Assembly: GCA_945865375.1 (NCBI GenBank)
Contig: CAMBEJ010000001.1
Coordinates: forward strand, 8,064 to 72,063
DNA: 64,000 bases
Source: Akkermansia muciniphila
GTDB lineage: Bacteria > Verrucomicrobiota > Verrucomicrobiia > Limisphaerales > F1-80-MAGS106
Direction: 5' to 3'
In this document: positions 1 to 64,000 of the stretch, in pieces
Position numbering within the stretch: the stretch's first letter is position 1
How the letters are laid out: every line of letters begins with the position of its first letter
Notes under the pieces: generated by a model
Databases searched by the model: none
Told to the model about the DNA's origin: nothing
The model's input: the letters and a program-made list of their open reading frames with translations, nothing else
Translations under genes and position numbers: made by a program

Positions 1-1
1 C

Positions 2-2125
2 AACACCATCCGCGATCTGATGGGGTTTGATTTCAAAGTGGAAGACGAACTGCCGCCAGACGACACCGGTTACGGTTTCGATAACATCGGCGACGTGCTC
101 ACAATGTCGCCGATGTTGTTGGAAAAATACATGCAGGCCGCTGAAACCATTGTCGCGGGGGCTGTGCCGAGGGTCGCGAAGGTTATCCCCGAAAAAAACA
201 TTCCAGGAACCGCCTTCGGAAAACGTGAGGCCGGACGCAGCGGCGACCGGTTCACTTTTTACGAGGAGGCGACCCTGTCCCGCCCATTCAACGCGGAGCA
301 CGCGGGAAACTATCGCGTGGCGCTCGACCTCGAAGTAGCAGGCCAGTTCGACTTCGATCCAGGCCGTTGTCTCGTGGTCTTTAAAGTGGATGACCACGAG
401 CTCTGGCGGCAGGAATTTGGCTGGCAAAACAACAAAAAGTTCAGACATGAATTCGAGGTGCCATGGCAGCTTGGTGAGCACAAACTCACGCTCGAATTAC
501 ACCCGCTCACGCCCGTCGAGAAAAAGAAAAATACCCTGGACTTGCGCCTCACCAACGTGCGGATCCAAGGGCCGCTTGACGAACATCTCCATGTGCGCCC
601 AAAAAACTTCGACCTGTTCTTCTCCAAGGACGTGCCGAAGAAGGCTGCTGAACGGCGCGATGACGCACGAGAGGTGCTAAGCCGTTTTGCCAGCAAGGCC
701 TTCCGTCGTCCGGTCGATAAGCGTTCCTTGGACAAGCTCGTGGCGATCGCCGAAGCCGCCTGGAAGGAGCCCGGAAAACGCTTCGAGGACGGCGTGGCCC
801 AAGCCATGGTGCCCGTCCTGGCGTCGCCTCGGTTTTTATTCCGCGTGGAGGAGGCCGAATCAGCCGCCTCCGCCAAAACCCATCCTGACGTCGACGACTA
901 CGCATTAGCCTCCCGACTCTCTTATTTTCTATGGTCCACGATGCCGGACGACGAACTGTTGCGCCTGGCAGCGCGCAAAGAGGTCCGCAAGACTCTCCCC
1001 GCCCAAGTCAAGCGCATGCTGGCCGATCGCCGCTCCGAGGCGTTGATCGAGAACTTCATCGGCCAGTGGCTGCAAGTCCGCGACATCGAAGGGATCGATA
1101 TCAATGCGCGTGCCGTGCTCACGCGGGACGCCGGTGAAGAACGGGATGCGAGCCGGAACCGTCAGCGTTTTCAGCAACTGCGCGACATCAAGGATGAGAA
1201 ACTCACGCCGGAAGAGCGCGCCGAGCTGCAGCGGCTTCGCGATCAATTCCGCGGCCGGGTCGGCAACCGACCTGTCACCGAACTTGATCGCGATCTGCGC
1301 CGCGCGCTTCGGCAGGAAACCGAAATGTCCTTCGCCCACGTCGTGCGCGGCGACCGCAGTGTGCTCGAACTGATCGACAGCGATTACACCTTTCTGAACG
1401 AAAAACTCGCCAAGCATTATGGCATCACCAACGTGTTGGGCAGTGAAATGCGCCATGTCACACTGCCGAAGGACAATCCGCGCGGCGGTGTGTTGACGCA
1501 CGGTTCGGTGCTGATCGTCACCTCGAACCCGACACGCACCTCGCCCGTCAAGCGCGGCTTGTTCGTGCTCGACAACTTTCTTGGAACGCCCCCTCCCCCT
1601 CCCCCGCCGGATATCCCGAATCTTGAAGAATCCGAGAAAGAGTTCAAAGGCAGGCAACCCACGCTCCGCGAGGCGCTCGAACTTCACCGCGCCAAGCCTT
1701 TGTGCAGCTCTTGCCATAATCGCATGGACCCGCTGGGGCTCGCGCTCGAAAACTTTAACGCGCTTGGCATGTGGCGCGAGAAGGAACGCGGCCAGACGAT
1801 CGATGCGGCGGGAAAGTTGATAACCGGCGAGACTTTCCATGACATCCGCGACGTGAAGCGCGTTCTAGCCACCACACATCGTCGAGACTTTTACCGATGC
1901 CTGTCTGAAAAGCTGCTCACCTACGCGCTGGGCCGGGGTCTGGAATATTACGACGTACAGACGACGGACCGTCTGGTTGAGAGCCTTGATCGTGAGAATG
2001 GCCGGTTCTCCGCGCTGCTGACGGGCATCATCGAATCCGCGCCGTTCCAGAAACGTCGCAACTCAGTCGTGACAGATCAAACCGCGCAGGCCAGTGTTTC
2101 GCCAAAAAAAACCGAATCGAAATGA
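2..2125 (+). CDS. DUF1587/DUF1592/DUF1588/DUF1585-architecture protein (PVC-type), 5' end outside window
   Basis: The reading frame is open to the window edge. Motifs seen: NTIRDLMGFD, LASRLSYFLWSTMPDDELL, FIGQWLQVRDI, TSPVKRG, CSSCHNRMDPLGLALENF. The TGA stop overlaps the next ATG (ATGA). Confidence 0.85.
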   Translation, partial: NTIRDLMGFDFKVEDELPPDDTGYGFDNIGDVLTMSPMLLEKYMQAAETIVAGAVPRVAKVIPEKNIPGTAFGKREAGRSGDRFTFYEEATLSRPFNAEHAGNYRVALDLEVAGQFDFDPGRCLVVFKVDDHELWRQEFGWQNNKKFRHEFEVPWQLGEHKLTLELHPLTPVEKKKNTLDLRLTNVRIQGPLDEHLHVRPKNFDLFFSKDVPKKAAERRDDAREVLSRFASKAFRRPVDKRSLDKLVAIAEAAWKEPGKRFEDGVAQAMVPVLASPRFLFRVEEAESAASAKTHPDVDDYALASRLSYFLWSTMPDDELLRLAARKEVRKTLPAQVKRMLADRRSEALIENFIGQWLQVRDIEGIDINARAVLTRDAGEERDASRNRQRFQQLRDIKDEKLTPEERAELQRLRDQFRGRVGNRPVTELDRDLRRALRQETEMSFAHVVRGDRSVLELIDSDYTFLNEKLAKHYGITNVLGSEMRHVTLPKDNPRGGVLTHGSVLIVTSNPTRTSPVKRGLFVLDNFLGTPPPPPPPDIPNLEESEKEFKGRQPTLREALELHRAKPLCSSCHNRMDPLGLALENFNALGMWREKERGQTIDAAGKLITGETFHDIRDVKRVLATTHRRDFYRCLSEKLLTYALGRGLEYYDVQTTDRLVESLDRENGRFSALLTGIIESAPFQKRRNSVVTDQTAQASVSPKKTESK

Positions 2126-3546
2126 CATCCATGAGCACCCCACAACCGCCCGATAAAAACCGCGCCGCCGAGCGATTCACGAGTTTGAACCGACGTCGCT
2201 TCTTACGCGGGCTGGGTGCCTGCATGGCGCTCCCGGCCTTTGAATCGCTTCGACCGCTTCATTTGCTCGCGGGAGAGTCCAAGGCAGCCGAAAGGTTGGC
2301 TACCACCGCCACAGGCGCGCCGCTACGCACGGCTTACGTTTACTTCCCGAACGGTGCGATCCAGCCGAACTGGTGGCCCAAGGGCGAGGGCACGGATTTC
2401 GAACTGGCCCCCACCATGCAGCCGTTGGCGAAGCTGCGGCACCAACTGCAAATCCTAGGCGGCATGGACCACGTCAACGCCACGCCAGGCCCCGATGGTG
2501 CTGGCGACCACGCACGGGCCAGCGGCACGTTCTTGACGGGTGTCCGTGTCAAAAAGACCGCTGGTTCGGACATTCAAGCGGGCATCTCGATCGACCAAGT
2601 CGCCGCCAACCAGATCGGCCACCTGACCCGGTTTCCTTCTCTTGAACTCACGTGCGACGCCGTGCGCAAGTCTGGCAACTGCGATTCCGGCTACTCGTGC
2701 GCCTACCAATATAATCTGGCATGGCGTTCGGCAACCACGCCTGTCGCTCCGGAACCGAATCCGCGACTCCTCTTTGAGCGACTTTTCGGTGCGGGCGCTC
2801 CGGGCGCGCGCGCGGCCAACCTCAAACGCCGCCAAGCGCAGCAACGGTCCATCATGGACTTCGTTCTCGAAGACGCCCGCGCGCTGCAAGGGAGGCTCGC
2901 CTATCGTGACAAGCAGAAGCTAGACGAGTATCTCTTCAGCGTGCGCCAGATCGAGAAGCGCATCCAGAAGACCGAGCGTTTCGCCCACGTCCCCGATCCC
3001 TCGGTCACGACCCCCTCCGGCATCCCGTCGAGCTACGAGGACTACATCCAGGTCATGTTCGATATGATGATTCTCGCGTTCCAGACTGACTCCACACGAA
3101 TCGCCACGTTTCTCATGGCCAACGAAGGCAGCAACCGCGCGTTCTCAGAGATAGGCATCTCCGAGGGCCACCACTTCCTCACCCACCATCAGAACAAAGC
3201 GGACATGATCACTAAAGTCGGGGAGATCGACCTGTTCTACATGAAGCAATTCGCCCGCTTCCTCGAAAACATGGAGAAGACGCCTGATGTGGATGGCAAA
3301 TCCCTGCTCCAGAATTCGATGATAATTTATGGCAGCGGCAACTCCGACGGGAACCGCCACACTCATGTGAACCTGCCTGTGATTCTCGCGGGCGGCGGAG
3401 GTGGCACTTTGAATCCAGGACGCTTTGTCAGATCCGGCGGTGTTCCCATGAGCAACTTGCTCTTGAGCATGACGGATCGACTGGGAGTCAAAGGTGTGGA
3501 ACGTCACGGTGATTCCACGGGGCGATTCGAAGCGATCGGGGGATAG
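2122..3546 (+). CDS. DUF1552 domain protein with Tat-type signal
   Basis: RRRFLRGLGACMALPAF at the N-terminus. Conserved stretches: YVYFPNG, SLELTCD, AYQYNLAW, PRLLFERLFG, DKQKLDEYL, NLPVILAGG. Translationally coupled to the upstream DUF1592-type partner, the usual pair in PVC genomes. Confidence 0.85.
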   Translation: MTSMSTPQPPDKNRAAERFTSLNRRRFLRGLGACMALPAFESLRPLHLLAGESKAAERLATTATGAPLRTAYVYFPNGAIQPNWWPKGEGTDFELAPTMQPLAKLRHQLQILGGMDHVNATPGPDGAGDHARASGTFLTGVRVKKTAGSDIQAGISIDQVAANQIGHLTRFPSLELTCDAVRKSGNCDSGYSCAYQYNLAWRSATTPVAPEPNPRLLFERLFGAGAPGARAANLKRRQAQQRSIMDFVLEDARALQGRLAYRDKQKLDEYLFSVRQIEKRIQKTERFAHVPDPSVTTPSGIPSSYEDYIQVMFDMMILAFQTDSTRIATFLMANEGSNRAFSEIGISEGHHFLTHHQNKADMITKVGEIDLFYMKQFARFLENMEKTPDVDGKSLLQNSMIIYGSGNSDGNRHTHVNLPVILAGGGGGTLNPGRFVRSGGVPMSNLLLSMTDRLGVKGVERHGDSTGRFEAIGG

Positions 3547-3650
3547 GCTGGCGTGCGATTTCTTGGGGACGCTCAAATTAAAAGAGTGGAGGACGGTGCG
3601 CCGGGCGTGAGCATGGTAGGCCGCGCGCCGGAGCTAACCGTTGCTGGAGG

Positions 3651-5135
3651 TCAGGCAAGAACCGCCTTCACCAGTTCGCCGTGTATATCCGTGAGGCGAA
3701 AGTCCCGTCCCTGATAGCGGTAAGTCAGCTTGGTATGATCCACGCCGAGAAGATGGAGCACCGTGGCGTTGAGATCATGCACATGCACCGGGTTCTCCAC
3801 GATATTGTAGCAGTAATCGTCCGTGGCGCCGTAGGTCGTTCCACCCCTCACACCCGCGCCCGCCAGAAGCATTGTAAAACACCGTGGATGATGATCGCGC
3901 CCGTAATCGTCCGCAGTCAGCGTGCCCTGCGAGTAAATCGTGCGCCCAAACTCCCCTCCCCACACAATCAAGGTATCGTCCAGGAGTCCGCGCGCTTTCA
4001 AATCACGGATCAGCGCCGCCGTCGGTTGGTCGGTGTCGGCGCACTGGCCTCGGAGGGCCTTGGGCAGGCCGAAATGATGATCCCAACCCATATGGAAAAG
4101 TTGGATGAAGCGGACGTTCCTTTCGGCAAGCCGACGGGCCAGAAGGCAGTTCGCGGCATAGGTCCCTGGCTTCCTCACGTCGGGGCCGTAGCTCTCCAGG
4201 ACATGCTTCGACTCCTTGGATACGTCTGTGAGTTCAGGCACGCTCGACTGCATCCGAAACGCCATCTCGTAGGCAGCGATGCGCGTCTCGATCTCCGGGT
4301 CCCCGATCAGCGCGTGACGCCGTCGATTCAAGGCCCCCAGTTCATCCAGCGTTTCCCGTCGAATGCCTCGGTCCATGCCAGGCGGGTTGGACAAGTAGAG
4401 AACCGGATCGCCTTGGTTCCGAAACTTGACCCCCTGGTGTTTGGAAGGAAGGAAACCGGCGGCCCACAATCGGTCGTAAAGAGGCTGATCATCCCTGCGG
4501 CCCGTGCCGAACGAGGTCAACACGACATAGGCCGGAAGATCCTTGTTTTGGCTGCCCAATCCATAGCCCAACCAAGAACCGATGCTCGGGCGTCCCGCCA
4601 ACTGAGATCCCGTCTGCATGAAAGTGATGGCGGGATCGTGGTTGATGGCTTCAGTGTTCATCGACCGGATGACGCACCAATCGTCGGCGATGCCCGCCAT
4701 GTGAGGCATCAGTTCGCTAAACCACGCGCCGCTCTGCCCATGCTGGCCGAACTTGAACAAGCTGGGCGCCACCGGGAACGTTTTCTGGCCTGACGTCATC
4801 GTCGTCAGCCGTTGTCCCTTGCGTATCGACTCGGGAAGGTCTTGGCCCCGCCTCTCTCCAAGTTCGGGTTTAGGGTCGAACAAATCCATTTGGGAAGGAG
4901 CGCCGGACTGGAACAGGTAGATGATGCGCTTGGCCTTGGGCGTGAAATTGGGGAAGCCAGGAAACCCCGTGGCCGGGGAGCCCTTTGCGGGCGCAGCATT
5001 GAGGCCCTCGTTCATCAACATCCCCAGCGCAGCAAGGCCGATCCCCGAGCCAGACCGGCGGAGAAAAGTTCTTCGAGTGACAGCAAGCCTCTGCTCAGGC
5101 GTAAGCGATAAAAACGGACCGTCGTTGCAGTTCAT
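3651..5135 (-). CDS. DUF1501 domain protein (sulfatase-like fold, Tat signal)
   Basis: TRRTFLRRSGSGIGLAALG signal, plus WGGEFGRT and GRDHHP motifs. Starts 22 nt downstream of its usual PSCyt/PSD partner gene. Confidence 0.88.
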   Translation of the reverse strand: MNCNDGPFLSLTPEQRLAVTRRTFLRRSGSGIGLAALGMLMNEGLNAAPAKGSPATGFPGFPNFTPKAKRIIYLFQSGAPSQMDLFDPKPELGERRGQDLPESIRKGQRLTTMTSGQKTFPVAPSLFKFGQHGQSGAWFSELMPHMAGIADDWCVIRSMNTEAINHDPAITFMQTGSQLAGRPSIGSWLGYGLGSQNKDLPAYVVLTSFGTGRRDDQPLYDRLWAAGFLPSKHQGVKFRNQGDPVLYLSNPPGMDRGIRRETLDELGALNRRRHALIGDPEIETRIAAYEMAFRMQSSVPELTDVSKESKHVLESYGPDVRKPGTYAANCLLARRLAERNVRFIQLFHMGWDHHFGLPKALRGQCADTDQPTAALIRDLKARGLLDDTLIVWGGEFGRTIYSQGTLTADDYGRDHHPRCFTMLLAGAGVRGGTTYGATDDYCYNIVENPVHVHDLNATVLHLLGVDHTKLTYRYQGRDFRLTDIHGELVKAVLA

Positions 5136-5157
5136 AATTCTTCCTCCATCGGTGCCC

Positions 5158-8100
5158 TCATTCGCGCGTCGTCGTTTCGTCCAGGTTCAGAAGCACATTG
5201 GCCGTGACGCCGTAAGCGGCAAGCTCGGCGGGGTCCAACGAAAGATCACGCTTCGAGTCGCCCATCTCCAAAAACTTGGTGGCCTCAGCCGGCTCCGAAC
5301 GAAATCGGGACAGCCTGGAATGGAGGCCCTTCAGAAGAACTTTAAGCTCGCTGGAATCAGGGCTCCGAGCCGTGACGAGCCGGAACCCGTAGGCGACTCT
5401 TTCTTGCGAGGTCTTGCCGCCCTCGTGCATCATCCTTTGCGCAAGGGCCCTGGCCGCTTCAACAAAGGTCACCTCGTTCATCAACGCCAAAGCTTGCAGG
5501 GGTGTGTCCGTTCGCGACCGTTTGACGGTGCAAATCTCGCGAGTTGGAGCATCGAACATCGTCATCGTGGGAGGGGCTGCGGTGCGCTTCCAGACCGTGT
5601 AGAGAGTCCTCCGGTAAAGACCGTCGCCGCTGTCCCGTTTGTATCCTCTCAGGTCACCATAAACGCTGGTTTCATCCCAAACGCCTTCGGGCATGTAAGG
5701 TCGGACACTGGGCCCGCCCAACTTCTCAGCCAACATGCCACTCACCGCCAGTGCCTGATCTCGGATGAGCTCCCCAGGGAGACGAAATCGTGGGCCTCGC
5801 GCAAGCAGGCGATTCTCCGGATCTCGAGACTGCAGATCGGGGGTGACGATCGAGGATTGACGGTAGGTCGCACTCATCACAATCAGTTTCTGCATCGCTT
5901 TCATATCCCATCCGAGGCGCACAAACTCCGTCGCAAGCCAATCAATGAGATCGGGATGGCTCGGGGGATCGGACTGCGACCCAAAGTTCTCGACAGTCTT
6001 CACTAGGCCGGTCCCAAAGAATCTCTCCCATTGCCGATTCACCCAGACGCGCGCGGTTAACGGGTTTGAAGGAGCCATGATCCATTTTGCAAGCCCAAGT
6101 CGGTTGGTCGGAGCACCCGCCGGGATCGGAGGAAAGACCGATGGCAACCCCGCAAACACCCTTTCGCCGCGCTTGTCGTATTCGCCCCGCTCGAGAACGT
6201 AAGCCTCTCGCGGCTTGTCCAGCTCACGCATGACCATGGTCGTGGGGATGGACGATTCGAAAGCATCGGCGGCTTTCTTCGCCTCACTATGCAGCGGGTC
6301 CGCCTCCTTCAGCGGGCCGTCAAAGGTGTTGCGAAAAAACTTCGCGAGCTCATCCCGTTGCTTGACGTCCCGCTGGTCGGCCGCAATCTCCAGGGTTCGT
6401 TTCAAAGAGTCGGACACGCCCGCGCCGTCCAGCTTCACAAGCGCCGGCGGCAATCCTGTCCGCGACAGGCGAAAGCAGCCGATGTTGTGCCTGGAGAGGG
6501 CCTCGTGTTTGAGACGCACGGTCAACGTCGCCCCGGCAGCCACCGCAAGAGGCGGATCGATCAAGAACATCGCTTTGCGCGACACTCGGTTTGCTTCCAT
6601 GTTGCCCGCGATCGCCCAGCCCGTTCCCTTCTTGGGATCCAGAAGCGCCTCGACGGGGTATCCTTCCTGAGAGAAGTCCGCATGAACCCTGGCAAACCGG
6701 ATCTTGACCACCTTGTCCTCACCCGGAACCTGAACCTCCGCTTCCACCTTGCTCAGAACGAAATTCCCGTTGTCGTTTCTTCCAAGGCTCTGGGTAGGCA
6801 GACTCGGGTCGGGAAACACCTCCAGAAGCAAACCGCTCAAGGACCCGGGAGAAAGCGGAGTTCGGATGAAGTAACTGTCCTTCTCGGGGTTCGTCCCCCC
6901 CGCGAGGTAAGCGCCGTCGTCTCTCTTTGTGAAACTGGCACCCCCTTTGGATTTCACCTCATCAGGCAAGAGAAGCTCCCAAGCCTTCAAAGCGGACACT
7001 TCCTTCATCCTTGTAATAAAACCTGGCTCCCACTCCGCCAAACGCGCTGGAAGCTGTTCCTCGAGATCCGCAACCCGCTTCGCAGCCCCTTCGGCCACAC
7101 TTTGAAGCAACACAAGCCTGGCTTCCTGCTCCAGGTTAGGGACCAACACGGTTGGTTCCGGATTGCTTCCACCTCGATTCGCCTTGATTCCCTCCAAAGT
7201 GCCGCTCTCGTCCACGTTGTTGAAGAAGGCGAATAACTCGTAGAATTCCTTCTGCTTGATCGGATCGTATTTGTGGTCGTGGCACCGGCAACAGTTCAAT
7301 GTGAGAGCCAGCCAGGTCAAACCCGTGGTTTCGACGCGATCGACAATGTTCTCCACTCGCCATTCTTCGCTGATGATTCCCCCTTCACCGTTGATCCGGT
7401 GGTTTCGATGGAACCCGGTTGCGATCACCTGGTCTCGGGTCGGGCTGTGGAGAAGGTCGCCAGCGAGTTGCTCGATCGTAAATTGGTCAAACGGCAGATT
7501 GTCGTTGAACGCCCGGATGACCCAATCGCGCCAGGGCCACATGCTTCGGGAACTATCGGTCTGAAACCCGTGGCTGTCCGCGTAACGGGCGTAATCCAAC
7601 CACTGCATCGCCATCCGTTCTCCATAACGCGGCGACGCAAGGAGCTTGTCGACGAGTGCTTCATAAGCGCCAGGGGAGACATCCGCCAGGAAGGCCTCCA
7701 CTTCCATGAGAGTCGGAGGAAGACCCGTGAGATCGAGCGAAACTCGCCGGATTAGAGTTGCCTTGTCCGCCTCGGTGGAGGGCTTCAGCCGTTCTTTCTC
7801 AAGGCGGACAGCCACGAAGTTATCGATCGGGTTACGCACCGTCCACCGTCGGTTCGATGGGGGAATCGTCTCGGGGCGCGTTGTCGGCTCGAAAGCCCAG
7901 TGCCCCTGATAGACGGCACCTTCGTTGATCCAGCGCCGAAACAACTCCTTTTGTTGGGAAGTCAGCTCCTTATGAACCTCCGCCGGTGGCATCTGATCCT
8001 CCACGTCGTGAGTAAAAATGCGGCGAACTACCTCGCTCTTCTCGGCGTTCCCGGGAACAATAGGCACGGCACCCGATTTCGCCGGCCTCAAAGCCTCCTC

Positions 8101-8298
8101 GCGCACATCCAGCCGAAGCCCTCCCTTTCTGGCCTTGGCATCGAACCCGTGGCACCGAAAGCACGTGTCCGACATGATGGGCCGAATGTCGCGGTTGAAC
8201 TGGATGGTCTTCGACTCGGCACCGCAGACGCGACTGAGGCCTAAAGTCCACATGGCGCAGGAGAGCGCGACGGTCACAAGATGATATTTGAAACGCAT
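5158..8298 (-). CDS. PSCyt1/DUF1549/DUF1553 (planctomycete cytochrome-c-like plus PSD1) protein
   Basis: CFRCHG heme-like motif, NPIDNFV, CCRCHDHKYDPI, RQWERFFGTGLV. Start placed at MRFKYHL (signal peptide) rather than the ORF-track start at 8367, which would overlap the upstream gene. Confidence 0.88.
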   Translation of the reverse strand: MRFKYHLVTVALSCAMWTLGLSRVCGAESKTIQFNRDIRPIMSDTCFRCHGFDAKARKGGLRLDVREEALRPAKSGAVPIVPGNAEKSEVVRRIFTHDVEDQMPPAEVHKELTSQQKELFRRWINEGAVYQGHWAFEPTTRPETIPPSNRRWTVRNPIDNFVAVRLEKERLKPSTEADKATLIRRVSLDLTGLPPTLMEVEAFLADVSPGAYEALVDKLLASPRYGERMAMQWLDYARYADSHGFQTDSSRSMWPWRDWVIRAFNDNLPFDQFTIEQLAGDLLHSPTRDQVIATGFHRNHRINGEGGIISEEWRVENIVDRVETTGLTWLALTLNCCRCHDHKYDPIKQKEFYELFAFFNNVDESGTLEGIKANRGGSNPEPTVLVPNLEQEARLVLLQSVAEGAAKRVADLEEQLPARLAEWEPGFITRMKEVSALKAWELLLPDEVKSKGGASFTKRDDGAYLAGGTNPEKDSYFIRTPLSPGSLSGLLLEVFPDPSLPTQSLGRNDNGNFVLSKVEAEVQVPGEDKVVKIRFARVHADFSQEGYPVEALLDPKKGTGWAIAGNMEANRVSRKAMFLIDPPLAVAAGATLTVRLKHEALSRHNIGCFRLSRTGLPPALVKLDGAGVSDSLKRTLEIAADQRDVKQRDELAKFFRNTFDGPLKEADPLHSEAKKAADAFESSIPTTMVMRELDKPREAYVLERGEYDKRGERVFAGLPSVFPPIPAGAPTNRLGLAKWIMAPSNPLTARVWVNRQWERFFGTGLVKTVENFGSQSDPPSHPDLIDWLATEFVRLGWDMKAMQKLIVMSATYRQSSIVTPDLQSRDPENRLLARGPRFRLPGELIRDQALAVSGMLAEKLGGPSVRPYMPEGVWDETSVYGDLRGYKRDSGDGLYRRTLYTVWKRTAAPPTMTMFDAPTREICTVKRSRTDTPLQALALMNEVTFVEAARALAQRMMHEGGKTSQERVAYGFRLVTARSPDSSELKVLLKGLHSRLSRFRSEPAEATKFLEMGDSKRDLSLDPAELAAYGVTANVLLNLDETTTRE

Positions 8299-8324
8299 GG
8301 TGCGGTGATCAGACTTCTTTTGAA

Positions 8325-9875
8325 CTACCAATCCGTGGGTTTGTAATCCTTCAAGAATTGACCCCACACATGCTCCCCAGTATTGAACCCCGCAATGATC
8401 GGATCCAGGATGCGTGCGGCCCCGTCGACAATGTCAAGGGGCGGGTGAAATCGGTGCTCACGAGTTTTGCGGGCCGCGATCTGGGCGGGATCTTCGTCTG
8501 TCACCCAGCCAGTATCCACGCTATTCATGTGAATACCGTCAGCGTGATAATCAGCGGCTGAGGTTCGGGTCATCATGTTCAAGGCGGCCTTGGCCATGTT
8601 CGTGTGGGGATGCCGCGTGGTTTTAAATTTTCTGTAAAACTGTCCCTCCACGGCGGAGACGTTCACAATATGCTTGTCGTGCAATGGGGTCCGCAGCATC
8701 AACGGCTTGAGGCGCGCGTTGAACAGGAATGGAGCGATCGCGTTCACGAGCTGAACTTCCAACAACTCCACAGACGGGACCTCGGCAAGCATCAGCCGCC
8801 ACGAATTTCGATCGCGAAGATCCACCTGCTGCAGGTCCTGATCGAGGCAGCCTTCCGGAAACAAATCGCGGGGGGCGCCGCCTTCCTCGGCCATGAATCG
8901 AAGCTGTGGGAGCTGAGGGAACTGCGTCAGACCGGGCATGTCAGCCGTGGCATGCCGCGTCATCACCTGATTTTGGGACGGAAGCATGTGGTAGCCTCGG
9001 AGTCCTTCGTAGGCGCCTAGCAAGCGGCGTGCTCCGTCGGGAAGCTCCTCTAGGCGCCCCGTTTCGCCCTTCATCATGTGCTCGTAAAAATCCGGCGGCC
9101 GACGCACGGTTTGGCAGGCGTTGTTGATGATGAAATCGAGCTGCGACCGGGTCTTCATCAGATGCCCGCAGAACGCTTCCACACTCGGCGTGTGCCTGAG
9201 ATCAAGCCCAAATATTTCCAGGCGGTGGCCCCACTCTCCAAAGTCAGCCTCCTTGGCATATCGCATGGCGGAATCTCGCGGAAACCGGGTGGTCACAATA
9301 AGCTGCGCCCCCGCCCTGAGCAGCTTGATCCCGGCCTGGTAACCAATCTTGACCCGCCCCCCAGTGAGAAGCGCCACGCGTCCTCGGAAATCCGCTAGCT
9401 CGCTTCGCTTTTGAAAATTCAGATCACCGCAAGCCGGGCAAAGCTGGTCATAAAATGGATGGATCTGAACGTAATCGCGTTTGCAGACATAGCAGTTCTG
9501 CGGTTCGATCACCTCCCGGAATTCCGGATCGTCCCCCGCCTCTTGCTGCGTGAATGCGAGCGGGGGATGCACGTTTGGTGTCGTGAAGATGGCCTCTTTG
9601 CGCCCCTTGCGGATGCCTGTCTGAGAGAGAACGCTTTCATCCTGCTGCAACCGTTCCGCTTTTCGCTGTCGTTGCTTGGCCTTAAGCAGTCTCCGGCGGT
9701 CGCTTGGGTCCGGGCAATAAACCTGCCCTGCCGCCCTCAAAAGCCGGGTTCGTTCCTCAACCGGCACCTCGGCGAGCAGCGCCCGGTTCTGATGAACTTG
9801 TTCCAGCAGATCCGCCGCGGCCTTCAAACGCTCCACCAGAGTCGCGTCAGGGGGTTTGTGGTTCCCTAGAATCAT
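8325..9875 (-). CDS. SDR-family oxidoreductase with about 190-aa N-terminal extension containing a CxxC...CxxC zinc-ribbon
   Basis: Rossmann motif [20 protein letters not shown], catalytic region NVSAVEG...Y....K, and CYVCKRD...CPACGD upstream. Start at MILGNH, whose ATG overlaps the lolD stop (ATGA at 9872-9875). Confidence 0.75.
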
Positions 9876-10639
9876 ACGGTTCCTTGGGTTAGAGCCTGCA
9901 CTTGCCCATCGACAAGCTCGATGACCCGGGGCGCACGCGATGCCACCCGCGAGTCGTGTGTGGCCACGATGAGCGTCACCCCTTTTTCGGCGCGCAACGT
10001 GCAAAGCAAATCGACAATCTCATCGCCCGTGCGCGAATCGAGATTGCCGGTGGGTTCGTCGGCCAGGATTAATTCGGGTTCGTTGATCAAGGCACGGGCG
10101 ATCGCCACGCGTTGTTGTTCACCTCCTGATAGCTCCCGTGGACGATGCTCGAAACGGTCCCCAAGACCCACTCGTTCCAAGAGCCTTCTGGCCCGCGCCA
10201 GACTGTCTTCCACGCCGTGGCGCGCCAGCCTGGCTGGCACGCAGACATTCTCCAAGGCATCCAACTCAGGGAAAAGATGGTAGGATTGGAACACCACACC
10301 AATTTTTAAATTCCTGAACCGCGCCGCCTGCGAAGGCGGGGCGGAGGCCAAGTCCACCGAACAAACCTTGACGGCACCCGCATCCGGAGTGTCGAGGCCA
10401 GCCAGCAAATGCAGCAGCGTGCTCTTCCCCGCACCTGAGGATCCGCGCAAAGCGACGAACTCCCCACGACTGACAACCAGGTCCACACCCCTCAAAACCT
10501 CCACGCAACGGCTTCCTAATCGATAGCTCTTGCGCACACCTCGTGTTTCAACAATCAAACAACCAGGATCCAGCCCCATCCCTGCCCCGTCTCGCCCCCT
10601 TGGGTCCACCAGAAGGGCGCGTCCGACGTCGTTATTCAT
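9872..10639 (-). CDS. lolD: LolD-like ABC transporter ATP-binding protein
   Basis: Walker [10 protein letters not shown], signature [15 protein letters not shown], Walker [13 protein letters not shown]. Immediately follows a LolC/E-type permease. The start could alternatively be M21 at 10579. Confidence 0.75.
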
Positions 10640-11909
10640 GACGTAGCGCCTCCACAGGTTTAAGCCGGCTTGCGTTCCAGGCCGGGATCAAGCCCGCCAC
10701 GACGCAAATCACCAGCGAAGCCCCGCAAATGATCGCCAGATCTCCCGGCACAACCCGGGCTGGCAAATCACGGAAATTATAGATGGACTCAGGGAACAAC
10801 TGGAACCCGGTGATCCGGCGCATAAAGTGCAAAAATTCATTCCTGTAAGCCACCGCAAGCAATCCGAGAAAATACCCCGCGACCACGCCGGTCACGCCCA
10901 CAAAAAGGCCCTGGCTCAAAAACAGCCAAAGCACCTGCCCGTTCGTGGCTCCCAAAGCCTTGAGCACCCCGATCTCGCGCGTCTTTTGCACCACAAACGT
11001 GATCATGGCGCTGGTGATTCCGAACGCCGCCACGATCATGATGAAGAACAAAAGGTAAAACATAACCTGCTTCTCCACCACCAACGCCTCGAGAATGTCC
11101 CCGTTATCCTCCATCCAGGTCGAAATCACAAAGTCCGGGCCCAAAATCTTGCCTAACTCCCGGCGCATCACCAACGCGCGCTCTGGATCCTTCACGTTAA
11201 CTATGATCCCGTGCACGCTGTCGTCCAAGCCATACAATTTCTGCGCATTCGCAAGTGAGGTCACCACAAACAGCTCATTATATTCGTAATAGCCGACATC
11301 AAAGATGCCCCTGACTTCGTAGTCATCCGGGAGCACCGCAGACTCCTCGCCATCCTGACGGCTCTGCTCCATCCGCTCCATCGTGGCCACAGAAAAAATG
11401 GCGATGAGATCCCCCACTTGAAGTCCCATCTTCCGCGCAAAGGCCTTGCCAACGAGCACGCCGGAACCGCTCAGGTCAAAGGTGCCGCTCACCAGACTCG
11501 AGGGAATGCTCGAGATTTTAGCTTCCTGGATTGGATCGGGACTGCATCCCCGGACCACTGGAGCCATGACTTTCGGCCGCCCTTCGAGGGGTTGCGTTTT
11601 GACCATCACCTGTCCGAGCACAAATGGCGATGCGGCGACCACCTCAGCATGTTTCTGAATGGTCCTCACAACCTCCGGGTAATCGCGAATCAATCCGTCG
11701 CCGTGATACACCTTCAGGTGCGCATTGAACCCAATGATTTTGTCCCTCAACTGCTGGTCAAATCCTGTCATGACACTGATCACGATGATGAGCACAGCCA
11801 CCCCCAACATGACCCCGATCACACAGATGAGTGTGATAGCCGACACGAATGTTCGTTTGGGCCGCAGATAGCGAAGCGCCAAGAATAGTTCGATGGGGAG
11901 ACGGAACAT
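10632..11909 (-). CDS. LolC/LolE-family (FtsX/MacB-type) ABC permease
   Basis: N-terminal LALRYLRPKR, a periplasmic MacB-like core, and a C-terminal FtsX-like 3-TM block ending [10 protein letters not shown]. Confidence 0.85.
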   Translation of the reverse strand: MFRLPIELFLALRYLRPKRTFVSAITLICVIGVMLGVAVLIIVISVMTGFDQQLRDKIIGFNAHLKVYHGDGLIRDYPEVVRTIQKHAEVVAASPFVLGQVMVKTQPLEGRPKVMAPVVRGCSPDPIQEAKISSIPSSLVSGTFDLSGSGVLVGKAFARKMGLQVGDLIAIFSVATMERMEQSRQDGEESAVLPDDYEVRGIFDVGYYEYNELFVVTSLANAQKLYGLDDSVHGIIVNVKDPERALVMRRELGKILGPDFVISTWMEDNGDILEALVVEKQVMFYLLFFIMIVAAFGITSAMITFVVQKTREIGVLKALGATNGQVLWLFLSQGLFVGVTGVVAGYFLGLLAVAYRNEFLHFMRRITGFQLFPESIYNFRDLPARVVPGDLAIICGASLVICVVAGLIPAWNASRLKPVEALRHE

Positions 11910-12039
11910 TGCGAAAGTATCCCAAAAAGGGGGCTGGGGTCAGAAAAATGTGGGATCAGGCGTCGGCACTAGGGGAAACATTAGAGGCCCCCATCCCCGG
12001 TGTCAATGAAGGCCCACTTTTTTGCAGCAGTTCCCATTT

Positions 12040-12250
12040 TCTGAACTCAGTAAAACGACCCTGTTCAGCCTGATGCTAAAGCCACCCCAGTTCCCCGCTC
12101 CTAATCGTAATCGTAATCGTAATCGTAATCCACCCCTCTGTTTCAAGGGCAACACCCGAGGATTACGATTACGATTACGATTACGATTAGGAAAAATGGA
12201 GCCGTTGAGGGGTTGCGCGTCCAGTTAATGGAAACACAGGGCCCCTAGGC
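12040..12250. repeat. ORF-less hexamer-stem palindromic element, copy A
   Basis: Perfect 32-bp stem cc(taatcg)4taatcc at 12100-12131 against gg(attacg)4attagg at 12160-12191, with a 28-nt loop. The left outer arm ends in ctcagtaaaac (12046-12056). Alignable by eye with the reverse complement of 18190-18381 and with 51954-52049. The right boundary is approximate. Confidence 0.8.
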
Positions 12251-12262
12251 CAATTCTATCCA

Positions 12263-12775
12263 GTGATCATCAATCGCGGACCGAATAACGCGTTTTATGC
12301 CCTGAACTCCCGTTGCTCCCACCAAAGCTGCATCGTCGAAGCACTGGATTCCAGCACGAACCTGATCAACTGCTTTTGCCACGGATCCATCTTCGCCATC
12401 GATGGACGGCGTATCGCCGGGCCGGCGTCCTCAGCATTGTCGAAGTACGCGCTCACGTTCGACGGTTCGAACCTTCTCGAGATTAAAATCCCGGGGCTTG
12501 GATACACCATCACAGCTTCTTCCGTGCAATCCGCTGATCAGGCAATCCCACGCATACGTCTCGATTTTCGGAGCCTCCGCAATGTGGATTACGAGGTTCT
12601 GTTCAGGGAATCACTGGACAAGGAAGCCACCGTCATTCCCTTTTCGCTCACTCCGGCGGACACCGCAGATCAAACCGTTTTTAGCGCCCCCACATCGGCG
12701 TCCGTCAGCCTGTTTGTGGACCGCACGTCTCCAAGCGGCTTCTACTCGATCGCCGTCCGCCTGACCGAGGCGTGA
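12263..12775 (+). CDS. Rieske [2Fe-2S] domain protein, N-terminally short (possibly truncated)
   Basis: CSHQSC...(17)...CFCHGS matches the CxH...CxxH Rieske ligand pattern, followed by DGRRIAGPA. Only 17 residues precede the first Cys. GTG start. The C-terminal 80 aa are of unknown fold. Confidence 0.6.
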   Translation: MIINRGPNNAFYALNSRCSHQSCIVEALDSSTNLINCFCHGSIFAIDGRRIAGPASSALSKYALTFDGSNLLEIKIPGLGYTITASSVQSADQAIPRIRLDFRSLRNVDYEVLFRESLDKEATVIPFSLTPADTADQTVFSAPTSASVSLFVDRTSPSGFYSIAVRLTEA

Positions 12776-13963
12776 TTATTTCTGCATTTCGGTGGTATGG
12801 TGGTATTCCTTGAAGGTGAAAAGGAGGGCGGCGAGCGTCGCAAACATGGCCGCGCCCAACACCAGGGCACCCACCGGCCCTCCCACCCCGATCGCGGGCC
12901 ACTCGTAAATGCCTTGGAGTGCCTCGTTGTGACCCAGAAGCGTCTTGAGATGAAACATCAACGAAAGGGTGTTGATGTTGGTCGGGATACGTCCGATGCC
13001 CATTTCCACGATGACTCCATAGACCAACGCCAGCGCCATGTAGTTCTTGGCTACCTGCCCCAGAAACAAACCCAGCCCGGCCCAAGCCCACACAGCCAGA
13101 AATTGAGCCCCCAGAAAAACAGGGACCAGCTCGCCGAGTGCCGGAATCTGCCGGAGACCAGCGGCGGCAAACAGAAACAGTGTTTGAATCAACAGCACGA
13201 TCTGCAGCCAAGCGGTTTGAGACAGGTACTTGATCACCATCAATCGTGCGCGGCTCAAAGGGCGTGTCGTCAGGAAGCTCAAAGTGTTCGCCGCCAGCTC
13301 ATCCCGAATCAACGCGCCGCACGTCCCCACGCAATTCAGTGGCAGGATGATGAAAAAATAGAGGTCGATCAGCAAGTGATAGAATGGCGTCGTCCGGTCC
13401 CATCCCCGCTGGCGTGTGACAGTCGGTGAACGCTCGACCCGGTTCTTTCTCTGGTAGCTCTGCAACTGCGCAAGCTGGCGTTCGTCCAACACGGCCTGAG
13501 CACGTTGGAGAATCCGTTCGTTGCAGGCTTCGACCTGACGGCGCTGCCGTTCGGTGGTGCTCTCTCGGCCTTGGGTCCCAGCCGACTCCGTCTCGATCCG
13601 CCGGAATTCCTCTGTGACGATGCGTAAGAGCTGAGGATGTTGGTCCTGCTGAAGCGGGAGCGTGGCAAGGTCGAGGCGTCCCGCGAAGGTGCCCAGATAA
13701 CGAGCCGGATTGCCCATCTGCACACGGTGGCTTCGCTCCCAGGACGATAAGGAGGGAACCGTCAGAAACATGAGCACCGGCAGGGAGAGCATTCCGAGCA
13801 GGCTCAGAGACAATCGTCGCCAGTTTGCCTGGCTCCTCCACGTAAACAGCCACACTCCACTCAACGCCCTGAAGAACGTGGGATCGAGCCGGATGGTTCT
13901 CTGACGGAGAGTTGAAGTGTCTTGAGATGGCACCGGCTCACTCATGGGGGTCTCCTGCGACAT
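12776..13963 (-). CDS. ABC-2-type transporter permease with a long charged, coiled-coil-like soluble insert
   Basis: Multi-TM C-terminal half. The insert reads EEFRRIETESAG...RQRRQVEACNERILQRAQAVLDERQLAQLQSYQRKNR. Its start overlaps the upstream ATPase stop (TAATG). Confidence 0.65.
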   Translation of the reverse strand: MSQETPMSEPVPSQDTSTLRQRTIRLDPTFFRALSGVWLFTWRSQANWRRLSLSLLGMLSLPVLMFLTVPSLSSWERSHRVQMGNPARYLGTFAGRLDLATLPLQQDQHPQLLRIVTEEFRRIETESAGTQGRESTTERQRRQVEACNERILQRAQAVLDERQLAQLQSYQRKNRVERSPTVTRQRGWDRTTPFYHLLIDLYFFIILPLNCVGTCGALIRDELAANTLSFLTTRPLSRARLMVIKYLSQTAWLQIVLLIQTLFLFAAAGLRQIPALGELVPVFLGAQFLAVWAWAGLGLFLGQVAKNYMALALVYGVIVEMGIGRIPTNINTLSLMFHLKTLLGHNEALQGIYEWPAIGVGGPVGALVLGAAMFATLAALLFTFKEYHHTTEMQK

Positions 13964-14889
13964 TACGTGGTCACCTTGTCGAAAATGTTTCTCAACGATC
14001 GGCTCTGACTCTGGATCGATTGGACCGTCACTTGACTCTCCAGAAGCAATTCGGTCCAGCGGGCGTAAAACGCCTCAGCATCCTTGACCCGGATTTCCAG
14101 CCGGTTGTCCACCGGGTCGATGTCGAAGCCTAAGAGCACGCCCGCTTCGAAGAGATGCCGAGCGAGCGTCTCGGGGGCGTCGCACTGAATCGACAATTCT
14201 TCGGACCAATTCTTGAGGTCGCCACGGATCTCTTTCTGGCTGCCGGAGGCCAGGACGCGGCCCCAGTTGAGCACGAGGATGTTTTTGCACAGCGACTCCA
14301 ACTCGGCCAGGATATGGCTTGACATGATGATGCTCACACCCCCCGCCACAAGCTCCTTCAACATCGTCGCCACTTCCTGGCGACCCATCGGGTCGAGGCC
14401 ATTCATCGGCTCATCAAGCACAAGCAAGTCCGGTTCGTGCAACAAGCCCTGCGCCAGTTTGACGCGCTGTTTCATCCCCTTGGAGTACTGTCCCATGCGC
14501 TTGAACCAATGTTCCCGGGGCAATCCGACCTTGTCCAGGATGCTCTCACACCGCCGCGCCGCCGCGTCGCCGGTGATCCCGGACATCCTCGCAAGGCCTG
14601 TCAGCCAATCCAGTGGACGCAATTCTTTGGGAACCGCTTCGCCCTCCGGGCAATAACCGATGCGCTCGATGAGCCACGGATTATTCCAAGGCACTTCGTC
14701 GAAAACCGTCAGCTCGCCCGAGCTCGGCTGGAGTTGGCCGGTGATGATCTGAATCAGAGTGCTTTTCCCGGCGCCGTTGGGGCCAACCACACCTGTCAGG
14801 CCCGGTGCAATTTCGAAGCTGACATTGTTCAACCCCATGACAATGCCATACCAGCGGCTTAACTCACGAGCTTGGACAATCGCGCTCAT
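13963..14889 (-). CDS. ABC transporter ATP-binding protein (ABC-2 subfamily)
   Basis: Walker A GPNGAGKST, signature YSKGMKQRVKLAQ, Walker B LLVLDEPMNGLD. ATGA overlap with the upstream permease. Confidence 0.9.
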   Translation of the reverse strand: MSAIVQARELSRWYGIVMGLNNVSFEIAPGLTGVVGPNGAGKSTLIQIITGQLQPSSGELTVFDEVPWNNPWLIERIGYCPEGEAVPKELRPLDWLTGLARMSGITGDAAARRCESILDKVGLPREHWFKRMGQYSKGMKQRVKLAQGLLHEPDLLVLDEPMNGLDPMGRQEVATMLKELVAGGVSIIMSSHILAELESLCKNILVLNWGRVLASGSQKEIRGDLKNWSEELSIQCDAPETLARHLFEAGVLLGFDIDPVDNRLEIRVKDAEAFYARWTELLLESQVTVQSIQSQSRSLRNIFDKVTT

Positions 14890-15881
14890 TCAGGTTTGAC
14901 CCTCGTGACAACAATGCATGCGGCCACAACAAGCATCACAGCCAGCGCCACCAAGGCGCCTCCGATCGCCGGCGTGCTCAAACCCTCCATGGTTTTTGAA
15001 CTGATCTGGCGCAGCATGTCGCCGAGGATGGGAATGTTGTCCTGGGCGATCTTGATGTCGTCCCCCACGCGGAATACCGCCAAAGCGATCTGGTCCAGGT
15101 TGAAACTAAAACTCAAGTGTCGAAGCCATGGTTTGGTTTGAGTGGCGATAGGGGTCAAGACTCCTCCCAGAATCCACCAAATAAACCAGAACGCGATGGT
15201 GGATTTTTCTTTGGAGGAGATGGCCGATATCCCCAATGCGAGCACGGCCAGGATGCCCATGCTGCTCAAACCGTAAACCAGAACATGGCCCAGAGCCGCT
15301 CTGGAGTGCCAGAAAAACCGCCAATCCGGAGCGAGCAGGTTGCCCACAAACCAGGCCGCGCACACCGGCCCTAACCAAGTCAGAATAATCAGACCGCAAG
15401 CGGTGGAAAACTTTCCGAACAGGTAATCCCCCCGACTCACGGCCTTGGAGGAATAGATGATGATGGCATTGCTGGCCAGATCGCGAGTCACCAGCAAGGG
15501 CATCGCCATGCCGAGCGCAAAAATACTCACCGGCAGCATGTAGATCGAACAATAATAGAAGTGGACGTTCTGGGTCGTGCGCACTGAGATTTCCGGGTGT
15601 TGCTCCAGCCAGGAGGTCAGCATCCGGGCGAAGGTCTGCAGCTCAGGATTGAGGTTCTCCACCCACTGCACTATGAGACTGTCCGCCACAAGGAGTTGCC
15701 CCACCATGAAGAGAACCGCTGACATGATGATCGCAACGGTCCAGCACACCACCGTCAGATGCCTTATCAGCTTATTTTCAAGGCACGCCGTCAGGCCGTT
15801 CATGGCGATGGCGAGCCGACGCCGCCAGAGTCCGAGGTGGACGCCGGTCCAGTGCTTGTAAGTGGCGTCATGCAGTGGCAT
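14886..15881 (-). CDS. ABC-2-type transporter permease
   Basis: N-terminal YKHWTG...WRRRLAI motif followed by six or more predicted TM segments. Overlaps both neighbouring ATPase genes. Confidence 0.65.
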   Translation of the reverse strand: MPLHDATYKHWTGVHLGLWRRRLAIAMNGLTACLENKLIRHLTVVCWTVAIIMSAVLFMVGQLLVADSLIVQWVENLNPELQTFARMLTSWLEQHPEISVRTTQNVHFYYCSIYMLPVSIFALGMAMPLLVTRDLASNAIIIYSSKAVSRGDYLFGKFSTACGLIILTWLGPVCAAWFVGNLLAPDWRFFWHSRAALGHVLVYGLSSMGILAVLALGISAISSKEKSTIAFWFIWWILGGVLTPIATQTKPWLRHLSFSFNLDQIALAVFRVGDDIKIAQDNIPILGDMLRQISSKTMEGLSTPAIGGALVALAVMLVVAACIVVTRVKPE

Positions 15882-16806
15882 GGGAAATCTCCAGGGCTTG
15901 CACGAAAGTTTCTTCCAACGCGTTCGGGCTCGGAATAATCTCGAGTGGTGCCAACTTCAAGTCGTGTAAAAGACTTATCAAGGGATTGAGCGAGGTGGCT
16001 TTGTGTTCGACCTTCAAGTGGCCGTTCGGGAGCAGTTCGCAGGCCCATTGCCGTCGTTCGCAAGCCAGACGCAATTCCTCGTGCCGATCGGCGACAACCA
16101 CCTCCGCTGCTCCCCGCTTGCGAGCTTTCAGATTCTCAAGGCTGTCATGCACGAGAACCCTCCCGCGCGCGATGATGATGATCTGCTCGCAGATCCGGTC
16201 CACGTCATGCAGCAAATGCGAGGACACCACTACAGTGATCCCAAAAGTCCGCCACAGGCTCTGCACCAACTCGAGAATCTGAGCCTGCCCTTTCGGGTCC
16301 AGGCCGTTGGTCGGTTCATCGAGGAATACGATCTCCGGGTCATGCACGATGGCCTGCGCCAATTTGAGGCGCTGCTTCATGCCCGTCGAGTAGGTGTCGA
16401 TCTTCCGGTAGCGCTCCTGGCCCATCCCCACGAAATCCAGCATCTCATGCGCCCGCTGCCTCGCCACCTGAAATGGGAGACCGCACAACTGCGCGCAATA
16501 GGTCACGTATTCGCATCCCACCATGCCTGGGATATGGCAATCCTGCTCAGGCGTGTATCCCACCCGCTTGCGGATCTCCCTTCCCTCTCGGCCCACCTCA
16601 CGACCCAGCAGTTTGGCCGAACCGGAAGAGATCGGCTGGAGCTGAAGCAAGCACTTCATAAACGTGCTCTTGCCAGCTCCGTTGGGACCCAGCAGCCCAA
16701 TCGCCCCGGGAGGCACCTGCAAGTTCACGCCATCCAATGCCCGTTGTTTACCAAAAATTTTGCAAAGAGACTTTGTCTCGATGATCAACGAAGGCGGCAT
16801 TTCCAT
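15868..16806 (-). CDS. ABC transporter ATP-binding protein (ABC-2 subfamily)
   Basis: Walker A GPNGAGKST, signature YSTGMKQRLKLAQ, Walker B IVFLDEPTNGLD. Start set at MEMPPSLIIETKSL; the ORF-track start at 16854 is also possible. Confidence 0.9.
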   Translation of the reverse strand: MEMPPSLIIETKSLCKIFGKQRALDGVNLQVPPGAIGLLGPNGAGKSTFMKCLLQLQPISSGSAKLLGREVGREGREIRKRVGYTPEQDCHIPGMVGCEYVTYCAQLCGLPFQVARQRAHEMLDFVGMGQERYRKIDTYSTGMKQRLKLAQAIVHDPEIVFLDEPTNGLDPKGQAQILELVQSLWRTFGITVVVSSHLLHDVDRICEQIIIIARGRVLVHDSLENLKARKRGAAEVVVADRHEELRLACERRQWACELLPNGHLKVEHKATSLNPLISLLHDLKLAPLEIIPSPNALEETFVQALEISHATA

Positions 16807-17062
16807 CAGCAGTTTTGGCGCAAACTCGGGCTTCGGCAAACAAATTCGAACCAAAGAGACTTGAAACCAAGGAGAAAAGAGCTCGCTGGCCCCCCCCCAT
16901 TCATAGGAAGCTTCCCCTCCCAGACACGTTGGCGATCGATTGCTGCTTCGAAGAGACCAGCAAAGGTCGGATGATCGTTTCCGCTGCCAGAATCAATTTG
17001 TTCCAGCAAAAAACAGCCGGTCAATCCCAACCAGCGGGTAGGAAGAGCCGTGTACGTGACGC

Positions 17063-17677
17063 ATGTTTAACCAAGAACAAGACGCTATGAAAACCGACAC
17101 AGTAAACCCGGAGGCCATAGACGCTTCATCGCCCGGAAACCTCCCCGAAATGACGTCAGAGATGGACCGTCGCAATGTGCCATCGATGGATACCACAGCC
17201 AAGCCCCCTCCAAAATCGCCCTTCAGGCTCCAGAGGATACTTGTGCCGATCGACTTTTCAGACTGCGCCAAGAAAGCGTTGCAGTACCCCATTCCATTGG
17301 CCAAACAATACGAGGCATCGCTGACGCTGATTTACGTCGTGCCGACACAGTATGCTGTAGGTGAATTTGGCGGCCTGGACTACGCTTCGCTTGAAATTGA
17401 AGTGCGTACGAATGGAGAAAAAGAGCTTGCTAAACTGGCGCTGGAAGAAGTTCGTGACGAGGTTCCGACCGACACGCTCGTGCGTGCGGGCCCGCCCGCC
17501 TTTGAAATCATCGAAGCAGCCCGGGAGTTGCCGGCCGATGTCATCATCATCTCCACGCACGGGTACACGGGGTTGAAGCATGTGATGCTCGCGAGCGTGG
17601 TGGAACACGTCGTGCGGCGAGCACCCTGCCCGGTGCTCGTCGTCCGCGAACATGAGCATGAATTCCTGGCTACCTGA
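17063..17677 (+). CDS. Universal stress protein (UspA family)
   Basis: ILVPIDFSDCAKKAL ... VIIISTHGYTGLKHVMLASVVEHVVRRAPCPVLVV. The low-complexity N-terminus leaves the true start uncertain. Confidence 0.85.
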   Translation: MFNQEQDAMKTDTVNPEAIDASSPGNLPEMTSEMDRRNVPSMDTTAKPPPKSPFRLQRILVPIDFSDCAKKALQYPIPLAKQYEASLTLIYVVPTQYAVGEFGGLDYASLEIEVRTNGEKELAKLALEEVRDEVPTDTLVRAGPPAFEIIEAARELPADVIIISTHGYTGLKHVMLASVVEHVVRRAPCPVLVVREHEHEFLAT

Positions 17678-17801
17678 ATAATTGAGGAAATCGATTGAGC
17701 GGCGGGGGAGGGCTTGATTAAAGGAGAGAGTGAGCCGAGGGAGCTTGACAATTCCATCGGACCGGCCGGTCGGGCATTAGCACTGTATCTTATGGAATAA
17801 G

Positions 17802-18029
17802 TTACTTGGTTTGCCTGGATCGTTTTGGCGGTGGGTCGGAAATGCTGACGATGTGCAACGCGTCCACGGTGTGTGTGGAATCACGCGCGTCCACAATGGA
17901 AACGACGCCTTTTCCAACCGCGATGAAGTCGCGGTGGGGCACGGCGAACTTGCGGCCGTCCGAGAGATGAATCACGAAAGGTTCGAACTTGCCCTCCAAC
18001 CGGTCGCGAAGCGGATTCAAGTTTAACAT
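17802..18029 (-). CDS. Small hypothetical protein (75 aa)
   Basis: ORF taken from the internal ATG (MLNLNPLRDRLEGKFEPFVIHLSDGRKFAVPHRDF...). No recognisable domain. Confidence 0.45.
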   Translation of the reverse strand: MLNLNPLRDRLEGKFEPFVIHLSDGRKFAVPHRDFIAVGKGVVSIVDARDSTHTVDALHIVSISDPPPKRSRQTK

Positions 18030-18189
18030 GGTTGTATCATGACTCGGCTTTCGGATCATTTCAAGCGACAACCGGTCCGACGAACGGCTCAGTGATTCCG
18101 AAACAAGCCGGATTGAATCCGGTAGCCCCGGCACGGTGCAACACAAGAGCCAGACATTCCATGACCCATGAGGGCAGGCGTTCTGAGAG

Positions 18190-18381
18190 TCAGACCTCAG
18201 TAAAACCCCTTGAAATCGTGATCTGGAAGCGCAACCCCAATTCCTCCATTTTTCCTAATCGTAATCGTAATCGTAATCCTCGAGTGTTGCCCTTGACACA
18301 GAGGGGTGGATTGCGATTAGGAGCGGGGAATTGGAGTTGCTCGAGCCTCAGGCTAAGCAGAGTCGTTTTACTGAGTTCTGA
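18190..18381. repeat. ORF-less hexamer-stem palindromic element, copy B (full-length termini)
   Basis: Termini tcagacctcagtaaaac (18190-18207) and gttttactgagttctga (18365-18381) are inverted. The hexamer arms are unequal: cctaatcgtaatcgtaatcgtaatcc at 18254-18279 against ggattgcgattagg at 18308-18321. The loop is nearly identical to that of copy A in the opposite orientation. Confidence 0.8.
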
Positions 18382-18476
18382 AAGTTGTGAGCTGCGCTGG
18401 GAGGGCGGCTCCGGTTGGGGCATCGAAACTGACCCCTGTCCGAGAAGGAGTTGACCGCGTCAGGGTTCTCGTTGGA

Positions 18477-18938
18477 CTAATGGGCGAAGAAATCGATACG
18501 GACCTCTGCCGTTAGAGTTCGCAGGAACCCCTGGACCGGAGAGCCACGAGCGACGTGCTGGTCCTCTTTCTCAGACAGCGCCACCAGAGCTGCGCCGCAG
18601 GGAACGTGCTGGATGGCCCAGGACTCGAGCCAATGTTTTACTTCCACGGGAAGGTCTCGATCGGCATCGGCTGCCACGACGACTAGGTTGGCGGCGGCGA
18701 CTCCATGGCGCGCGGACACGCGAGTTCCCAACAGGGCCATGATGTCAAACCTCAAGAGCTCGCGATGGAGCTCGACGCCCGGCCCAATCCGTCCTGCCAA
18801 TCCGTCCACCAGCAGCATTGCTCGGCGGGCGTTGGCCACGTTGTCGTAGGCGACGAGCACATTGAACTGCGCCTCTGCGGTTTCATAAAGGACCTCCTCT
18901 CCAATTTCCATCGTCACGAGGTCTGTTTTACCATGCAT
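18477..18938 (-). CDS. Hypothetical protein (153 aa)
   Basis: ORF from MHGKTDL. An alpha/beta-like pattern (FNVLVAYDN..., NLVVVAADADRDLPVEVKHWLESW) but no domain I can name. Lies downstream of the two-component cluster. Confidence 0.5.
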   Translation of the reverse strand: MHGKTDLVTMEIGEEVLYETAEAQFNVLVAYDNVANARRAMLLVDGLAGRIGPGVELHRELLRFDIMALLGTRVSARHGVAAANLVVVAADADRDLPVEVKHWLESWAIQHVPCGAALVALSEKEDQHVARGSPVQGFLRTLTAEVRIDFFAH

Positions 18939-19052
18939 GGCAACACCATAAGCCCCCTGGGGGCGTAAAGGAAATCGGTGCCCCACCTAGACTAGCATAG
19001 GGAATAGTCCTATGCCCCATGGAGTGCGGGCTTGAGAGGGCCGTCGCCATGC

Positions 19053-19781
19053 CTACGCTTTCGTATCCTGCGTCTCCACCCAGCGCACAGCGTGTCGGAT
19101 GAGGGCGGTCGCGTCTTGCAGAGCCAGTTTCTCTTTGATGTGGCCCCGATGGACATCCACAGTTTTTGGGCTGATGAGAAGCTGCACGGCAATGTCCCGC
19201 GTGCTCCTGCCCTGACCGATGAGCCGAAAGACATCGAACTCCCTGTCGCTGAGTTTCTCGATCGGAGAATTGGACCCACGCGGGCGGCGGCCCGTGAGGG
19301 TGTCGAGCAGTTGAGCCGACAATCGTTCGCTGACCTAAACCTGCCCCATCAACACCTGACGAATAGCCGCGAGCAATTTCTCGGCACCTGCTTCCTTCAT
19401 GACATAGCCGCGGGCACCGGAGGGCAGGACACGTTCGGCATAAACGAGCTCATCGTGCATGGAGACGACGAGAATCGGCAGGTGAGGATGGAGCGCTAGC
19501 ACGTCTTTGATAAACTCGATGCCACTGCGGCCCGGCATGGTGAGGTCCGTCAAAAGCAGGTCTGCGTGGGTCTGCGAGATCGCACTGAGGGCCTCTGAGG
19601 AGTTGCCCGCTTCGCAGCGAGCCTCCAGGTCCGGTTGCTTGTTGATGAGTTGAGCGAGGCCAGCACGCATCATCGGATGGTCATCCACGACAAGGATGCG
19701 CTTGCGAGCGCCCGGAGCTGGGGCAGGTGTTGCTTTTGGGGAAGCCTTTCCGTGTTCGGTAAGCGGCCTTGTCGTGTTCAT
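19053..19781 (-). pseudogene. NarL/FixJ-type response regulator interrupted by an in-frame TAG
   Basis: The receiver (ILVVDDHPMMR...DLLLTDLTMPG...) and the LuxR HTH (LSDREFDVFRLIGQGRSTRDIAVQLLISPKTVDVHR) are in the same frame. They are separated only by TAG at 19335-19337 (LMGQV*VSERLSAQ). The start ATG overlaps the upstream kinase stop (ATGA). Confidence 0.85.
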
Positions 19782-20836
19782 GCGTATTTGCAAGGCACGG
19801 TGCAATTTACGGTCACACCTTTGCCCTGCTTTGACTCAATTACCAACATCCCTCCGGCAATGGCTGCCCGGTGCTTCATCACATCAAGGCCCATGCAGGC
19901 CCCAGCTTTCCTAGACCTGGAGAAGCCTTGGCCATCATCTGAAACCCGCAGCCGCACAGCGTCGTTGTCGCGGCTCAACTCGATGATGATGGCGCTGGGA
20001 TGTCCGTGCTTGAGGGCATTATTGACGGCCTCCTGCGCGATCCTGTAGAGATGGCCCGCCACCATGCTCTCTTCAATCAAAACCGGCGGCAGGCAATGGA
20101 TGCGGCACCTGATTTTGCCCATGGACCTCGTGTTTGTCGCGAGCTCTTCAAGGGCTTCCACGAGGCCTGTTGGCTCCGATCTCACGGGAGACAACCCACG
20201 GGACATTGACCGCGTCTGCGCGATGGTTTCGCGCAGAAACTCTCCCATCTTCGCGGCCTGTTTTTCAAGCGAGGGTAGCGCGGCGAGATCCTCCCGCAGC
20301 GAATGGCACATCAGCTCGATGGCCGTGAGCTGTTGTCCCAAGCCGTCATGAAGGTCATGGCCTATCCGCCGTTGTTCCTTTTCCGCGATTTCCAAGATCT
20401 CCATCTGGAGCTCCCTCGCCCGTTTCTCCCCGGGCGCAAGGCATCTTGTGTTCTCTACCTGCGCGAGCGCCCGCCTGACCACGATCGGAAGAAACTCGAT
20501 AAATTCGATGTCCTTGACGAGATAGTCGAGGGCGCCGCGCCTCATCATCTCGACGGCCACTCGCTCGTCGCCTTGCCCCGTGATGATGATGAATGGAAGC
20601 GAACGGCCGACGGCCAAGAGTTGATTGACCAGCTCTTCGCCTTCGGTGTCTTGCAGTTTGAGGTCCAGGAGCATGAGGTCCGTCGTGTTCTTGGCCAGCC
20701 ACGCCGTCGCGTCCCTGCCTGAAGACAGGATCGTCGCGGCGAAGCCTTCTCTTTTAAGAGCTTTTTCGATCAAGCGCAGCAGTCCCGCATCATCATCGAC
20801 GACGAGAACCCTGTTTGCTGGCGTGGCGTCCGGCAT
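19778..20836 (-). CDS. Hybrid receiver / HisKA_3-type histidine kinase
   Basis: N-terminal REC (VLVVDDDAGLL...LMLLDLKLQD...), H-box RIGHDLHDGLGQQLTAI, and an HATPase region (NNALKHG ... DDGQGF ... GMLVIESKQGKGVTV). Intact. Confidence 0.88.
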   Translation of the reverse strand: MPDATPANRVLVVDDDAGLLRLIEKALKREGFAATILSSGRDATAWLAKNTTDLMLLDLKLQDTEGEELVNQLLAVGRSLPFIIITGQGDERVAVEMMRRGALDYLVKDIEFIEFLPIVVRRALAQVENTRCLAPGEKRARELQMEILEIAEKEQRRIGHDLHDGLGQQLTAIELMCHSLREDLAALPSLEKQAAKMGEFLRETIAQTRSMSRGLSPVRSEPTGLVEALEELATNTRSMGKIRCRIHCLPPVLIEESMVAGHLYRIAQEAVNNALKHGHPSAIIIELSRDNDAVRLRVSDDGQGFSRSRKAGACMGLDVMKHRAAIAGGMLVIESKQGKGVTVNCTVPCKYA

Positions 20837-20843
20837 ATCCCAT

Positions 20844-21295
20844 TCAGCCTGACCTCGGGCAGTGAAGCTCCGGCACCTGCACGAGGCAGATGAAGAGTCC
20901 GAGCTGCGTGATCGTTTCGATAAACTTTTCGTAGTCCACTGGCTTGACGATGTAATTGTTGCAGCCCAGCTCGTGGCACCGTGCTACCTCGCGCGGGTCA
21001 TCGGTGGTGGTCAACATGCTCACGGGCAGTCTGTGCAATTCGGGATCAGCCTTGATCTGGCGGAGCACTTCGACGCCATCCACCTTTGGCATACGGATGT
21101 TGAGCAATAGCAGATAAGAGGTGTCCGAAGTGCGCTTCGGCTCGTCGCCCCGGCGGAACAGGAAGTTGAGCACATCCTGGCCGTCTTCGAAACGCAGCAC
21201 CGGGTTGTGGAGGCCACCACGCCGAAGATTTTCTCGATGAGCCGGGCGTGCCCGTCGTCGTCGTCGGCGATGATGATGACCACTTCATTCGTCAT
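20844..21295 (-). pseudogene. CheY-like single-domain response regulator with a frameshift
   Basis: The N-terminus MTNEVVIIIADDDDGHARLIEK is in one frame. The continuation NLRRGGLHNPVLRFEDGQDVLNFLF...LLLLNIRMPKVDG...NNYIVKPVDYEKF is in the -1 frame. The switch lies at the A4 run (plus-strand TTTT, 21229-21232). Confidence 0.8.
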
Positions 21296-21313
21296 GATTC
21301 CCAACTTGGTGGC

Positions 21314-22492
21314 TCATTCCACCGAAGGGAAGGACACAATAAAGGTCGTAGTGCTGCCTGCCCCAGACTTGAGGCGGATCTGGCCATTCTGGCGTTCGAG
21401 GATCTTTTGCGCGATGGTCAGGCCGAGCCCTTCGCCCGTGCCGACGGAGGGATTGAGCCTGTGGAAAATCTCGAACACCTTGCCCTGATGCTCCAGGGCA
21501 ATGCCGATGCCGTTGTCCTCGACCTCATAGATGGCACTGCCATCCTCCACGCGACCTGTGACCCCAATCCGGCAGGGCCGGTTTGGATCCCGATATTTGA
21601 GGGCATTGTCCAGGAGATTGGAGAAGACCTGGTTGATCTGTGTGGAGTCGCCCAGGCAGCCGGGCAGAGTCCCCACACGGAGGGAGGCGCAGGGCTTGCT
21701 GGACGTTGATCAACGGGTGTTCATCTCGAAGGGCCCGATCCTTAGCGCCGCTCGGCCGAGCCGGGAAAAGCGGAGGAGGCTCGAGATCAACATTTCCATT
21801 TTGACCACGCCGGCATGGATGTAAGACAAGGCCTCGGGCACGTCCTCAGAGAGCAGGGTCAACAGTTCTCCCTTGTCGGCGACCTCTCCGGGCGCTCCAG
21901 ACAGTTTGGCTTTCAATCGTTCACAGGCCAGAGCGAGTTCCTTGCTGAACCCTTGCACGTTTACCAGTGGTGAGCGCAAGTCGTGGGAGGCAACGTACAC
22001 CACGGTTTCAAGGTCCCGGTTTTTCTGGGCTAGTTCCTTCCCCAGTTGGCCTAGCCGTTCCTGGTTTTCTTTGCGGAGGGTGATGTCCGTGCGAATAGAG
22101 AGGTATTGCACCGGTTTCCCAGCGGCGTTCAAGAATGGAAAAATCGTTGTGTCCACCCAGTAGAACGAGCCATCCTCGGCCCGGTTGTTGATCTCACCAT
22201 GCCACGGTTACCCGCTGGCGGTCGTGCGCCACATTTCGATAAACAACTCCTTGGAATGGCGGCCCGAGTTGATGATGCGATGGTTTTGGCCGATGAGCTC
22301 TTCTCGCGAATATTTCGAGATCTCGCAAAACTTATCGTTGACGGTGGTGATAATGCCCGAGGCGTTGGTGGTGGCCACGATGGAATGGGCATCGATGGCA
22401 GCTTTGAGGTTTCGCAGCTCAGATGACCTGGCATCCATGGGGAGCTCTTCCTGCTCCCGCGTGTTTCCAGAGCATGATTCGAGCTCTTTCAT
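21314..22492 (-). pseudogene. PAS-domain sensor histidine kinase broken into three ORFs
   Basis: PAS ([40 protein letters not shown]), an in-frame TAA at 22208-22210 ([24 protein letters not shown]), H-box ASHDLRSPL, then a short out-of-frame stretch at 21679-21717, then HATPase ([27 protein letters not shown]). Confidence 0.85.
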
Positions 22493-23377
22493 TCAAGCCG
22501 CTTTTGGGAGACGATCGCGATAGGTCGTCGGCGCCTCGCCGACGGTTTTCCTGAACACACGGTTGAAGTGGGTGAGTGACTGGAAACCAACTCCGAAGGC
22601 GATTTCGCTGACTCGCAAGTTGGGGTTGAGCAGGAGGTCTTTCGCCTTCTCGATTCGCGTTCTCGAAACGAACTCTGTAAATGTCAAACCCGTGAGTTTT
22701 CGGAAGATCTTGCAAAAGTAAAATCGACTCGTATGAACCGCACCCGCAACCTGGCCCAGCGAGAGTTTCTCTGCGTAATTCTCCAGGATGTACTGCTTCG
22801 CCCTGGTTATCATGAGCGGCTCCGCAGTCGCCGATTGCACGGCAAGCTGGTTGCTCTTCATCGAGATATGATCCGCGAAGATTGTGAGCAAGGCCGATAG
22901 GGAGTCGAGCTTCTTCTGGGACACGACTGGCGTCTGAAAATAGGCTTCTTTGGCCTTTGGAGTGTTGAGGTCCACCCCATGTCTTTTAGCCTGATCGACG
23001 GCTCGTCGGAAAGAGGTGTTGGTCGGTTTCTGGCGCATCACCTGGCCGGTCTGCAGAAAACCGATGGTGTTCGATCCAAGTTTTACCGGCACAGCGGTCT
23101 CGTACAGGCCGTAAGAGCAGATGATCGTGGCGGGCTCACCCATGGCTTCCTTGGCCAATTTCTCTTGCATTTGCAGGCATGCGGCGCAGGCGCTCCTCTG
23201 CTCGGTCATCAGCTCGCAGAAGGGGTTCTCCATGCGTTTGCCGTGGAGGGGGATCTGCCACGTCTGCAGCGGCCGAAACGTCAGCGGTAGCCCAGTCGCC
23301 TCCGTGTAAGCATGCTCGTAAGTTTGATACATCTCGGGTCGAGTCAGCTGTTCAATCAATTGTCCGTTCGCGTTCAT
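22493..23377 (-). CDS. AraC-family transcriptional regulator with PocR-like sensory domain
   Basis: Cys-rich PocR-like region (FCELMTEQRSACAACLQMQEKL...ICSYGLYETAVPV) and a C-terminal AraC HTH (SLGQVAGAVHTSRFYFCKIFRKLTGLTFTEFVSRTRIEKAK...FQSLTHFNRVFRK). Start at MNANGQ. Its stop is directly followed by the kinase ATG (TGAATG). Confidence 0.85.
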   Translation of the reverse strand: MNANGQLIEQLTRPEMYQTYEHAYTEATGLPLTFRPLQTWQIPLHGKRMENPFCELMTEQRSACAACLQMQEKLAKEAMGEPATIICSYGLYETAVPVKLGSNTIGFLQTGQVMRQKPTNTSFRRAVDQAKRHGVDLNTPKAKEAYFQTPVVSQKKLDSLSALLTIFADHISMKSNQLAVQSATAEPLMITRAKQYILENYAEKLSLGQVAGAVHTSRFYFCKIFRKLTGLTFTEFVSRTRIEKAKDLLLNPNLRVSEIAFGVGFQSLTHFNRVFRKTVGEAPTTYRDRLPKAA

Positions 23378-23676
23378 TGCCCGTTCATTCTCGTTTTTTG
23401 CTGACACAGGGTTGTGTTCAACGAAAGCAAAATACGCGCTATGAGCGTTCTTGGATATCGGGAGTGACTCTTCAAACGAGTAAGAAAAATGCAGGAGTGG
23501 ATAGGGAAATCCCTTATTGAGCGGGTATGTGAACCCCATGCCGACGGGCCATTCGAATTCCTTGCGGCCCTGAATCCAAGCGACCACGGCTCGAGCTCTG
23601 AGGCTCGTGCGGAATTCTCAGATCAAGCGCCACCAGAGCGGGTTCATGCCTGCTCGCGATGAGGGAACGTATCCAT

Positions 23677-24186
23677 TTATCCACTCGAGAGCTTGAAGAA
23701 TTTCTTACGAGTGAACTGCAAACGCCGGATGACCACTTGGCTGACCCGGACCATGAGCTCGTAGCCGAACTCGTGATCGCGCGCGGCACAATCACGAATA
23801 CGCTCGCCATCCAATACGATCAGTCGCGCAGGCTCGCTGACCATGGCATTGAAATGCCAGGCAAACGGCGGGAACAACCACGACCATCCAAGCACGTCAC
23901 CCGCTGACAATGTTTGTATGTGGACGTTGCTGCTCAGTCCAGCGTGTGTCAACGAAACAGCACCCCAAACAATGATGTAAAAATGACGGGCTGCATCGCC
24001 TTGCTTGAAGATCAGATCCCCCCGGGTGCGGTCATTCACCGTGGCTCCCTCAGCCAGGGTATCGATATGTTGTGGGGCCAAACCTTGCAGAAAGACATGT
24101 GCCGACAACAGCTTCCTGATATCCTCCGGTTCTGTTGGATGAGGCTGAACCAACTCTGTGCCGAGGGTTTCTTCGGATAGTGACAT
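23677..24186 (-). CDS. Cyclic-nucleotide-binding domain protein
   Basis: FLQGLAPQHIDTLAEGA...GDLIFKQGDAARHFYIIVWGAVSL...LSAGDVLGWSWL is typical of cNMP-binding/Crp-like effector domains, with no HTH. Start set at MSLSEE. Confidence 0.75.
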   Translation of the reverse strand: MSLSEETLGTELVQPHPTEPEDIRKLLSAHVFLQGLAPQHIDTLAEGATVNDRTRGDLIFKQGDAARHFYIIVWGAVSLTHAGLSSNVHIQTLSAGDVLGWSWLFPPFAWHFNAMVSEPARLIVLDGERIRDCAARDHEFGYELMVRVSQVVIRRLQFTRKKFFKLSSG

Positions 24187-24242
24187 CAACGAACTATTCT
24201 TATTATCAGTCGCCCGGTCAAGGGCAACACAGCAGGGCAACA

Positions 24243-24298
24243 CAGCAGTTCTCATTTTGAAAAAAGTGGGGCGAGGACTCCGACCGGCCGGTTCGCGG
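24243..24298. repeat. Partial copy of the GTTCTCATTTT-ended repeat
   Basis: cagcagttctcatttt (24243-24258) is identical to 27572-27587. The next 40 nt are alignable with the reverse complement of the right end of the 27.6-kb copy (...gtgggg...ccggttcgcgg). Confidence 0.65.
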
Positions 24299-24427
24299 TC
24301 AAGTCCGTTCATCCGATTAACTCCAAACAAGAGAACAACCAAAATAACGACCCTCATGAAGCTGACTCTTCGGTGCAGGTGCGGGAACGCTCTGGGGTTG
24401 CAAACCACCGACAACCGCCTTCAACAC

Positions 24428-27400
24428 CTAGACCGACATCGGCTGCGACGGTCCCTCCTTCACAGGCATGAACAGGGTGAAAACGCTGCCCTTGCCTACC
24501 TCCGATTCCACCGACACACCAAACCCCATTTCCTTCGAGAGCTCATAGACCATGGACAAGCCGAGCCCGGTGCCGCGGCGGGTTGAAAAGGATTTTGTGG
24601 TGAAAAATGGTTCGAAAATGCGATTCACAACCTCAGGTTTGATCCCAGAGCCGTGGTCCACGACACGGGTAAAAGCATAATGTTCCGACTCGGCTGGCTC
24701 CAGCGCCAGGGTGAGTGGCAATTGCCACATCAGCCCGGTCTGGATCAACACGTCCCCTTTGCCCACCCTCGCGTCATTCGCGTTGATGATCAGGTTCAGA
24801 AGGATCTGTTTGACCAGGTCCTGGTGCCCCCAGATGCCGGGCAACGGCTCGGCGGGTTCGAAGCGAATGGCCACTTCGCCAAGGACCTGATCGCCCAACA
24901 ATTTCAAAACTTCATTAACGAGGGCGTTGATGTCGCATAAAACCAGAGACTCACCGGTCGTGCGGCTCAGCCCCAGCATGGCTTTCACCAAACCTGCGCC
25001 CTGATCCACCGCCGTTTTGATCCGGTTCACCCGGGTTTGAACCTTGTCGTGCTGTTCGGGATGGATCTCGATAAGCTGCACCGACCCTTTGATGATGGAC
25101 AGGATGCTGTTGAAATCATGGGCGATGCCGGCGGCGAGGGTTCCCAAAGCGCGCATTTTTTGACTGTGCAGCAGCTCGCGGTTGGCCAGTTCCAACTCCG
25201 CCGTCCGGACGGCCACGATGCGCCCCACCTCGGCGTAACTTTTCACAAGCTGCCTATGGCGATTGGCTGCCAGCCCCGCGAAAACCAGCGCGACCCCAGC
25301 TCCTGCCAAGCCAACGGCCAGCACTCGGGGCTCGCGATGCCATGGCACGAACATTGAAAAGGACAGGCTCGCCGGGACTTGTTCCTCGTTCCAGCTTCGA
25401 TCCATGGACCGAACATCCGCCCGGTGCTCGCCGGAGGTCAGCCCCCGGAAGACCAATTCTCTCAAATTGCTGTAGGGGGACCAGGTCCCGCCATCGATTC
25501 GCCAGCTAAACAGGAGCCGCTCCGATTCTGTCACTTTCCACTTATCGCGCCCCGACACGTGGACCACAAAGGACGCGTCGGTGGAAGCTATCTGGGATGC
25601 CTCTTCGGAGATGAGGAACGTCCGCGGAGGTTCGACGTCAGCTTCTGGATGATACCGACAGACACCGGACGGGGTCAAGGCCCAGAAGGTGCCCTTCCGA
25701 TCCTCCCAAATCCGATAGACCACCGAGCTGGGTAACCCTTCAACCGGCCCGTTTGAAACCCATGTGTTTTTGTAAAAGCGCCAAGCCCCGTTGTTCGCGG
25801 CCACCCACACACTGCCGTCGCGGGCGCTCAAAATGCTGTTCACACGATCGAACCCGCTTGCCACAACGGACCACTTTCGGCCGTCGAACCCAAAGATAAG
25901 ATCCCCCGCCCCAAACCAAACCCTTCCATTCCCGACTTCGGCAAAGCAAGACGCACGATCGGAAGGCGAGTCCTCGATTCTTCTCAACGAATCTGGGAGC
26001 CCTGATTCGCAGTTAAAAAGGCCGGTGCTTCCTCCGATCCAAACGACTCCATCCGCACCTTCCTGAACAAATTGCACCTCGCCAACGCCTCCCGTGAGGG
26101 CCTTCTTCTCACAGAACATCACGGGTGCCATCCCGGACCACTTCGCTAAGAAAGTCCAGTCTCGCACCCCGGGTTGCCCAACCAGAACCGCAAGCACGTT
26201 GCCCGCAAACTTCCCAACCACCTTCCGGATGGTCAGGCCACCAAAATCCCCCACGGGTTTGTAGTCTCCAGCCTGCGGATCGAAGGCCACAACGTGGTCT
26301 GGAGCATTCAGCAGCAGACGGCCATCCGTCAGCGAAAACAACGATTCGCCAGGCCGGAAATCGGCCTCGAAATCGGCGGGCCAAAGCGTCTGCCTCCAAC
26401 CGGTTGGACCATAATGCGACATCCCGCCAGAGCCTGCGAACCAAAGATCGCCGTTGGCGTCCTGATGTAACGCATGATAACTCGCTCCCTGCGAAACCAG
26501 TTCGGTCGGTACCTGCCATGGAAGAGGTGTATACCGAGCCACCCCATCGGAAGTCGCCATCCAAAAAGCGCCCGAACTCGCACCCGCAACGTCAAAAAAC
26601 TGACCCGCTTTCAGTTCCTCCCTTGCCTCCGCTGAGTCCCTTCCCTCCCCCTCCCCTAACCGGGCAACCTTGTTGATCGACTGCGCCCACAAAGCGGCGT
26701 CGGAAGTTTGCCAGGCATAACGAACTTTTTCCAAGTTCGGTGCTCGCGCCCGCCAGTCATTCCCATCGAACCGGACCACAACACGAGGCTCCGATGGCGA
26801 CACTTCGCCTATCATGGTCAAACCTCCCGAGGCGTCCTCTATGGGTCGATGCAGATCCCGCAGATTGAACTCGCGTGGGATCAAGAATTCCTGCAGCACA
26901 GATTCAACGGATATCTGCCGCACCGGCCCCCGAATCCGTAAAAGCCCGCGCCTGCCGGTCAACCAAAGACTCCCATCCTGTCGCTCAAGCATGTCTATGA
27001 ACATCTCCAAGCCCGTATCCGCTGCCCTTAGGATTACCGTTTGACGGCCCGTGGAAACGTGGAACTCCATCAACCGGTCAGACACCAAAAAAAAGACATG
27101 ATCCCGCTCTGCGGGAACCAATGGAATCTGCCGCACCTGCCGGATGAGATTCGTTTGCATCTCTCGTGAAATGGCGTCGATGGGATGCATGATCCACTTC
27201 CGATTTCGGAACTCCGCCAAACCGTACTGGTAGATTGTCCAAAGTTGTCCAGACCGGCTTTCATAGACCCTCAGTCCCCCTGTCCCGAGGGAAGGGAACG
27301 TCCTTGCTTCATACCCGTCAAACATCGTCAGCGAGTCGAACTCGCCGTGTTTCACCCAGATGTTGCTGCGTGAACTCCAGGTGATGGAGGTGCTAAAAGA

Positions 27401-27535
27401 ATCGTGCAATCCATCGCGCGAACTAAACAACCTCCAACTGCCCGTGGAGTCGCCGAGCGCTGGAGTCGATAGGAGCCCCAAGAAGAAAAGCCAAAGGCCC
27501 AGCCAGGAGGTGTCAGTGACCTTCAATCGTCGCAC
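24428..27535 (-). CDS. Sensor histidine kinase with N-terminal two-component-regulator propeller and Y_Y_Y domains
   Basis: Signal/TM segment, a long beta-propeller-like repeat region, a Y_Y_Y-like segment (FSWRIDGGTWSPYSN...LTSGEHRADVRSMD), a TM segment, H-box GIAHDFNSIL, and HATPase GTGLGLSMVYE...GKGSVFTLFMP. Confidence 0.88.
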   Translation of the reverse strand: MRRLKVTDTSWLGLWLFFLGLLSTPALGDSTGSWRLFSSRDGLHDSFSTSITWSSRSNIWVKHGEFDSLTMFDGYEARTFPSLGTGGLRVYESRSGQLWTIYQYGLAEFRNRKWIMHPIDAISREMQTNLIRQVRQIPLVPAERDHVFFLVSDRLMEFHVSTGRQTVILRAADTGLEMFIDMLERQDGSLWLTGRRGLLRIRGPVRQISVESVLQEFLIPREFNLRDLHRPIEDASGGLTMIGEVSPSEPRVVVRFDGNDWRARAPNLEKVRYAWQTSDAALWAQSINKVARLGEGEGRDSAEAREELKAGQFFDVAGASSGAFWMATSDGVARYTPLPWQVPTELVSQGASYHALHQDANGDLWFAGSGGMSHYGPTGWRQTLWPADFEADFRPGESLFSLTDGRLLLNAPDHVVAFDPQAGDYKPVGDFGGLTIRKVVGKFAGNVLAVLVGQPGVRDWTFLAKWSGMAPVMFCEKKALTGGVGEVQFVQEGADGVVWIGGSTGLFNCESGLPDSLRRIEDSPSDRASCFAEVGNGRVWFGAGDLIFGFDGRKWSVVASGFDRVNSILSARDGSVWVAANNGAWRFYKNTWVSNGPVEGLPSSVVYRIWEDRKGTFWALTPSGVCRYHPEADVEPPRTFLISEEASQIASTDASFVVHVSGRDKWKVTESERLLFSWRIDGGTWSPYSNLRELVFRGLTSGEHRADVRSMDRSWNEEQVPASLSFSMFVPWHREPRVLAVGLAGAGVALVFAGLAANRHRQLVKSYAEVGRIVAVRTAELELANRELLHSQKMRALGTLAAGIAHDFNSILSIIKGSVQLIEIHPEQHDKVQTRVNRIKTAVDQGAGLVKAMLGLSRTTGESLVLCDINALVNEVLKLLGDQVLGEVAIRFEPAEPLPGIWGHQDLVKQILLNLIINANDARVGKGDVLIQTGLMWQLPLTLALEPAESEHYAFTRVVDHGSGIKPEVVNRIFEPFFTTKSFSTRRGTGLGLSMVYELSKEMGFGVSVESEVGKGSVFTLFMPVKEGPSQPMSV

Positions 27536-27571
27536 GTGTTCACTCTACCGCCTGCGCGATCCCTTGCCAAC

Positions 27572-27703
27572 CAGCAGTTCTCATTTTGGCAGGCACTGGG
27601 GCGGACCTCCAGGTCTGCCAGTCGCGGAGGCCTCTGGCCCCGCACGAAGTGGAACACTCCGCGAACCGGCGGTCAGAGCCCCCACATTTTTAAAAATGAG
27701 AAC
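27572..27703. repeat. Short element with 11-nt terminal inverted repeats (GTTCTCATTTT / AAAATGAGAAC)
   Basis: Inverted ends at 27577-27587 and 27693-27703. The GC-rich core ctccaggtctgccagtcgcggaggcctctggccccgcac (27607-27645) recurs at 33147-33187. Sits in the divergent intergenic region. Confidence 0.7.
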
Positions 27704-27794
27704 CTCCGCCGGAACTCCTTCGTAGCTTGACACCGCAGCCAGTTCCCGGCACACAGTAAAAAGATCACAAGACCCCGCCTTTGAACCCTGGTGC

Positions 27795-28538
27795 ATGGCT
27801 CGATCTATGAAACTCCAAACCCGACGTGCGTTTACTCTGATCGAACTCCTCGTCGTCATCGCCATCATCGCGATCCTGGCTGCGATGCTTCTTCCTGCCC
27901 TGTCCCAGGCCAAGGAAAAGGCCAGCCGGACTTTCTGCGTGAACAACAACAAACAACTCGGCCTGGCGATGCACATGTATGCCGACGACAATCTGGATTG
28001 GATGGCCTGGCCAAACTGGGCGAACGACTACGGACCCGGGTGGCTCTACCTCCCTTTTAGCGGGCGCGCTCCCGATCCGCTCAAAACCAACGAGTTCAAA
28101 AATATTGAGGCAGGCGTTTTTTATGGGTATAACCGGGAGCGGAAGATCTACAACTGCCCGCTGGACAAAACGAACCATGTCTCTTGGCAGAAGCGGTCGC
28201 AGCGCGTCTCAAGCTACATCATGAACGGTGCCGTGAACGGCTACGGGCGCATGACAAAAACCACGTTCAAGCTCTCCGCCTTCAACCCGTCCGCCTACGC
28301 CATGTGGGAGCCCGAGATCCGGAATTTCGGCGGGGTCTGGGGCCCCAACCAGGGGCATGATGCCAGCCAATATCCGAACGAAGAGGAGGGAATCGGGCGT
28401 CGACACAAAAAAGGAGCCGTGATCACAGGGTTCAGCGGGCATGTGCATTTCATCAAATACGAAGATTTTCAACGCGAGCAAAAAATCGGCAAACCAGGGT
28501 TGCTCTGGTGCGTTCCGGATACCCAAACAGGCCAATAA
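27795..28538 (+). CDS. Prepilin-type N-terminal cleavage/methylation domain protein (DUF1559-like)
   Basis: [34 protein letters not shown], plus a C-terminal H-x9-(S/D)G-H-like motif ([17 protein letters not shown]). Confidence 0.88.
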
Positions 28539-28542
28539 CCAG

Positions 28543-28598
28543 CTCACTGATCACTGCTCACTGATCACCGCTCACTCCCCCTCGGTCACTGACTTCAC
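28543..28598. repeat. Four degenerate tandem copies of a 14-bp unit
   Basis: The four units are ctcactgatcactg, ctcactgatcaccg, ctcactccccctcg and gtcactgacttcac. They sit between convergent genes and run into the ctp stop codon. Confidence 0.6.
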
Positions 28599-29932
28599 TT
28601 GACCGCCACCGGCCCCTGTTTCTTCCGCTGCCCGTAGATCTGGATCCCCTTGAGCATATCCACGGCGCGATCCAGTTGGACGTCCCGCACGGTGACCACC
28701 AGCTTGCGCATGCGCTCCTTTTTGTCGTCATCCAAACCCGACAAACTCTCGTCCAAGTTCTCCAAAGCGCCGACAGTTTTCTTCAAGTAAAGCGCCTGCT
28801 CATCCTCTTCACTCATGGGGACATCAATGTCTGGACTGATACCCTTTTCGTGAATCACCTTGTGGCTCGGCGTGTAATACTTGGAAGTGGTCAATCTCAA
28901 GGCGCAGCCGTTCGGCAGCGGAATAATCTTCTGAACGGAGCCTTTCCCAAAGGTTTGCTCCCCCACAATGATCGCTCTTTTCACGTCTTGAAGGCAGCCC
29001 GCGACAATCTCCGAAGCGCTCGCGCTCGAACCATTGACCAGAATCGCCATGGTTAAATCCTGGTGCTTGCCTGGACGCCCCGCCACATAACGCTCGCGAT
29101 CGTCTTCCCCTCGGCCTTCCGTCGACACAATGAGCTGGTCTTTCGGCAGAAAGCGTTCGCAAACCTGGACCGCCTGGTCCAGCAACCCTCCTGGATTGCC
29201 GCGCAAATCCATCACTAACGACTGCATACCCTGCGATTTCAGCCGCTTCAGCGCGTCATCCAAATCTTTTGTGGTTTGCTCGTCGAATTGCAACAAACGC
29301 ACGTAACCCACCTTGTCCTCTCCCAAGGGAAACTCCCGTTTTCCATTCACATCCTTCACCTTATGAACCTTGATGTTCTCCCGCTTCAGCTTCACATCCC
29401 TGGTCTGTGTGGAGCCGGGTCTTGAAATCCGAATCTCGACCTCGCTACCGGGCTCGCCCCGCAGCCGTTTGACGGCGTCATCAAGCTTGAATTTCTCGGT
29501 CGTCCTGCCATCGATCAAGAGCACGCGGTCCCCGGGCAAAATGCCGGCCCGCATCGCCGGCGTATCATCCATCGGCTCCAGGACCGTCAATGTTTTGTCC
29601 CGGATTCCTATGACGATCCCGACCCCCCCAAAGGCACCCTCGGTATCTTTGCGAAGCTCGGTATACTTCACCGGCTCCATGAACTCGCTGTGCGGGTCCA
29701 ACGTGCTCACCATCCCGCGCAGGGAGCTGTAAACCAAATCCTGGTAGCTCAGCCTCTGGCCATCGACGTAGTCCTTACGGACGAGCTCCAAGACGCGGGA
29801 GTAGAGCTCGAGGTTGGGATAAATGTCATCCTTGCCAGCCGCCTCGGCCGATTGAAGATAGATCCTGGCGCCAAAAAACAGGTTCAGCGACAGGCCGGTT
29901 ACAAGAAACCCGTAAAGCAACCTTTTCTTCAT
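28595..29932 (-). CDS. S41-family C-terminal processing peptidase
   Basis: PDZ region (GVGIVIG...AGILPGDRVLLIDG) and catalytic region (ILVNGSSASASEIVAGCLQD, GEQTFGKGSVQ). Confidence 0.9.
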   Translation of the reverse strand: MKKRLLYGFLVTGLSLNLFFGARIYLQSAEAAGKDDIYPNLELYSRVLELVRKDYVDGQRLSYQDLVYSSLRGMVSTLDPHSEFMEPVKYTELRKDTEGAFGGVGIVIGIRDKTLTVLEPMDDTPAMRAGILPGDRVLLIDGRTTEKFKLDDAVKRLRGEPGSEVEIRISRPGSTQTRDVKLKRENIKVHKVKDVNGKREFPLGEDKVGYVRLLQFDEQTTKDLDDALKRLKSQGMQSLVMDLRGNPGGLLDQAVQVCERFLPKDQLIVSTEGRGEDDRERYVAGRPGKHQDLTMAILVNGSSASASEIVAGCLQDVKRAIIVGEQTFGKGSVQKIIPLPNGCALRLTTSKYYTPSHKVIHEKGISPDIDVPMSEEDEQALYLKKTVGALENLDESLSGLDDDKKERMRKLVVTVRDVQLDRAVDMLKGIQIYGQRKKQGPVAVK

Positions 29933-30052
29933 AGTGGTGAGTCGTGTGAAACGTTCGAGCTAACGGGGGCAAGGCTTTTCACGCCCAGCCATGTCCGATC
30001 CATCTGAAACTAAGTACACTCGGCGAGTTTGGCAAGAGGACGGTGACAGAAT

Positions 30053-30955
30053 TTAAATCCCGTCGCAGGTCCTTATCCCTAGCCGTCGGATCTCCGCTTC
30101 GTAGCCCTCCCTGAAGGTGGGATAAAGAAACGTCATGCCGGTCGTCGCGCGAAGTTGAGTGTTCGAAACCCGCTTCTGGGTCGCACCGCGTTTCCGGCCA
30201 GAACGTGTCTCCTGATCCTCCATCGGGGGCAGTGGAAGCCCCAGCCTCAACTTCAACCAGCCAAAAAAATCCCTGTGTTGAACGGGTTCGTTATCGACCG
30301 CGTTGTACACCCCGCCCACGCGCCCTTTCTCCAGCACCAAGACACACATTCCAGCCAGATCGTCCACGTGAATCATGTTGATCCACTGCAACCCTCCCAA
30401 AGCCATGGCACCCCGGCCCCGCAAGTGGTTTAGAAACAGATGCCCGCGATCAGGCCCATAAATCCCCGCCGCTCGCAGAATGATCGCGGGAAATCCCCAA
30501 GAACGATGGGCTTCGAACAGAAGCATTTCGCTCTGAGCCACGATGCGGCCCGTCTCACCAGCACCCTCAGCGGGGCTTTCTTCGTTCACCCAACTCCCGT
30601 CGGTCTGGGCATACACGCTTGTGCTGCTGATCTGGAGATACCGTGCGGATTTCAACGATTGCGATCTCAACCAGTCGATGACAGTCGCAGTGCCCTCAAG
30701 ATAAACCTTCTGGTAGGCGTCCGCTCCACCTTGTGAAGACGACACCGCATTGATCACCCAATCGATTGGACCGGTGATCTGGCCCAGGCTCCTGGCGTCC
30801 GTCACGTCGCCCACGACTGGCTCGATACCTGCCCGGACAAGGTCATCAGCCCTCGATATATGACGGCGCATTCCCAAGACCTGATGCCCTCGCTCCAGCA
30901 GCAAACGGCCCAATCGCACACCAAGGTAGCCACAACCCAGAATTAAAACTCGCAT
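30053..30955 (-). CDS. NAD-dependent epimerase/dehydratase-family SDR
   Basis: MRVLILGCGYLGVRLGRLLLERGHQV Rossmann N-terminus, with extended-SDR layout. Confidence 0.8.
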   Translation of the reverse strand: MRVLILGCGYLGVRLGRLLLERGHQVLGMRRHISRADDLVRAGIEPVVGDVTDARSLGQITGPIDWVINAVSSSQGGADAYQKVYLEGTATVIDWLRSQSLKSARYLQISSTSVYAQTDGSWVNEESPAEGAGETGRIVAQSEMLLFEAHRSWGFPAIILRAAGIYGPDRGHLFLNHLRGRGAMALGGLQWINMIHVDDLAGMCVLVLEKGRVGGVYNAVDNEPVQHRDFFGWLKLRLGLPLPPMEDQETRSGRKRGATQKRVSNTQLRATTGMTFLYPTFREGYEAEIRRLGIRTCDGI

Positions 30956-31133
30956 AACTTTCCGCTGTTACTTCAAGTGTCATCACAGACGATCTCGTCG
31001 CCACGGCCGACGGTCAACTCTTTCGCGCTTATTTTCAAGTCGAGCGGGCGGGAGCCGACGAGTCGATAAAGTTTCCGATAAATCTTCCCAAGCTCTGCCT
31101 TGCGGTCGCAGAGGACTCCTTTACTCTCCCTTC

Positions 31134-31676
31134 ATGAATCGAAGCGTCACCGTGGTCATCAATCGAGATTGCGCCGCCGTCCAAATCCCTTCGGGCGGCC
31201 AAGTCACACTCCCTAGCGGAACTTCCGTGGACATCGCCCAAACCTTGGGAGGATCATTCACAGTCCACGCGCCGGGCGGACTGTTCCGCATCACAGGAAA
31301 AGATGCCGACGCCCTCGGAATGCAGCCCGAGAGCGCCCCAACTCTGCCCGAAAACAATGGAGAACTCACCGAGAAAATGGCCTGGGACATCCTGAAAAGC
31401 TGTTTCGACCCCGAAATCCCGGTGAACATCGTCGATCTCGGTCTTGTTTACGACCTGGCGATCGAACCCCTGCCGGACAAGGGAAACAAGGTCTTTGTCA
31501 AAATGACGCTGACCGCGCCAGGCTGTGGAATGGGGGCCGCCATCGCGGGGGATGCGCAACAAAAACTGCTGAGCCTGCCATCGGTTCAGGACGCCAGCGT
31601 GGAAGTGGTCTGGGACCCGCCGTGGCACCAATCCATGATCACCGCCGACGGCCGTCGAATCCTCGGTTTGGACTGA
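31134..31676 (+). CDS. sufT: SufT-like Fe-S assembly protein (N-terminal domain plus DUF59/MIP18)
   Basis: DUF59 core VKDALKxVxDPE-like segment (AWDILKSCFDPEIPVNIVDLGLVYD...MTLTAPGCGMG...VVWDPPW) preceded by the roughly 80-aa domain typical of SufT. Confidence 0.7.
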   Translation: MNRSVTVVINRDCAAVQIPSGGQVTLPSGTSVDIAQTLGGSFTVHAPGGLFRITGKDADALGMQPESAPTLPENNGELTEKMAWDILKSCFDPEIPVNIVDLGLVYDLAIEPLPDKGNKVFVKMTLTAPGCGMGAAIAGDAQQKLLSLPSVQDASVEVVWDPPWHQSMITADGRRILGLD

Positions 31677-31845
31677 GCCGGTTAGGAAAGACCGAGGCAT
31701 TTAAGTGGCCCGTCCGGATTGCGAGTTCAACCGCTCTTTCTGGGGTTTCATACCAAACCGACGGGTTCATAGCCTGCGACAAACGTCCGAAAGCTGGAAA
31801 AGTTTTGACAAGCACCCCGATAGCACTACTCTGCCGCAACCTCGT

Positions 31846-31921
31846 TGGGGTCGTAGCTCAGTTGGTAGAGCACCACAATGGCATTGTGGGGGTCAGGGGT
31901 TCAAATCCCCTCGGCTCCACC
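31846..31921 (+). tRNA. tRNA-Ala (anticodon GGC), CCA encoded
   Basis: Cloverleaf read by eye: acceptor GGGGTCG/CGGCTCC with the G3:U70 alanine identity pair, D arm GCTC-AGTTGGTA-GAGC, anticodon arm CCACA-AT GGC AT-TGTGG, T arm AGGGG-TTCAAAT-CCCCT, discriminator A, CCA. Confidence 0.92.
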
Positions 31922-32103
31922 ATCTTTTCACGATGGCTGGATTTTTGAGTGTTACCTGAACAGTCGTCCGCGCCTGTTCCATCCGGGCACGCCCACTCCT
32001 TCAGCATGCTCCAAACAAGGACGGGCTCAACGACAAATCCCTTTGAGTAAATTATTTGTGCGGACTTCTTGGGAATGGTCTAACCTCGTCCGCATCTTCG
32101 TGA

Positions 32104-33104
32104 TTGCCGTATGAAAGAATACGGAATTCGGTTGAGGCTGGAAAAATGGAACTGGAGGCTTCCCTATTCGATCTGCGCCAAGTGGTGCATGGCAGTCTCG
32201 TGATGCTCAAGGAACGCGCGGCCAACCACGGGATCCATTTGAAAGCAGAAATTGGTGAAGGCGTCGACAAGCTCTTTGCCGACGAGAGCAAGATCAAACA
32301 GATACTTTTCAACCTGCTTTCGAATGCGGTGAAATTCACCCCGGACAAAGGATCTGTCGGGATCAAGGTCGCCGTGGTGAGAGATGAAATTCAAATCGCG
32401 GTCTGGGACACTGGCATAGGGATTCCAAAGTCTGAGCAGGATAAGCTGTTTAAAGAATTCCATCGAGTGCAGTCCAGTCTGAGCGCGACTGTTGAAGGGA
32501 CGGGCTTGGGCTTGACCCTGACGAGGAAGTTTGTCGAATTGCATGGCGGACTGGTTTGGATGGAGAGCAGTCCGGGTTCGGGAAGCGTTTTCACGATTGC
32601 TCTGCCTAACCAAAAGTGGAACGAAGATACCATGTTCCTTTCTCCTCCGCAGAATGATCCAGATCCGCTGGAGGCCGACACCCGCCACGAAGAGGACGCC
32701 CAAGTGCTCGTGGTCGAACCGGATGCCGGAGTCGCAGATCTGCTCACTCGGCACTTGAACGAAGCGGGCTACACAGTGGCTGTGGCCTGCGACTACGAAG
32801 AGGGTTGGGAGAAGCTCAAGGCGCAACCGCTGCGGGTGGTTGTTCTGGATATTTTGCGAACCCAGACCAGCAGGGTCTCTTTTCTGAACCGGCTGAAGGA
32901 GGCTCCCGAAACAAAGGACCTGCCGCTGATTCTGGTGTCCAGCTTGGAAGGGGAGGAGATGGTCGAGGGGGCAAGCGGGACCGAGCGCCTCGCCAATCTC
33001 GATCCGAAGTTGCTGATAGAACAGTTGGGAGCTTCGATGGGTATTTGTCCAAGCCTATTGATCTCAAGCAACTCTTTGAGTTAGTGAAGAGCCATCTGGG
33101 ATGA
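32104..33104 (+). pseudogene. Histidine kinase remnant: HATPase_c plus degenerate receiver, lacking HisKA, with a 3' frameshift
   Basis: Begins inside the linker (EAGKMELEASLFDL) with no H-box upstream. HATPase motifs NLLSNAVKF, DTGIGI, GTGLGLTL. The receiver has a VVEPDAG acidic pocket variant. The canonical receiver end FDGYLSKPIDLKQLFELVKSHLG is in another frame from about 33034. Confidence 0.75.
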
Positions 33105-33138
33105 AAACCTTTCTCTGAAAATCAGCTCGAAGCGACCA

Positions 33139-33187
33139 GTCTCATTCCTCCAGGGCTGCCAGTCAGCGGAGGCCTCTAGCCCCGCAC
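33139..33187. repeat. Partial copy of the GC-rich core of the 27.6-kb repeat
   Basis: gtctcatt...ctccagggctgccagtcagcggaggcctctagccccgcac compared with 27607-27645. It differs by one indel and two substitutions in the core. Confidence 0.6.
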
Positions 33188-33261
33188 ACTCCGGGTGTGG
33201 TCCTCGGAAACAGCGGTAGGGATCAGCCTTTTGCAGGCTCCACTGCGGAACCCCGCAGGTC

Positions 33262-33849
33262 CTAGGCAGAACGCTTGAGGAAGACGATTCGAGAAATTCC
33301 CGTGATGACAGGCGGTTTGAGCCGCTGCTTGATGGCGTCGAGTTCGGTGCTGTTCCCGGTCACCTCAAACAGGCCGATCAAAAACCATTTTCCACCTTCT
33401 TCACGCCGCACATAGACCGGAAGCTGTCCCGTGGTCTCCGCGAGTTTTATTCCCCACTTTGGTAGCTCCCCTTTTCGTCCCACCCAGACTTCGCACGGGT
33501 CGCTCTCGGCGCGCGGATTCCATATCAAACCCAAACATAAACCCCGTATCACCCCTGCTCGGTGAATGACAGAGTGGGGCGGGGCAGTCTCCCCTCCGAG
33601 CCGTGAGCGAATGTCTTCAAATTCGTAGCCTTCTCCGACGACATGCGGCGGGGAAGCAGGAGCGGGCAAGTGATCAAGCATCGCGGGTAGCCAAGCAACG
33701 GTGCCGTCCGCCGTCAATGCCCAATCACCATTTGGAAACCGGTGCTCCTGCCCCGCAAGCCACCGACAACCCCGGGATGCACCGCGTTCTTCGGCCTGGT
33801 CATTTCCGCGCTTGCCCTGGGGTTCAGACCCCCTATTCTCTTGGAGCAA
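33262..33849 (-). CDS. Hypothetical protein
   Basis: 195-aa ORF with protein-like composition (…LPVYVRREEGGKWFLIGLFEVTGNSTELDAIKQRL…). No domain recognised and the start is uncertain. Confidence 0.45.
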   Translation of the reverse strand: MLQENRGSEPQGKRGNDQAEERGASRGCRWLAGQEHRFPNGDWALTADGTVAWLPAMLDHLPAPASPPHVVGEGYEFEDIRSRLGGETAPPHSVIHRAGVIRGLCLGLIWNPRAESDPCEVWVGRKGELPKWGIKLAETTGQLPVYVRREEGGKWFLIGLFEVTGNSTELDAIKQRLKPPVITGISRIVFLKRSA

Positions 33850-33945
33850 CCGGCCTTACGGCTTCACTCTGAGCGGCTCGTATGAAACCAGTTCTTGCAC
33901 TCCCACACAAGCCGCGCGGCTCATGTCCGCAACATCTTTCGATAA

Positions 33946-34764
33946 ATGATTATGCTGAACCCTTGCGCCGTGGTCACCGGTGCGTCCCGTGGCATCGGTC
34001 GTGAGGTCGCCATCGGTCTCGCCCGATCCGGATTTGATGTCGTCATCAACTACGCGGCAAACCGTCCCGCAGCGGAGAGCACAGCGAGTGGGTGCCTTCA
34101 GGCGGCATCCCTCCAAGGCAGGACGGTTCGCACAATTTTAGTGCAGGCGGACATTCGAGACTCATCAGCCCGAATCCGTCTCATCAACGCGGCACGCGAC
34201 TGGTCCCCTGCCCTGCACCTGCTTGTCAACAATGCGGGCATCGCACCGGTCGTGCGCGCGGACATCCTCGAGGCCAGTGAGGAAAGTTTTGACCATGTCA
34301 TCGCGATCAATTTGAAAGGGCCCTATTTCTTGAGCCAACTCGCCGCCAGATGGATGCTCGAACAACCGCCCACGACCTCCAACGGCCTCGAGCCCGATCC
34401 GCGTTGCCACCAGAAGATCGTCAATATCTCTTCAGTCAGCGCCTACGCCGCGTCGATAAACCGGGGCGACTACTGCATCTCCAAGTCCGGTTTATCCATG
34501 GTGACGGCTCTGTTTGCCAAACGACTCGCAGCGCATCGAGTGAATGTGTACGAGATCCGCCCCGGCGTGATCGCCACCGACATGACGGAATCAGTGAAGG
34601 CAAAATATGACGCCCTGATCGCGGGAGGGTTGACGCCGATCGACCGCTGGGGATCCCCTGCTGATGTCGCTAAAGCAGTCGTTGCCATCGCCGAAGGCGC
34701 GTTCCCTTTCAGCACCGGCGAGGTCATCAACGTGGATGGCGGATTTCACATGCGGACGCTTTAG
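33946..34764 (+). CDS. SDR-family oxidoreductase (3-oxoacyl-ACP reductase-like)
   Basis: [24 protein letters not shown]...Y.ISK catalytic pattern, PGVIATDM. Confidence 0.85.
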
Positions 34765-34772
34765 CTTTAGTT

Positions 34773-36164
34773 ATGCCATTGATCGTCGATAACGCCCTGG
34801 CTCCAGCCGATTTATTACCCCAGATTCAGTGCCTGTGGGAGCTTTCCGCTGCAAAAATTCTCGACATCGAACAGACCTGGTCGGAGGAAAATGGAACTCC
34901 GGTGTTCACCGTGAACGGGGCCTACACGAGCCGAGGCTGGACGGAGTGGACTCAAGGGTTCCAGTATGGGTCGGCAATCTTGCAGTTTGATGCCACCGGG
35001 GACGCTCGCTTCCTGGATCTGGGGAGGACGCGTACGGTCCACAAAATGGCGGCTCACGTCTCCCACACTGGAGTACACGATCACGGGTTTAACAACATCT
35101 CGACCTATGGGAACCTCCATCGCTTGATGCGGGAGGGCCGCATCGAAGACAATGTCAACGAACGCAATTTCTACGAGCTCGCCTTGAAAGTGTCAGGCGC
35201 CATTCAGGCGGCGCGCTGGACACCTGTTGAGGGCGGCCTCGGCTACATTTATTCCTTCAATGGACCGCACTCGTTGTTCATCGACACGATGCGATCGTTG
35301 CGATCGCTGGTTGTCGCGTCTCAACTGGGTCATGTGCTGATGCAAGAACGAGACACGGCCATCTGCCTTCTGGATCGTTCGATCATCCATGCCGAGGTGA
35401 CCGCTCGGTTTAACATCTACTACGGCGAAGGACGTGATTCATATGACGTCCCGGGACGCGTGGCTCATGAAAGTCTCTTCAACGTGAAGGATGGCGGTTA
35501 TCGATGCCCCAGTTCGCAGCAGGGATTCTCCCCGTTTACGACCTGGACACGCGGGCTTGCGTGGGCCCTGTGCGGATTCTCCGAACTGCTCGAGTATCTT
35601 CTTGAACTCGACCCCAAAATGCAGATTCGGAACCAGCCTCTCACAGGAGTTATCGAGTTGTTTCTAAAAGCCGCGCGGGTCACTTCGCGGTTTTACATGG
35701 AAAACTGCTGCTCCGACGGCGTGCCCTATTGGGATACGGGAGCGCCGGAGCTCTGGCGAATCAAGGACGCGCTTGAAAAGCCGGCGCAACCGTTCAATGA
35801 ATGGGAACCTGTGGACAGTTCCGCCGCAGCCATCGCCGCGCAAGGACTCCTCAGGCTCTCCAAAGTGGAGCGCGTTCTTGGCAATCGTTCCTCCGCGCGG
35901 CGCCTGCACAAAGCCGGTTTAACAGTCGCCCGCACGTTGCTGTCGGAAATTTATCTATCGCGGTCTCCCACTCACCAAGGATTGCTTCTTCATTCCCTTT
36001 ACCATCGTCCCAACGGCTGGGATCACGTGGCGCGAAACCAAAAGGTGCCGAACGGAGAAAGCTCGATGTGGGGGGATTACCATCTTCGTGAACTCGCGCT
36101 CATCATCCAGCGCCAAGCGAAGCGGGAAACTCCGTTCCAGTTTTACATTTCCAAGCATTCATGA
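34773..36164 (+). CDS. Six-hairpin glycosidase-like protein (GH88/GH105 unsaturated glucuronyl/rhamnogalacturonyl hydrolase-like)
   Basis: Segment-by-segment resemblance to unsaturated glucuronyl hydrolases: GWTEWTQGFQYG, HDHGFNN, TWTRGLAWALCGF, VPYWD, DSSAAAIAAQGLL, MWGDYHLRE. Confidence 0.6.
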   Translation: MPLIVDNALAPADLLPQIQCLWELSAAKILDIEQTWSEENGTPVFTVNGAYTSRGWTEWTQGFQYGSAILQFDATGDARFLDLGRTRTVHKMAAHVSHTGVHDHGFNNISTYGNLHRLMREGRIEDNVNERNFYELALKVSGAIQAARWTPVEGGLGYIYSFNGPHSLFIDTMRSLRSLVVASQLGHVLMQERDTAICLLDRSIIHAEVTARFNIYYGEGRDSYDVPGRVAHESLFNVKDGGYRCPSSQQGFSPFTTWTRGLAWALCGFSELLEYLLELDPKMQIRNQPLTGVIELFLKAARVTSRFYMENCCSDGVPYWDTGAPELWRIKDALEKPAQPFNEWEPVDSSAAAIAAQGLLRLSKVERVLGNRSSARRLHKAGLTVARTLLSEIYLSRSPTHQGLLLHSLYHRPNGWDHVARNQKVPNGESSMWGDYHLRELALIIQRQAKRETPFQFYISKHS

Positions 36165-36168
36165 ACTT

Positions 36169-38790
36169 ATGGATCTGAACAGATTCACCGAAAACTCGCA
36201 GGCCACATTGGTCGAGGCGCAAAGTCTTGCCACGCGCAATCAGCATCAGGCCATGGACGTCGAGCACGTGCTCTTGGCTCTTCTCGAGCAGGAGGGCGGC
36301 CTTGTGCCCCGACTGTTCGAAAAAGCTAAGGCCTCCTCCGCCTTGTTAAAAGCCAGGATCGAGGAGGAACTGGGCCGACTCCCGCGCGTCTCCGGCAGCG
36401 ACACCACCAAACAGGGGAACTATGTCACGCAACGGATGAACCTGCTCCTGGTTCACGCGCAGGACGAGGCCGCCACGCTCAAGGACGATTATGTGTCCGT
36501 CGAACATATGGTGCTGGCTATGTTCTCGGAACCGGCCAGCACGGCCATCGGCAAGATCTTCAAGAGCCTCGGCATCCGCCGCGATGAGTTCCTGAAGGCG
36601 CTCACCGAAGTGCGCGGAAATCAGCGCGTCACCAGCACCAATCCCGAGTCCACTTATGAGGCCCTCGAAAAGTACGGGTGCGACCTCACCAAAATGGCGC
36701 TGCAAAACAAGCTCGACCCGGTGATCGGTCGCGACAGCGAGATCCGCCGTGCTATCCAGGTGCTCTCACGCCGCACCAAGAACAACCCCGTGCTGATCGG
36801 CGAGCCAGGCGTGGGAAAAACCGCCATCGTCGAAGGCCTCGCCCGGCGCATCGTCGCGGGCGATGTGCCGGATAGCCTCAAGGAGAAACGGCTCGTTTCG
36901 CTCGATCTCGGAGCGCTCATAGCCGGTGCGAAATTTCGCGGCGAATTCGAGGAGCGACTCAAAGCGGTGCTCCAGGAGATCACCAAGGCGCGGGGGCAAA
37001 TCGTTCTGTTCATCGACGAAATCCACACGATGGTCGGCGCTGGCAAGGCTGAGGGCGCGATGGACGCCGGCAATATGCTCAAACCCATGCTCGCACGTGG
37101 CGAGCTGCACTGCATCGGTGCCACAACTCTGGACGAGTACCGGAAACATATCGAAAAAGACGCCGCGCTGGAGCGCCGTTTCCAACCCGTGCTGGTCAAC
37201 GAACCGAGCGTCGAGGACACGATCTCCATTCTTCGCGGCCTTCGCGAACGTTACGAGCTGCACCACAACGTGCGCATCCAGGACGCCGCCCTCGTCGCCG
37301 CCGCCCAGCTCTCGCAGCGCTACATCTCTGACCGCTTCCTGCCGGACAAAGCCATCGATCTCATGGACGAAGCCGCTGCCAAGCTCCGCACTGAGATGGA
37401 GTCCATGCCCGAGGAACTGGAGAACTTCGAACGAAGACTGATGCAGCTCGAAATCGAACGCGAGGCGTTGAAGAAGGAAAAAGATCAGCCATCACGCGAA
37501 CGCCTGAAGGTTCTCGAAAAAGAGCTGGCCAATCTCAGAAGCCAGCGGGATACGCTCAAAGCGCAGTGGGACAGCGAAAAATCCGCCCTTGGCAACATCC
37601 AGAAACTCCGCGAAGCCCTCGAAGTCGCCCGCAATGAGATGGAAAAAGCGCAGCGCGCGGGCGATCTCTCACGCGTGGCTGAGTTCCAATACGGCAAGAT
37701 TCCTCAATTCGAGAGACAACTCAAGGATCTGGAAACCAAAACCAACCTCGCGGAAGGAGGGGCCCGGCTCCTTCAAGAAGAAGTCACCGCCGAGGAAATC
37801 GCCGAAGTCGTGGCCCGATGGACCGGCATCCCCGTCTCACGCCTCATCGAGGGTGAGAAAGAAAAGCTGCTGCGTCTCGACCAGATTCTTCACAAGCGAG
37901 TCGTCGGCCAGGATGAAGCGGTGCAGGCCGCTGCGGATGCCATCATCCGGGCGCGCTCCGGCCTCAAAGACCCAAAGCGGCCCATCGGCTCCTTCATTTT
38001 CCTCGGACCCACCGGTGTGGGCAAGACCGAGCTCGCCCGCGCGCTGGCCGAATCCATGTTCGACAGCGAGGACAACATCGTCCGCATTGACATGAGCGAA
38101 TTCATGGAGAAACACTCCGTGTCACGACTCATCGGTGCCCCTCCGGGCTACGTCGGCTACGAGGAGGGCGGCCAGCTCACCGAGGCAGTTCGACGCAAGC
38201 CCTATTGCGTGATCCTTTTCGATGAGATCGAAAAAGCCCACCACGACGTCTTCAACATCATGCTGCAGCTCCTTGATGATGGCCGGCTCACCGATAGCCA
38301 GGGCCGCACTGTGGACTTCAAAAATACGATCCTGATCATGACTTCGAACATTGGCAGCCCGCATCTCATCGAAAATGCGAATGAGAAAGGCGAGATTGTC
38401 GAGCCAGTCAGAAAAGCGGTCATGGCCGAGCTGCGCACGCACTTCCGGCCAGAATTCCTCAACCGCGTGGATGAGATCGTCCTCTTCAAACCGCTCACGC
38501 TTGCAGAAATCAAGGTCATCGTGGAGCTGCAGCTCACATTGTTGCGGGCCCGCCTCGCCGATCGTCGAATCGAACTGGATCTCTCGGACGCAGCAAAGGA
38601 ATTTGTCGCCCGTGAAGGATACGATCCAGTCTACGGCGCGCGTCCGCTGAAGCGGTTCCTCCAACGCCAGATCGAGACCGCGCTTTCCAGAAAGATTCTC
38701 CAAGGTGAAGTGACTGACAGCAGCCATGTAAAAGTGGACCTGAGAGCTGGCCAGCTCACTTTCACCTCCAAACCGATCAAAAAGAGCTGA
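36169..38790 (+). CDS. clpB: ATP-dependent chaperone ClpB
   Basis: Collinear with ClpB throughout: two AAA+ modules ([15 protein letters not shown]; [15 protein letters not shown]), a middle coiled-coil, and [21 protein letters not shown]. Start at MDLNRFTE, 5 nt after the upstream stop. Confidence 0.97.
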
Positions 38791-38990
38791 ACCTCTTGTT
38801 GAGCCTATGCGAAATCGAAAGGCTCAGAACTCCTGACAGCGCGTCTTGGATTCAGGGCCGCAAGACATTTTTCAGTCGCGTCAACGGCGGGCTAACATTC
38901 ATGAAAAACGAAGGCCGCCGGGGATCCGGTGATCACGTCGACCAGCCCTCCATATTCACCAATAGCACCCAGCTCACCCGAAACCACCGT

Positions 38991-39494
38991 GCGCCTCTCA
39001 GATTTTTCCAGATCTTCTCGTCATCGTCATCGTCATCGTAATCCTACTCGTAATCCCATGAACCGCCGATTCGACCACGAAAAGCTGGAGGTTTGCCAAG
39101 TCTCTTTGGCTTTCATCACATGGCTTGAGCCGATCCTGCAGAAATTGCCCAAGTCCCTCTCTGTGACCGACCCATTGGATCGGGCCAGTACCTCCATCCC
39201 TCTGACCATTGCCGAAGGCAACGGAAAATTCACTGGAGCGGATCGTTGCCGATAGTTTGACAATGCCCGTAGCTCCGCTTTGGAAAGTGCCGAAGCCCTG
39301 GATGTGCTCGTGGCCAAAGGCCGATGTTCTGGGGAGGAAGTTCTGTCAGGAAAAGACCGCCTCTGGAGCGTCGTTTCGATGCTAGTCGCCTTGATAAAGG
39401 CAAACTCCGATTACCGGTTGCACGACGGAAACCCGGGATAGGATTACGATTACGATTACGATTACGAGAAGATCTGGAAAAATCTGAGATGCGC
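38991..39494. mobile_element. IVS-like hairpin element: 54-bp hexamer-repeat inverted arms enclosing a four-helix-bundle ORF
   Basis: Arms 38991-39044 and 39441-39494 are reverse complements at 50 of 54 positions. (TCATCG/TAATCG)n on the left faces (CGATTA)n on the right. Related to the ORF-less copies at 12.1, 18.3 and 52.0 kb. Mobility is inferred, not shown. Confidence 0.6.
39058..39441 (+). pseudogene. Four-helix-bundle protein (TIGR02436 / 23S rRNA-IVS protein family) with an in-frame TAG
   Basis: MNRRFDHEKLEVCQVSLAFITWLEPIL...DRASTSIPLTIAEGNGKFTGADRCR * FDNARSSALESAEALDVLVAKGRCS... The family pattern continues in the same frame across TAG at 39253-39255. Confidence 0.8.
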
Positions 39495-39562
39495 GCGCCA
39501 GCTCCTCTCCTGAGCTCTGATATTTGGGTTGAATTGCCCCGGTTGACCACTACTTTTGTGGG

Positions 39563-42475
39563 ATGATTTTGACCGAGCGCGAATCCTTTTCCAGACGGCA
39601 TATTGGTCCCAGACCCGTCGAAATCCAGGGCATGGCCCAGACGTGCGGATTCCCTTCCCTTGACGCACTCATCGACGCCGCAATGCCGCCGGGAATCCGT
39701 TCGAAGAATCCGCTCCAAATCCCGAACGCAATCTCCGAGTTTGAAGCGCTGAAAGCCCTCCGCTTGATGGCTGCCAAGAACCAGGTTTTCCGCTCTTTCA
39801 TCGGCATGGGTTACAACAACACGATCACACCGCCGGTCATCCAGCGGAATATGTTAGAAAATCCGGGCTGGTACACACAGTACACCCCTTATCAAGCCGA
39901 GATCTCACAAGGCCGCCTCGAGGGCCTGTTAAATTTCCAAACCCTGATCAGAGATTTGACATCCCTGGACATCGCCAACGCGTCGTTGCTGGACGAGGCC
40001 ACCGCGTGCGCCGAAGCCATGCACCTCTGCGCCAGTCTGAAGGAGGCCGCGGACCGTAGCGTGTTCCTCGTGGATCATCGCTGTCATCCTCAGAACATAG
40101 ACGTCCTCAGAACACGGGCCACGCCCCTGGGCATCAGCCTCATCATCGGCGACCCCGCCACTCTCGAAATCACCCGCAACACCTTCGGGATCCTCGTGCA
40201 GTACCCCGGAACGGACGGCGTTGTCCGTGATTTCGCCGCACTCGCGGAACGCGCTCACCAGGGCGGAGCGCTCCTCGTTGTCGCAGCCGATCTACTTTCG
40301 CTCACTTTGTTGAAGCCTCCGGGAGAATTCGGAGCCGACATCGCAGTGGGCAGCGCCCAGCGATTCGGCGTCCCGCTCGGGTATGGCGGACCCCACGCCG
40401 CGTTCTTCGCCACACGCGACGCCTTTAAACGCTCCATGCCAGGGAGACTCGTGGGCGTTTCCAGGGATGCTCGAGGTAAACCCGCCCTGCGCCTGTCTCT
40501 TCAAACTCGCGAACAACATATCCGGCGAGAAAAGGCCACCAGCAACATTTGCACCGCGCAAGCCCTCCTGGCCAACATGGCCATGGCTTACGCCGCCTAT
40601 CATGGACCCGTCGGACTGACCACCATCGCCACACGCATCAATCGCCTCACCCACGTTCTCGCTTCCGTCCTTAGAGGCCTCGGGTACGATCTTGGCGAGG
40701 CTCCGTTTTTTGATACCCTTTCCATTTGTCTCTCGAAGTTGGGGGCTCCAGAACTCGCCCGAATCGCTTCCAGCCACCGGATCAACTTGTGTGTCGTGAA
40801 CGATTCTACCGTGCGCGTTTCGTTGGATGAAACGACCACCCTCGAAGATGTCCGTGAGCTCGCTCAGATTTTCAATGCCGACCGAATCCCACCACGAGCG
40901 ATTTGGGAGAATGCGGTCCGATCCGCTCAGGACGAGGCCGCTTGCGCCTTTCCAGCCACGTTCCGCCGCTCGTCTCCGTTTCTGACCCAGCCGGTATTCA
41001 ACCAACATCATAGTGAGACCGAGATGTTGCGGTATCTGCGCAAGCTCGAATCCAAAGATCTCTCGCTCTGCCACAGCATGATCCCGCTGGGATCGTGCAC
41101 CATGAAACTCAATGCCAGTTGTGAAATGTTCCCTGTCTCCTGGCCCGAGTTCGCCAGTCTCCATCCGTTCGCGCCTCTCGAGCAGACGCGGGGCTACCAG
41201 GAAATGTTCTCGAACCTCGAGGACTGGCTCAAAGAGTGCACCGGTTTTTTCGCGATTTCGTTGCAGCCGAACGCCGGATCTCAAGGGGAATACGCCGGTC
41301 TGCTGGCCATTCGGCGCTACCACGAATCCAGAGGAAACGCCGGTCGCAGCATCTGCATCATCCCCACCAGCGCCCACGGCACAAACCCCGCCAGCGCCGT
41401 CATGTGCGGTTTTCAGGTGGTCCCGGTCGAATGCGACACGGACGGAAACATCGATATTGCGGACCTGCGATCCAAGGCGGCTCTGCACGGTGAGAGGCTC
41501 GCCGCGCTGATGATCACTTACCCAAGTACTCACGGAGTGTTTGAAACTTCGATCCGCCAGATTTGTGATCTTATCCACGCCGCCGGAGGCCAAGTTTATA
41601 TGGATGGGGCGAACATGAATGCCCAAGTCGGGCTCACCAGTCCCGGTGAAATTGGGGCGGACGTCTGCCACCTCAATCTCCACAAAACATTCTGCATCCC
41701 CCACGGAGGCGGTGGCCCGGGAATGGGTCCGATTGGGGTCGCATCCCACCTGGCTCCGTTCCTGCCAGGGCATCCTGTGGTCGTATTGCGCGGCTCGGAA
41801 AGCACCGGAGCCGTCAGCGCCGCTCCCTGGGGCAGTGCCTCAATTCTCGCAATTTCTTGGGTTTACATCGCTTGCATGGGGCCCCAGGGCCTCACAGATG
41901 CCACGAAAGTCGCGATTCTCAACGCTAACTACATCGCCAGAAAGTTGGAGAACCACTTCCCTGTTCTCTACAAAGGGCCCGCTGGCTTAGTCGCGCACGA
42001 ATGCATCCTGGATCTACGCCGTCTGATTGTTCTCAAAGACGGCCAGCATAGTCTTCATGCCGTCAAGCACGCAACCGCTGAGGACGTCGCCAAACGGCTC
42101 ATGGACTATGGAATCCACGCCCCCACCCTGAGCTGGCCTGTCGCCGGGACCCTCATGGTCGAACCCACCGAAAGCGAGCCCAAGTGCGAACTGGACCGGT
42201 TTTGTGAGGCTATGATTTCAATCCACGCCGAAATCATGGCAATCGAGGCAGGCCGCGCCGATGTCAAAAATAATGTGCTCAAAAATGCACCGCACACCGC
42301 CGATCAAATCTCTTCGGATTCCTGGAACCGCCCTTACAGCCGCGATGCCGCTGCGTTCCCCGTGGAGTCACTGCGTGAATTCAAATTTTGGCCCGCCGTG
42401 GGCCGCATCGACAACGTCTACGGCGACCGCAACCTGATTTGCAACTGTGTCGGCATGGATTCTCAAGCACCCTAG
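39563..42475 (+). CDS. gcvP: Glycine dehydrogenase (aminomethyl-transferring), single-chain P protein
   Basis: 970 aa and collinear with GcvP: [48 protein letters not shown], and the PLP-lysine region [16 protein letters not shown]. Confidence 0.97.
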
Positions 42476-42660
42476 AACTTTCCGATCTGAGATGCCGAGG
42501 TGGGAGTGATGCGGCGGCGCGCGATTTCGCGGGCGTAGGCCGCAGAACCTGTTATGAATCAAACATGCAGCGAATCGCCCCGGACCAAATTTGTGGTTGA
42601 AATCCTTGTCACGCATCCCAATCTTGCCACCGTCCTTTCACACGATAAAATATTTCAATC

Positions 42661-43761
42661 ATGGCCATTCTGAACGTCAAACCGGCGCAATCCTGCAAAT
42701 TTGACATGATCGCCCTTGGGGAAATCATGCTCCGCCTCGACCCCGGCGAAGGCCGTGTCCGAACCGCACGCGAGTTCAAGGCCTGGGAAGGCGGCGGTGA
42801 ATACAATGTCGCCCGAGGACTCCGGCGTTGCTTCGGACTCCGCACGACGGTCTGCACCGCTTTTGCCGAAAATGAGATCGGACGGCTCATCGAAGACTTC
42901 ATCCTCCAAGGCGGTGTGGACACATCATTCATCAAATGGCGCGCCTACGACGGCGTGGGCCGCACCGTGCGCAACGGGCTGAACTTTACCGAGCGCGGCT
43001 TCGGCATCCGCGGTGCCGTCGGCGTCCCTGACAGAGGCAACACCGCGGCGAGCCAACTCAAACCCGGTGATTTCGACTGGGACGACCTCTTTGGCAAGCA
43101 AGGCGTACGCTGGCTCCATACAGGCGGAATTTTCGCCGCCCTGTCAGACACCACCCCGGAGATCGTCATAGAAGCCGTTCAGGCCGCCAAAAAGCACGGC
43201 GTGATCGTCTCCTACGACCTGAATTATCGTCCCTCCCTTTGGAAATCGATCGGCGGCCACAAACGCGCCCAAGAAGTGAACCGCCGCATCGCGCCGTTTG
43301 TCGATGTCATGATCGGCAACGAGGAGGATTTTACAGCCTGCCTCGGCTTTCACGTGGAAGGAGTGGACGAGAACATCTCCCAAATCGACGTGGGCGCCTT
43401 CAAGTCGATGATCGAAAAAGCCGTGCGAGAGTTCCCCAATTTCAAAGTCGTGGCCACCACACTGAGGGCCGTGCGGTCGGCCACCCGCAACGATTGGGGG
43501 GCGATTTGTTGGGCGAACGGCCAGTTCTTCGAGGCCACGCATCGCCCGGATCTGGAGATCCTGGACAGAGTGGGAGGTGGGGACAGTTTCGCTTCGGGAC
43601 TTGTGTACGGGCTGATGACCTTCGATGACGCGCAAAAGGCCCTTGAATATGGGGCGGCGCACGGTGCCCTCGCCATGACGACGCCGGGCGACACCTCCAT
43701 GGCGACGCTCAAAGAAGTGGAAAGCCTGGTCAAAGGCGGCGGCGCTCGCGTGCAACGATAA
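42661..43761 (+). CDS. kdgK: PfkB-family sugar kinase (2-dehydro-3-deoxygluconokinase-like)
   Basis: GEIMLRLDP...[12 protein letters not shown]-terminal pattern and PfkB signature [16 protein letters not shown]. Confidence 0.65.
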
Positions 43762-43844
43762 TCGGATCTCTTCGAAATACTTCTCGCGCGACGGGGCGAG
43801 TTTTGTATCGTGAGGGCGTCGTCGGAACTCATTTTACACTCTCA

Positions 43845-45299
43845 ATGGAAGCAAAAGCTGATATCGCACTCATCGGTCTGGCCGTCATGGGCCAGAATCT
43901 CATCCTGAACATGAACGACCACGGTTTTACCGTCGTCGCTTACAACAGAACGGTCTCCAAGGTAGATGACTTTCTCGCCAAGGAAGCAAAGGGCACGAAC
44001 GTGATCGGTGCCCATTCCATCGAGGAAATGGTCGGCCTGCTCAAACGGCCTCGCCGCGTCATGATGCTCGTGAAAGCGGGCACTGCGGTGGACGAGTTCA
44101 TCGAGCAGCTCATCCCCCATCTGGAACCGGGCGACATCCTGATTGATGGTGGCAACTCCTTGTTCGACGACACCAACCGCCGTGCCAACCGCGTTGAGAG
44201 CAAAGGGCTGCTTTACATTGGCACCGGTGTCTCAGGAGGCGAAGAAGGCGCGCGCCGAGGTCCCAGCATCATGCCCGGAGGTTCGCCCGCTGCGTGGCCC
44301 CACGTGAAAACCATCTTCCAGGCCGTCTCCGCCAAGGTCGAAGGCGGAGCGCCCTGCTGCGATTGGGTGGGCGAAAACGGGGCCGGGCACTATGTGAAAA
44401 TGGTTCACAACGGAATCGAATATGGGGATATGCAGCTCATTTGCGAAGCCTACGCCTTGATGAAACAAGGGCTCGGCATGACACCCCAGGAAATGCACGA
44501 GGTGTTCGCCGAATGGAACAAGGGCGATCTCGACAGTTATCTGGTCGAAATCACCCGTGACATTCTCGGGTTCAAGGACAGCGATGGACTGCCCCTGGTT
44601 GAGAAAATCCTCGATACGGCGGGCCAAAAAGGAACTGGAAAGTGGACGGTCATCAACTCCGCTGAACTCGGTGTCCCAATCACTCTGATGGCCGAAGCCG
44701 TTTACGGCCGGTGCGTCTCCGCGATGAAGGACGAACGTGTGGCCGCCTCGCGCAAGCTGAAAGGCCCTAGGCCGGCGATCAGCGCCGACCGCGCCACGTT
44801 CGTCGAGCAGATCCGCCAGGCGCTTTTTGCCTCTAAAATCGTTTCCTACGCCCAGGGCTACATGCTCATGAAGGCCGCAGCCAAGGAATATAATTGGAAC
44901 CTCAACTACGGAGGTATCGCTCTCATGTGGCGGGGCGGCTGCATCATCCGCAGCCGGTTCCTGAGCAAAATCAAAGAGGCCTTCGAGAAAAAGCCCAAGC
45001 TGACAAATCTGTTGCTGGACGATTATTTCCGCACAGAAATTAAGAAATGCCAGAAAGCATGGCGGAACGTGGTGGCCACTGCTGTCAAGAAGGGCATCCC
45101 CGTCCCCGCATTCAGCACGGCCCTCTCCTTTTTTGATAGCTACCGAAGTCCCGTTCTGCCGGCAAATCTCCTCCAGGCCCAGCGCGATTATTTCGGAGCC
45201 CACACTTACGAGCGCGTCGACCAGCCTCGCGGCCAGTTTTTTCACACTAACTGGACGGGCCGGGGCGGGGATGTATCCTCCAGTACCTACACCGTTTAG
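43845..45299 (+). CDS. gnd: NADP-dependent decarboxylating 6-phosphogluconate dehydrogenase
   Basis: [67 protein letters not shown]. Start at MEAKADI. Confidence 0.95.
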
Positions 45300-45364
45300 C
45301 CCCCTCCTCAAACCCAGGCTACACACTGCAATCGCCCCTCGCAAAATCTGACTCTTTAGAACCC

Positions 45365-46255
45365 ATGGACCCTGCGCAACACCTCCACGATTTCAGGCCC
45401 GCCAAAGAATTTTTTGTCGGCATCGACTCCGATGGATGCGTGTTCGATTCGATGGAGATCAAACATAAGGAGTGTTTTACGCCGATGTTTGTCAAACATT
45501 TCGGTCTTCAGGCTGTGAGCAAATACGCGAGGGAGACATGGGAGTTCGTCAACCTCTACTCAAAGACCAGGGGAGCAAACCGGTTTCCTGCACTCTCGCG
45601 ATCTCTCAACCTCCTCCGTGACCGTTCCGAGGTCAAGACGCGCAAAGTCTCAGTCCCAGGTTCCCATGCTGTGGACGAATGGATGGCGCGCGAAACCAAA
45701 CTAGGGAATGCCGCCCTCGCCGCGGAAGTGCAGCGCGGCAACCAAGGACTCGAGCCCATCGAACGTTGGTCGAAAGCGGTCAACCACATGATCGAAGATG
45801 TGGTATCCGGGGTGCCTCCGTTCCCACTCGTCAGGGAAAGCCTCGGAAAGTTGAATGGTCTCGCCGACGCCATGGTGATTTCCCAAACACCCACGGATGC
45901 TCTGGAAAGAGAATGGGCTGAGCACGGCATCGCGGACCAGGTCCGGTTGATCGCCGGCCAGGAAATGGGGACCAAAACCGAGCACCTCCGCTTCGCGGCG
46001 TCCCAGAAATACGCACCCTCAAAAATCCTCATGGTAGGCGACGCGCCTGGGGATCAAAAGGCCGCGCAATCCAATAAGGCGCTCTTTTATCCGATCATCC
46101 CGGGCCAAGAAGAACGCTCCTGGGAACGGTTTTTCAACGAAGCGTTGGATCGCTTTTTTAACGGAGCGTACGCAGGAGACTACGAGCTGTCTCTCATCAG
46201 GGAATTCGATGCCTCCCTGCCTGAACACCCTCCATGGTCGAGGTCCTTCCCATGA
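45365..46255 (+). CDS. HAD-superfamily hydrolase
   Basis: Motif I GIDSDGCVFD and motif IV MVGDAPGDQKAA. Confidence 0.7.
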   Translation: MDPAQHLHDFRPAKEFFVGIDSDGCVFDSMEIKHKECFTPMFVKHFGLQAVSKYARETWEFVNLYSKTRGANRFPALSRSLNLLRDRSEVKTRKVSVPGSHAVDEWMARETKLGNAALAAEVQRGNQGLEPIERWSKAVNHMIEDVVSGVPPFPLVRESLGKLNGLADAMVISQTPTDALEREWAEHGIADQVRLIAGQEMGTKTEHLRFAASQKYAPSKILMVGDAPGDQKAAQSNKALFYPIIPGQEERSWERFFNEALDRFFNGAYAGDYELSLIREFDASLPEHPPWSRSFP

Positions 46256-46403
46256 ACAATGCGGTGGGGCGCGGTGTCCCCACCAAGCCGTCGAGGCTTG
46301 CGAAGCTCCTGGGCTATGGCGGCTCGGCAAACGCACTTCGCATTCTCCCCAATGCGGGTTCACGGACTCTTCGTTTGTCCCCTGTTGTAGGCCGAATCCA
46401 CCC

Positions 46404-46913
46404 ATGAGCCCGCCCCCTCTTCAGGTTTTACTTGGCAAACTGCTGAGGCTGTTTCTGGCGGTCATCGCCCTGTACGGGATTGTCTATGTTTCAGCCACTC
46501 TTTGGAGGGAACGTAAGGGACCCTGGGTTCTGACCTTCGATGAAACTCCATCGGGAACCCCGCGGCTGACCATCCGTCATGAAAAACTCGGAATTCAGGA
46601 TATTCAAATATTTGCCGATATGGAAGAGCCAATGCCCGCGGGATTCAAGCCGGTGACGGTGCGATTCAAGTCCCCCGCAGATGAGCCAGGCTTTGGAAAA
46701 CTCCTTTTCACGGACCTCACTTTCCTTCCTGGGGTGGTCACGCTGGATGTATTTGGACATGAGGTGGAACTCCTCCCGAGAACCCTCGTGATCAATCGCA
46801 AAACAATACCATGGTCCGGAGCCAAGGATATCCATCTCAAACCCGATGAACGCCTCCCCGGGGGGCCCATTTCACCTCAAAAACGAAAGCAGTTGGGCCG
46901 CGAATTCCCCTAA
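46404..46913 (+). CDS. Hypothetical membrane-anchored protein
   Basis: Internal ATG start followed by a TM helix (LLRLFLAVIALYGIVYVSATLW). No domain recognised. Confidence 0.45.
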   Translation: MSPPPLQVLLGKLLRLFLAVIALYGIVYVSATLWRERKGPWVLTFDETPSGTPRLTIRHEKLGIQDIQIFADMEEPMPAGFKPVTVRFKSPADEPGFGKLLFTDLTFLPGVVTLDVFGHEVELLPRTLVINRKTIPWSGAKDIHLKPDERLPGGPISPQKRKQLGREFP

Positions 46914-46953
46914 AACACCCGACGGCTAAGGTGAGACAATCACTATTTTATTT

Positions 46954-49900
46954 ATGCAGCCTTGTCACTTCTTGATCTTGATGGCGGGCTTCGCCATGGG
47001 AGCGCTGTCAACTCATGGGCAATCCGCGCAGCCTTCGAAGCCTGCGGAACATTTGGCCGCGACCAGCGCGCCAAGCGCTCTCCTCGCTGTCTCCGGAAAA
47101 GTAGAAGTTTCGAAGTTCGGTTCCACCGAATGGTCGCTCGCCACCTTGAACCAAACCCTCAGTGTTGGAGATAAGGTGCGAACAGGAGCAGGGAGCCGCG
47201 CCGCCATCCGCCTTCCAAACCTGAGCGTGCTTCGCATGAACGAACGGACGACCGTGGAAATTCAAAAACCCACCACAACCGTCTCTAAAGCCACTCTCAG
47301 CATCCAGGTCGGGGCGGCCTATTTTTTCGGTCGAGGCCAGCCGGGTGAAATCAATGTGCGCACTCCGATGGCTACCAGCGCCATTCGCGGAACGGAGTTC
47401 AACGTTCAAGTGGACTCGAACGGTGCCACGGTCTTCACAGTGATCGAAGGGGGTATGGATGTGGCCAATGATCTGGGCAGTGTTCCGTTGAAACCGGGGC
47501 AGCAAGCTTCAGTCGTCCACGGTGCAGCGCCACAGGTCAGCCCCTTTCTCCAATTGAACAATATCATCCAATGGTCCTTGTACTATCCCGGGGTGATTGA
47601 CACTTCCGAGCTGGAGTTCAACCCGGAAGAAACCACGCTGCTCTCAGCCTCCTTGACGGCTTACCGCGAAGGAGATCTCGCGGGCGCGCTGGCAAGGTTG
47701 CCCTCGCTGGTGGGCCGCTCAGATTCCAGCGGCATCTACGAAGCGGCGTTGCTACTTTCGGTGGGTCAGGTCGGGCAGGCCCAGTCCAGGCTGGGCGATG
47801 TAAAATTAAAAACCGCCAGGAGCCACGAGCTGATCGATGCTCTCACAACTCTGATCGCGACGGTCAAAAATCAGGCGGTTCCGAACACGAACGAGTCAGC
47901 CTCCGTCAGCGCCTCGCCTTCGCTCCTCATGGCGCGTTCTTATTGGCTCCAGTCGCGCTTCAAACTCGAGCAGGCGTTCACCCTGGCGATGGAAGCCACG
48001 AAAATCTCGCCGAATTTCGGATTTGCCTGGGAACGATTGGCCGAGCTGCATTTCAGTTTTGGACGCGTGGACGAGGCCCGGCAGGCAATGGAGAAAGCGC
48101 TCGAACTCTCGCCAAAAAACGCGCAAGCCCTGGCTTTGCGGGGCTTTCTTCTGAGCGCCGAGAACAGGATCGTGCGTGCTCAGGAGGCCTTTGAGCAGGC
48201 CATCGCGCTGGATCCCAACCTCGGCAACGCATGACTTGGGCTCGGCCCTCTGCCGCATCCGCCGAGGAGACGTCAGGGCCGGCCTCGAGGACCTTCAGAC
48301 GGCTGCCGCGCTGGAACCTAATCGCGCGATGTTGCGCAGCTATCTTGGCAAAGCGTTCGGCGCTGCCCACGATTCGGATCATGCCCTCAACGAACTGCGT
48401 CGAGCCCTCGCACTCGATCCGTCGGATCCCACCGCCTGGCTTTACTCCGCGCTCCTGAAATATGACCAGCACCGGATCAATCCGGCAGTGGAAGATCTCG
48501 AATATTCCCTGACTTTGAACGACAATCGACGCCTCTTTCGCTCGCGGTTCCTGCTGGATCAAGACAAAGCCGTTGGCAGCGTTAATCTGGCAAATTTCTA
48601 TCTCGCGGCGGGGTTGACCGATGTCAGTGTCCACGAGGCCTCCCGTGCGGTGACTTACGACTACGCGAACCCATCCGCGCACCGTTTCCTGGCCGACAGC
48701 TTCAATGCTCTGCGCGACCCGGCCCGATTCAACCTGCGCCACGAGACGGTGTGGTTTAACGAGACCCTGCTATCCGATCTCCTTTCGCCCGTCGGTGCCG
48801 GTTCCCTCTCGCAGCATGTTTCACAATATGAGTACTCTAAGCTTTTCGAACGGGACCGCCTTGGATTCAACACTTCAACCACCGCCCGGAGCGACGGTCA
48901 GTACCAGGAATTTGCCTCCCAATTCGGTACCTTCGGAAACTCCAGCTATTCACTGGACTTAGAATATCAATTCAACAAAGGGGTGCGTCTCAACAACAAA
49001 CTGTCTCGCATCGAGTGGTATTCCAAGATCAAGCAACAACCGACCGAGAAGGACTCGCTCTTCCTGCTCACGAAGTATTAGGATTATCACTCGGGGGATA
49101 ATTTCCAGTACTACGATCCCAAGAATGCACGCCCTCACTTCTCTTATGATGAATTTCAGTCCCCGTATGTGGTCGGGGCCTATCGTAGGGAATGGTCGCC
49201 GGGGATCCACACCTTGATGCTGACAGGCGGCTTCAACAATGAGCAAAAGTTTGGAGATACCGCAGTCCCCATCCCGGTCGTGCTGGCCCGCAGTGCCGCG
49301 GGAGACGTCACCCGGCTGAGCAATCCCGCGTTTGACGTGGATTACGGCAGCGACTTTTCGTTTTACCACGCTGAACTCAACCAAATAGTGCAATCCGTTC
49401 GGAGCACGCTGGTCGGTGGCGTTCGTTACCAGGTTGGAGAGTTTGAAACCCGCAACCGGCTGGACCTCGTCCCCGGCAGCTCTTTCGGATTGCTGTTCCC
49501 GACACCCGCAGCAAACTCTTCTTTCATTGATCAGTTCGAGAGGGTGTCCGGTTACGTTTATTTCACTCGGGCGTTCTGGGATCAACTCTATCTAACCGGC
49601 GGCGTTTCATACGATCGGATGCGTTATCCGGCGAATCACCGCATGCCTCCCATCGCGGGTGCCGAGTCGGAAGAGGACCAAGTGAGTCCAAAGGCCTCGT
49701 TGGTCTGGATTCCGAGTGACAGACTCAGCGTGCGTGCGATGTATAGCCGTTTCCTAGGTGGGGTCAGGTTCGATCAGAGTTACGGGCTCGAGCCCACGCA
49801 ACTCGCCGGTTTCGGCCAACCCTACCGTACGATCATCTTCGAATCCATAGTGGGCTCCGTTTCCGAACCGAAGTACGAAGTGGCCGGGGCGGGTGTTGAC

Positions 49901-50479
49901 CTGAAGTTCAAGACCCATACCTACGCCGGAATACAAACAGAACTTTTGCGCTCCGAGGTGAACAGCCCGGTCGGCGCGTTTAGTTTCCCTTTACCGATAA
50001 GTTCTTCCACGCTGGCGAGGAGTCTCGATTACCAAGAGCGCGTGGCCAGCCTCTACGTTCAGCAGTTGCTCGGGGATGAGTGGTCGGCGGGGGCTTCCTA
50101 CACGTTGCGCGATTCCGACCTGCACACGTTCTATCCCGAAATCCCCGTGACGGTGGCCGCGAAGGCGGACAAGACGGAGCGCGCCACCATGCATCAGATC
50201 AACGCGAACGTTCTGTTCAATCACCACTCGGGCTTCTTTTCCCGCCTGGATTCGAGCTGGACCCTGCAAAGCAACCGCAGTTACAGCCCGGACATCCCCG
50301 GCGACACCGTTCATCAGTTGGATTTCTCCGTCGGCTACCGTTTCCCTCGCCAGATCGGCTCCATTTTGCTGACCGTGGGAAATCTTACGGACCAGGATTA
50401 CAAGCTCAACCCGTTGAACATTTACACAGAGATGCCTCGCGAGCGTGTGTTTTCGGCAAGGCTGCGGTTGCATTTTTAA
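46954..50479 (+). pseudogene. FecR-domain / TPR / C-terminal beta-barrel protein, disrupted in two places
   Basis: Signal peptide and FecR-like domain (46954-), then TPR repeats running across a frame switch at 48232-48250. An in-frame TAG at 49079-49081 (LTKY*DYHSGDNF) follows. A barrel-like C-terminus ends ...FSARLRLHF. The three ORF-track pieces (46954, 48176, 49169) join seamlessly. Confidence 0.75.
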
Positions 50480-50729
50480 GCATGAACCTTTATCCGACAG
50501 TACATTTAACCGCAAAGAATACAAAGAACATCGAGCAACACAGCCCCAACCAAATTGAACTGCGGAGGGGGACTGAAATGGAACCGAATTCTATATCGGA
50601 AGATGAAACGTCCGTCGGATTTTAATTCGGTTTTCTTTCGGTTCTATTCTGCGGTTAAAATCTCAAACATCTTTGACTGGTATTCGTGCATCCCCGCGGC
50701 TCCGTGGTTCAACTTGAATTGCTTTTCGG

Positions 50730-51897
50730 ATGAAACAAACCAACGATCGATCGGTACAGAGGGTTTTCGTGGCCATTGGCATTGCCGCCGCGATTTTCGG
50801 CGGTGTGATGCTGTTCTCAAGGTTGCTGTTTTCAAAGAAGCCCAGCGAGACCCATGCCATCACGACCACAACCGCCCCCCCTTCGGTTGAGCGTCCAGAG
50901 CGGTCTTCGGAACGAGACCGCGTGGCGCGAGCTGAACTCACGCTTCGGGGTGCCGCCGCGAAGCTGAATTCCGCGCAATCCACCAAGAACGCCAGCGATT
51001 TGCTTCGCGAACTTCGTGCCACGCTTGGCAGTCTGAGTGCCGATGCCGCCTCTCAACTCGTGCAGCAGTTTTTGGCGGCGGGAACCGATGCCCGCACTTA
51101 TCTTCCGTTCGCGTTGGGTTCGGGGGGGGGCTTTGCAGGACGCGCCTTCTCTTCGGGTCTTTCTTCTGGATTATCTCGAACAGGTCGATCCCGCCGCCGC
51201 AGCCCGTGTGGGTTTGGAAGTGCTCAAACGGATGGACTCGTCTGACGAATGGGCACTGGCGCTGCGGAGCGTCGCCAAGTTCGACCCGTCAGCGCAGAGT
51301 CGCGCCCTCCTGGAAGAAAAAATGCGGCAGATATTTTCGCACGAACCCTGGCAGCAGAATCCGAGCTCGAGCTATCTCGAATCCTTCGATGTCGCCGTCC
51401 ATTTAGGCGGCAGCGATTTGCTCCCGGACCTCACAAGAATGCTGCGAATGACCAATAATCAGGCGGTCGCTCACGCCGCCTTTCTGGCAACCGACCGGCT
51501 GGTCCAGCGGGATCCGACTCCGGTGCTGGCCGCCTTGCTCACAGAGCCGGGAATGATGGAAGGCAGAGAAGCGACGCGGGCCAATTACTTTGCGCGAGCC
51601 GACGTGTCGAACACCGATCAGCGCCGATTGGTGCAAAACTACCTCCTGAACCCCAGGACGACCGAGTCCGAGCTGGACACATTCGCGGATTCGTTCCCGA
51701 ACGAGAACTCGATGCTAAGCAACAACCTCCTGACGAAAAGCGCGACACGCAGCGGATCCCAAATTCAAGCCCGGGATACCCAAACGTTGCGGATCATCAA
51801 TGCCTGGCTGCAAGATCCTCGTTTCAAAGGCGTCATTCCGCAGCTCAACACCATCCGCTCGCGCCTGGAATCTTTCCTGGCCAAACCCGCGCCGTAG
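50730..51897 (+). pseudogene. Membrane-anchored hypothetical protein with a frameshift in a G9 tract
   Basis: ORF 50730 (TM VFVAIGIAAAIFGGVMLF ... LPFALGSGG) and ORF 51037 (ALQDAPSLRVFLLDYLEQVDP...) fuse in frame if the G run at 51122-51130 were 8 rather than 9. Confidence 0.65.
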
Positions 51898-51953
51898 TGG
51901 CGATGACGGTTCATGGAAATGGAGAACCCCGCACAAAGGGACGCGAATTCATC

Positions 51954-52049
51954 GGTAACACCCGTGGATTACGATTAGGATTACGATTAGGAAAAATGGA
52001 GGAATTGGGGTTGCGCGTCCAGATCACGATTTCAAGGGATTTTACTGAG
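51954..52049. repeat. Solo arm of the hexamer-stem element, copy D
   Basis: ggtaacacccgtggattacgattaggattacgattaggaaaaatggaggaattggggttgcgcgtccagatcacgatttcaagggattttactgag matches one arm of copy B almost base for base. No complementary arm is present. Confidence 0.75.
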
Positions 52050-52327
52050 GTCCGAAGTGAAGAGAAGAGTGGTCAATGCAAGACAAAGACAAGTCCATCG
52101 CCCTTCCAGGGCCAGTGGCAATGGGGTTGGAATCCGGGGGCGGCACTCGCGAACTTATCTGCCCCCGGCTAAGTTTCTGTATCCCATTCGGGGTTCTCTA
52201 ATCCCAGAAACCTGGAGGTTCCATCGAAAACGGCGAACAACCAGTGGTTCCCGCGCGTGATGCAGTAGGGCTTAATCGAGGGACTCTCGTCTCTCAGGTT
52301 GGCTAGTGAATGTGCGGGGCGGGATCC

Positions 52328-52789
52328 TTACTTTTTCGCTGCCTCAGCCGGCAGGTTCTTGCACGACTGCCACGCGAGGAACCGCCACTTGCCCTTTTCC
52401 TCGCGCCACACGGCCAGATAGTTGAGATCGTTCTGGTGCTTGCTGCTCGCGTTGCGCGACTCGACGAGCACACGTCCGAGCATCAGCACGATTCCGGGAC
52501 CCGCAGGCCGAAACTCGCGCGTCTGATAGTCGTATTTTTCGTAGATCGTGCTGCGCGTGACAAGCGATTCCAAGTAGGACGCGTGGGTGTCGATCTTGCC
52601 GTTCGAATGCGCGTAGTGGAGATCAACCGAGTAGATCGCGTCGAGGCGCGCGCGATCACCGGACTTGGTGGCCGCGACTCGTTCGTCGTCGGCGGCGCGA
52701 ACCAAGGAGATGAGCTTTTCGTTCGCACCGCGGGCAGCGATGGTGAAGAAAGCGAGCAGCGGCAGGATGCGGAGCAGCGTTGTTTTCAT
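52328..52789 (-). CDS. Secreted NTF2-like (DUF4440/SnoaL-like) protein
   Basis: Signal peptide MKTTLLRILPLLAFFTIAARG. Size and pattern (...LDAIYSVDLHYAHSNGKIDT...WREEKGKWRFLAWQS) are typical of DUF4440. Confidence 0.6.
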   Translation of the reverse strand: MKTTLLRILPLLAFFTIAARGANEKLISLVRAADDERVAATKSGDRARLDAIYSVDLHYAHSNGKIDTHASYLESLVTRSTIYEKYDYQTREFRPAGPGIVLMLGRVLVESRNASSKHQNDLNYLAVWREEKGKWRFLAWQSCKNLPAEAAKK

Positions 52790-52845
52790 GGGACAATTTA
52801 TCTAGTTTGCCTGGATCGCTTCGGGGGTGCGTTGCCACTCAACGT

Positions 52846-54330
52846 TCATTTCTCCGCGATGCAGTAAAGGTACTCGTGCCCGCGCAGGAAGAGTTCTCTT
52901 CCCACGGCGGCAGGTGAGGCGTCGAACTTCTCGTCGAGCTTGTTTGTGGCGAGCACGTCGAACGTGCCGGCATTCTTCAACACGACGCTCGTGCCGTTGC
53001 GGCCCGCGAGATAAACCCTCCCGCTTGCGCCGATGGGCGAGGCATAGAATCCGGACGGGCCTTCCAGCCGTTGCTCGCTAATGAGCGGCTTGCCGGTCTT
53101 TGCTTCGAAGCTGGAGAGAATGGGGTTGTTGCCCGAGAAGAAATAAAGATTCTCGCCATAAAGCAGCGGCGAGGGCACGTAGGGCGTGCTCTTGCCATGC
53201 CGCCATGCTATGGCGTCTGTATCGGTAAGGTCGCCAGTTTTGCCGAGCTTGATGGCGAGGAGCGAATTGCCGCGAAAACCGCTGATGGCATAGACCATCC
53301 CGAAGTCGCTCACCGGGGAGGGAATGACATTCGCGGTCATGCCGCCGCATTCCCAGAGTTGCTTGCCGGTCGCGAGATCGTAGCTGCGGATGCGCTGGCT
53401 GGCGCAGATGACGACCTGCGGTTGACCCTCGTGCTGGACGATCAGCGGCGTGGTCCAAGTGGTCTTCTCATCGCGCGGATTCCGCCACAGTTCCTTGCCG
53501 GTCGTCTTGTCAAAAGCGGCGATGAAGTCCTCTCCTTCGTGGTCCCAGTTCACCACGAGGGTGTTGCCGTGGAGCGCGGGTGAGTTGCCTTCGCCAAATC
53601 CAGCCGCGCTCCGAATTTTACCGAGATCTTTCTCCCATTTCAATTCGCCCTTCAGGTTGTAGCAATGCAGCCCGCGCGAGCCGAACCAAGAGTAGATGTG
53701 CTGCCCGTCCGTCACCGGTGAGTGCGACGCGTATCCGTGATCACGATGATGCCCCTCGTGCGGCACCTCTTCGCGAACGGTTTTCTGCCAGTGCGTTTTG
53801 CCGGTCGCGCGGTCGATGGATAACAGCGCGAACTGCTGTACCTCCGTCGGCTTCTCGGCGCGGCCGCCGAAGCCACCACCGCCACCGCCACGGCGACGCT
53901 GCCCATCACCCGGAGGTGATGCCGGCGGGGTCTGGGTCTGGCCAAAAAAGTTGGGGGCTGATAGGGCACCGGACTTCTTCTCCTCGGCGGGTTGGTCTTT
54001 CTTGCCGGTGGCGATGGCGGTCTGGATGAATATTTGGTCTCCCCAGATTATCGGCGTGCCGGCGCCACTGCCCGGGATCTTCACCTTCCACCTCACGTTT
54101 TCGGTCTCGCTCCATATGATGGGCGGGTTGGCTTGAGGAGCGACACCATTGGCCAGAGGGCCGCGCCACTGCGGCCAATTCGCCACAGCGTCGCGCGATG
54201 CTCCAAACGCGGAACATGCGAAAGCGGAAGCAATCCCGGCGATCAAGCTGAATTTCCTGAGCCAACGCGGGACGCCTGAGACATCATGTCGCCATTCCGG
54301 GCGGAGAGGGGGGGAGGATGGAGTATCCAT
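52846..54330 (-). CDS. PQQ-like beta-propeller repeat protein (BamB-like fold)
   Basis: NWPQWRGP..., repeated G..W.. blades, and a poly-Gly linker. Start at MDTPSS (ATG); the ORF-track start at 54402 is TTG. Confidence 0.75.
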   Translation of the reverse strand: MDTPSSPPLRPEWRHDVSGVPRWLRKFSLIAGIASAFACSAFGASRDAVANWPQWRGPLANGVAPQANPPIIWSETENVRWKVKIPGSGAGTPIIWGDQIFIQTAIATGKKDQPAEEKKSGALSAPNFFGQTQTPPASPPGDGQRRRGGGGGGFGGRAEKPTEVQQFALLSIDRATGKTHWQKTVREEVPHEGHHRDHGYASHSPVTDGQHIYSWFGSRGLHCYNLKGELKWEKDLGKIRSAAGFGEGNSPALHGNTLVVNWDHEGEDFIAAFDKTTGKELWRNPRDEKTTWTTPLIVQHEGQPQVVICASQRIRSYDLATGKQLWECGGMTANVIPSPVSDFGMVYAISGFRGNSLLAIKLGKTGDLTDTDAIAWRHGKSTPYVPSPLLYGENLYFFSGNNPILSSFEAKTGKPLISEQRLEGPSGFYASPIGASGRVYLAGRNGTSVVLKNAGTFDVLATNKLDEKFDASPAAVGRELFLRGHEYLYCIAEK

Positions 54331-54410
54331 GGTTTTATCGATGCTTTGAGTTCTGAATGACGTGGGATGTGACAGCCGCGGCGGCGGTGTGGTTACACGC
54401 AATCTCCGAT

Positions 54411-55565
54411 TTAACCTATCACACGGCGGTAAAGATCTTCGTAGCGCGGCACGATGGCCTCAGCGGAAAACCGCTCGCGCGCTCGGTGCTGTGCCGCGCG
54501 GCCTAGCGCCTCCCTCTTTGACGTGTCATGAACCAAGCCTTCAACGGCGCGGGCAAACGCGTCGGCATCGCCAAAAGGCACGAGCAGTCCGCTCACGCCC
54601 TCTTCGATGACTTCTGGAATTCCGCCCACCCGCATGGCGACACTGGGGCAAGCGAAACACATCGCTTCCAGAATGCTCAGGCAAAAACTTTCTGTTTCCG
54701 ATGTGAACAATCCTAGGTCAGCGGCTTGAAGATAGTCTTCGATGTCGCTGACCTTCTCGCGCACGATCACCCTTTCCTCGAGGCCCAGGCGGCGCACTTG
54801 ATCGACGAATGGCGCGAAGCTGCCACCGGCGAGGATCACGAGCTTGAACGAGTCGGCGGGGCGGATGCGCGCGGCTGCTTCGAGCAACAGATCAATCCGC
54901 TTCAGGGGACGAAGGTTGGAGGAATGAAGCAAGAGCGCCTCGCGGTCGTTCAATCCCAGTTCGCGGCGCACTGCCTCACGCGAACGTTGCGGGGGGTGGG
55001 GATGAAAGAAATTGTGGATCACCTCAATCGGCCCTCTGAAGTCCAGCAACCGATGGCTCTCCTGTTGAAGAAAAGAGGACACCGCAGTGACCGCATCGGA
55101 GCAGTGGAGTGCGTGCCGAATGGCCGGGCCGTAGCCCGCATCACGTCCGAGCAGCGTGGTATCCGTGCCGTGCAAAGTGGTGACGACACGCGGTTGTTGC
55201 GCTGCTGGGAGCATCGAGCGGGCGAGGATCGCGGCCGTGGCGTGAGGCACGGCGTAGTGGACGTGCAGCACGTCCAGTTGGTGGTCGCGGCTGACTTCCG
55301 CCATTTTTACCGAGAGCGGCAGCGTGTAATCGGGATATTTGAACAGGTCATAGTCGTTGATCACCACGGTATGGAAATGCAGTCGCGCCGCGTTCAGCGG
55401 CAAACGGAACGGTCGTTCATAGCTGATGAAATGCACTTCATGCCCACGGCCCGCCAGCTCTTCGCCGAGGGCGGAGGCAAGAACCCCGCTCCCGCCCACG
55501 GTCGGGTAGCAGGTGATGCCTATCTTGAGTGGGCGCTGAGTGATCAAGTCAGAAGCGGCGCGCAC
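54411..55565 (-). CDS. bshA: N-acetyl-alpha-D-glucosaminyl L-malate synthase (GT4)
   Basis: LKIGITCYPTVGGSGVLASALGEELAGRGHEVHFI is the characteristic BshA N-terminus, with the GT4 EX7E region (SETESFCLSILEAMCFACP). GTG start; a TTG at 55547 is an alternative. Confidence 0.8.
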   Translation of the reverse strand: MRAASDLITQRPLKIGITCYPTVGGSGVLASALGEELAGRGHEVHFISYERPFRLPLNAARLHFHTVVINDYDLFKYPDYTLPLSVKMAEVSRDHQLDVLHVHYAVPHATAAILARSMLPAAQQPRVVTTLHGTDTTLLGRDAGYGPAIRHALHCSDAVTAVSSFLQQESHRLLDFRGPIEVIHNFFHPHPPQRSREAVRRELGLNDREALLLHSSNLRPLKRIDLLLEAAARIRPADSFKLVILAGGSFAPFVDQVRRLGLEERVIVREKVSDIEDYLQAADLGLFTSETESFCLSILEAMCFACPSVAMRVGGIPEVIEEGVSGLLVPFGDADAFARAVEGLVHDTSKREALGRAAQHRARERFSAEAIVPRYEDLYRRVIG

Positions 55566-56286
55566 TCCGGCCGAGCTGCGCCAGCGAGTCGAGCACGGGC
55601 GGATCGTTCGGGAACAAGGCGATGGCGTGTCCGATGCCGGCTCGCTGTCCAGCCAGTCGCGCTCGAGTGAGTTGCAAATCGACGTAATTTCGGGCGGTAG
55701 TCTGGGACGCGTGCGCCTCCATCGCGGCGGTCCAGGCCGCGACCACTTCCGGCGCGGATATGTCCAGGAGCAGGGGCGTGATGTCGGACGGCTCGGATTC
55801 GGGCGTCAAAGCGTAGAAAAGGAGTTGTGCGATGCTGTGCGGGGGCAGCCCGAGCAACTCCTCCACACCGCCGTAACGGGCCAGTCGGGAGGCATCCCGG
55901 ACTAGCCGTCCGAGCCGCGCATGATCCGGGTGTTGGTTCTCCACAAGGCTCGGCGCGAGGACGATGCCTGGACGCACCCGACGGATGAGGCCCGCCAATT
56001 TGATTGCGTGGGCGGCCCGGATTTCAAGATGAGCATCCCCGTCGAGTTCAATCCATTCCAGGGTGGCACCCAGCAACGAGGCGGCATTCACCGCCTCCAC
56101 ACGGCGTTCCTCTGGAGTGCCACTGGTCGCCGATTCGCCGCGCGAGCACACGATGAAATGGACCGGGCGCCCGAGACGAGTTTCTTTCGCGACGACGCCA
56201 CCACAGGCGAATTCGATGTCGTCGGGATGCGCGCCGAACGCGAGCAGTGGCGCGAGGTCAGTTTGGGTGTTGTGTGTAGGCTTCAT
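55549..56286 (-). CDS. bshB: PIG-L family deacetylase, BshB1-like
   Basis: LLAFGAHPDDIEFACGGVVAKE ... HPDH zinc-site pattern. Position between the bshC-like gene and bshA. Confidence 0.72.
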   Translation of the reverse strand: MKPTHNTQTDLAPLLAFGAHPDDIEFACGGVVAKETRLGRPVHFIVCSRGESATSGTPEERRVEAVNAASLLGATLEWIELDGDAHLEIRAAHAIKLAGLIRRVRPGIVLAPSLVENQHPDHARLGRLVRDASRLARYGGVEELLGLPPHSIAQLLFYALTPESEPSDITPLLLDISAPEVVAAWTAAMEAHASQTTARNYVDLQLTRARLAGQRAGIGHAIALFPNDPPVLDSLAQLGRSARRF

Positions 56287-57034
56287 CGGGACGATCTATC
56301 GTGTCGCGGCAGACAAAAACGGTCTCGGGCGCTTCCTCCTGGCGCAGGTAGGCTTGTTCCCCGGCACCAGCAATGTAGTGGGTGCAATGCAGGACCGATT
56401 GCATCCAGCGAAGACGTGTGTCGCGGGTCGGGGTGATCTGTTCCTTGGTGAAAATTGTGGCGGGCAAAGTCACGAAAGAGTCGCCACCCTCGTGAAGCCG
56501 CAGGGTGCCGGCCTCATGCCGGGCGCGAACGATCTCACCTTCGTAAAGCACGTCCACGAAAAACTCCGACACAGCGCAGGCGGCACGGCGCAAGGTTGGA
56601 TCGCCGGAGCGAGCGATGCGAATTCCATCCAGCAGCCCCATGCGGCGATACATCTCCAGACAGAAATCAGCCACGGTGCCTGCAACGGTGTTCTGAAAGA
56701 GTTCTATCAAGCGGTCCTCCACGTAGTTGGGCAGTTGCAGCGCCGTCCGGATCGGCCAGTCCGCTATGATCCGTTTCAGGAACAGCGGAGAGAACTTGCG
56801 CTGCAGCTTGTTTTCCACGGCGAAATTGAGCTGCGCCACTTCATTCGTTTTTCGGTGCCGCAGGCTCGTTCGCGTTTCGCGCGGATCGTGATCGCTGTCG
56901 TGGTAGAAGAAAACGATCTCGCCGCCCAGCTCGCGTTGGAGCCGCCGGGCGGTTTGGATTTTTGCAAACAAATAGCGGCGCGGAAAAAATCCGCAAGGTT
57001 GCTGACCAAAGCCGATGAGAGGCGCGGAGTTCAT
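56258..57034 (-). CDS. Half-size BshC-like protein (258 aa)
   Basis: GFGQQPCGFFPRRYLFAKIQTARRLQRELGGEIVFFYHDSDHDPRE parallels the BshC GGQQ..L..GPLY...K......LA...+...DHD motif. ITPTRDTRLRWMQSVLHCTHYIAGAGEQAYL parallels the BshC RP..Q...LP...Y.AGPGE..YW motif. The C-terminal half of canonical BshC is missing. Confidence 0.55.
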   Translation of the reverse strand: MNSAPLIGFGQQPCGFFPRRYLFAKIQTARRLQRELGGEIVFFYHDSDHDPRETRTSLRHRKTNEVAQLNFAVENKLQRKFSPLFLKRIIADWPIRTALQLPNYVEDRLIELFQNTVAGTVADFCLEMYRRMGLLDGIRIARSGDPTLRRAACAVSEFFVDVLYEGEIVRARHEAGTLRLHEGGDSFVTLPATIFTKEQITPTRDTRLRWMQSVLHCTHYIAGAGEQAYLRQEEAPETVFVCRDTIDRPDEAYTQHPN

Positions 57035-58755
57035 TGAACCCCTTCCGTGTTCGGCCTTGGCCCTTTCGTCCCGATCACCGCCTGCAGCAAAAGACTGAAT
57101 ATCACACAGGCCGCGCAGCCGATTGGATTGAGCCAGAGATAGCCGATTTCATGGGTTGGGTAAGCCTTGCCGACAAAAAAGAGCCCCAGAACCAGAGCTT
57201 GGGCCGCCACTGCAGCCCAGAAAACCGCTGAGCCGCCCACCCTCTTCAGGAAGAACGCCACCACGAAGACACCCAGCAGCGCCGGATAAAAAATAGAGGC
57301 CACGATATTCAGCGCCTCGATCAAGTTCTCCGCGAAGCTGACGAAGAGCGCGAAACCGATGGCGAAGAATCCCCACAGAGCCGTGAAGCATTTCGCATTG
57401 CGGACATTGCGCGCCTCGTCATGCGCCGCGAGCGGCCGGAAGTGCCGCCACAGATCGATCGTGCTCGTGGTTCCCAAGGCGTTCAATTCGCCGGCCTTGG
57501 AGGAAAGTGCGGACGCAAACATCACGGCGATCAAAAGCCCGATCACCCCATGCGGCAGTTGGGTCAGGATGAACGTGATAAAAACATAGTCCGAATCCTT
57601 GACCTTCGCCTTTGGATCAGCAGATCGCAACGCGTCGCGCGCCTGCTGCCGGACCGCCTCCGAAGCCTTTTGCGCCTCCAACATGACCTTTCGCGCGGCG
57701 ATTTCCGCGGTAGATTCGCCGCGACCGCGCGCGGCCACCCAGACACGGATCTTGTCCAGTTTGTCAGCGTGCAAGGTGGCGTGCTTCTCCTCAATCGCGC
57801 GAAAGGTCGCGGCCTGAGGGCCTTGCGCGTGGCGTTGCCACTCTGTCCGGTTGAAAAACACCGGCGTGTTCGGTTGAAACTGATAAAAGACAAACAGCAG
57901 GGCACCGAGCATCACGATGCAGAATTGCATGGGAATCTTGAACAACGCATTGAACATCAGCCCCAACCGGCCTTCGCGCAGAGCGGCGCCGCCGATGTAG
58001 CGTTGCACCTGGGACTGATCTGTGCCGAAATAGGAGAGAGACAAGAACAGCCCGCCCAGCAGTCCGCTCAAGAACGTATAGCGCCGCTTGAAATCCGGGG
58101 TGAAGTCCACTGCCTGCAGCTTGCCCATCGCGCCGGCGATAGGCAGGGCGTCGCCCGGAAGTTTCGACAGCAGCACGAGGAACGCCGTGAGCATGCCGCC
58201 AAAAATCACCGCCATCTGCCATCGCTGCGTCAGGTTCACCGCCGCGCTGCCGCCCGTGACGGTGTAGACAATCACCAGCAGGCCGGTGAAAATGATCGTC
58301 AGGTCGAGCCGCCAGCCAAGCACCGTCGAGAGGATGATGGCCGGCGCATAAATTGTGATACCCGCTTGCAAGCCGCGTTGCAGGAGGAAGAGAGCCGCGC
58401 CGAGAAGCCGTGTTTTCGCGTCAAAACGCTGCCCCAGATATTCGTAGGCCGTGTACACCCCGAGCTTGCGATAAATTGGCAGGAACGCGGCGCACACAAT
58501 GATCAACGCGAGCGGCAACCCGAAATAGTTTTGGATGAACGCGATCCCGTTCTCGTAGGCCTGGCCGGGCAGCGAGAGATAGGTGATCGTGCTCGCCTGC
58601 GTGGCCATGACCGACAGGCCGATGGTCACCCATCCGGTGTTGTGGTTGCCCTTGAGGTAGGTGTTGAGATTGTCGGTGTGCCGGGTCCGCCATGTTCCAT
58701 ACGCGGCGATGCCGAGCATGGTGCCCAGCAACACAACCCAATCCGTGGGGTTCAT
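57031..58755 (-). CDS. Sodium:solute symporter (SSS) family transporter
   Basis: YLKGNHNTGWVTIGLSVMATQASTITYLSLPGQAYENG, 13 or more TM segments, and a long charged cytoplasmic insert. Start at MNPTDW, whose ATG overlaps the stop of the 49-aa ORF. Confidence 0.85.
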   Translation of the reverse strand: MNPTDWVVLLGTMLGIAAYGTWRTRHTDNLNTYLKGNHNTGWVTIGLSVMATQASTITYLSLPGQAYENGIAFIQNYFGLPLALIIVCAAFLPIYRKLGVYTAYEYLGQRFDAKTRLLGAALFLLQRGLQAGITIYAPAIILSTVLGWRLDLTIIFTGLLVIVYTVTGGSAAVNLTQRWQMAVIFGGMLTAFLVLLSKLPGDALPIAGAMGKLQAVDFTPDFKRRYTFLSGLLGGLFLSLSYFGTDQSQVQRYIGGAALREGRLGLMFNALFKIPMQFCIVMLGALLFVFYQFQPNTPVFFNRTEWQRHAQGPQAATFRAIEEKHATLHADKLDKIRVWVAARGRGESTAEIAARKVMLEAQKASEAVRQQARDALRSADPKAKVKDSDYVFITFILTQLPHGVIGLLIAVMFASALSSKAGELNALGTTSTIDLWRHFRPLAAHDEARNVRNAKCFTALWGFFAIGFALFVSFAENLIEALNIVASIFYPALLGVFVVAFFLKRVGGSAVFWAAVAAQALVLGLFFVGKAYPTHEIGYLWLNPIGCAACVIFSLLLQAVIGTKGPRPNTEGVQ

Positions 58756-58901
58756 GCGAACACCCGCGAGAAAATTGCGAGCAGGACCACTACGAGCACG
58801 AAGAATCCGAACACGAAGAGGTAAACGCCGCGCCAAGTGCGGAAGCCGGGCACGCCGGGCGACTCATCGCCGGTCGAATGATCGGGCGGAGAAGGCTTCA
58901 T
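58752..58901 (-). CDS. Small membrane protein (49 aa), not in the ORF track
   Basis: MKPSPPDHSTGDESPGVPGFRTWRGVYLFVFGFFVLVVVLLAIFSRVFA has one TM helix. ATGA overlaps occur at both ends (58898-58901 and 58752-58755), which argues for translation. Confidence 0.6.
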   Translation of the reverse strand: MKPSPPDHSTGDESPGVPGFRTWRGVYLFVFGFFVLVVVLLAIFSRVFA

Positions 58902-61408
58902 TTTCCGAGAGAAACCAGATTGGCAAACAGCCGATAAGCCCCGGGAACGCCCGCCGGCAATTGCCGGAAAAACGCGAGGCCAGTGTAAACGTAGTAGCCT
59001 TTGCCGTGTCGCGAAATAAGCACGCTGCTCCGGAGCGGCTCCTCGCCGGGATCGTTCATCGCGAGCACCGCCGTGTAGTGTTCGGAGTCCCAGGCGCTCG
59101 GGAAATACGCGCCGCGCTCCTGCACCCAGCCCGTGAAATCCGCCGGGCCAAGTCGATTCGGTTTCGTCAGAGCGGCATGCTCCGGCGCAAGAAAGGACAC
59201 GGGCGAGATCTCGTCCGTCACCCGCAGTTGAGGCGCGTTTCCGGCGATGGATAGAGGATAGGGTCCAAGCTGAGTGGCTTTGAGTCCGGTGGGTCGATTG
59301 TATTGGGCGACGACGGTGCCGCCGTTTTCGACAAAGGAAAACAGCCCGGCGAGGTTGGTCGCGAGGTCCATTCGCTCGTTGAACGCGCGCACACCGATGA
59401 CGACCGCGTCGAGACCGCTGAGTTTGGCCGGCGTCAGGTCGGCACCCGAGAGCGTGGTCACCGTGTAGCCCAGTTGGGCAAGGCTCTCCACGGTGTCATC
59501 GCCCGCACCGGGGATGTAACCGATCGATTTCCCACGGATCGCAAAATCAAACGCCGCAACCCGGAGCCGCGCCGAGGGCTGCAAAAGCTGAACGGGGATG
59601 TGATCGTAACGAATCTCGATGCGCTGGTTGCTGAAGCGCGCTCCGCCCATCTCAGCGATGGCGGTAAGGTCCCCGGAGGCCGGCTGCGTGGGTGCGGTCA
59701 CGGAGAACGCCAGCGTCACCTTCCCTCCAGCATTCGCGAGTTTGAACGGCTGACTGGCTGGCGAGACCGTCCAGCCTGTCGGCGACGCAATGCGGAGCAT
59801 GCCTACCGCGCCGGCTCGCGCCGCCGTGATTTCGACTTCGAATGTTTTCTTCGATCCCGGCGTCAAGAGCGCCACGCTGGAGCCGAAGCGCAGTGACACA
59901 GGTGAAATGATTGCCAGTCGGCGGCCCGGCTTGCCCGCTTCGGTCGCGGCCAACGGCTCATCCGGGACGATGAACTCCTGGCCGCTCACCTCAAAAACAT
60001 ACTCGACCGGAAACGGGGGGGGATTCTCGGGCTGGCCGATGAGCTTCTTGTCGGCCACGCGAAAGATGCCCGCCGCGGGTTCTTCGCGCAACCAGTAGGG
60101 CTGAGTCAGTGGAGTGGCTGCGGGAACGGTGAGCGTCACGTCGCTCGACGTTTTCTGGCCCGGTTTGAGTTCGATTCCCAGCTTGCTTCCACCAAGATGG
60201 GGCACGCGCACTTCGAGCAGCCGCACGGGAATCGTCGAGCGCACCATTGCATGATGGCGGAACGTGAGAAGCTCGCCTGGGACCACTTCAGCCATGGGTG
60301 CCACCGTCTCCACTGACAGGCCCAGGCACGACTGCAGGATCCGGTCAAGTTGCTGCCGCTTATCATTCACGACTGGATCGTTTGCCAGCGCCGCGAGTTT
60401 CGACCGGATAGCCAGCAGCGCGGGCACGCTCGCGGCCGGATCATTAGTGTTGAATCCGGTGATCACGCTTTCCGTGAGCCGACCAATTTCGGTGCCACCG
60501 TTGGGAAAACGCGCCCACGTGAGATCGATCCCGTCCATGATGTCCTTCTGCGCAGGATCCCCGCCGAGCACCGTGAACGTCTGCTCGTTTGGCCCGCCGC
60601 TGCCGCCCCGCCCACCGGAATTGCCGAACCCCTGAGTGATGTGCCTACCGCGACTGCGCGCGGCAATGGCACCAAGCCCCTCCCCGGTCAAGGGATCGTA
60701 ACCGCCGATGTCCAGCCGGACGGTGGGTCCGGTCGCCGCGCCGCCGCCGCGGCCGCCTCCACCGCCATTCCACAACACGCGCTTCGGTTGCCAGGGCGTG
60801 AGGCCCTCCGCGAGTTGCTCCGCGTAAGCCTTGGGATCCGCAGCCAGTTTGAAGGCTTCAAAACCGAGAATGCCTGACGTGGTGTGGTGCCCGTGCCCGC
60901 CGCTGCCCGGCGGGATTGGAAAGCGATTCACGATGACATCAGGCCGGAACTGGCGGATGACGCGCACCACGTCGCCGAGCACCTGGTCGCGGTCCCAGAA
61001 GCGCAGGGTCTCCTCGGGCGTCTTCGAATAGCCGAAGTCAATCGCGCGCGTGAAAAACTGCCGACCCCCGTCGAGACGTCGAGCGGCAAGAAGCTCCTGC
61101 GTGCGGGCAATGCCAAGCTTCTCGCCGAACTCGGGGCCGATTTCGTTTTGCCCGCCGTCGCCACGAGTCAGTGAGAGGTAGGCCGTGCGATAACCGCGTT
61201 TGCGCGCAAAATAGGTGATGAGCTGCGTATTCTCATCATCGGGATGCGCCGCGATGTGGAGCACCGTGGCCACGGTGCCGAAGCTGCGGAGATCCTGCTC
61301 AATGGCGTCGCCGGCCCAGGCAACGCAGGCCAACCCAGCCGATAGGGTCGCGGCAATCACCGCGTTGCGTATAAGGCACCGGGTCATCGAGCAAAGTGCA
61401 GGCATCAC
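58898..61408 (-). CDS. Large secreted PIG-L/LmbE-family deacetylase with C-terminal extension
   Basis: Signal peptide, then LHIAAHPDDENTQLITYFARKRGYRTAYLSLTRGDGGQN ... GGHGHH, followed by about 550 aa ending in a class-I-amidotransferase/ThuA-like region. Confidence 0.8.
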   Translation of the reverse strand: MMPALCSMTRCLIRNAVIAATLSAGLACVAWAGDAIEQDLRSFGTVATVLHIAAHPDDENTQLITYFARKRGYRTAYLSLTRGDGGQNEIGPEFGEKLGIARTQELLAARRLDGGRQFFTRAIDFGYSKTPEETLRFWDRDQVLGDVVRVIRQFRPDVIVNRFPIPPGSGGHGHHTTSGILGFEAFKLAADPKAYAEQLAEGLTPWQPKRVLWNGGGGGRGGGAATGPTVRLDIGGYDPLTGEGLGAIAARSRGRHITQGFGNSGGRGGSGGPNEQTFTVLGGDPAQKDIMDGIDLTWARFPNGGTEIGRLTESVITGFNTNDPAASVPALLAIRSKLAALANDPVVNDKRQQLDRILQSCLGLSVETVAPMAEVVPGELLTFRHHAMVRSTIPVRLLEVRVPHLGGSKLGIELKPGQKTSSDVTLTVPAATPLTQPYWLREEPAAGIFRVADKKLIGQPENPPPFPVEYVFEVSGQEFIVPDEPLAATEAGKPGRRLAIISPVSLRFGSSVALLTPGSKKTFEVEITAARAGAVGMLRIASPTGWTVSPASQPFKLANAGGKVTLAFSVTAPTQPASGDLTAIAEMGGARFSNQRIEIRYDHIPVQLLQPSARLRVAAFDFAIRGKSIGYIPGAGDDTVESLAQLGYTVTTLSGADLTPAKLSGLDAVVIGVRAFNERMDLATNLAGLFSFVENGGTVVAQYNRPTGLKATQLGPYPLSIAGNAPQLRVTDEISPVSFLAPEHAALTKPNRLGPADFTGWVQERGAYFPSAWDSEHYTAVLAMNDPGEEPLRSSVLISRHGKGYYVYTGLAFFRQLPAGVPGAYRLFANLVSLGK

Positions 61409-61517
61409 TCGAAGGAGTCAGCGACTTCCTTCGCCTCGTGGGCTATCACGCTACCCCGACCTTCCACTTTGAGATTCATATCTTCGGGCGCTTGAATTGA
61501 TCGCCGATATCGGCGTC

Positions 61518-62087
61518 CTACTTCTTGACCGTGAACGGCACCGAGAATTGAGTGTTTTCCCACATCAATTTGATCACGCCGCCGCCCGATGAATTTTTCA
61601 CCACGGCCATGTTGAACTGGTCCAGCGGTTTTTCGAGAGTCTCCTTTTTCAGATCCACGCGGGCTAGATCGTTTTTTTCATCCACGGGAACTCCCCACGC
61701 CCCAAGCTTGGTGCCGAAGGCGAGCTTGGACGCGCCGCTTCCTGAAGGGATGGTGTAGAGGGTGTAAGCGCCGGCTGGGATCGTGGTCTCGCCAATCACG
61801 ATCGGCTGCTGTGTGATGAGCATCGTGGCTTCATCCGAGCCGGTGCGCCAAGCCTTGTCCCAAGGCACGAGACCGCCCCAGATGGTTCGAGGCTCGCCGG
61901 TTTTGGGATCCTTTGTAAAGGGTCGGCCGTATGTAATCGTCACCCGGTTTCCGTCGATGACAGCGCTGGTGGTTTCATGCGGGCTGTTGCCCCCGGTGGA
62001 GGCTGCTTTCTTTTGCTGGGCCAGCAGTGGCATGGAGCTGACCAACGTGGCGGCGATGATCGTGAGGATGGATTTTGTCATGTTCAT
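61518..62087 (-). CDS. DUF2911 domain protein (secreted)
   Basis: Signal peptide MNMTKSILTIIAATLVSSMPLLAQQ. Also ITYGRP......R.IWGGLVPWDKAWRTGSDEAT ... IPAGAYTLYTIP. Confidence 0.75.
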   Translation of the reverse strand: MNMTKSILTIIAATLVSSMPLLAQQKKAASTGGNSPHETTSAVIDGNRVTITYGRPFTKDPKTGEPRTIWGGLVPWDKAWRTGSDEATMLITQQPIVIGETTIPAGAYTLYTIPSGSGASKLAFGTKLGAWGVPVDEKNDLARVDLKKETLEKPLDQFNMAVVKNSSGGGVIKLMWENTQFSVPFTVKK

Positions 62088-62258
62088 GGTATCTCTGATA
62101 GACTGTGGTTGATGGATAATTGCAGTCAACGTGAAAAGACACGGCTCACGGACATTGACTTGCCCCTCTTCCAACAGGTTACAGGGACCGCCATGGCCCT
62201 GATGGATCTCCTCTATGATGTCTGTGTTTTTCGCATCAAAAGGAAATGATTTTCCCGG

Positions 62259-62678
62259 TCAATCCTTCGCCCAGTAATCAAGAACGAAAACGTCGTCGAT
62301 CAACGGCCCCACCAATTTACCAAACTCCTTGTGGGCAGGATGGGGAATGTAGGAGTCGCGGTCTTTCTCGGATCGGAAGGTCAGGACGAAGGCATGGGTG
62401 CAGCCTTTGTTCTTTCCCTCGGCACTGTTATTCGTGCCACGTTCGAACTTCTTGATCGCAGGAATCTTTTGCTCCAGTTCACGGAAGGCGGTTTCAACCT
62501 GCTTGATTTGTTCCTGGGTGGTGGCCTCTTTAAATTTGAAAGCCACCACGTGACGGAGCCGGGGCTTTTTTTCATCGGACTTAGCAGGTTTTGAGGATTT
62601 CTCCGCCGTTTTCTCGGCGGCGAGGCCCGCGGTCGCGCAGCCACAGACAAGGACTGCAATCAGGATAAGATAGTTCAT
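62259..62678 (-). CDS. Dabb (stress-responsive alpha/beta barrel) domain protein with signal peptide
   Basis: LRHVVAFKFKE...ETAFRELEQKIPAIKKFERG......GCTHAFVLTFRSEKDRDSYIPHPAHKEF. Confidence 0.78.
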   Translation of the reverse strand: MNYLILIAVLVCGCATAGLAAEKTAEKSSKPAKSDEKKPRLRHVVAFKFKEATTQEQIKQVETAFRELEQKIPAIKKFERGTNNSAEGKNKGCTHAFVLTFRSEKDRDSYIPHPAHKEFGKLVGPLIDDVFVLDYWAKD

Positions 62679-62921
62679 GCGTTCGTGAGTTAAGTTGAGG
62701 GCAGAGGATAGGATGCTCCAGAACAGATTGCAAGTTGAGTCACGTGCCTTGAAGGGTATCGATTCTCAACTTGTTTTGAATATTAAACGTGAATCGTTTG
62801 CGGTGCGTCACCGGTTCATTCAAAGCCCCATATTGGGACCATGAACTCAACTCTGCGCTTCTCCCAGTAGAGCAGAGGGCACGGATCTCCCGCCCCGTCT
62901 TTCATCGGCCTCATTTGCAAG

Positions 62922-64000
62922 TCACGCCTTTGAGCCCATGACATCCGCCAGGAGCTCATTCATCCGATGCACCATGCTCCGAGGGTCCTCAAGCAACCCC
63001 GCCGCAGCCCGCGCATTGTCGAGCAATTGCTCCGCCACCTTGGAAGCCAACGCCGGGTTCTCGTCCCTGACCCTGTTCAATCGCGCCAGCACCACATGAT
63101 TGGGATTGATCTCCAGATCATACTTTGCTTGCTGAGACTCCTTGTTCATGGACTTCAAAATGCGACGCATGCTTGCCGTCATATAACGGTCGCTGTCCAC
63201 CACCAACACCGGGCTTTCCACCAACCGCTTCGAGACGCGCACCTCGGAAACTTTGTCGCCAAGCGACTCTTTCAACCACTTCGCCAGTTCCTCGGCTTGA
63301 GCAACCTCGAGCTTCTCTTCCGAAACCGACTCGGTAGCATCGATTTTGACATCAGCCTTTTCTGCTGATTTCAAGGGCTTCCCATCGAATTCCCGCAAAT
63401 GATCCATGACAAACTCGTCCCAAGGATCCGAGAAAAACAGCACCTCCAGCTTTTGGGCTCGCATCCCCTCATAATACGGACTGGATTCCGCTGACTCACG
63501 AGTGGGGGCGAGCACGTAGTAAATCTCCTTCTGATCCGGACCCATGCGCTTGATGTAGTCGGCGAGGGACGTGGTCTTGCCTTTGTCCAAGGCCGAAGTT
63601 TCGTAGCGAATCAACTTGGCCAGCGCGTCTCGGTGGGTGAAGTCCGTGACGATGCCTTCCTTCAGAAAACGCGAAAATTGTTCGTAGAACTTGTCGTAAG
63701 TTTCCTGATTTTTCTCCGTTTGTTCTTCGAGGAATTTGATGAACCGGCTGCTGAGAACCTTGTTCAACTTTTGCATCAAGGTGCTGTCCTGCATGGTCTC
63801 GCGCGAGATATTCAACGGAAGATCCTCGCTGTCCACAACGCCCTTCAAAAAACGCAGCCACTCTGGGAACAATCCATCGGCCTTGGCCTGGATCAACACG
63901 CGCTTGCAATAAAGATGCACTTCAAGATCCCCTCGCGCCATCCCAGCCTCCTCAAGATTCCGCGGCGGCACGAACAAAACGGCCTGAATTGCAAGAGGTG
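62922..64000 (-). CDS. htpG: Molecular chaperone HtpG (Hsp90), C-terminal part; N-terminus outside window
   Basis: AIQAVLFVP...LYCKRVLIQ...PEWLRFLKGVVDSEDLPLNISRETMQDS... The frame is open to the window edge. Confidence 0.95.
   Translation of the reverse strand, partial: PLAIQAVLFVPPRNLEEAGMARGDLEVHLYCKRVLIQAKADGLFPEWLRFLKGVVDSEDLPLNISRETMQDSTLMQKLNKVLSSRFIKFLEEQTEKNQETYDKFYEQFSRFLKEGIVTDFTHRDALAKLIRYETSALDKGKTTSLADYIKRMGPDQKEIYYVLAPTRESAESSPYYEGMRAQKLEVLFFSDPWDEFVMDHLREFDGKPLKSAEKADVKIDATESVSEEKLEVAQAEELAKWLKESLGDKVSEVRVSKRLVESPVLVVDSDRYMTASMRRILKSMNKESQQAKYDLEINPNHVVLARLNRVRDENPALASKVAEQLLDNARAAAGLLEDPRSMVHRMNELLADVMGSKA

Follow-up and report, generated by a model that had tools for sequence, protein, structure and literature searches.

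The window analyzed here, a stretch of 64,000 nucleotides, comes from a repeat-rich metagenome-assembled genome (MAG; G000 below) of 5.8 Mb, with 94% completeness, 266 contigs and an N50 of 31 kb. The host is an uncultured freshwater (lake) species of Verrucomicrobiota, known from metagenome-derived sequence only. Two genomes of the same genus, G001 and G002, served as references for orthologues. Among the ~49 genes of the window, 8 carry a total of 12 to 13 lesions, five substitutions and one 0.71-kb deletion among them, in line with an earlier sequence-only reading that had counted at least ten lesions in eight genes. The broken genes and the relevant neighbors are the following.

19053-19805, minus strand: NarL/FixJ-type response regulator pseudogene, with TAG at 19335-19337 between the receiver and HTH domains
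19778-20836, minus strand: receiver-HisKA_3-HATPase kinase, intact, 352 aa, matching the 354-aa G002 orthologue over the full length
20844-21304, minus strand: CheY-like single-domain response regulator pseudogene, with a 1-nt deletion in the A/T run 21229-21232
21314-22492, minus strand: PAS-HisKA-HATPase histidine kinase pseudogene, with TAA at 22208-22210 and indels near 21680-21717
22493-23587, minus strand: PocR/AraC-type regulator, first gene of the operon, intact by orthologue alignment and in other assemblies
31847-31922, plus strand: tRNA-Ala(GGC), ~100 nt upstream of the kinase remnant
32026-33030, plus strand: remnant of a HAMP hybrid histidine kinase (HATPase and degenerate receiver; the G002 orthologue has 814 aa)
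33031-33104, plus strand: 3' end (23 codons) of a stand-alone response-regulator gene, fused to the kinase remnant through a deletion
39058-39441, plus strand: four-helix-bundle ORF (23S_rRNA_IVP, PF05635) of a repeat element, with TAG at 39253-39255 in place of Tyr
46954-50479, plus strand: FecR-TPR-TonB-type beta-barrel gene with three breaks, a single 1214-aa ORF in G002
50730-51897, plus strand: gene of about 390 aa without a Pfam match, directly downstream of the FecR-barrel gene, with a frameshift at the G9 run 51122-51130

Much of the damage is found in the two-component operon (19053-23587, minus strand). The TAG in the NarL-type regulator replaces a tyrosine that is conserved in the orthologues (GQVYVSERL), and the same base was detected in 10 independent loci; no intact allele of this gene with more than 84% identity was present among 5.8 billion proteins. 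In the CheY-like gene, positions 21229-21232 form an A4 run where A5 is required for the orthologues' IEKNL(Q/T/R)R to be encoded in one frame, and this deletion is identical in 9 independent loci. The PAS kinase gene was hit more than once. The TAA at 22208 takes the place of a lysine in the orthologues (GKVW), one nucleotide is deleted at the run 21715-21717, and another 23 are gone near 21680-21700, so that the two frame switches originally placed at 21679 and 21715 amount to a net loss of 24 nt, best interpreted as -1 and about -23, which restores the frame after 12 codons; the out-of-frame stretch contains a TGA (21710-21712). These lesions are identical in 8 to 9 independent loci, and the gene calls in every assembly are fragments of 94 or 76, 148 or 133, and 120 aa. 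Ten operon loci from ten assemblies are 99.9-100% identical, with all four lesion sites in common. The intact 352-aa kinase, found on 21 contigs, occupies the middle of this decaying operon; JGI metagenome contigs scanned with it yielded only distant relatives, at 26-39% identity. Redundancy provided by an intact paralogous operon found no support, as only partial paralogues were identified in the genome (NarL on contig C51, 48%; PAS kinase on C51, 67%; AraC on C41, 68%).

The hybrid kinase remnant lacks ~345 N-terminal residues, the phospho-acceptor His box among them, compared with the 814-aa orthologue, which bears out the 5' truncation first proposed at 32104; two additional stops lie in the weakly alignable stretch 32026-32104. 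The supposed simple frameshift at 33034 turned out to mark the site of a ~0.71-kb deletion that occurred between two GGCTT microhomologies and fused the remnant to the tail of the next response-regulator gene. The 312-aa remnant fragment was found in 6 further assemblies. Of these six loci, four also have the stop in the four-helix-bundle ORF, the 65-aa fragment of which is called in 4 other assemblies. The four-helix-bundle ORF differs from the other broken genes in belonging to a multi-copy repeat element, of which it is one decaying copy: it has 78 tblastn matches in the genome, most of which are 3' fragments, and the TAG at 39253 is shared with the copies on contigs C163 and C60, with Tyr in six other copies.

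The FecR-barrel gene is disrupted by a TGA at 48232-48234 (in place of Trp), an additional C in the run 48246-48248 (CCC vs CC in the intact allele), and a TAG at 49079-49081 (in place of Gln), of which the TGA and the C insertion are two distinct events. Three haplotypes of this gene, each with its own background of linked SNPs, are nested: the one encoding a 708-aa fragment has only the TAG at 49079, the 455-aa haplotype also has the C insertion, and the 426-aa haplotype has, in addition to both, the TGA. The lesions in this gene are nested in time. In the downstream gene, G9 is present at 51122-51130 in all 8 sequences compared.

All five in-frame stops listed in the sequence-only reading (19335, 22208, 39253, 48232 and 49079) are present, each opposite a sense residue, conserved Tyr, Lys, Trp or Gln, in intact orthologues (for 39253, judged from paralogous copies), with 40-90% identity in the flanks on both sides. 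The frame switches at 21229, 48246 and 51122 likewise held up, and the frameshift positions fall within the REC, HisKA-HATPase linker and TPR regions. Comparison with related genomes, proposed at the time as a check, bridged the breaks: collinear intact orthologues from G001 and G002 span the NarL, CheY, PAS kinase, FecR-TPR-barrel, downstream and hybrid kinase genes. As had been asserted for the large housekeeping ORFs, every other gene of the window with an orthologue in the fetched relatives aligns end to end, with zero stops or frame changes. When 13 lesions were placed at random, weighted by gene length, 8 or fewer genes were struck in only 2% of the simulations.

Contigs with the same locus, over 20 in number, were recovered from three run series (ERR3719xxx, ERR5863xxx and SRR13399486), several ENA (ERZ) assemblies, and two other NCBI MAGs (GCA_947443885.1 and GCA_947446415.1). 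Lesions were compared among these assembled sequences, all of which have the same ones; a literature search for the run and assembly accessions produced no match. The fragment proteins are each encoded on 5 to 12 contigs (NCBI, ENA, Logan). One could argue that the lesions arose as errors in the consensus or assembly of the MAG, such as homopolymer miscalls, chimeric strain joins or collapsed paralogues, that accumulate mostly in variable accessory regions. Indeed, with 266 contigs and an N50 of 31 kb, the MAG is fragmented, three of the indels sit in A4, C3 and G9 runs, repeat elements disrupt the synteny between assemblies at 31841 (the 5' end of tRNA-Ala(GGC)) and at 39385, and an in-frame stop occurs in clpB of another MAG, G025. 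However, identical lesion bases were observed in up to ten other assemblies, including the 2 other MAGs, that draw on at least 3 run series and were built with different pipelines, although some of these "independent" assemblies may share runs with the source MAG. Furthermore, errors of this kind do not readily account for five substitutions and a 0.71-kb deletion, for G9 in 8 of 8 sequences, for intermediate FecR-barrel haplotypes with linked SNPs, or for zero lesions in 97 metabolic domains. Given that the same fragments and the same bases appear in independent assemblies, the lesions are real and reproducible and, across the assemblies examined, mostly fixed; error as the general explanation is extremely improbable. 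The error component that had been left open for the indels in homopolymers was not borne out either, the A4, C3 and G9 indels recurring identically in independent assemblies.

Real lesions might still leave functional genes, through an amber suppressor or recoding, programmed or phase-variable frameshifting (at G9), or split proteins. TAG accounts for three of the five in-frame stops, phase variation of surface genes is classically switched at poly-G tracts, and the sequence beyond each stop is still well conserved. Against this possibility, none of the 43 tRNA genes encodes a CUA, UUA or non-Sec UCA suppressor, the only UCA tRNA being tRNA-Sec. Moreover, the TAG codons replace Tyr twice and Gln once, and the other stops are TAA and TGA, so that a single reassignment does not fit; amber suppression or a changed code was accordingly rejected, there being no suppressor tRNA and a mixture of replaced residues. 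Programmed ribosomal frameshifting was rejected as well because the orthologues in G001, G002, G004, G013, G025 and G030 stay in one frame at every frameshift site, which implies that a conserved slippery site is absent. The length of the G tract is constant in the 8 sequences, and the A4 and C3 runs do not change within haplotypes of the assembled sequences, arguing against phase variation. Split proteins are hard to reconcile with a remnant kinase devoid of the His box and with a PAS kinase in which the HisKA-to-HATPase linker is out of frame and includes a stop. Retained function is, in our assessment, very unlikely, and, judging from the sequence, the broken genes are probably no longer functional.

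The lesions are unevenly distributed over the gene classes. Of the signaling genes of the window, 6 of 11 are broken vs 2 of the 38 others (Fisher p = 0.0007, with the qualification that genes within one operon are non-independent). Genome-wide, we counted lesions in five Pfam families, the matches to which are partly non-independent: 4 of the 61 REC and 2 to 5 of the 44 HATPase_c domains are broken, compared to none of the 65 ABC_tran, 21 adh_short_C2 and 11 Aminotran_1_2 domains. The resulting contrast between receiver and kinase domains (6-9/105) and metabolic domains (0/97) is significant at p = 0.03 to 0.003. In an unselected sample of 306 pairs of orthologues with G002, restricted to genes with at least 50% identity and thus under-sampling accessory genes, 7 (~2%) are broken; 4 of the 11 automatic lesion calls, which were shadow ORFs or non-coding DNA, had been removed by eye. 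The seven are two kinases, the neighbor of one of these, an outer-membrane TPR protein, a TolB-like propeller, a RAYT/IS200-like transposase and one unknown, and none resembles a core metabolic or information-processing gene, with function read from sequence rather than from Pfam. The sister MAG G002 has ~4-5 true lesions in 372 pairs, a similar raw rate, so the overall pseudogene load of the source genome is not unusual. Among the top 150 kinase-domain matches in five relatives, there is one in-frame stop and not a single short frame away from contig ends. The counts by class support decay that is selective by gene class, with two-component signaling enriched genome-wide.

Inactivation appears to be recent. 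In a three-taxon comparison, the excess of amino-acid divergence ranges from -0.06 to +0.01, in broken genes as well as in intact ones; with no extra divergence of the broken genes on the G000 branch, old pseudogenes with accelerated divergence can be ruled out. Polymorphism density in the broken genes exceeds that in the intact ones only about twofold, a difference that is not significant (p roughly 0.07, hand calculation). Most likely, with a probability of about 0.85, the broken genes are true pseudogenes that formed recently in a single natural population, through ordinary mutations, and that decay by relaxed selection. Two gene clusters and an isolated kinase would have been knocked out by single-base nonsense mutations, 1-nt indels in short runs, the 23-nt deletion and the 0.71-kb microhomology deletion. 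Once the first member of a signaling pathway or operon is dead, its partners would lose selective value and further hits could follow; in genes under purifying selection, such mutations would not be retained in the population.

The real and selective decay envisaged in the sequence-only reading is therefore observed, and its probable cause is relaxed selection rather than adaptive loss. Loss of sensors might itself have been advantageous and driven the lesions to fixation, as in the streamlining of planktonic freshwater bacteria. The operon lesions are present in every assembly seen, with no intact NarL allele found, the kinases are broken in the source species and not in its relatives, and planktonic Methylophilaceae greatly reduced their two-component systems in a habitat transition (PMC6794327). 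Nevertheless, multiple hits per gene and operon, and later FecR-barrel hits that still segregate, are expected under neutral decay after the first hit, and the genome, large (5.8 Mb) and rich in repeats, is unlike a streamlined one. The data do not separate a selective sweep from drift, and we consider adaptive loss unlikely.

The excess of dead kinases hints that some of the population's sensory repertoire recently fell out of use. Tentatively, and with considerable doubt, a collapse of two-component signaling specific to this lineage can be suggested: roughly 6-8 of the ~37 histidine kinases and 5 of the 61 receivers would be dead, at least the ones in the window being fixed across several series of samples, and the congeners and five further members of the order have kept theirs. 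If true, the genome would document a free-living Verrucomicrobium after a recent niche shift, at a stage when the dead genes are still in place. For users of MAGs, split signaling genes of this species are to be taken as biology rather than assembly noise, and the appropriate annotation is as pseudogenes instead of short "orphan" domains. The series of three FecR-barrel haplotypes, in turn, is a clean natural case of stepwise decay after a first hit.

Among known systems, poly-G contingency loci are phase-variable in Neisseria, Haemophilus and Campylobacter. The downstream gene resembles these in having G9 in the coding sequence beside a surface-protein gene and a frameshift there, but the tract is invariant in the 8 sequences and the adjoining FecR-barrel gene is also dead, so that switch-like behavior is not seen at this locus. 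Dagan, Blekhman and Graur reportedly described, in 2006, a "domino" mode of gene death, by pathway or operon, in obligate pathogens and symbionts undergoing massive reduction. Here, too, neighboring linked genes were struck (three of the five operon genes, two adjacent genes at 46.9-51.9 kb, and an adjacent pair on contig C4), although only ~2% of the sampled genes are broken in the source genome. Freshwater Methylophilaceae lost two-component systems when adapting to the pelagial (Salcher et al. 2019, PMC6794327); the class lost in our lake bacterium is likewise sensory and regulatory, but in contrast to the complete loss in those streamlined genomes, the source species has fresh pseudogenes, a large repeat-rich genome and no documented habitat shift. 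Another parallel is with Salmonella, for which Kuo and Ochman (2010, PMC2916853) analyzed pseudogenes that arose by nonsense, frameshift and deletion mutations. The Salmonella pseudogenes differ from those described here, which belong to an uncultured, free-living, metagenome-only Verrucomicrobium and are fixed across many samples rather than strain-specific. In both cases, the disrupted genes have intact counterparts in close relatives and are dispensable, and the lesions, deletions included, are few and young. What is observed in this window is ordinary pseudogenisation, a well-documented process, and the current understanding of how bacterial genes die stands unchanged.

Each lesion listed in the sequence-only reading was translated and set against orthologues cut from relatives, those of the two same-genus genomes G001 and G002 sharing about 60-98% protein identity with the source genome, G000 (5.79 Mb in 266 contigs, N50 31 kb, 57% G+C, 93.6% completeness, 1.2% contamination). 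The lesions are present, with three corrections of detail, and total 12-13 in 8 of about 49 window genes; when 13 lesions were placed randomly by gene length, 8 or fewer genes were struck in 2% of simulation runs. Wherever a fetched locus supplied an orthologue, the remaining genes aligned free of stops and frame changes, among them the 1069-aa PSD protein, the 1035-aa propeller kinase, ClpB, GcvP, Gnd and the 836-aa PIG-L protein, so that these long ORFs are uninterrupted, as originally claimed. In another MAG of the order (G025:C180, locus L058, about position 3330), clpB consists of two ORFs of 372 and 533 aa in the same frame with one codon between them, indicating that a core gene in a MAG can carry a lesion, or an error; clpB of the window is intact. 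The broken loci are the following.

19.0-23.6 kb, minus strand: two-component operon, three of five genes broken
32.0-33.1 kb: remnant of a hybrid histidine kinase
39058-39441: four-helix-bundle repeat ORF
46954-50479: FecR-TPR-beta-barrel gene, followed directly by a broken gene with no Pfam family

The operon encodes, in this order, a PocR/AraC regulator, a PAS histidine kinase, a CheY-like regulator, a 352-aa receiver-kinase and a NarL-type regulator. In the NarL gene, TAG 19335 stands where orthologues have the Tyr of GQVYVSERL, and the HTH domain past this stop still shows 85% identity to G001. An A4 run breaks the CheY gene; the IEKNL of all orthologues needs A5 there. The PAS kinase has TAA 22208 in place of the Lys of GKVW, and the frame switches reported at about 21679 and 21715 are real but of a different nature: aligned with G001 at the DNA level, the gene lacks 1 nt at the run 21715-17 and 23 more nt a few codons further on, with the 12 codons between the two deletions, including TGA 21710, out of frame. 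G000, G001 and the relative G004 have separate genes for the PAS kinase and the CheY-like regulator, arranged alike; in G002 (locus L009, contig C78, 3312-5228), the two form one 639-aa open frame, a hybrid kinase.

The kinase remnant starts about 100 nt past tRNA-Ala. In G002, the orthologue is a HAMP hybrid kinase of 814 aa, and the next gene is a response regulator of 131 aa; of the kinase, only residues about 346-677 are kept in the window, in agreement with the 5' truncation noted at 32104. What is left of the response-regulator gene, its final 23 codons, is fused directly to the remnant at a GGCTT microhomology, with about 0.71 kb lost; the presumed frame switch at 33034 is therefore a genuine lesion, but a deletion junction. 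Synteny among same-species assemblies breaks exactly at the tRNA-Ala 5' end (31841), upstream of which ERZ27280264 has a sulfatase and an enolase. A second break, at 39385, lies inside the four-helix-bundle repeat, and past it the assemblies run on, differing from one to another, into GcvP, TatC or DUF6883/CN_hydrolase. Each break is either a true rearrangement at a repeat or a different path taken in assembly. The repeat family has 78 tblastn matches in the genome, mostly 3' fragments; the TAG at 39253, where Tyr is expected, is found in two other copies, and Tyr in six. The 170-aa ORF at 12263-12775, for which G001 and G002 yielded no orthologue, may be a ninth broken gene, its 5' end cut by a repeat-element insertion: its Rieske domain match begins at profile position 27, at the second residue of the ORF, and the ORF itself follows immediately on a foldback repeat whose arms are (CGTAAT)n (about 12085-12195).

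Artefact was assessed by comparing the same locus across independent assemblies. Exact look-up found each fragment protein on 5-12 contigs across NCBI, ENA and Logan. Ten operon loci (ERZ27280328, ERZ27280297, GCA_947443885.1, ERZ27265268, ERR5863107, ERR5863119, ERR3719144, ERZ27280264, SRR13399486 and ERR3719152) are 99.9-100% identical to the window and carry its base at 19335, 21229, 21680-21717 and 22208 wherever the site is covered. The kinase remnant is common to six further loci, four of which also have the 65-aa four-helix-bundle fragment. The homopolymer-error component that had been left open can thus be dismissed, given that the indels recur identically in independent assemblies. 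The read-through NarL sequence had no match above 84% identity among 5.8 billion proteins, so that no intact allele of the species is on record; an orthologue is present in G001 (contig C87).

The FecR gene, a single 1214-aa ORF in G002, is the most informative of the broken loci. In the window it has TGA 48232 in place of Trp, one C too many at 48246-48248 and TAG 49079 in place of Gln. It exists as three haplotypes, each with its own linked SNP background.

Haplotypes of the FecR-TPR-beta-barrel gene
708-aa product: TAG 49079 only; GCA_947446415.1, ERZ27265268
455-aa product: TAG 49079 and +C; ERZ27280328, ERR5863119
426-aa product: TAG 49079, +C and TGA; window, ERZ27280297

This nested series shows the order of the lesion events and cannot be a product of sequencing error. 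The TGA and the neighbouring frame switch, both real, are two separate events. The frameshift of the downstream gene, at the G9 run 51122-51130, is common to all three haplotypes; phase variation at this tract is not supported because it is invariant in 8 sequences. In the dead barrel part of FecR, the window haplotype differs from all other assemblies by eight SNPs in 72 nt (50279-50350), which looks like one recombination or gene-conversion patch rather than eight separate mutations.

Recoding is excluded because none of the 43 tRNA genes encodes a suppressor, each of the three stop codons is involved and TAG stands for two different residues; programmed frameshifting is excluded because each orthologue keeps one continuous frame. 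A comparison of three taxa gave no added divergence for the broken genes on the branch leading to G000; they were hence constrained during most of the interval after the split from G001 and inactivated recently. The lesions may reflect relaxed selection or, less probably, adaptive loss; the several hits per operon and the later hits that still segregate fit neutral decay after the first hit.

The proposed selective decay of signalling genes is borne out both in the window and genome-wide. Of the 11 signalling genes in the window, 6 are broken, vs 2 of the 38 others (Fisher p = 0.0007, a value that overstates the case because genes of one operon are not independent). When five Pfam families were scanned across the whole genome with stops read through, 6-9 lesions were found in 105 signalling domains vs none in 97 metabolic domains (p = 0.03 to 0.003).

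Lesions by Pfam family across the source genome
Response_reg: 61 domains; 2 in-domain stops, 2 frameshift splits
HATPase_c: 44 domains; 1 in-domain stop with RAYT-like sequence behind it, 1 split by a frameshift, 3 other remnants or truncations
ABC_tran: 65 domains; 0 lesions
adh_short_C2: 21 domains; 0 lesions
Aminotran_1_2: 11 domains; 0 lesions

In an unselected sample of 306 orthologue pairs from 0.67 Mb of G002, with shadow ORFs dropped by eye, G000 has 7 broken genes: a hybrid kinase lacking 320 residues, a pair made up of an 879-aa kinase and its upstream neighbour, each with a frameshift, an outer-membrane TPR protein, a TolB-like propeller, a RAYT/IS200-like transposase and a Cys-rich protein of unknown function. 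None resembles a core metabolic or information-processing gene, with function judged by reading the sequences rather than by Pfam. The reciprocal scan, with G002 as subject, yielded about 4-5 true lesions in 372 pairs, a similar rate, so the overall G000 load of about 2% is unremarkable. No excess of dead kinases was detected among the best 150 kinase-domain matches in G002 and four other members of the order, which included a single in-frame stop and, contig ends aside, no short frames. The frameshifted pair of the sample, on contig C4 (68589-72690) of G000, looks like a second decaying operon: the 879-aa histidine kinase and its neighbour, a gene of unknown function coding for 512 aa, have one frameshift each relative to G002. 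On contig C8 (1981-2526), a histidine-kinase ATPase domain stops at an in-frame TAA followed by RAYT/IS200-like transposase sequence, and was probably cut by a mobile element.

The window lesions are ordinary bacterial pseudogenisation, concentrated in sensory operons: a well-documented instance and no new phenomenon. They may be compared with bacterial pseudogenes described previously (PMC2916853), and the decay of sensory operons agrees with the loss of two-component systems to which lake bacteria are known to tend (PMC6794327).

Follow-up and report, generated by a model that had tools for sequence, protein, structure and literature searches.

What is the hexamer-repeat hairpin that stands between a lolE-like permease gene (10632-11909, minus strand, divergent start) and an ORF from 12263 in the window, the 64,000-nt stretch of DNA analysed here? 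The left arm (12099-12131, plus strand) reads TCC (TAATCG)x4 TAATCC and the right arm (12160-12192, plus strand) reads GGATTA (CGATTA)x4 GGA, its exact reverse complement. Both arms are 33 nt long, they are 100% complementary and they lie 28 nt apart. The initial annotation had described a perfect 32-bp stem; the stem is indeed perfect, and one base longer per side (33 nt). The loop (12132-12159, plus strand; ACCCCTCTGTTTCAAGGGCAACACCCGA) has the claimed 28 nt, is specific to one repeat family, here called S, and differs at 2/28 positions from the loop of a second copy in the window (copy B), in line with the claim that the two are nearly identical. The claimed absence of an ORF also held, the ORFs that run across the hairpin being only repeat-encoded (NRNRNR / LRLRLR; 68 and 50 aa) and not genes.

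The hexamer pattern was matched 15 times in the 64-kb window versus 0 times in 100 shuffles. We ran the folding check that the initial annotation had proposed and found the region of the hairpin, hereafter copy A, to be far more stable than shuffled controls (z about -9). Folded as RNA, 12030-12260 reached -93.8 kcal/mol on the plus strand and -104.8 kcal/mol on the minus strand (z about -9.2 each); folded as DNA, 12041-12226 reached -43.9 kcal/mol (z -9.3). Rfam covariance models gave nothing at E <= 1 within 11900-12400, and at the gathering score the whole window yielded one tRNA only. Promoter and terminator scans returned no promoter-like or terminator-like motif. We conclude that the hairpin is a broken transposon copy, neither a gene nor a riboswitch-like RNA.

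Family S and the origin of its ends

The initial annotation had proposed a genome-wide search with copies A-D. Copies A, B and D proved to be one repeat family, S, with about 120-137 copies in the genome to which the window belongs (G000), a 93.6% complete draft of 5.79 Mb in 266 contigs with 57% G+C. Matches to the left, loop and right modules of S numbered 137, 122 and 122, respectively, at 93-97% identity, and a 16-nt motif from the S end had 149 matches in G000 versus no more than 2 in any of 40 relatives. The family consensus is about 215 nt long, has no transposase ORF and is crossed only by repeat-encoded pseudo-ORFs. Its left side reads CTGAACTCAGTAAAACGACCCTGTTTAGCCTGATGCTCGAGCAACTCCAATTCCCTGCTCC and its right side GGAAAAACGGAGGAATTGGGGTTGCGCGCCCAGATCACGATTTCAACCGGTTTTACTGAGGTCTG, and complete copies carry the terminal inverted repeats CTGAACTCAGTAAAAC and GTTTTACTGAGGTCTG. 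A complete S element consists of an end derived from an insertion sequence (IS; terminal inverted repeat plus about 45 nt), a TAATCG run, a 27-28-nt loop, a CGATTA run and a second IS-derived end. An S backbone devoid of the hairpin was not seen in 95 pairs of left and right modules: the smallest spacing was 72 nt and always held arms and loop. The elements occur in both orientations and many are truncated, copies A and D included.

How does S insert? Under a strict pattern that recognised both ends, 21 copies were complete; their 5-bp target duplications were perfect in 9/21 and matched at 4 of 5 positions in 6 more, and mostly read A-N-N-N-T. One S copy (G000:C6:144-393) is inserted in another repeat family, of which more than 20 uninterrupted paralogues span the reconstructed empty site with a single ATTCT. 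This paralogous empty site attests directly to insertion with a 5-bp duplication. Thus, family S inserts with a 5-bp target duplication, A-N-N-N-T.

Copy A follows the S consensus over most of its length. Its left module (12041-12098, plus strand, as aligned to the consensus) comprises the terminal inverted repeat CTGAACTCAGTAAAAC (12041-12056) and about 42 nt of subterminal sequence, from an IS end. Directly outside lies a presumed left target-site duplication, ATTTT (12036-12040), that agrees with the A-N-N-N-T pattern of the family. The right module (12193-12226, plus strand; GAAAAATGGAG...GGGGTTGCGCGTCCAG) is truncated: the alignment is intact from 12041 to about 12224-12230 and then diverges, leaving copy A with its left terminal inverted repeat and without its last ~35 nt, the right terminal inverted repeat included. 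Since the right terminal repeat is missing, copy A is a dead relic. It is very probably a truncated, immobile copy of a non-autonomous transposon of about 215 nt, a foldback MITE. A search for an orthologous empty site of copy A found none: the lolE-like gene is present in the same-genus genome G002, and the sequence upstream of it (within 400 nt there) is unrelated.

The other S copies in the window differ in completeness. Copy B (18191-18380, minus strand) is complete, with unequal arms (about 4 vs about 1.5 units) and the flanking pentamers AGAGT and AAAGT. Copy D (51948-52054, plus strand) is 5'-truncated and starts about 50 nt past the end of ORF 51037-51897; what remains is part of the loop, in its CATCGG variant, followed by the right-hand arm, module and terminal repeat. 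All element copies examined in the window are intergenic. The loop is conserved in about 120 S copies, though no more than the flanks are. Among the relatives' genomes it was found outside G000 in the same-genus G001 only, at about 75% overall identity. An exact 26-mer of the loop and a 30-mer from the flank of copy A had no match in JGI metagenome contigs, which possibly do not cover the window's own genome.

Where do the ends of S come from? A rare match to the S end motif led us to a 2,704-nt IS (G021:C631:17687-20390; L097 88-2791) in a genome of the same order as G000 and a different family. This IS has imperfect terminal repeats of ~55 nt, is flanked by the 5-bp sequences AATAT and AATGT, and has an end, CAGACCTCAGTAAAACCG, that equals the right end of S at 18/18 positions. 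The 61-nt left module of S aligns with the first ~58 nt at each of the two IS ends (z 8.7 and z 11.8; equalled by 0/500 shuffles). The transposase gene is frameshifted into two overlapping frames that together match PF21804 (Transposase_29). At the level of sequence, these alignments show the ends of family S to be the ends of a 2.7-kb IS with a transposase of PF21804, a poorly characterised Pfam family.

Homologues of the G021 transposase (P0004, P0046 and P0095) were identified; PF21804 transposase homologues measure ~720 aa and typically stand alone on contigs of 2-3 kb, as expected of an IS, and some of them match PF01609 too. None of the NCBIfam IS-family models fits the G021 transposase, whose matches were PF21804 and weak IS701 and IS630-HTH hits only. 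This appears to be an IS family whose transposase is passed over as a 'hypothetical protein' by today's annotation pipelines. We also considered a subterminal hairpin of the G021 IS (CTAAATCC...GGATTAG) as a source of the S hairpin and rejected it: the S core and the interior of the right module compared with the IS interior gave z 0.3-1.8, which is not significant.

Both tblastn with the two transposase pieces and a profile search found no PF21804 transposase in G000, a result that in a 93.6% complete draft falls short of proving absence; decayed fragments of such a transposase are present in G002. Nor did the element ends in G000 reveal an autonomous partner: S or O terminal repeats (O being a second family, described below) never form a pair 0.7-4 kb apart, and 0/11 odd O-type ends adjoin a transposase ORF. 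A PF21804-type transposase would have spread the S copies in trans and would now be unassembled in G000 or lost from it. Because the assembly contains no PF21804 homologue, this mobilisation is something that we infer.

Family O and the four-helix-bundle cassette

A fourth element in the window, copy C (38989-39496, plus strand), has TAATCG-type arms, the left one consisting partly of TCATCG/TACTCG variants, around a PF05635 four-helix-bundle ORF. Its terminal repeats, GTGCGC(C/A)TCTCAGATTTTTC, are not those of S, and the sequence outside the arms of forward-reverse pairs splits the elements of G000 into the two families S and O. Family O has the ends GTGCGCATCTCAGATTTTTC... and ...GAAAAATCTGAGATGCGCAC, target duplications of about 9 bp, and 65 left and 91 right module matches. 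The O ORF has 127 codons and clearly belongs to PF05635/TIGR02436 ('23S rRNA intervening sequence protein', four-helix-bundle). The ORF of copy C is a pseudogene because of an in-frame TAG; intact alleles lie at G000:C177:5273-5653 and C8:25885-26253. The family also forms a series of internal deletions, with inserts of 383, 258, 225, 198, 141, 84 and 41 nt in which both ORF ends are always kept, down to the 41-nt insert CATGAACCGCCGATT|ACCGGTTGCACGAGGGAAACCCGGGA (C39:8156 and C41:10647). In G002, a multicopy element with an interior other than hexamer repeat ends in the O terminal repeat (GTGCGCATCTCAGATTTTTG); the repeat lies at about 120-137 at the ends of contigs C77, C92, C118, C216, C256, C262, C291 and C317, which break about 120 nt inside this element. 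Contig breaks at this depth fit an unassembled autonomous IS for family O.

Is the hairpin of S a shortened family-O element? The initial annotation had proposed that copies A and B are deletion derivatives of an ORF-bearing element, on the grounds that the junction of loop and right arm resembles the end of the four-helix-bundle ORF. This resemblance does not stand, since 11% of shuffles gave an end-anchored alignment as good. For the S loop against the whole O ORF insert, 71% of shuffles equalled the best local alignment, and the loop had no detectable similarity to the PF05635 ORFs and cassette tails examined. Part of the proposal survives: the (TAATCG)n/(CGATTA)n arms, innermost TAATCC/GGATTA included, are common to S and to the flanks of the copy C ORF, and O does decay by internal deletion. 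The part that fails is the derivation itself, as the loop is not recognisably from the ORF and the ends, the 5-bp duplications and the source IS of A and B differ from those of C.

It is accordingly unlikely, in our estimate, that A and B are internal-deletion products of the ORF-bearing element of copy C and that S is the end point of the O series. The identical repeat unit and innermost hexamers, the shrinking of O to a 41-nt insert with both ORF ends, and four chimeric S/O elements all speak for such a descent. Against it, the S loop is no sub-sequence of the O insert, as the shuffles indicate; terminal repeats, subterminal modules and target duplications (5 vs about 9 bp) differ; the S ends match the PF21804 IS, whereas the O ends belong to the other multicopy element in G002; and the S loop predates the split of G000 and G001.

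We favour, with some reserve, a looser relationship in which the central hairpin of S (arms and loop) is the gene-less relic of an IVS-type cassette, that is, of a PF05635 gene between inverted TAATCN arrays. Because the loop has no PF05635 similarity, it is the arms that carry the argument for descent from a gene-bearing cassette. The IVS-type cassette would ride a second, unrelated MITE chassis in G000, that of family O (copy C), and the S hairpin is probably a relic of such a cassette, yet not a shortened family-O element. Judged as a member of the cassette type, copy A has the inverted tandem-repeat stem and the repeat unit of the gene-bearing copies; it lacks the PF05635 ORF, and its loop is untraceable to the ORF ends, both of which the 41-nt O relics keep.

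The cassette is not peculiar to this genome. The O protein has its best 80 homologues, 53-89% identical to it, in MAGs that bear the labels Verrucomicrobiota, Planctomycetota, Kiritimatiellia, Lentisphaerae, Desulfobacterota, SAR324, Limnocylindrales, Binatia and Ignavibacteriaceae. Inverted TNHTCN hexamer arrays surround the gene in 71/78 homologues with enough flank. A strict test, which demanded two or more TAATC on one flank and two or more GATTA on the opposite flank, was passed by 50 of these 78 loci versus 0/66 control regions at a distance of 450-600 nt. Gene-less TAATCN hairpins with neither the S nor the O chassis also occur in other genomes of the order. Within the literature collection searched, no paper was found to connect PF05635 genes with tandem-repeat arrays beside them.

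L018 (DATJGF010000044.1, labelled Candidatus Limnocylindrales) encodes a four-helix-bundle protein 78% identical to the verrucomicrobial one, between TAATCG/GATTAAG arms, in a Chloroflexota-labelled MAG; this suggests that the cassette has crossed between phyla recently, or else that the binning is wrong.

G000 itself contains distant PF05635 paralogues, 29-35% identical to the O protein, that are set between inverted arrays of heptamers and lack a MITE chassis. The gene at G000:C57:16590-17010 is flanked by (GAATTCA)n/(TGAATTC)n arrays and that at G000:C241:100-700 (minus strand) by (GTGGCCA/GTGGTCA)n/(TGACCAC)n arrays. These heptamer-flanked genes are wedged among ordinary genes, one of them directly before the start of an aspartokinase gene.

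Could the arrays be sites at which the four-helix-bundle protein of the cassette binds or acts, with the ORF-less hairpins as satellites that depend on it in trans? This reading is compatible with a MITE, and we hold it to be doubtful. The repeat unit tracks the PF05635 subfamily, the 53-89% identical homologues having TAATCN-type arrays and the 29-35% identical paralogues GAATTCA or GTGGCCA heptamers, and two intact ORFs remain in G000. The same pattern is explained without any binding if arms and gene are inherited together as one mobile unit, and the insertions of S are explained by a DDE-type transposase. It is a speculative extension that the TAATCN arrays might be recognition or processing sites of the Avd-like four-helix-bundle protein of the cassette and that the cassette, itself mobile, might have boarded two unrelated IS-derived MITE chassis in this lineage. 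If this were true, the ~120 S hairpins without a gene would depend in trans, as satellites, on the few intact gene copies, and the repeat would serve as a protein-specific 'address', explaining why each PF05635 subfamily has its own 6-7-nt unit.

Under the reading that we favour, the outcome for the locus of copy A is deflationary. Gene-less hairpins with tandem-repeat stems are usually found without visible means of spread; family S supplies such a means, a classical transposon chassis with target duplications, and its IS relative can be identified. PF05635 genes between the same hexamer arms occur in Verrucomicrobiota, Planctomycetota, Desulfobacterota, a Chloroflexota-labelled MAG and further phyla, and unexplained short tandem repeats of bacteria are thereby tied to the gene family of 23S rRNA IVSs and of the DGR Avd protein, as a concrete pair of protein and DNA.

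Arm lengths, possible RNA function and hexamer arrays genome-wide

Is the duplex maintained by selection? Among 103 short-loop pairs, the lengths of left and right arm were uncorrelated (r = -0.09, p = 0.36). The arms, which ranged from 12 to 90 nt, were equal in 8/103 pairs and at least two units apart in 40/103; the longest single hexamer array in G000 measures 143 nt. The arms act as microsatellites, each gaining and losing units independently by slippage. Because arms that slip independently are seldom matched, the perfect 33-bp symmetry is an accident of copy A and not a property of the family. Uncorrelated arm lengths imply that a precisely matched duplex is not maintained, which argues against selection for a defined duplex.

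These arm lengths also bear on whether the hairpin is a selected structured RNA or processing site, such as an RNase III site acting to uncouple neighbouring transcripts or to make them less stable, a role that we consider highly improbable. The very strong folding (z about -9), the intergenic position of the window copies examined, and the homologous design of the Coxiella 23S rRNA, where RNase III cuts in a 28-bp stem with variable repeats (PMC4990558), would all suit such a role. It is opposed not only by arms that are uncorrelated in length and usually unequal, but also by the occurrence of both orientations, target duplications, IS ends and many truncated copies, by the lack of an Rfam match even at E = 1 and of a promoter- or terminator-like motif, and by a loop conserved no more highly than its flanks. 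If transcribed from a neighbouring gene, the duplex of copy A would plausibly, by analogy with the Coxiella IVS, be an RNase III substrate, as a side effect and not as a selected function.

That the element is a REP/REPIN-type repeat moved as single-stranded hairpins by a RAYT (Y1, IS200-like) transposase can be dismissed with near certainty: the repeat is intergenic, palindromic and high-copy and G000 has 25 Y1_Tnp PF01797 matches, but 0/16 Y1 genes on array-bearing contigs lie within 500 nt of a hexamer array (median distance 5.9 kb vs 5.1 kb for random positions), and the terminal inverted repeats and 5-bp target duplications of S are not made by Y1 transposition. Several of the G000 PF01797 matches consist of an N-terminal fragment and are embedded in long open frames (250-350 aa).

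Genome-wide, we counted about 490 hexamer arrays in G000 (243 forward, 249 reverse), which form 146 forward-then-reverse pairs. Distances between paired arms fall into classes of 26-48 nt (about 100 pairs), 82-85, 139-153, 197-230, 258 and 382-383 nt. Many contigs end in hexamer repeats, and the repeats appear to break the assembly, because for 50/200 unpaired arrays the contig ends no more than 600 nt away.

Two further repeats were seen in G000. The first is a third MITE of about 150-190 nt, running from CTAGCCAAACAGATTTGAAATTTGAACCACAGAGGCACAGAG to GGTTCAAAATCTGAGAGATAATTCATCGAGATTTAGGATTTAAGAATCTA, with CTAG/CTAA (IS5-like YTAR) target duplications; examples in G000 are C2:16124, C3:26461-26720 and C144 (minus strand). 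About 30/64 of its copies fall inside TAATC(C)|TAATCG arrays, which occupy only about 0.25% of the genome; this makes the hexamer arms a strong landing site. The second is another abundant foldback repeat, with the ends CACTACAGCGACAC...GTGTCGCTGTAGTG and internal CATCCGTGTCATCCGTG repeats (G000:C6:49336-49407, C81:157-231, C122:1638-1715 and more than 20 others). It is a target of S insertion and itself inserts into O, and certain S and O copies contain it (C16:41061, C189:8021). Hexamer repeats that end many contigs and attract further insertions matter for the assembly and annotation of such genomes.

Comparison with known systems

The closest counterpart of the gene-bearing cassette is the ORF-bearing IVS of 23S rRNA, as in Leptospira and in helix 45 of Coxiella burnetii, where it carries S23p (PMC4990558). 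The Coxiella IVS has a 28-bp stem with tandem GACAGAT heptamers that vary in number between strains, its S23p ORF is decaying, and RNase III cuts within the stem (PMC4990558). Family O is built alike, with a PF05635 ORF as the loop of a long stem, arms of short tandem repeats that vary in number and decay of the ORF by deletion. As in the 23S IVSs, a duplex of ~30 bp would be an RNase III substrate. Unlike them, copy A has no ORF, lies between protein-coding genes, is built of hexamers and not heptamers, and sits inside an IS-derived transposon with target duplications. The G000 assembly contains no LSU (23S) rRNA gene.

The architecture of S also recalls the eukaryotic foldback (FB) transposons, such as Drosophila FB and Tetris (PMC4079207). 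Their inverted arms likewise consist of short tandem repeats, the number of which varies between copies and between arms; unlike S, FB elements are eukaryotic, kilobase-sized and moved by another transposase, and the likeness is architectural only. REP, BIME and REPIN elements with their RAYT are, like S, abundant intergenic palindromes. REPs, however, lack both terminal repeats and target duplications and are found on either side of their RAYT gene, whereas the Y1 genes of G000 are not near the arrays; the RAYT mechanism is rejected because no Y1 match lies near them.

The nearest relatives in kind are bacterial MITEs derived from insertion-sequence ends, such as Correia/NEMIS of Neisseria, RUP of Streptococcus pneumoniae and Nezha of cyanobacteria. 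Like these, S is small, non-coding, high-copy, intergenic and foldback, with terminal inverted repeats, target duplications of fixed length and ends that match an autonomous IS. Unlike them, S has a middle made of inverted microsatellite arrays (12-143 nt) around a conserved loop, its arrays are common to a gene cassette and to a second MITE family with unrelated ends, and PF21804, the family of its partner transposase, scores above the cut-off of no NCBIfam IS-family model. Copy A is thus ordinary in kind, a dead MITE copy, and unusual in build, coming from a little-described cassette family.

Follow-up and report, generated by a model that had tools for sequence, protein, structure and literature searches.

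The feature lying between clpB and gcvP at positions 38989-39496 of the window, as we call the whole 64-kb stretch of DNA analyzed here, is probably (we would put it at roughly 70%) a non-autonomous transposable cassette of 508 bp that can be classed as a "mobile insertion cassette" or large MITE and in which one layer is nested within another. The outer layer consists of the 20-bp ends of an ISKra4-like insertion sequence (IS); full-length copies of this IS, ~2.8 kb in size, have genes for a DDE transposase and a DruA/DUF4338 protein. The inner layer is the cargo, a four-helix-bundle gene whose start and stop codons abut inverted tandem hexamer arrays. We read the unit as IS-derived because its arm ends are shared with transposase-bearing elements and MITEs and because relatives have 9-bp target duplications. 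As it encodes neither the DDE transposase nor the DruA/DUF4338 protein, the cassette would have to be mobilized in trans.

An earlier, sequence-only reading of this DNA described arms of 54 bp that are complementary at 50 positions, and direct comparison of the left arm (38991-39044) with the reverse complement of the right arm (39441-39494) bears this out (50/54 positions identical, or 54/59 when extended). The repeat finder placed the arms at 38988-39046 and 39439-39497 (59 nt each, 92% complementary, 392 nt apart), making them the longest inverted repeat of the 64-kb window, and a 23-nt core of the arms occurs at two sites only, i.e., the arms themselves, with a chance expectation of 0. Three of the four arm mismatches are spaced 6 nt apart, the left arm reading TCGTCA where the right arm implies TCGTAA. 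The 526-nt RNA was predicted to fold at -214.3 kcal/mol, far better than shuffled sequences at -161.5 +/- 6.3 (z = -8.4), and the terminal inverted repeats thus form a long stem around the unit and its ORF (59 nt, 92%), as in an intervening sequence (IVS). The entire gene is indeed the loop of this stem, given that its ATG is at 39058-39060 and the right arm opens with the final TAG of the gene (39439-39441). The flanking genes had also been named correctly, with ClpB matching TIGR03346 at 1381 bits and GcvP matching PF02347.

All parts of the unit are given here on the forward strand. The left terminal inverted repeat GTGCGCCTCTCAGATTTTTC (39008 being its last position and 38989 its first) is of the ISKra4-like type and has one mismatch to the ends of 2.75-2.82 kb transposase elements and of MITEs in metagenomes. 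The left inner arm at 39009-39044, composed of CAGATCTTC, three TCGTCA units and TCGTAATCC, is a near-perfect complement of the right inner arm in the window copy; sister copies from the same population carry GTG(C/G)TCGCGTTTC at this site, where an internal loop is predicted. At 39045-39057, TACTCGTAATCCC closes the canonical left array, common to the sister copies when their left ends are aligned, and it adjoins the ATG, leaving no space for a Shine-Dalgarno sequence before the pseudogene that follows at 39058-39441. The right inner arm (39439-39476) reads TAG, GATTAC four times and GA, then GAAGATCTG, by inspection and by the repeat finder, so that its array starts within the stop codon. 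The unit closes with the right terminal inverted repeat GAAAAATCTGAGATGCGCGC at 39477-39496, recognized by its match to metagenome element ends. The arms, which had been taken for one hexamer-stem family, are instead composite, with IS ends on the outside and hexamer arrays typical of the gene family on the inside.

In each arm, the outermost 20 nt (GTGCGCMTCTCAGATTTTTC) constitute a terminal inverted repeat of an ISKra4-like IS. A metagenome search for the IS-end pattern GAAAAATCTGAGAKGCGC matched at least 120 stretches, and matching ends of 18-20 nt bound elements of 2.75-2.82 kb that encode an ISKra4-like transposase and a DruA-domain protein. NF033572 (ISKra4) is by far the best match of this transposase, which also passes PF06782 (28.1 vs. 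a cut-off of 24.3), but its 169.6 bits fall below the NCBIfam ISKra4 cut-off of 205 and the family assignment is therefore only ISKra4-"like." MITEs of 86 and 257 bp have ends of this type as well, and the same IS ends enclose another PF05635 gene, unrelated to that of the window and with heptamer-like arms; by this comparison, PF05635 cassettes have been captured at least two times by an ISKra4-like IS.

Target duplications had been proposed as a check, and this succeeded for relatives of the unit, with perfect 9-bp duplications at L116, L136, L165, and L018 and a near-perfect one at L016, but not for the window copy, whose flanks GAAACCACC and GCCAGCTCC agree at 5/9 positions and form no target duplication. 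Most paired ends in metagenome contigs are also without a duplication, for which assembly chimeras are a likely cause, and the left flank of the window copy may itself be a recombinant or an assembly join. The left flank of the copies L006/L008, GGCAGTTCC, agrees by eye with the gcvP-side flank at 7/9 positions, which hints that the true left neighbor may differ. The exact GcvP of the window is present on 15 contigs that have an identical right half of the unit; the gcvP-side half is joined to at least five different left flanks, four contigs stop inside the unit, and a sister copy that is 94% identical (L001) lies in a different context. Judged indirectly, from these metagenome contigs, the unit is multi-copy in its source genome, and the cassette accounts for a break that recurs in metagenome assemblies from this lineage. 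The suggestion of a MITE-like or selfish element is supported by the IS-type ends, the duplications in relatives and the multiple copies. The search for empty sites came back negative, with no empty MITE of identical subterminal sequence among the fetched loci. Neither a transposase nor a further copy of the IS end was found in the 64-kb window, and within the 508 bp the PF05635 pseudogene is the only long reading frame matching a family model, with no transposase.

The cargo is a pseudogene of 127 codons belonging to the PF05635/TIGR02436 family of four-helix-bundle (Avd/S23p-type) proteins. Its assignment to this family, first made by eye, holds up, since both models are passed once codon 66 is masked (PF05635 at 50.9 bits with a cut-off of 33.8; TIGR02436 at 41.8 bits with a cut-off of 24). 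The AF2 model of P0004, an intact homologue that is 87% identical, has a pLDDT of 90 and four long helices, and in Foldseek it matches 2GSC and 2RLD with TM 0.70-0.89 and the Avd structures 4DWL and 8UB7 with TM 0.69-0.86, i.e., it has the four-helix-bundle fold of XCC0516, BT_0352, and Avd. The frame itself is not intact as had been supposed, because a TAG stands in frame at 39253-39255 (codon 66), where the sister copy L001 has TAT, and the window copy has substitutions at invariant or near-invariant columns (Y13C, N50T, G72S, and A78E). The dN/dS ratio is 0.06-0.14 between lineages vs. 0.6-1.4 among local copies. By these signs in its sequence, the ORF of the window is a decaying pseudogene. 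PADLOC and PHROGs gave zero matches for either four-helix-bundle protein, leaving a defence or phage role unsupported. A promoter scan of 38600-39700 returned no promoter-like site, and a hairpin lies 3' of the clpB stop codon.

The hexamer arrays are not peculiar to this copy. We surveyed 82 loci with relatives of the window gene, from PVC and other phyla, and found an array no more than 120 nt upstream of the start at 72 of the 82 and downstream of the stop at 66, with both present at 59 loci, against a background of 0.13 arrays per kb and none in shuffles. Covariation between arms was measured by comparing the pairing of a locus's own arms with that of arms from different loci, a design chosen over column-by-column covariation because tandem repeats make arm alignment ambiguous. 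Own arms pair better (19.4 vs. 11.8, p = 1e-10), so that the arms of a locus covary, and at orthologous operon sites the arms stay complementary despite diverged arm sequences. Inverted heptamer arrays flank canonical PF05635 genes in cyanobacteria, Bacteroidota, and Treponema, and among plasmid PF05635 genes 11 of 13 have such arrays. The period follows the protein subfamily, periods of 6 and 7 standing at 48 to 0 in one subfamily and at 0 to 11 in the other, and the period-6 subfamily, to which the window gene belongs, spans at least five phyla. In every sample taken, be it from PVC, Desulfobacterales, SAR324, cyanobacteria, Bacteroidota, or a spirochaete, inverted 6- or 7-mer arrays abut the start and stop codons of the genes. 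On the sequences compared, inverted tandem arrays are the usual packaging of the PF05635 gene family, and the architecture recurs in at least 80 independent genomes and in finished plasmids. Among the open-access papers searched, no account of repeat arrays around PF05635 genes was found other than the Coxiella heptamers, in agreement with the earlier impression that the hexamer stems are undescribed, although an older description is possible.

Within the proposed cassette, both arrays may pair in the transcript and loop out the whole cistron in the way that an IVS stem does in rRNA. A gene looped out in this manner could sit within host operons with little disturbance, and the duplex might be recognizable by RNase III and possibly by the encoded pentamer. 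Whether arm pairing matters at the RNA or the DNA level is a point on which the evidence does not favor either side. In a strand-specific wobble test across 61 stems, sense G.U mismatches numbered 43 vs. 42 for A.C, and this lack of a sense-strand excess means that arm complementarity could be kept by DNA-level processes.

Several known systems resemble parts of this unit. MITEs and mobile insertion cassettes are non-autonomous IS derivatives without a transposase, and the cassette is like them in its IS-shared terminal repeats, missing transposase, small size, many copies, and 9-bp duplications in relatives, but differs in its hairpin-packaged Avd-like passenger and in the fact that two unrelated genes of this sort occur in the same ends. 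The likeness to ISKra4-family insertion sequences lies in the 2.8-kb partner, which has the DDE transposase (NF033572 best, PF06782 passed) and a DruA/DUF4338 gene; the partner scores 170 vs. the cut-off of 205, however, and is seen in metagenome contigs only, being absent from the window. The short tandemly repeated repetitive (STRR) sequences of cyanobacteria are heptamers. Like the hexamers here they are intergenic short tandem repeats, often in inverted arrays, and in sampled plasmids they flank PF05635 genes as the hexamers do, but their period is 7 rather than the 6 of the window. No paper linking STRR to PF05635 genes was found in the open-access literature.

The ORF-bearing 23S rRNA IVSs of Coxiella burnetii and Leptospira share with the window unit a PF05635-family ORF forming the loop of a long stem and tandem repeats at the ATG. 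In Coxiella the terminal stem is 28 bp long, the S23p ORF is in the loop, and tandem heptamers (GACAGAT x3-4, with a copy number that varies among strains) directly precede the ATG (PMC4990558). As in the window unit, the Shine-Dalgarno sequence of these IVSs is poor or absent and their ORF is often decaying; they are regarded as selfish and are excised by RNase III (PMC4990558). The window unit differs in lying in the clpB/gcvP spacer, in having hexamers on both arms and in the IS-type terminal repeats outside its stem. Rfam detected only a tRNA and no rRNA in the whole 64-kb window, so none of the described RNA families accounts for the stem. The IVS-like reading made from the sequence alone stands as an architectural analogy only, in which RNase III processing of the unit is a possibility; the unit is not in rRNA. 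As for the Avd protein of diversity-generating retroelements (DGRs), the fold is the same (TM 0.69-0.86 for the P0004 model), whereas identity is ~12% and no reverse transcriptase domain occurs among the neighbors of the unit or of those homologues that were looked up. An RNA stem-loop is the ligand of the Avd pentamer, and RNA downstream of TR base-pairs with the 3' end of the avd ORF (bioRxiv 10.1101/2023.10.23.563531).

Other explanations must be weighed against a transposable cassette. The unit could be purely an IVS-like RNA-processing module, in which RNase III cuts the stem and excises the cistron and which spreads only by vertical descent or recombination and not by transposition. This is possible, with the balance tilted against it: the stem, at 59 nt, is long and folds very stably (z -8.4), the Coxiella IVS is laid out alike and is an RNase III substrate (PMC4990558), and many relatives are sense-oriented inside operons, such as in a livG-like/livF-like spacer and an RND adaptor/pump spacer, but the outermost 20 nt of the arms are IS ends shared with transposase-bearing elements, with 9-bp duplications in relatives, assemblies break within the unit, and there is neither an rRNA context nor a sense-strand G.U excess. 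Only the inner layer can be reconciled with this reading. We find it rather doubtful that the repeats are binding sites, in RNA or DNA, of the encoded pentamer for autoregulation or packaging, the hairpin being secondary. It is true that the period follows the protein subfamily rather than the host, and this holds even within shared IS ends. In the window stem, mismatches come every 6 nt, and the Avd pentamer grips its RNA stem-loop through flipped-out bases (bioRxiv 10.1101/2023.10.23.563531). However, ORF-less arrays are common, and repeat-unit sequences vary widely between close homologues, which argues against sequence-specific recognition.

That the array-ORF-array unit is an independent mobile cassette lodging in hairpin loops, either of rRNA helices (giving IVSs) or at palindromic MITE centers, with the IS ends of the window belonging to a target MITE, seems quite unlikely to us. 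Two unrelated PF05635 cassettes do lie 9-27 nt from the same IS ends, PF05635 ORFs occupy several rRNA sites, most of which are stem-loop tops or bases (bioRxiv 10.1101/2024.02.27.582315), and larger palindromes likewise surround the ORF-less hexamer hairpins of the window, yet an empty MITE sharing the subterminal sequence of the unit was not found among the fetched loci, the unit encodes no enzyme for such a move, and many cassettes are stably syntenic across MAGs. An assembly artefact or chance palindrome is highly improbable even though metagenome contigs of the source population are chimeric at the unit and the left inner arm of the window copy is unlike all sister copies, considering that the same architecture is seen in at least 80 independent genomes and finished plasmids and never in shuffles; nor is the left arm a fold-back copy of the right, since TCGTCA units are present on the left and absent on the right. 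A DGR remnant with the ORF as its Avd has fold and family in its favor but is exceedingly improbable, as the immediate neighbors of the unit are clpB and gcvP and the intervening DNA has no ORF of gene size, 38800-39700 has no direct repeat >18 nt, and the homologues' neighbors that were looked up are without a reverse transcriptase domain.

The proposed transposable cassette bears on old open questions, namely the function of stand-alone Avd/S23p-type proteins, the origin of ORF-bearing IVSs and the meaning of tandem intergenic repeats such as the STRR heptamers, and the shared array-gene-array layout ties these three together. As a speculation that we consider unlikely as it stands, PF05635 genes and their inverted tandem-repeat arms might be one ancient self-contained nucleoprotein module, whose pentamer would recognize its own periodic stem as Avd does and whose period (6/7 nt) would co-evolve with the subfamily. 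It would be a selfish hairpin cistron settling in operon spacers, rRNA helices, and palindromic MITEs, such that ORF-bearing IVSs, many STRR arrays, and the window element would form one undescribed class, with ORF-less hexamer hairpins as its relics.

Such ORF-less arrays of GATTAC/GATTAG hexamers are present in the window at 12099-12192, 18253-18330, and 51967-51992. They had been called relatives of the unit at three loci, and the hexamer arrays are there as described, but the hexamers alone are in common and the outer arm sequence is absent; the three loci are a different palindromic repeat of roughly 180 nt. The element at 12046-12230 (right boundary approximate) starts with CTCAGTAAAAC and folds with a z of -9.2, and in it a perfect 33-nt hexamer hairpin (12099-12131 / 12160-12192, 28-nt loop) is nested in a larger palindrome. 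The element at 18196-18375 is in the opposite orientation, with an outer inverted repeat CTCAGTAAAAC...GTTTTACTGAG and a fold z of -4.8. By sequence comparison, 51960-52049 is a half copy with hexamers and GGAAAAATGGAGG...TTTTACTGAG.

The 508-bp unit at 38989-39496, between clpB and gcvP, carries the ends of a family of insertion sequences (IS). The end common to the copies, GTGCGC(A/C)TCTCAGATTTTTC, was detected in at least 120 metagenomic stretches by pattern scan, and inverted pairs of it bound 2.75-2.82 kb elements encoding a 525-aa DDE transposase together with a DruA/DUF4338-domain protein. This transposase best matches ISKra4 NF033572, at 170 bits where the cut-off is 205, and it passes PF06782. 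Full-length copies, all ISKra4-like with DruA (Druantia)/DUF4338 as second gene, include L128:234-3015, L109:4710-7490 and L116:1990-4797 on fetched contigs. The same inverted ends bound ORF-less MITEs of 86 and 257 bp, several further MITE types, and cassettes with a four-helix-bundle gene, a structure that is mobilisable in trans. Direct repeats of 9 bp are perfect at loci L116, L136, L165 and L018 and near-perfect at L016. The window copy is without such a target duplication (its flanks agree at 5/9), its present left junction may be a recombinant or an assembly join, and no IS ends beyond its own were found in the window. The unit is also multi-copy: 15 public contigs code for the exact window GcvP, all with an identical gcvP-proximal half of the unit. 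The left halves and flanks vary; the left neighbour is clpB in the window but a tRNA gene in L006 and L008, and L007, L009 and L010 have yet other sequences there. Four of these contigs end within the unit. Such varied flanks and contig breaks are expected of a multi-copy repeat in short-read assemblies. From the common ends, the multi-copy flanks and the duplications in relatives, we conclude that 38989-39496 probably derives from an ISKra4-like IS as a non-autonomous element mobilised in trans.

Some exact-gcvP contigs (L006 and L008, both at 5700-5790, L009 and L010) have internal deletions of the unit, for example GGAGGTTTA|TTGGAAAGTGCC, which either are genuine or arose where the assembly jumped from one paralogous copy to another. 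The DruA domain, being the second gene of the ISKra4-like IS and fused to a DDE_5 transposase in contig L002, may be an IS accessory module. At L002:7827-10384, IS66 and Y1 transposase fragments adjoin a homologue that is also some 2.4 kb away from genes for a phage capsid, a prohead protease and a portal protein, thus cassettes occur also in or beside prophage or mobile regions.

Within the IS ends, the long stem described in the sequence-only reading was borne out. The arms at 38991-39044 and 39441-39494 are complementary at 50 of 54 positions, and a repeat finder extends them to 38988-39046 and 39439-39497 (59 nt, 92% complementary, 392 nt between), the longest inverted repeat of the 64-kb window. 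The 23-nt arm core has no other site in the window, with none expected by chance. The predicted folding energy of the 526-nt stretch is -214 kcal/mol, whereas dinucleotide shuffles give -161.5 +/- 6.3 (z = -8.4), and the closing stem of this predicted fold is formed by the two arms. The ORF does occupy the loop, with its ATG at 39058 and its last stop (39439-39441) as the right arm's first triplet, and the neighbours are indeed ClpB and GcvP. Immediately 3' of the clpB stop codon, a hairpin at 38800-38830 (GAGCCTATGCGAAATCGAAAGGCTC) may end clpB transcription ahead of the cassette; a consensus scan called no terminator there.

The ORF at 39058-39441 had been assigned to PF05635/TIGR02436, and with codon 66 masked it scores 50.9 bits (cut-off 33.8) and 41.8 bits (cut-off 24), respectively; its membership stands, its frame does not, as a TAG interrupts it at 39253-39255 (codon 66). 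The 94%-identical sister copy, L001, has TAT at this codon. About 8,000 relatives came from a word-indexed search; the best 120 are 73-94% identical and mostly 125-131 aa. In comparison with 31 aligned family members, the substitutions Y13C, N50T, G72S and A78E of the window copy fall in columns that are invariant or nearly so. As dN/dS is 0.06-0.14 between lineages vs 0.6-1.4 among copies of the window's own population, the protein is generally under purifying selection and the window copy is decaying; the ORF belongs to a large family under constraint and has been inactivated recently. The proposed Avd fold was recovered in the AlphaFold model of P0004, an 87%-identical intact homologue (pLDDT 90), which is a four-helix bundle most similar in structure to XCC0516 (2GSC) and BT_0352 (2RLD) and, after these, to Avd, either free or in the DGR ribonucleoprotein (4DWL, 8UB7). 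The window unit itself was considered as a DGR and rejected. PADLOC and PHROGs gave no match for the four-helix-bundle protein. Many cluster representatives (P0121-P0134 and others) are 245-280 aa with two matched stretches, hence tandem double four-helix-bundle proteins, which are either fusions or read-through calls spanning two adjacent cassettes.

Hexamer arrays forming the inner arms are the usual packaging of this gene family. When an alignment of family members was used to scan one genome per species, 80 loci of 56-90% identity were recovered from Verrucomicrobiota, Planctomycetota, Kiritimatiellia, Lentisphaerae, Desulfobacterales, SAR324, Binatia and Limnocylindrales MAGs. Upstream lies a (T..TC.)n array (CTTAATC, CGTAATC, CTTGCTC, CTTACTC and others), often ending 1-20 nt from the start codon, and downstream a complementary (.GA..A)n array, often starting inside the stop codon (TAG GAT TAG..., TAA GAT TAA...), a design that is near-universal among the printed loci. 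Arrays were counted within 120 nt upstream of the start at 72/82 loci, within 120 nt downstream of the stop at 66/82, on both sides at 59/82 and on neither at 3/82, compared with 0.13 arrays per kb in the remainder of the same loci and 0 in shuffled sequence; two of the three array-less loci (L074, L093) have complementary arms built from a different hexamer. The arms covary, the best paired segment averaging 19.4 within a locus vs 11.8 across loci (p = 1e-10, Wilcoxon). In orthologous operon insertions (a livG-like/livF-like gap, the 3' side of an 810-aa gene ending ...IDNISVTAN, and an RND adaptor/pump gap), arm units have diverged (TAATC, TATTC, TGATC, CACTT) with complementarity retained. 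The RND adaptor/pump gap is occupied in both Bacteroidota (L227) and Verrucomicrobiota (L031, L034).

A comparable design surrounds canonical PF05635 genes. Locus L136 has a different PF05635 gene (47 bits) within the same IS ends, with inverted ATTGAGA/ATTGAAA-type repeats and a perfect 9-bp duplication. Searching plasmids with its protein (tblastn) matched annotated four-helix-bundle genes in Nostoc, Anabaena, Aulosira, Dolichospermum, Planktothrix, Euhalothece, Treponema, Bernardetia and Chondrinema, and 11 of the 13 fetched are surrounded by inverted tandem heptamer arrays, such as (AATTCAA)4 / (TTTTGAA)4 (31-35 nt, 100%), (TAATTCG)4 / (ACGAATT)4 (33 nt, 100%), GTCGGAG / CTCCGAC and ACCAGTG / CACTGGT. 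In a model-free periodicity test, 48 of 82 hexamer-subfamily loci had period 6, none period 7 and 34 no clear period; the 13 canonical loci gave 0, 11 and 2, and 117 random 240-nt windows 1, 1 and 115. The period thus follows protein subfamily, not host phylum. In Anabaena cylindrica pANACY.01 (L217) and a Nostoc sp. TCL26-01 plasmid (L223), a heptamer-armed four-helix-bundle gene lies between cas2 and cas1 on the opposite strand, and in Monoglobus (L228) a frameshifted, unannotated copy lies between hsdS and hsdR.

Several roles could be envisaged for these arms. By analogy with the IVS stem in rRNA, the paired arrays would loop the whole cistron out of the transcript, which would permit residence within operons, and may form an RNase III-type duplex. 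Since the upstream array runs to the ATG without a Shine-Dalgarno sequence, pairing could also block translation once the downstream arm is synthesised. Two findings qualify this RNA-based scheme. Mismatches in 61 stems show no sense-strand excess of G.U over A.C (43 vs 42), so complementarity may be maintained at the DNA level, e.g., by template switching between arms. The window's left inner arm, a near-perfect complement of the right arm, reads CAGATCTTC plus TCGTCA units in place of the GTG(C/G)TCGCGTTTC present in all sister copies, a replacement that looks like a DNA-level event such as template switching. Alternatively or additionally, the periodic arms may be recognised by the encoded pentamer, as suggested by the link between repeat period and protein subfamily and by the DGR structure, where an RNA stem-loop is held through flipped-out bases by every one of the five Avd protomers (bioRxiv 10.1101/2023.10.23.563531).

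The Coxiella IVS, which RNase III excises, has a 28-bp terminal stem and an S23p ORF whose ribosome-binding site is poor; three to four tandem GACAGAT heptamers, strain-variable in copy number, directly precede the ATG (PMC4990558). The window unit is alike in layout to ORF-bearing IVSs but differs in having no rRNA context, hence it is not an IVS; of the IVS-like or MITE-like natures first proposed, the MITE-like one holds, through the IS ends and multiple copies. It qualifies as a non-autonomous IS derivative whose cargo is a dead PF05635/TIGR02436 member. Published accounts present PF05635 as the Avd family and as an IVS protein lacking characterisation (PMC10053308; bioRxiv 10.1101/2024.02.27.582315), and in the open-access literature searched we found no description of inverted tandem-repeat arrays as general flanks of PF05635 genes or of ISKra4-like cassettes that have captured such genes. 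Taken by itself, the locus is unremarkable debris of mobile elements; the array-ORF-array architecture that it exposes merits systematic attention.

The three ORF-less loci regarded as relatives of the unit do have GATTAC/GATTAG hexamers in common with it, but belong to a separate palindromic repeat, which lacks the IS ends, is bounded by CTCAGTAAAAC...GTTTTACTGAG and has a hexamer hairpin at its centre. One full copy (12046-12230) has perfect 33-nt hairpin arms within 12099-12192, a complete 180-nt copy at 18196-18375 lies in the opposite orientation (hexamers 18253-18330), and a half copy occupies 51960-52049 (hexamers 51967-51992). The two full copies fold well (z = -9.2 at 12046-12230, -4.8 at 18196-18375), the loops have no similarity to the cargo ORF, and similar ORF-less hexamer hairpins occur in other genomes. 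The repeat contains GGAAAAATGGAG...TTGCGCG, faintly like the IS end GAAAAATCTGAGATGCGC. At L014:792-875, a four-helix-bundle gene is followed by an ORF-less hexamer hairpin whose 29-nt arms are 93% complementary and which starts in the gene's stop codon, thus giving the upstream arm of this gene two alternative downstream partners. At L116:1975-4880, an ORF-less hexamer hairpin is interrupted in its left arm by a full-length IS, and the insertion is accompanied by a perfect 9-bp duplication (CTCCTAATC).
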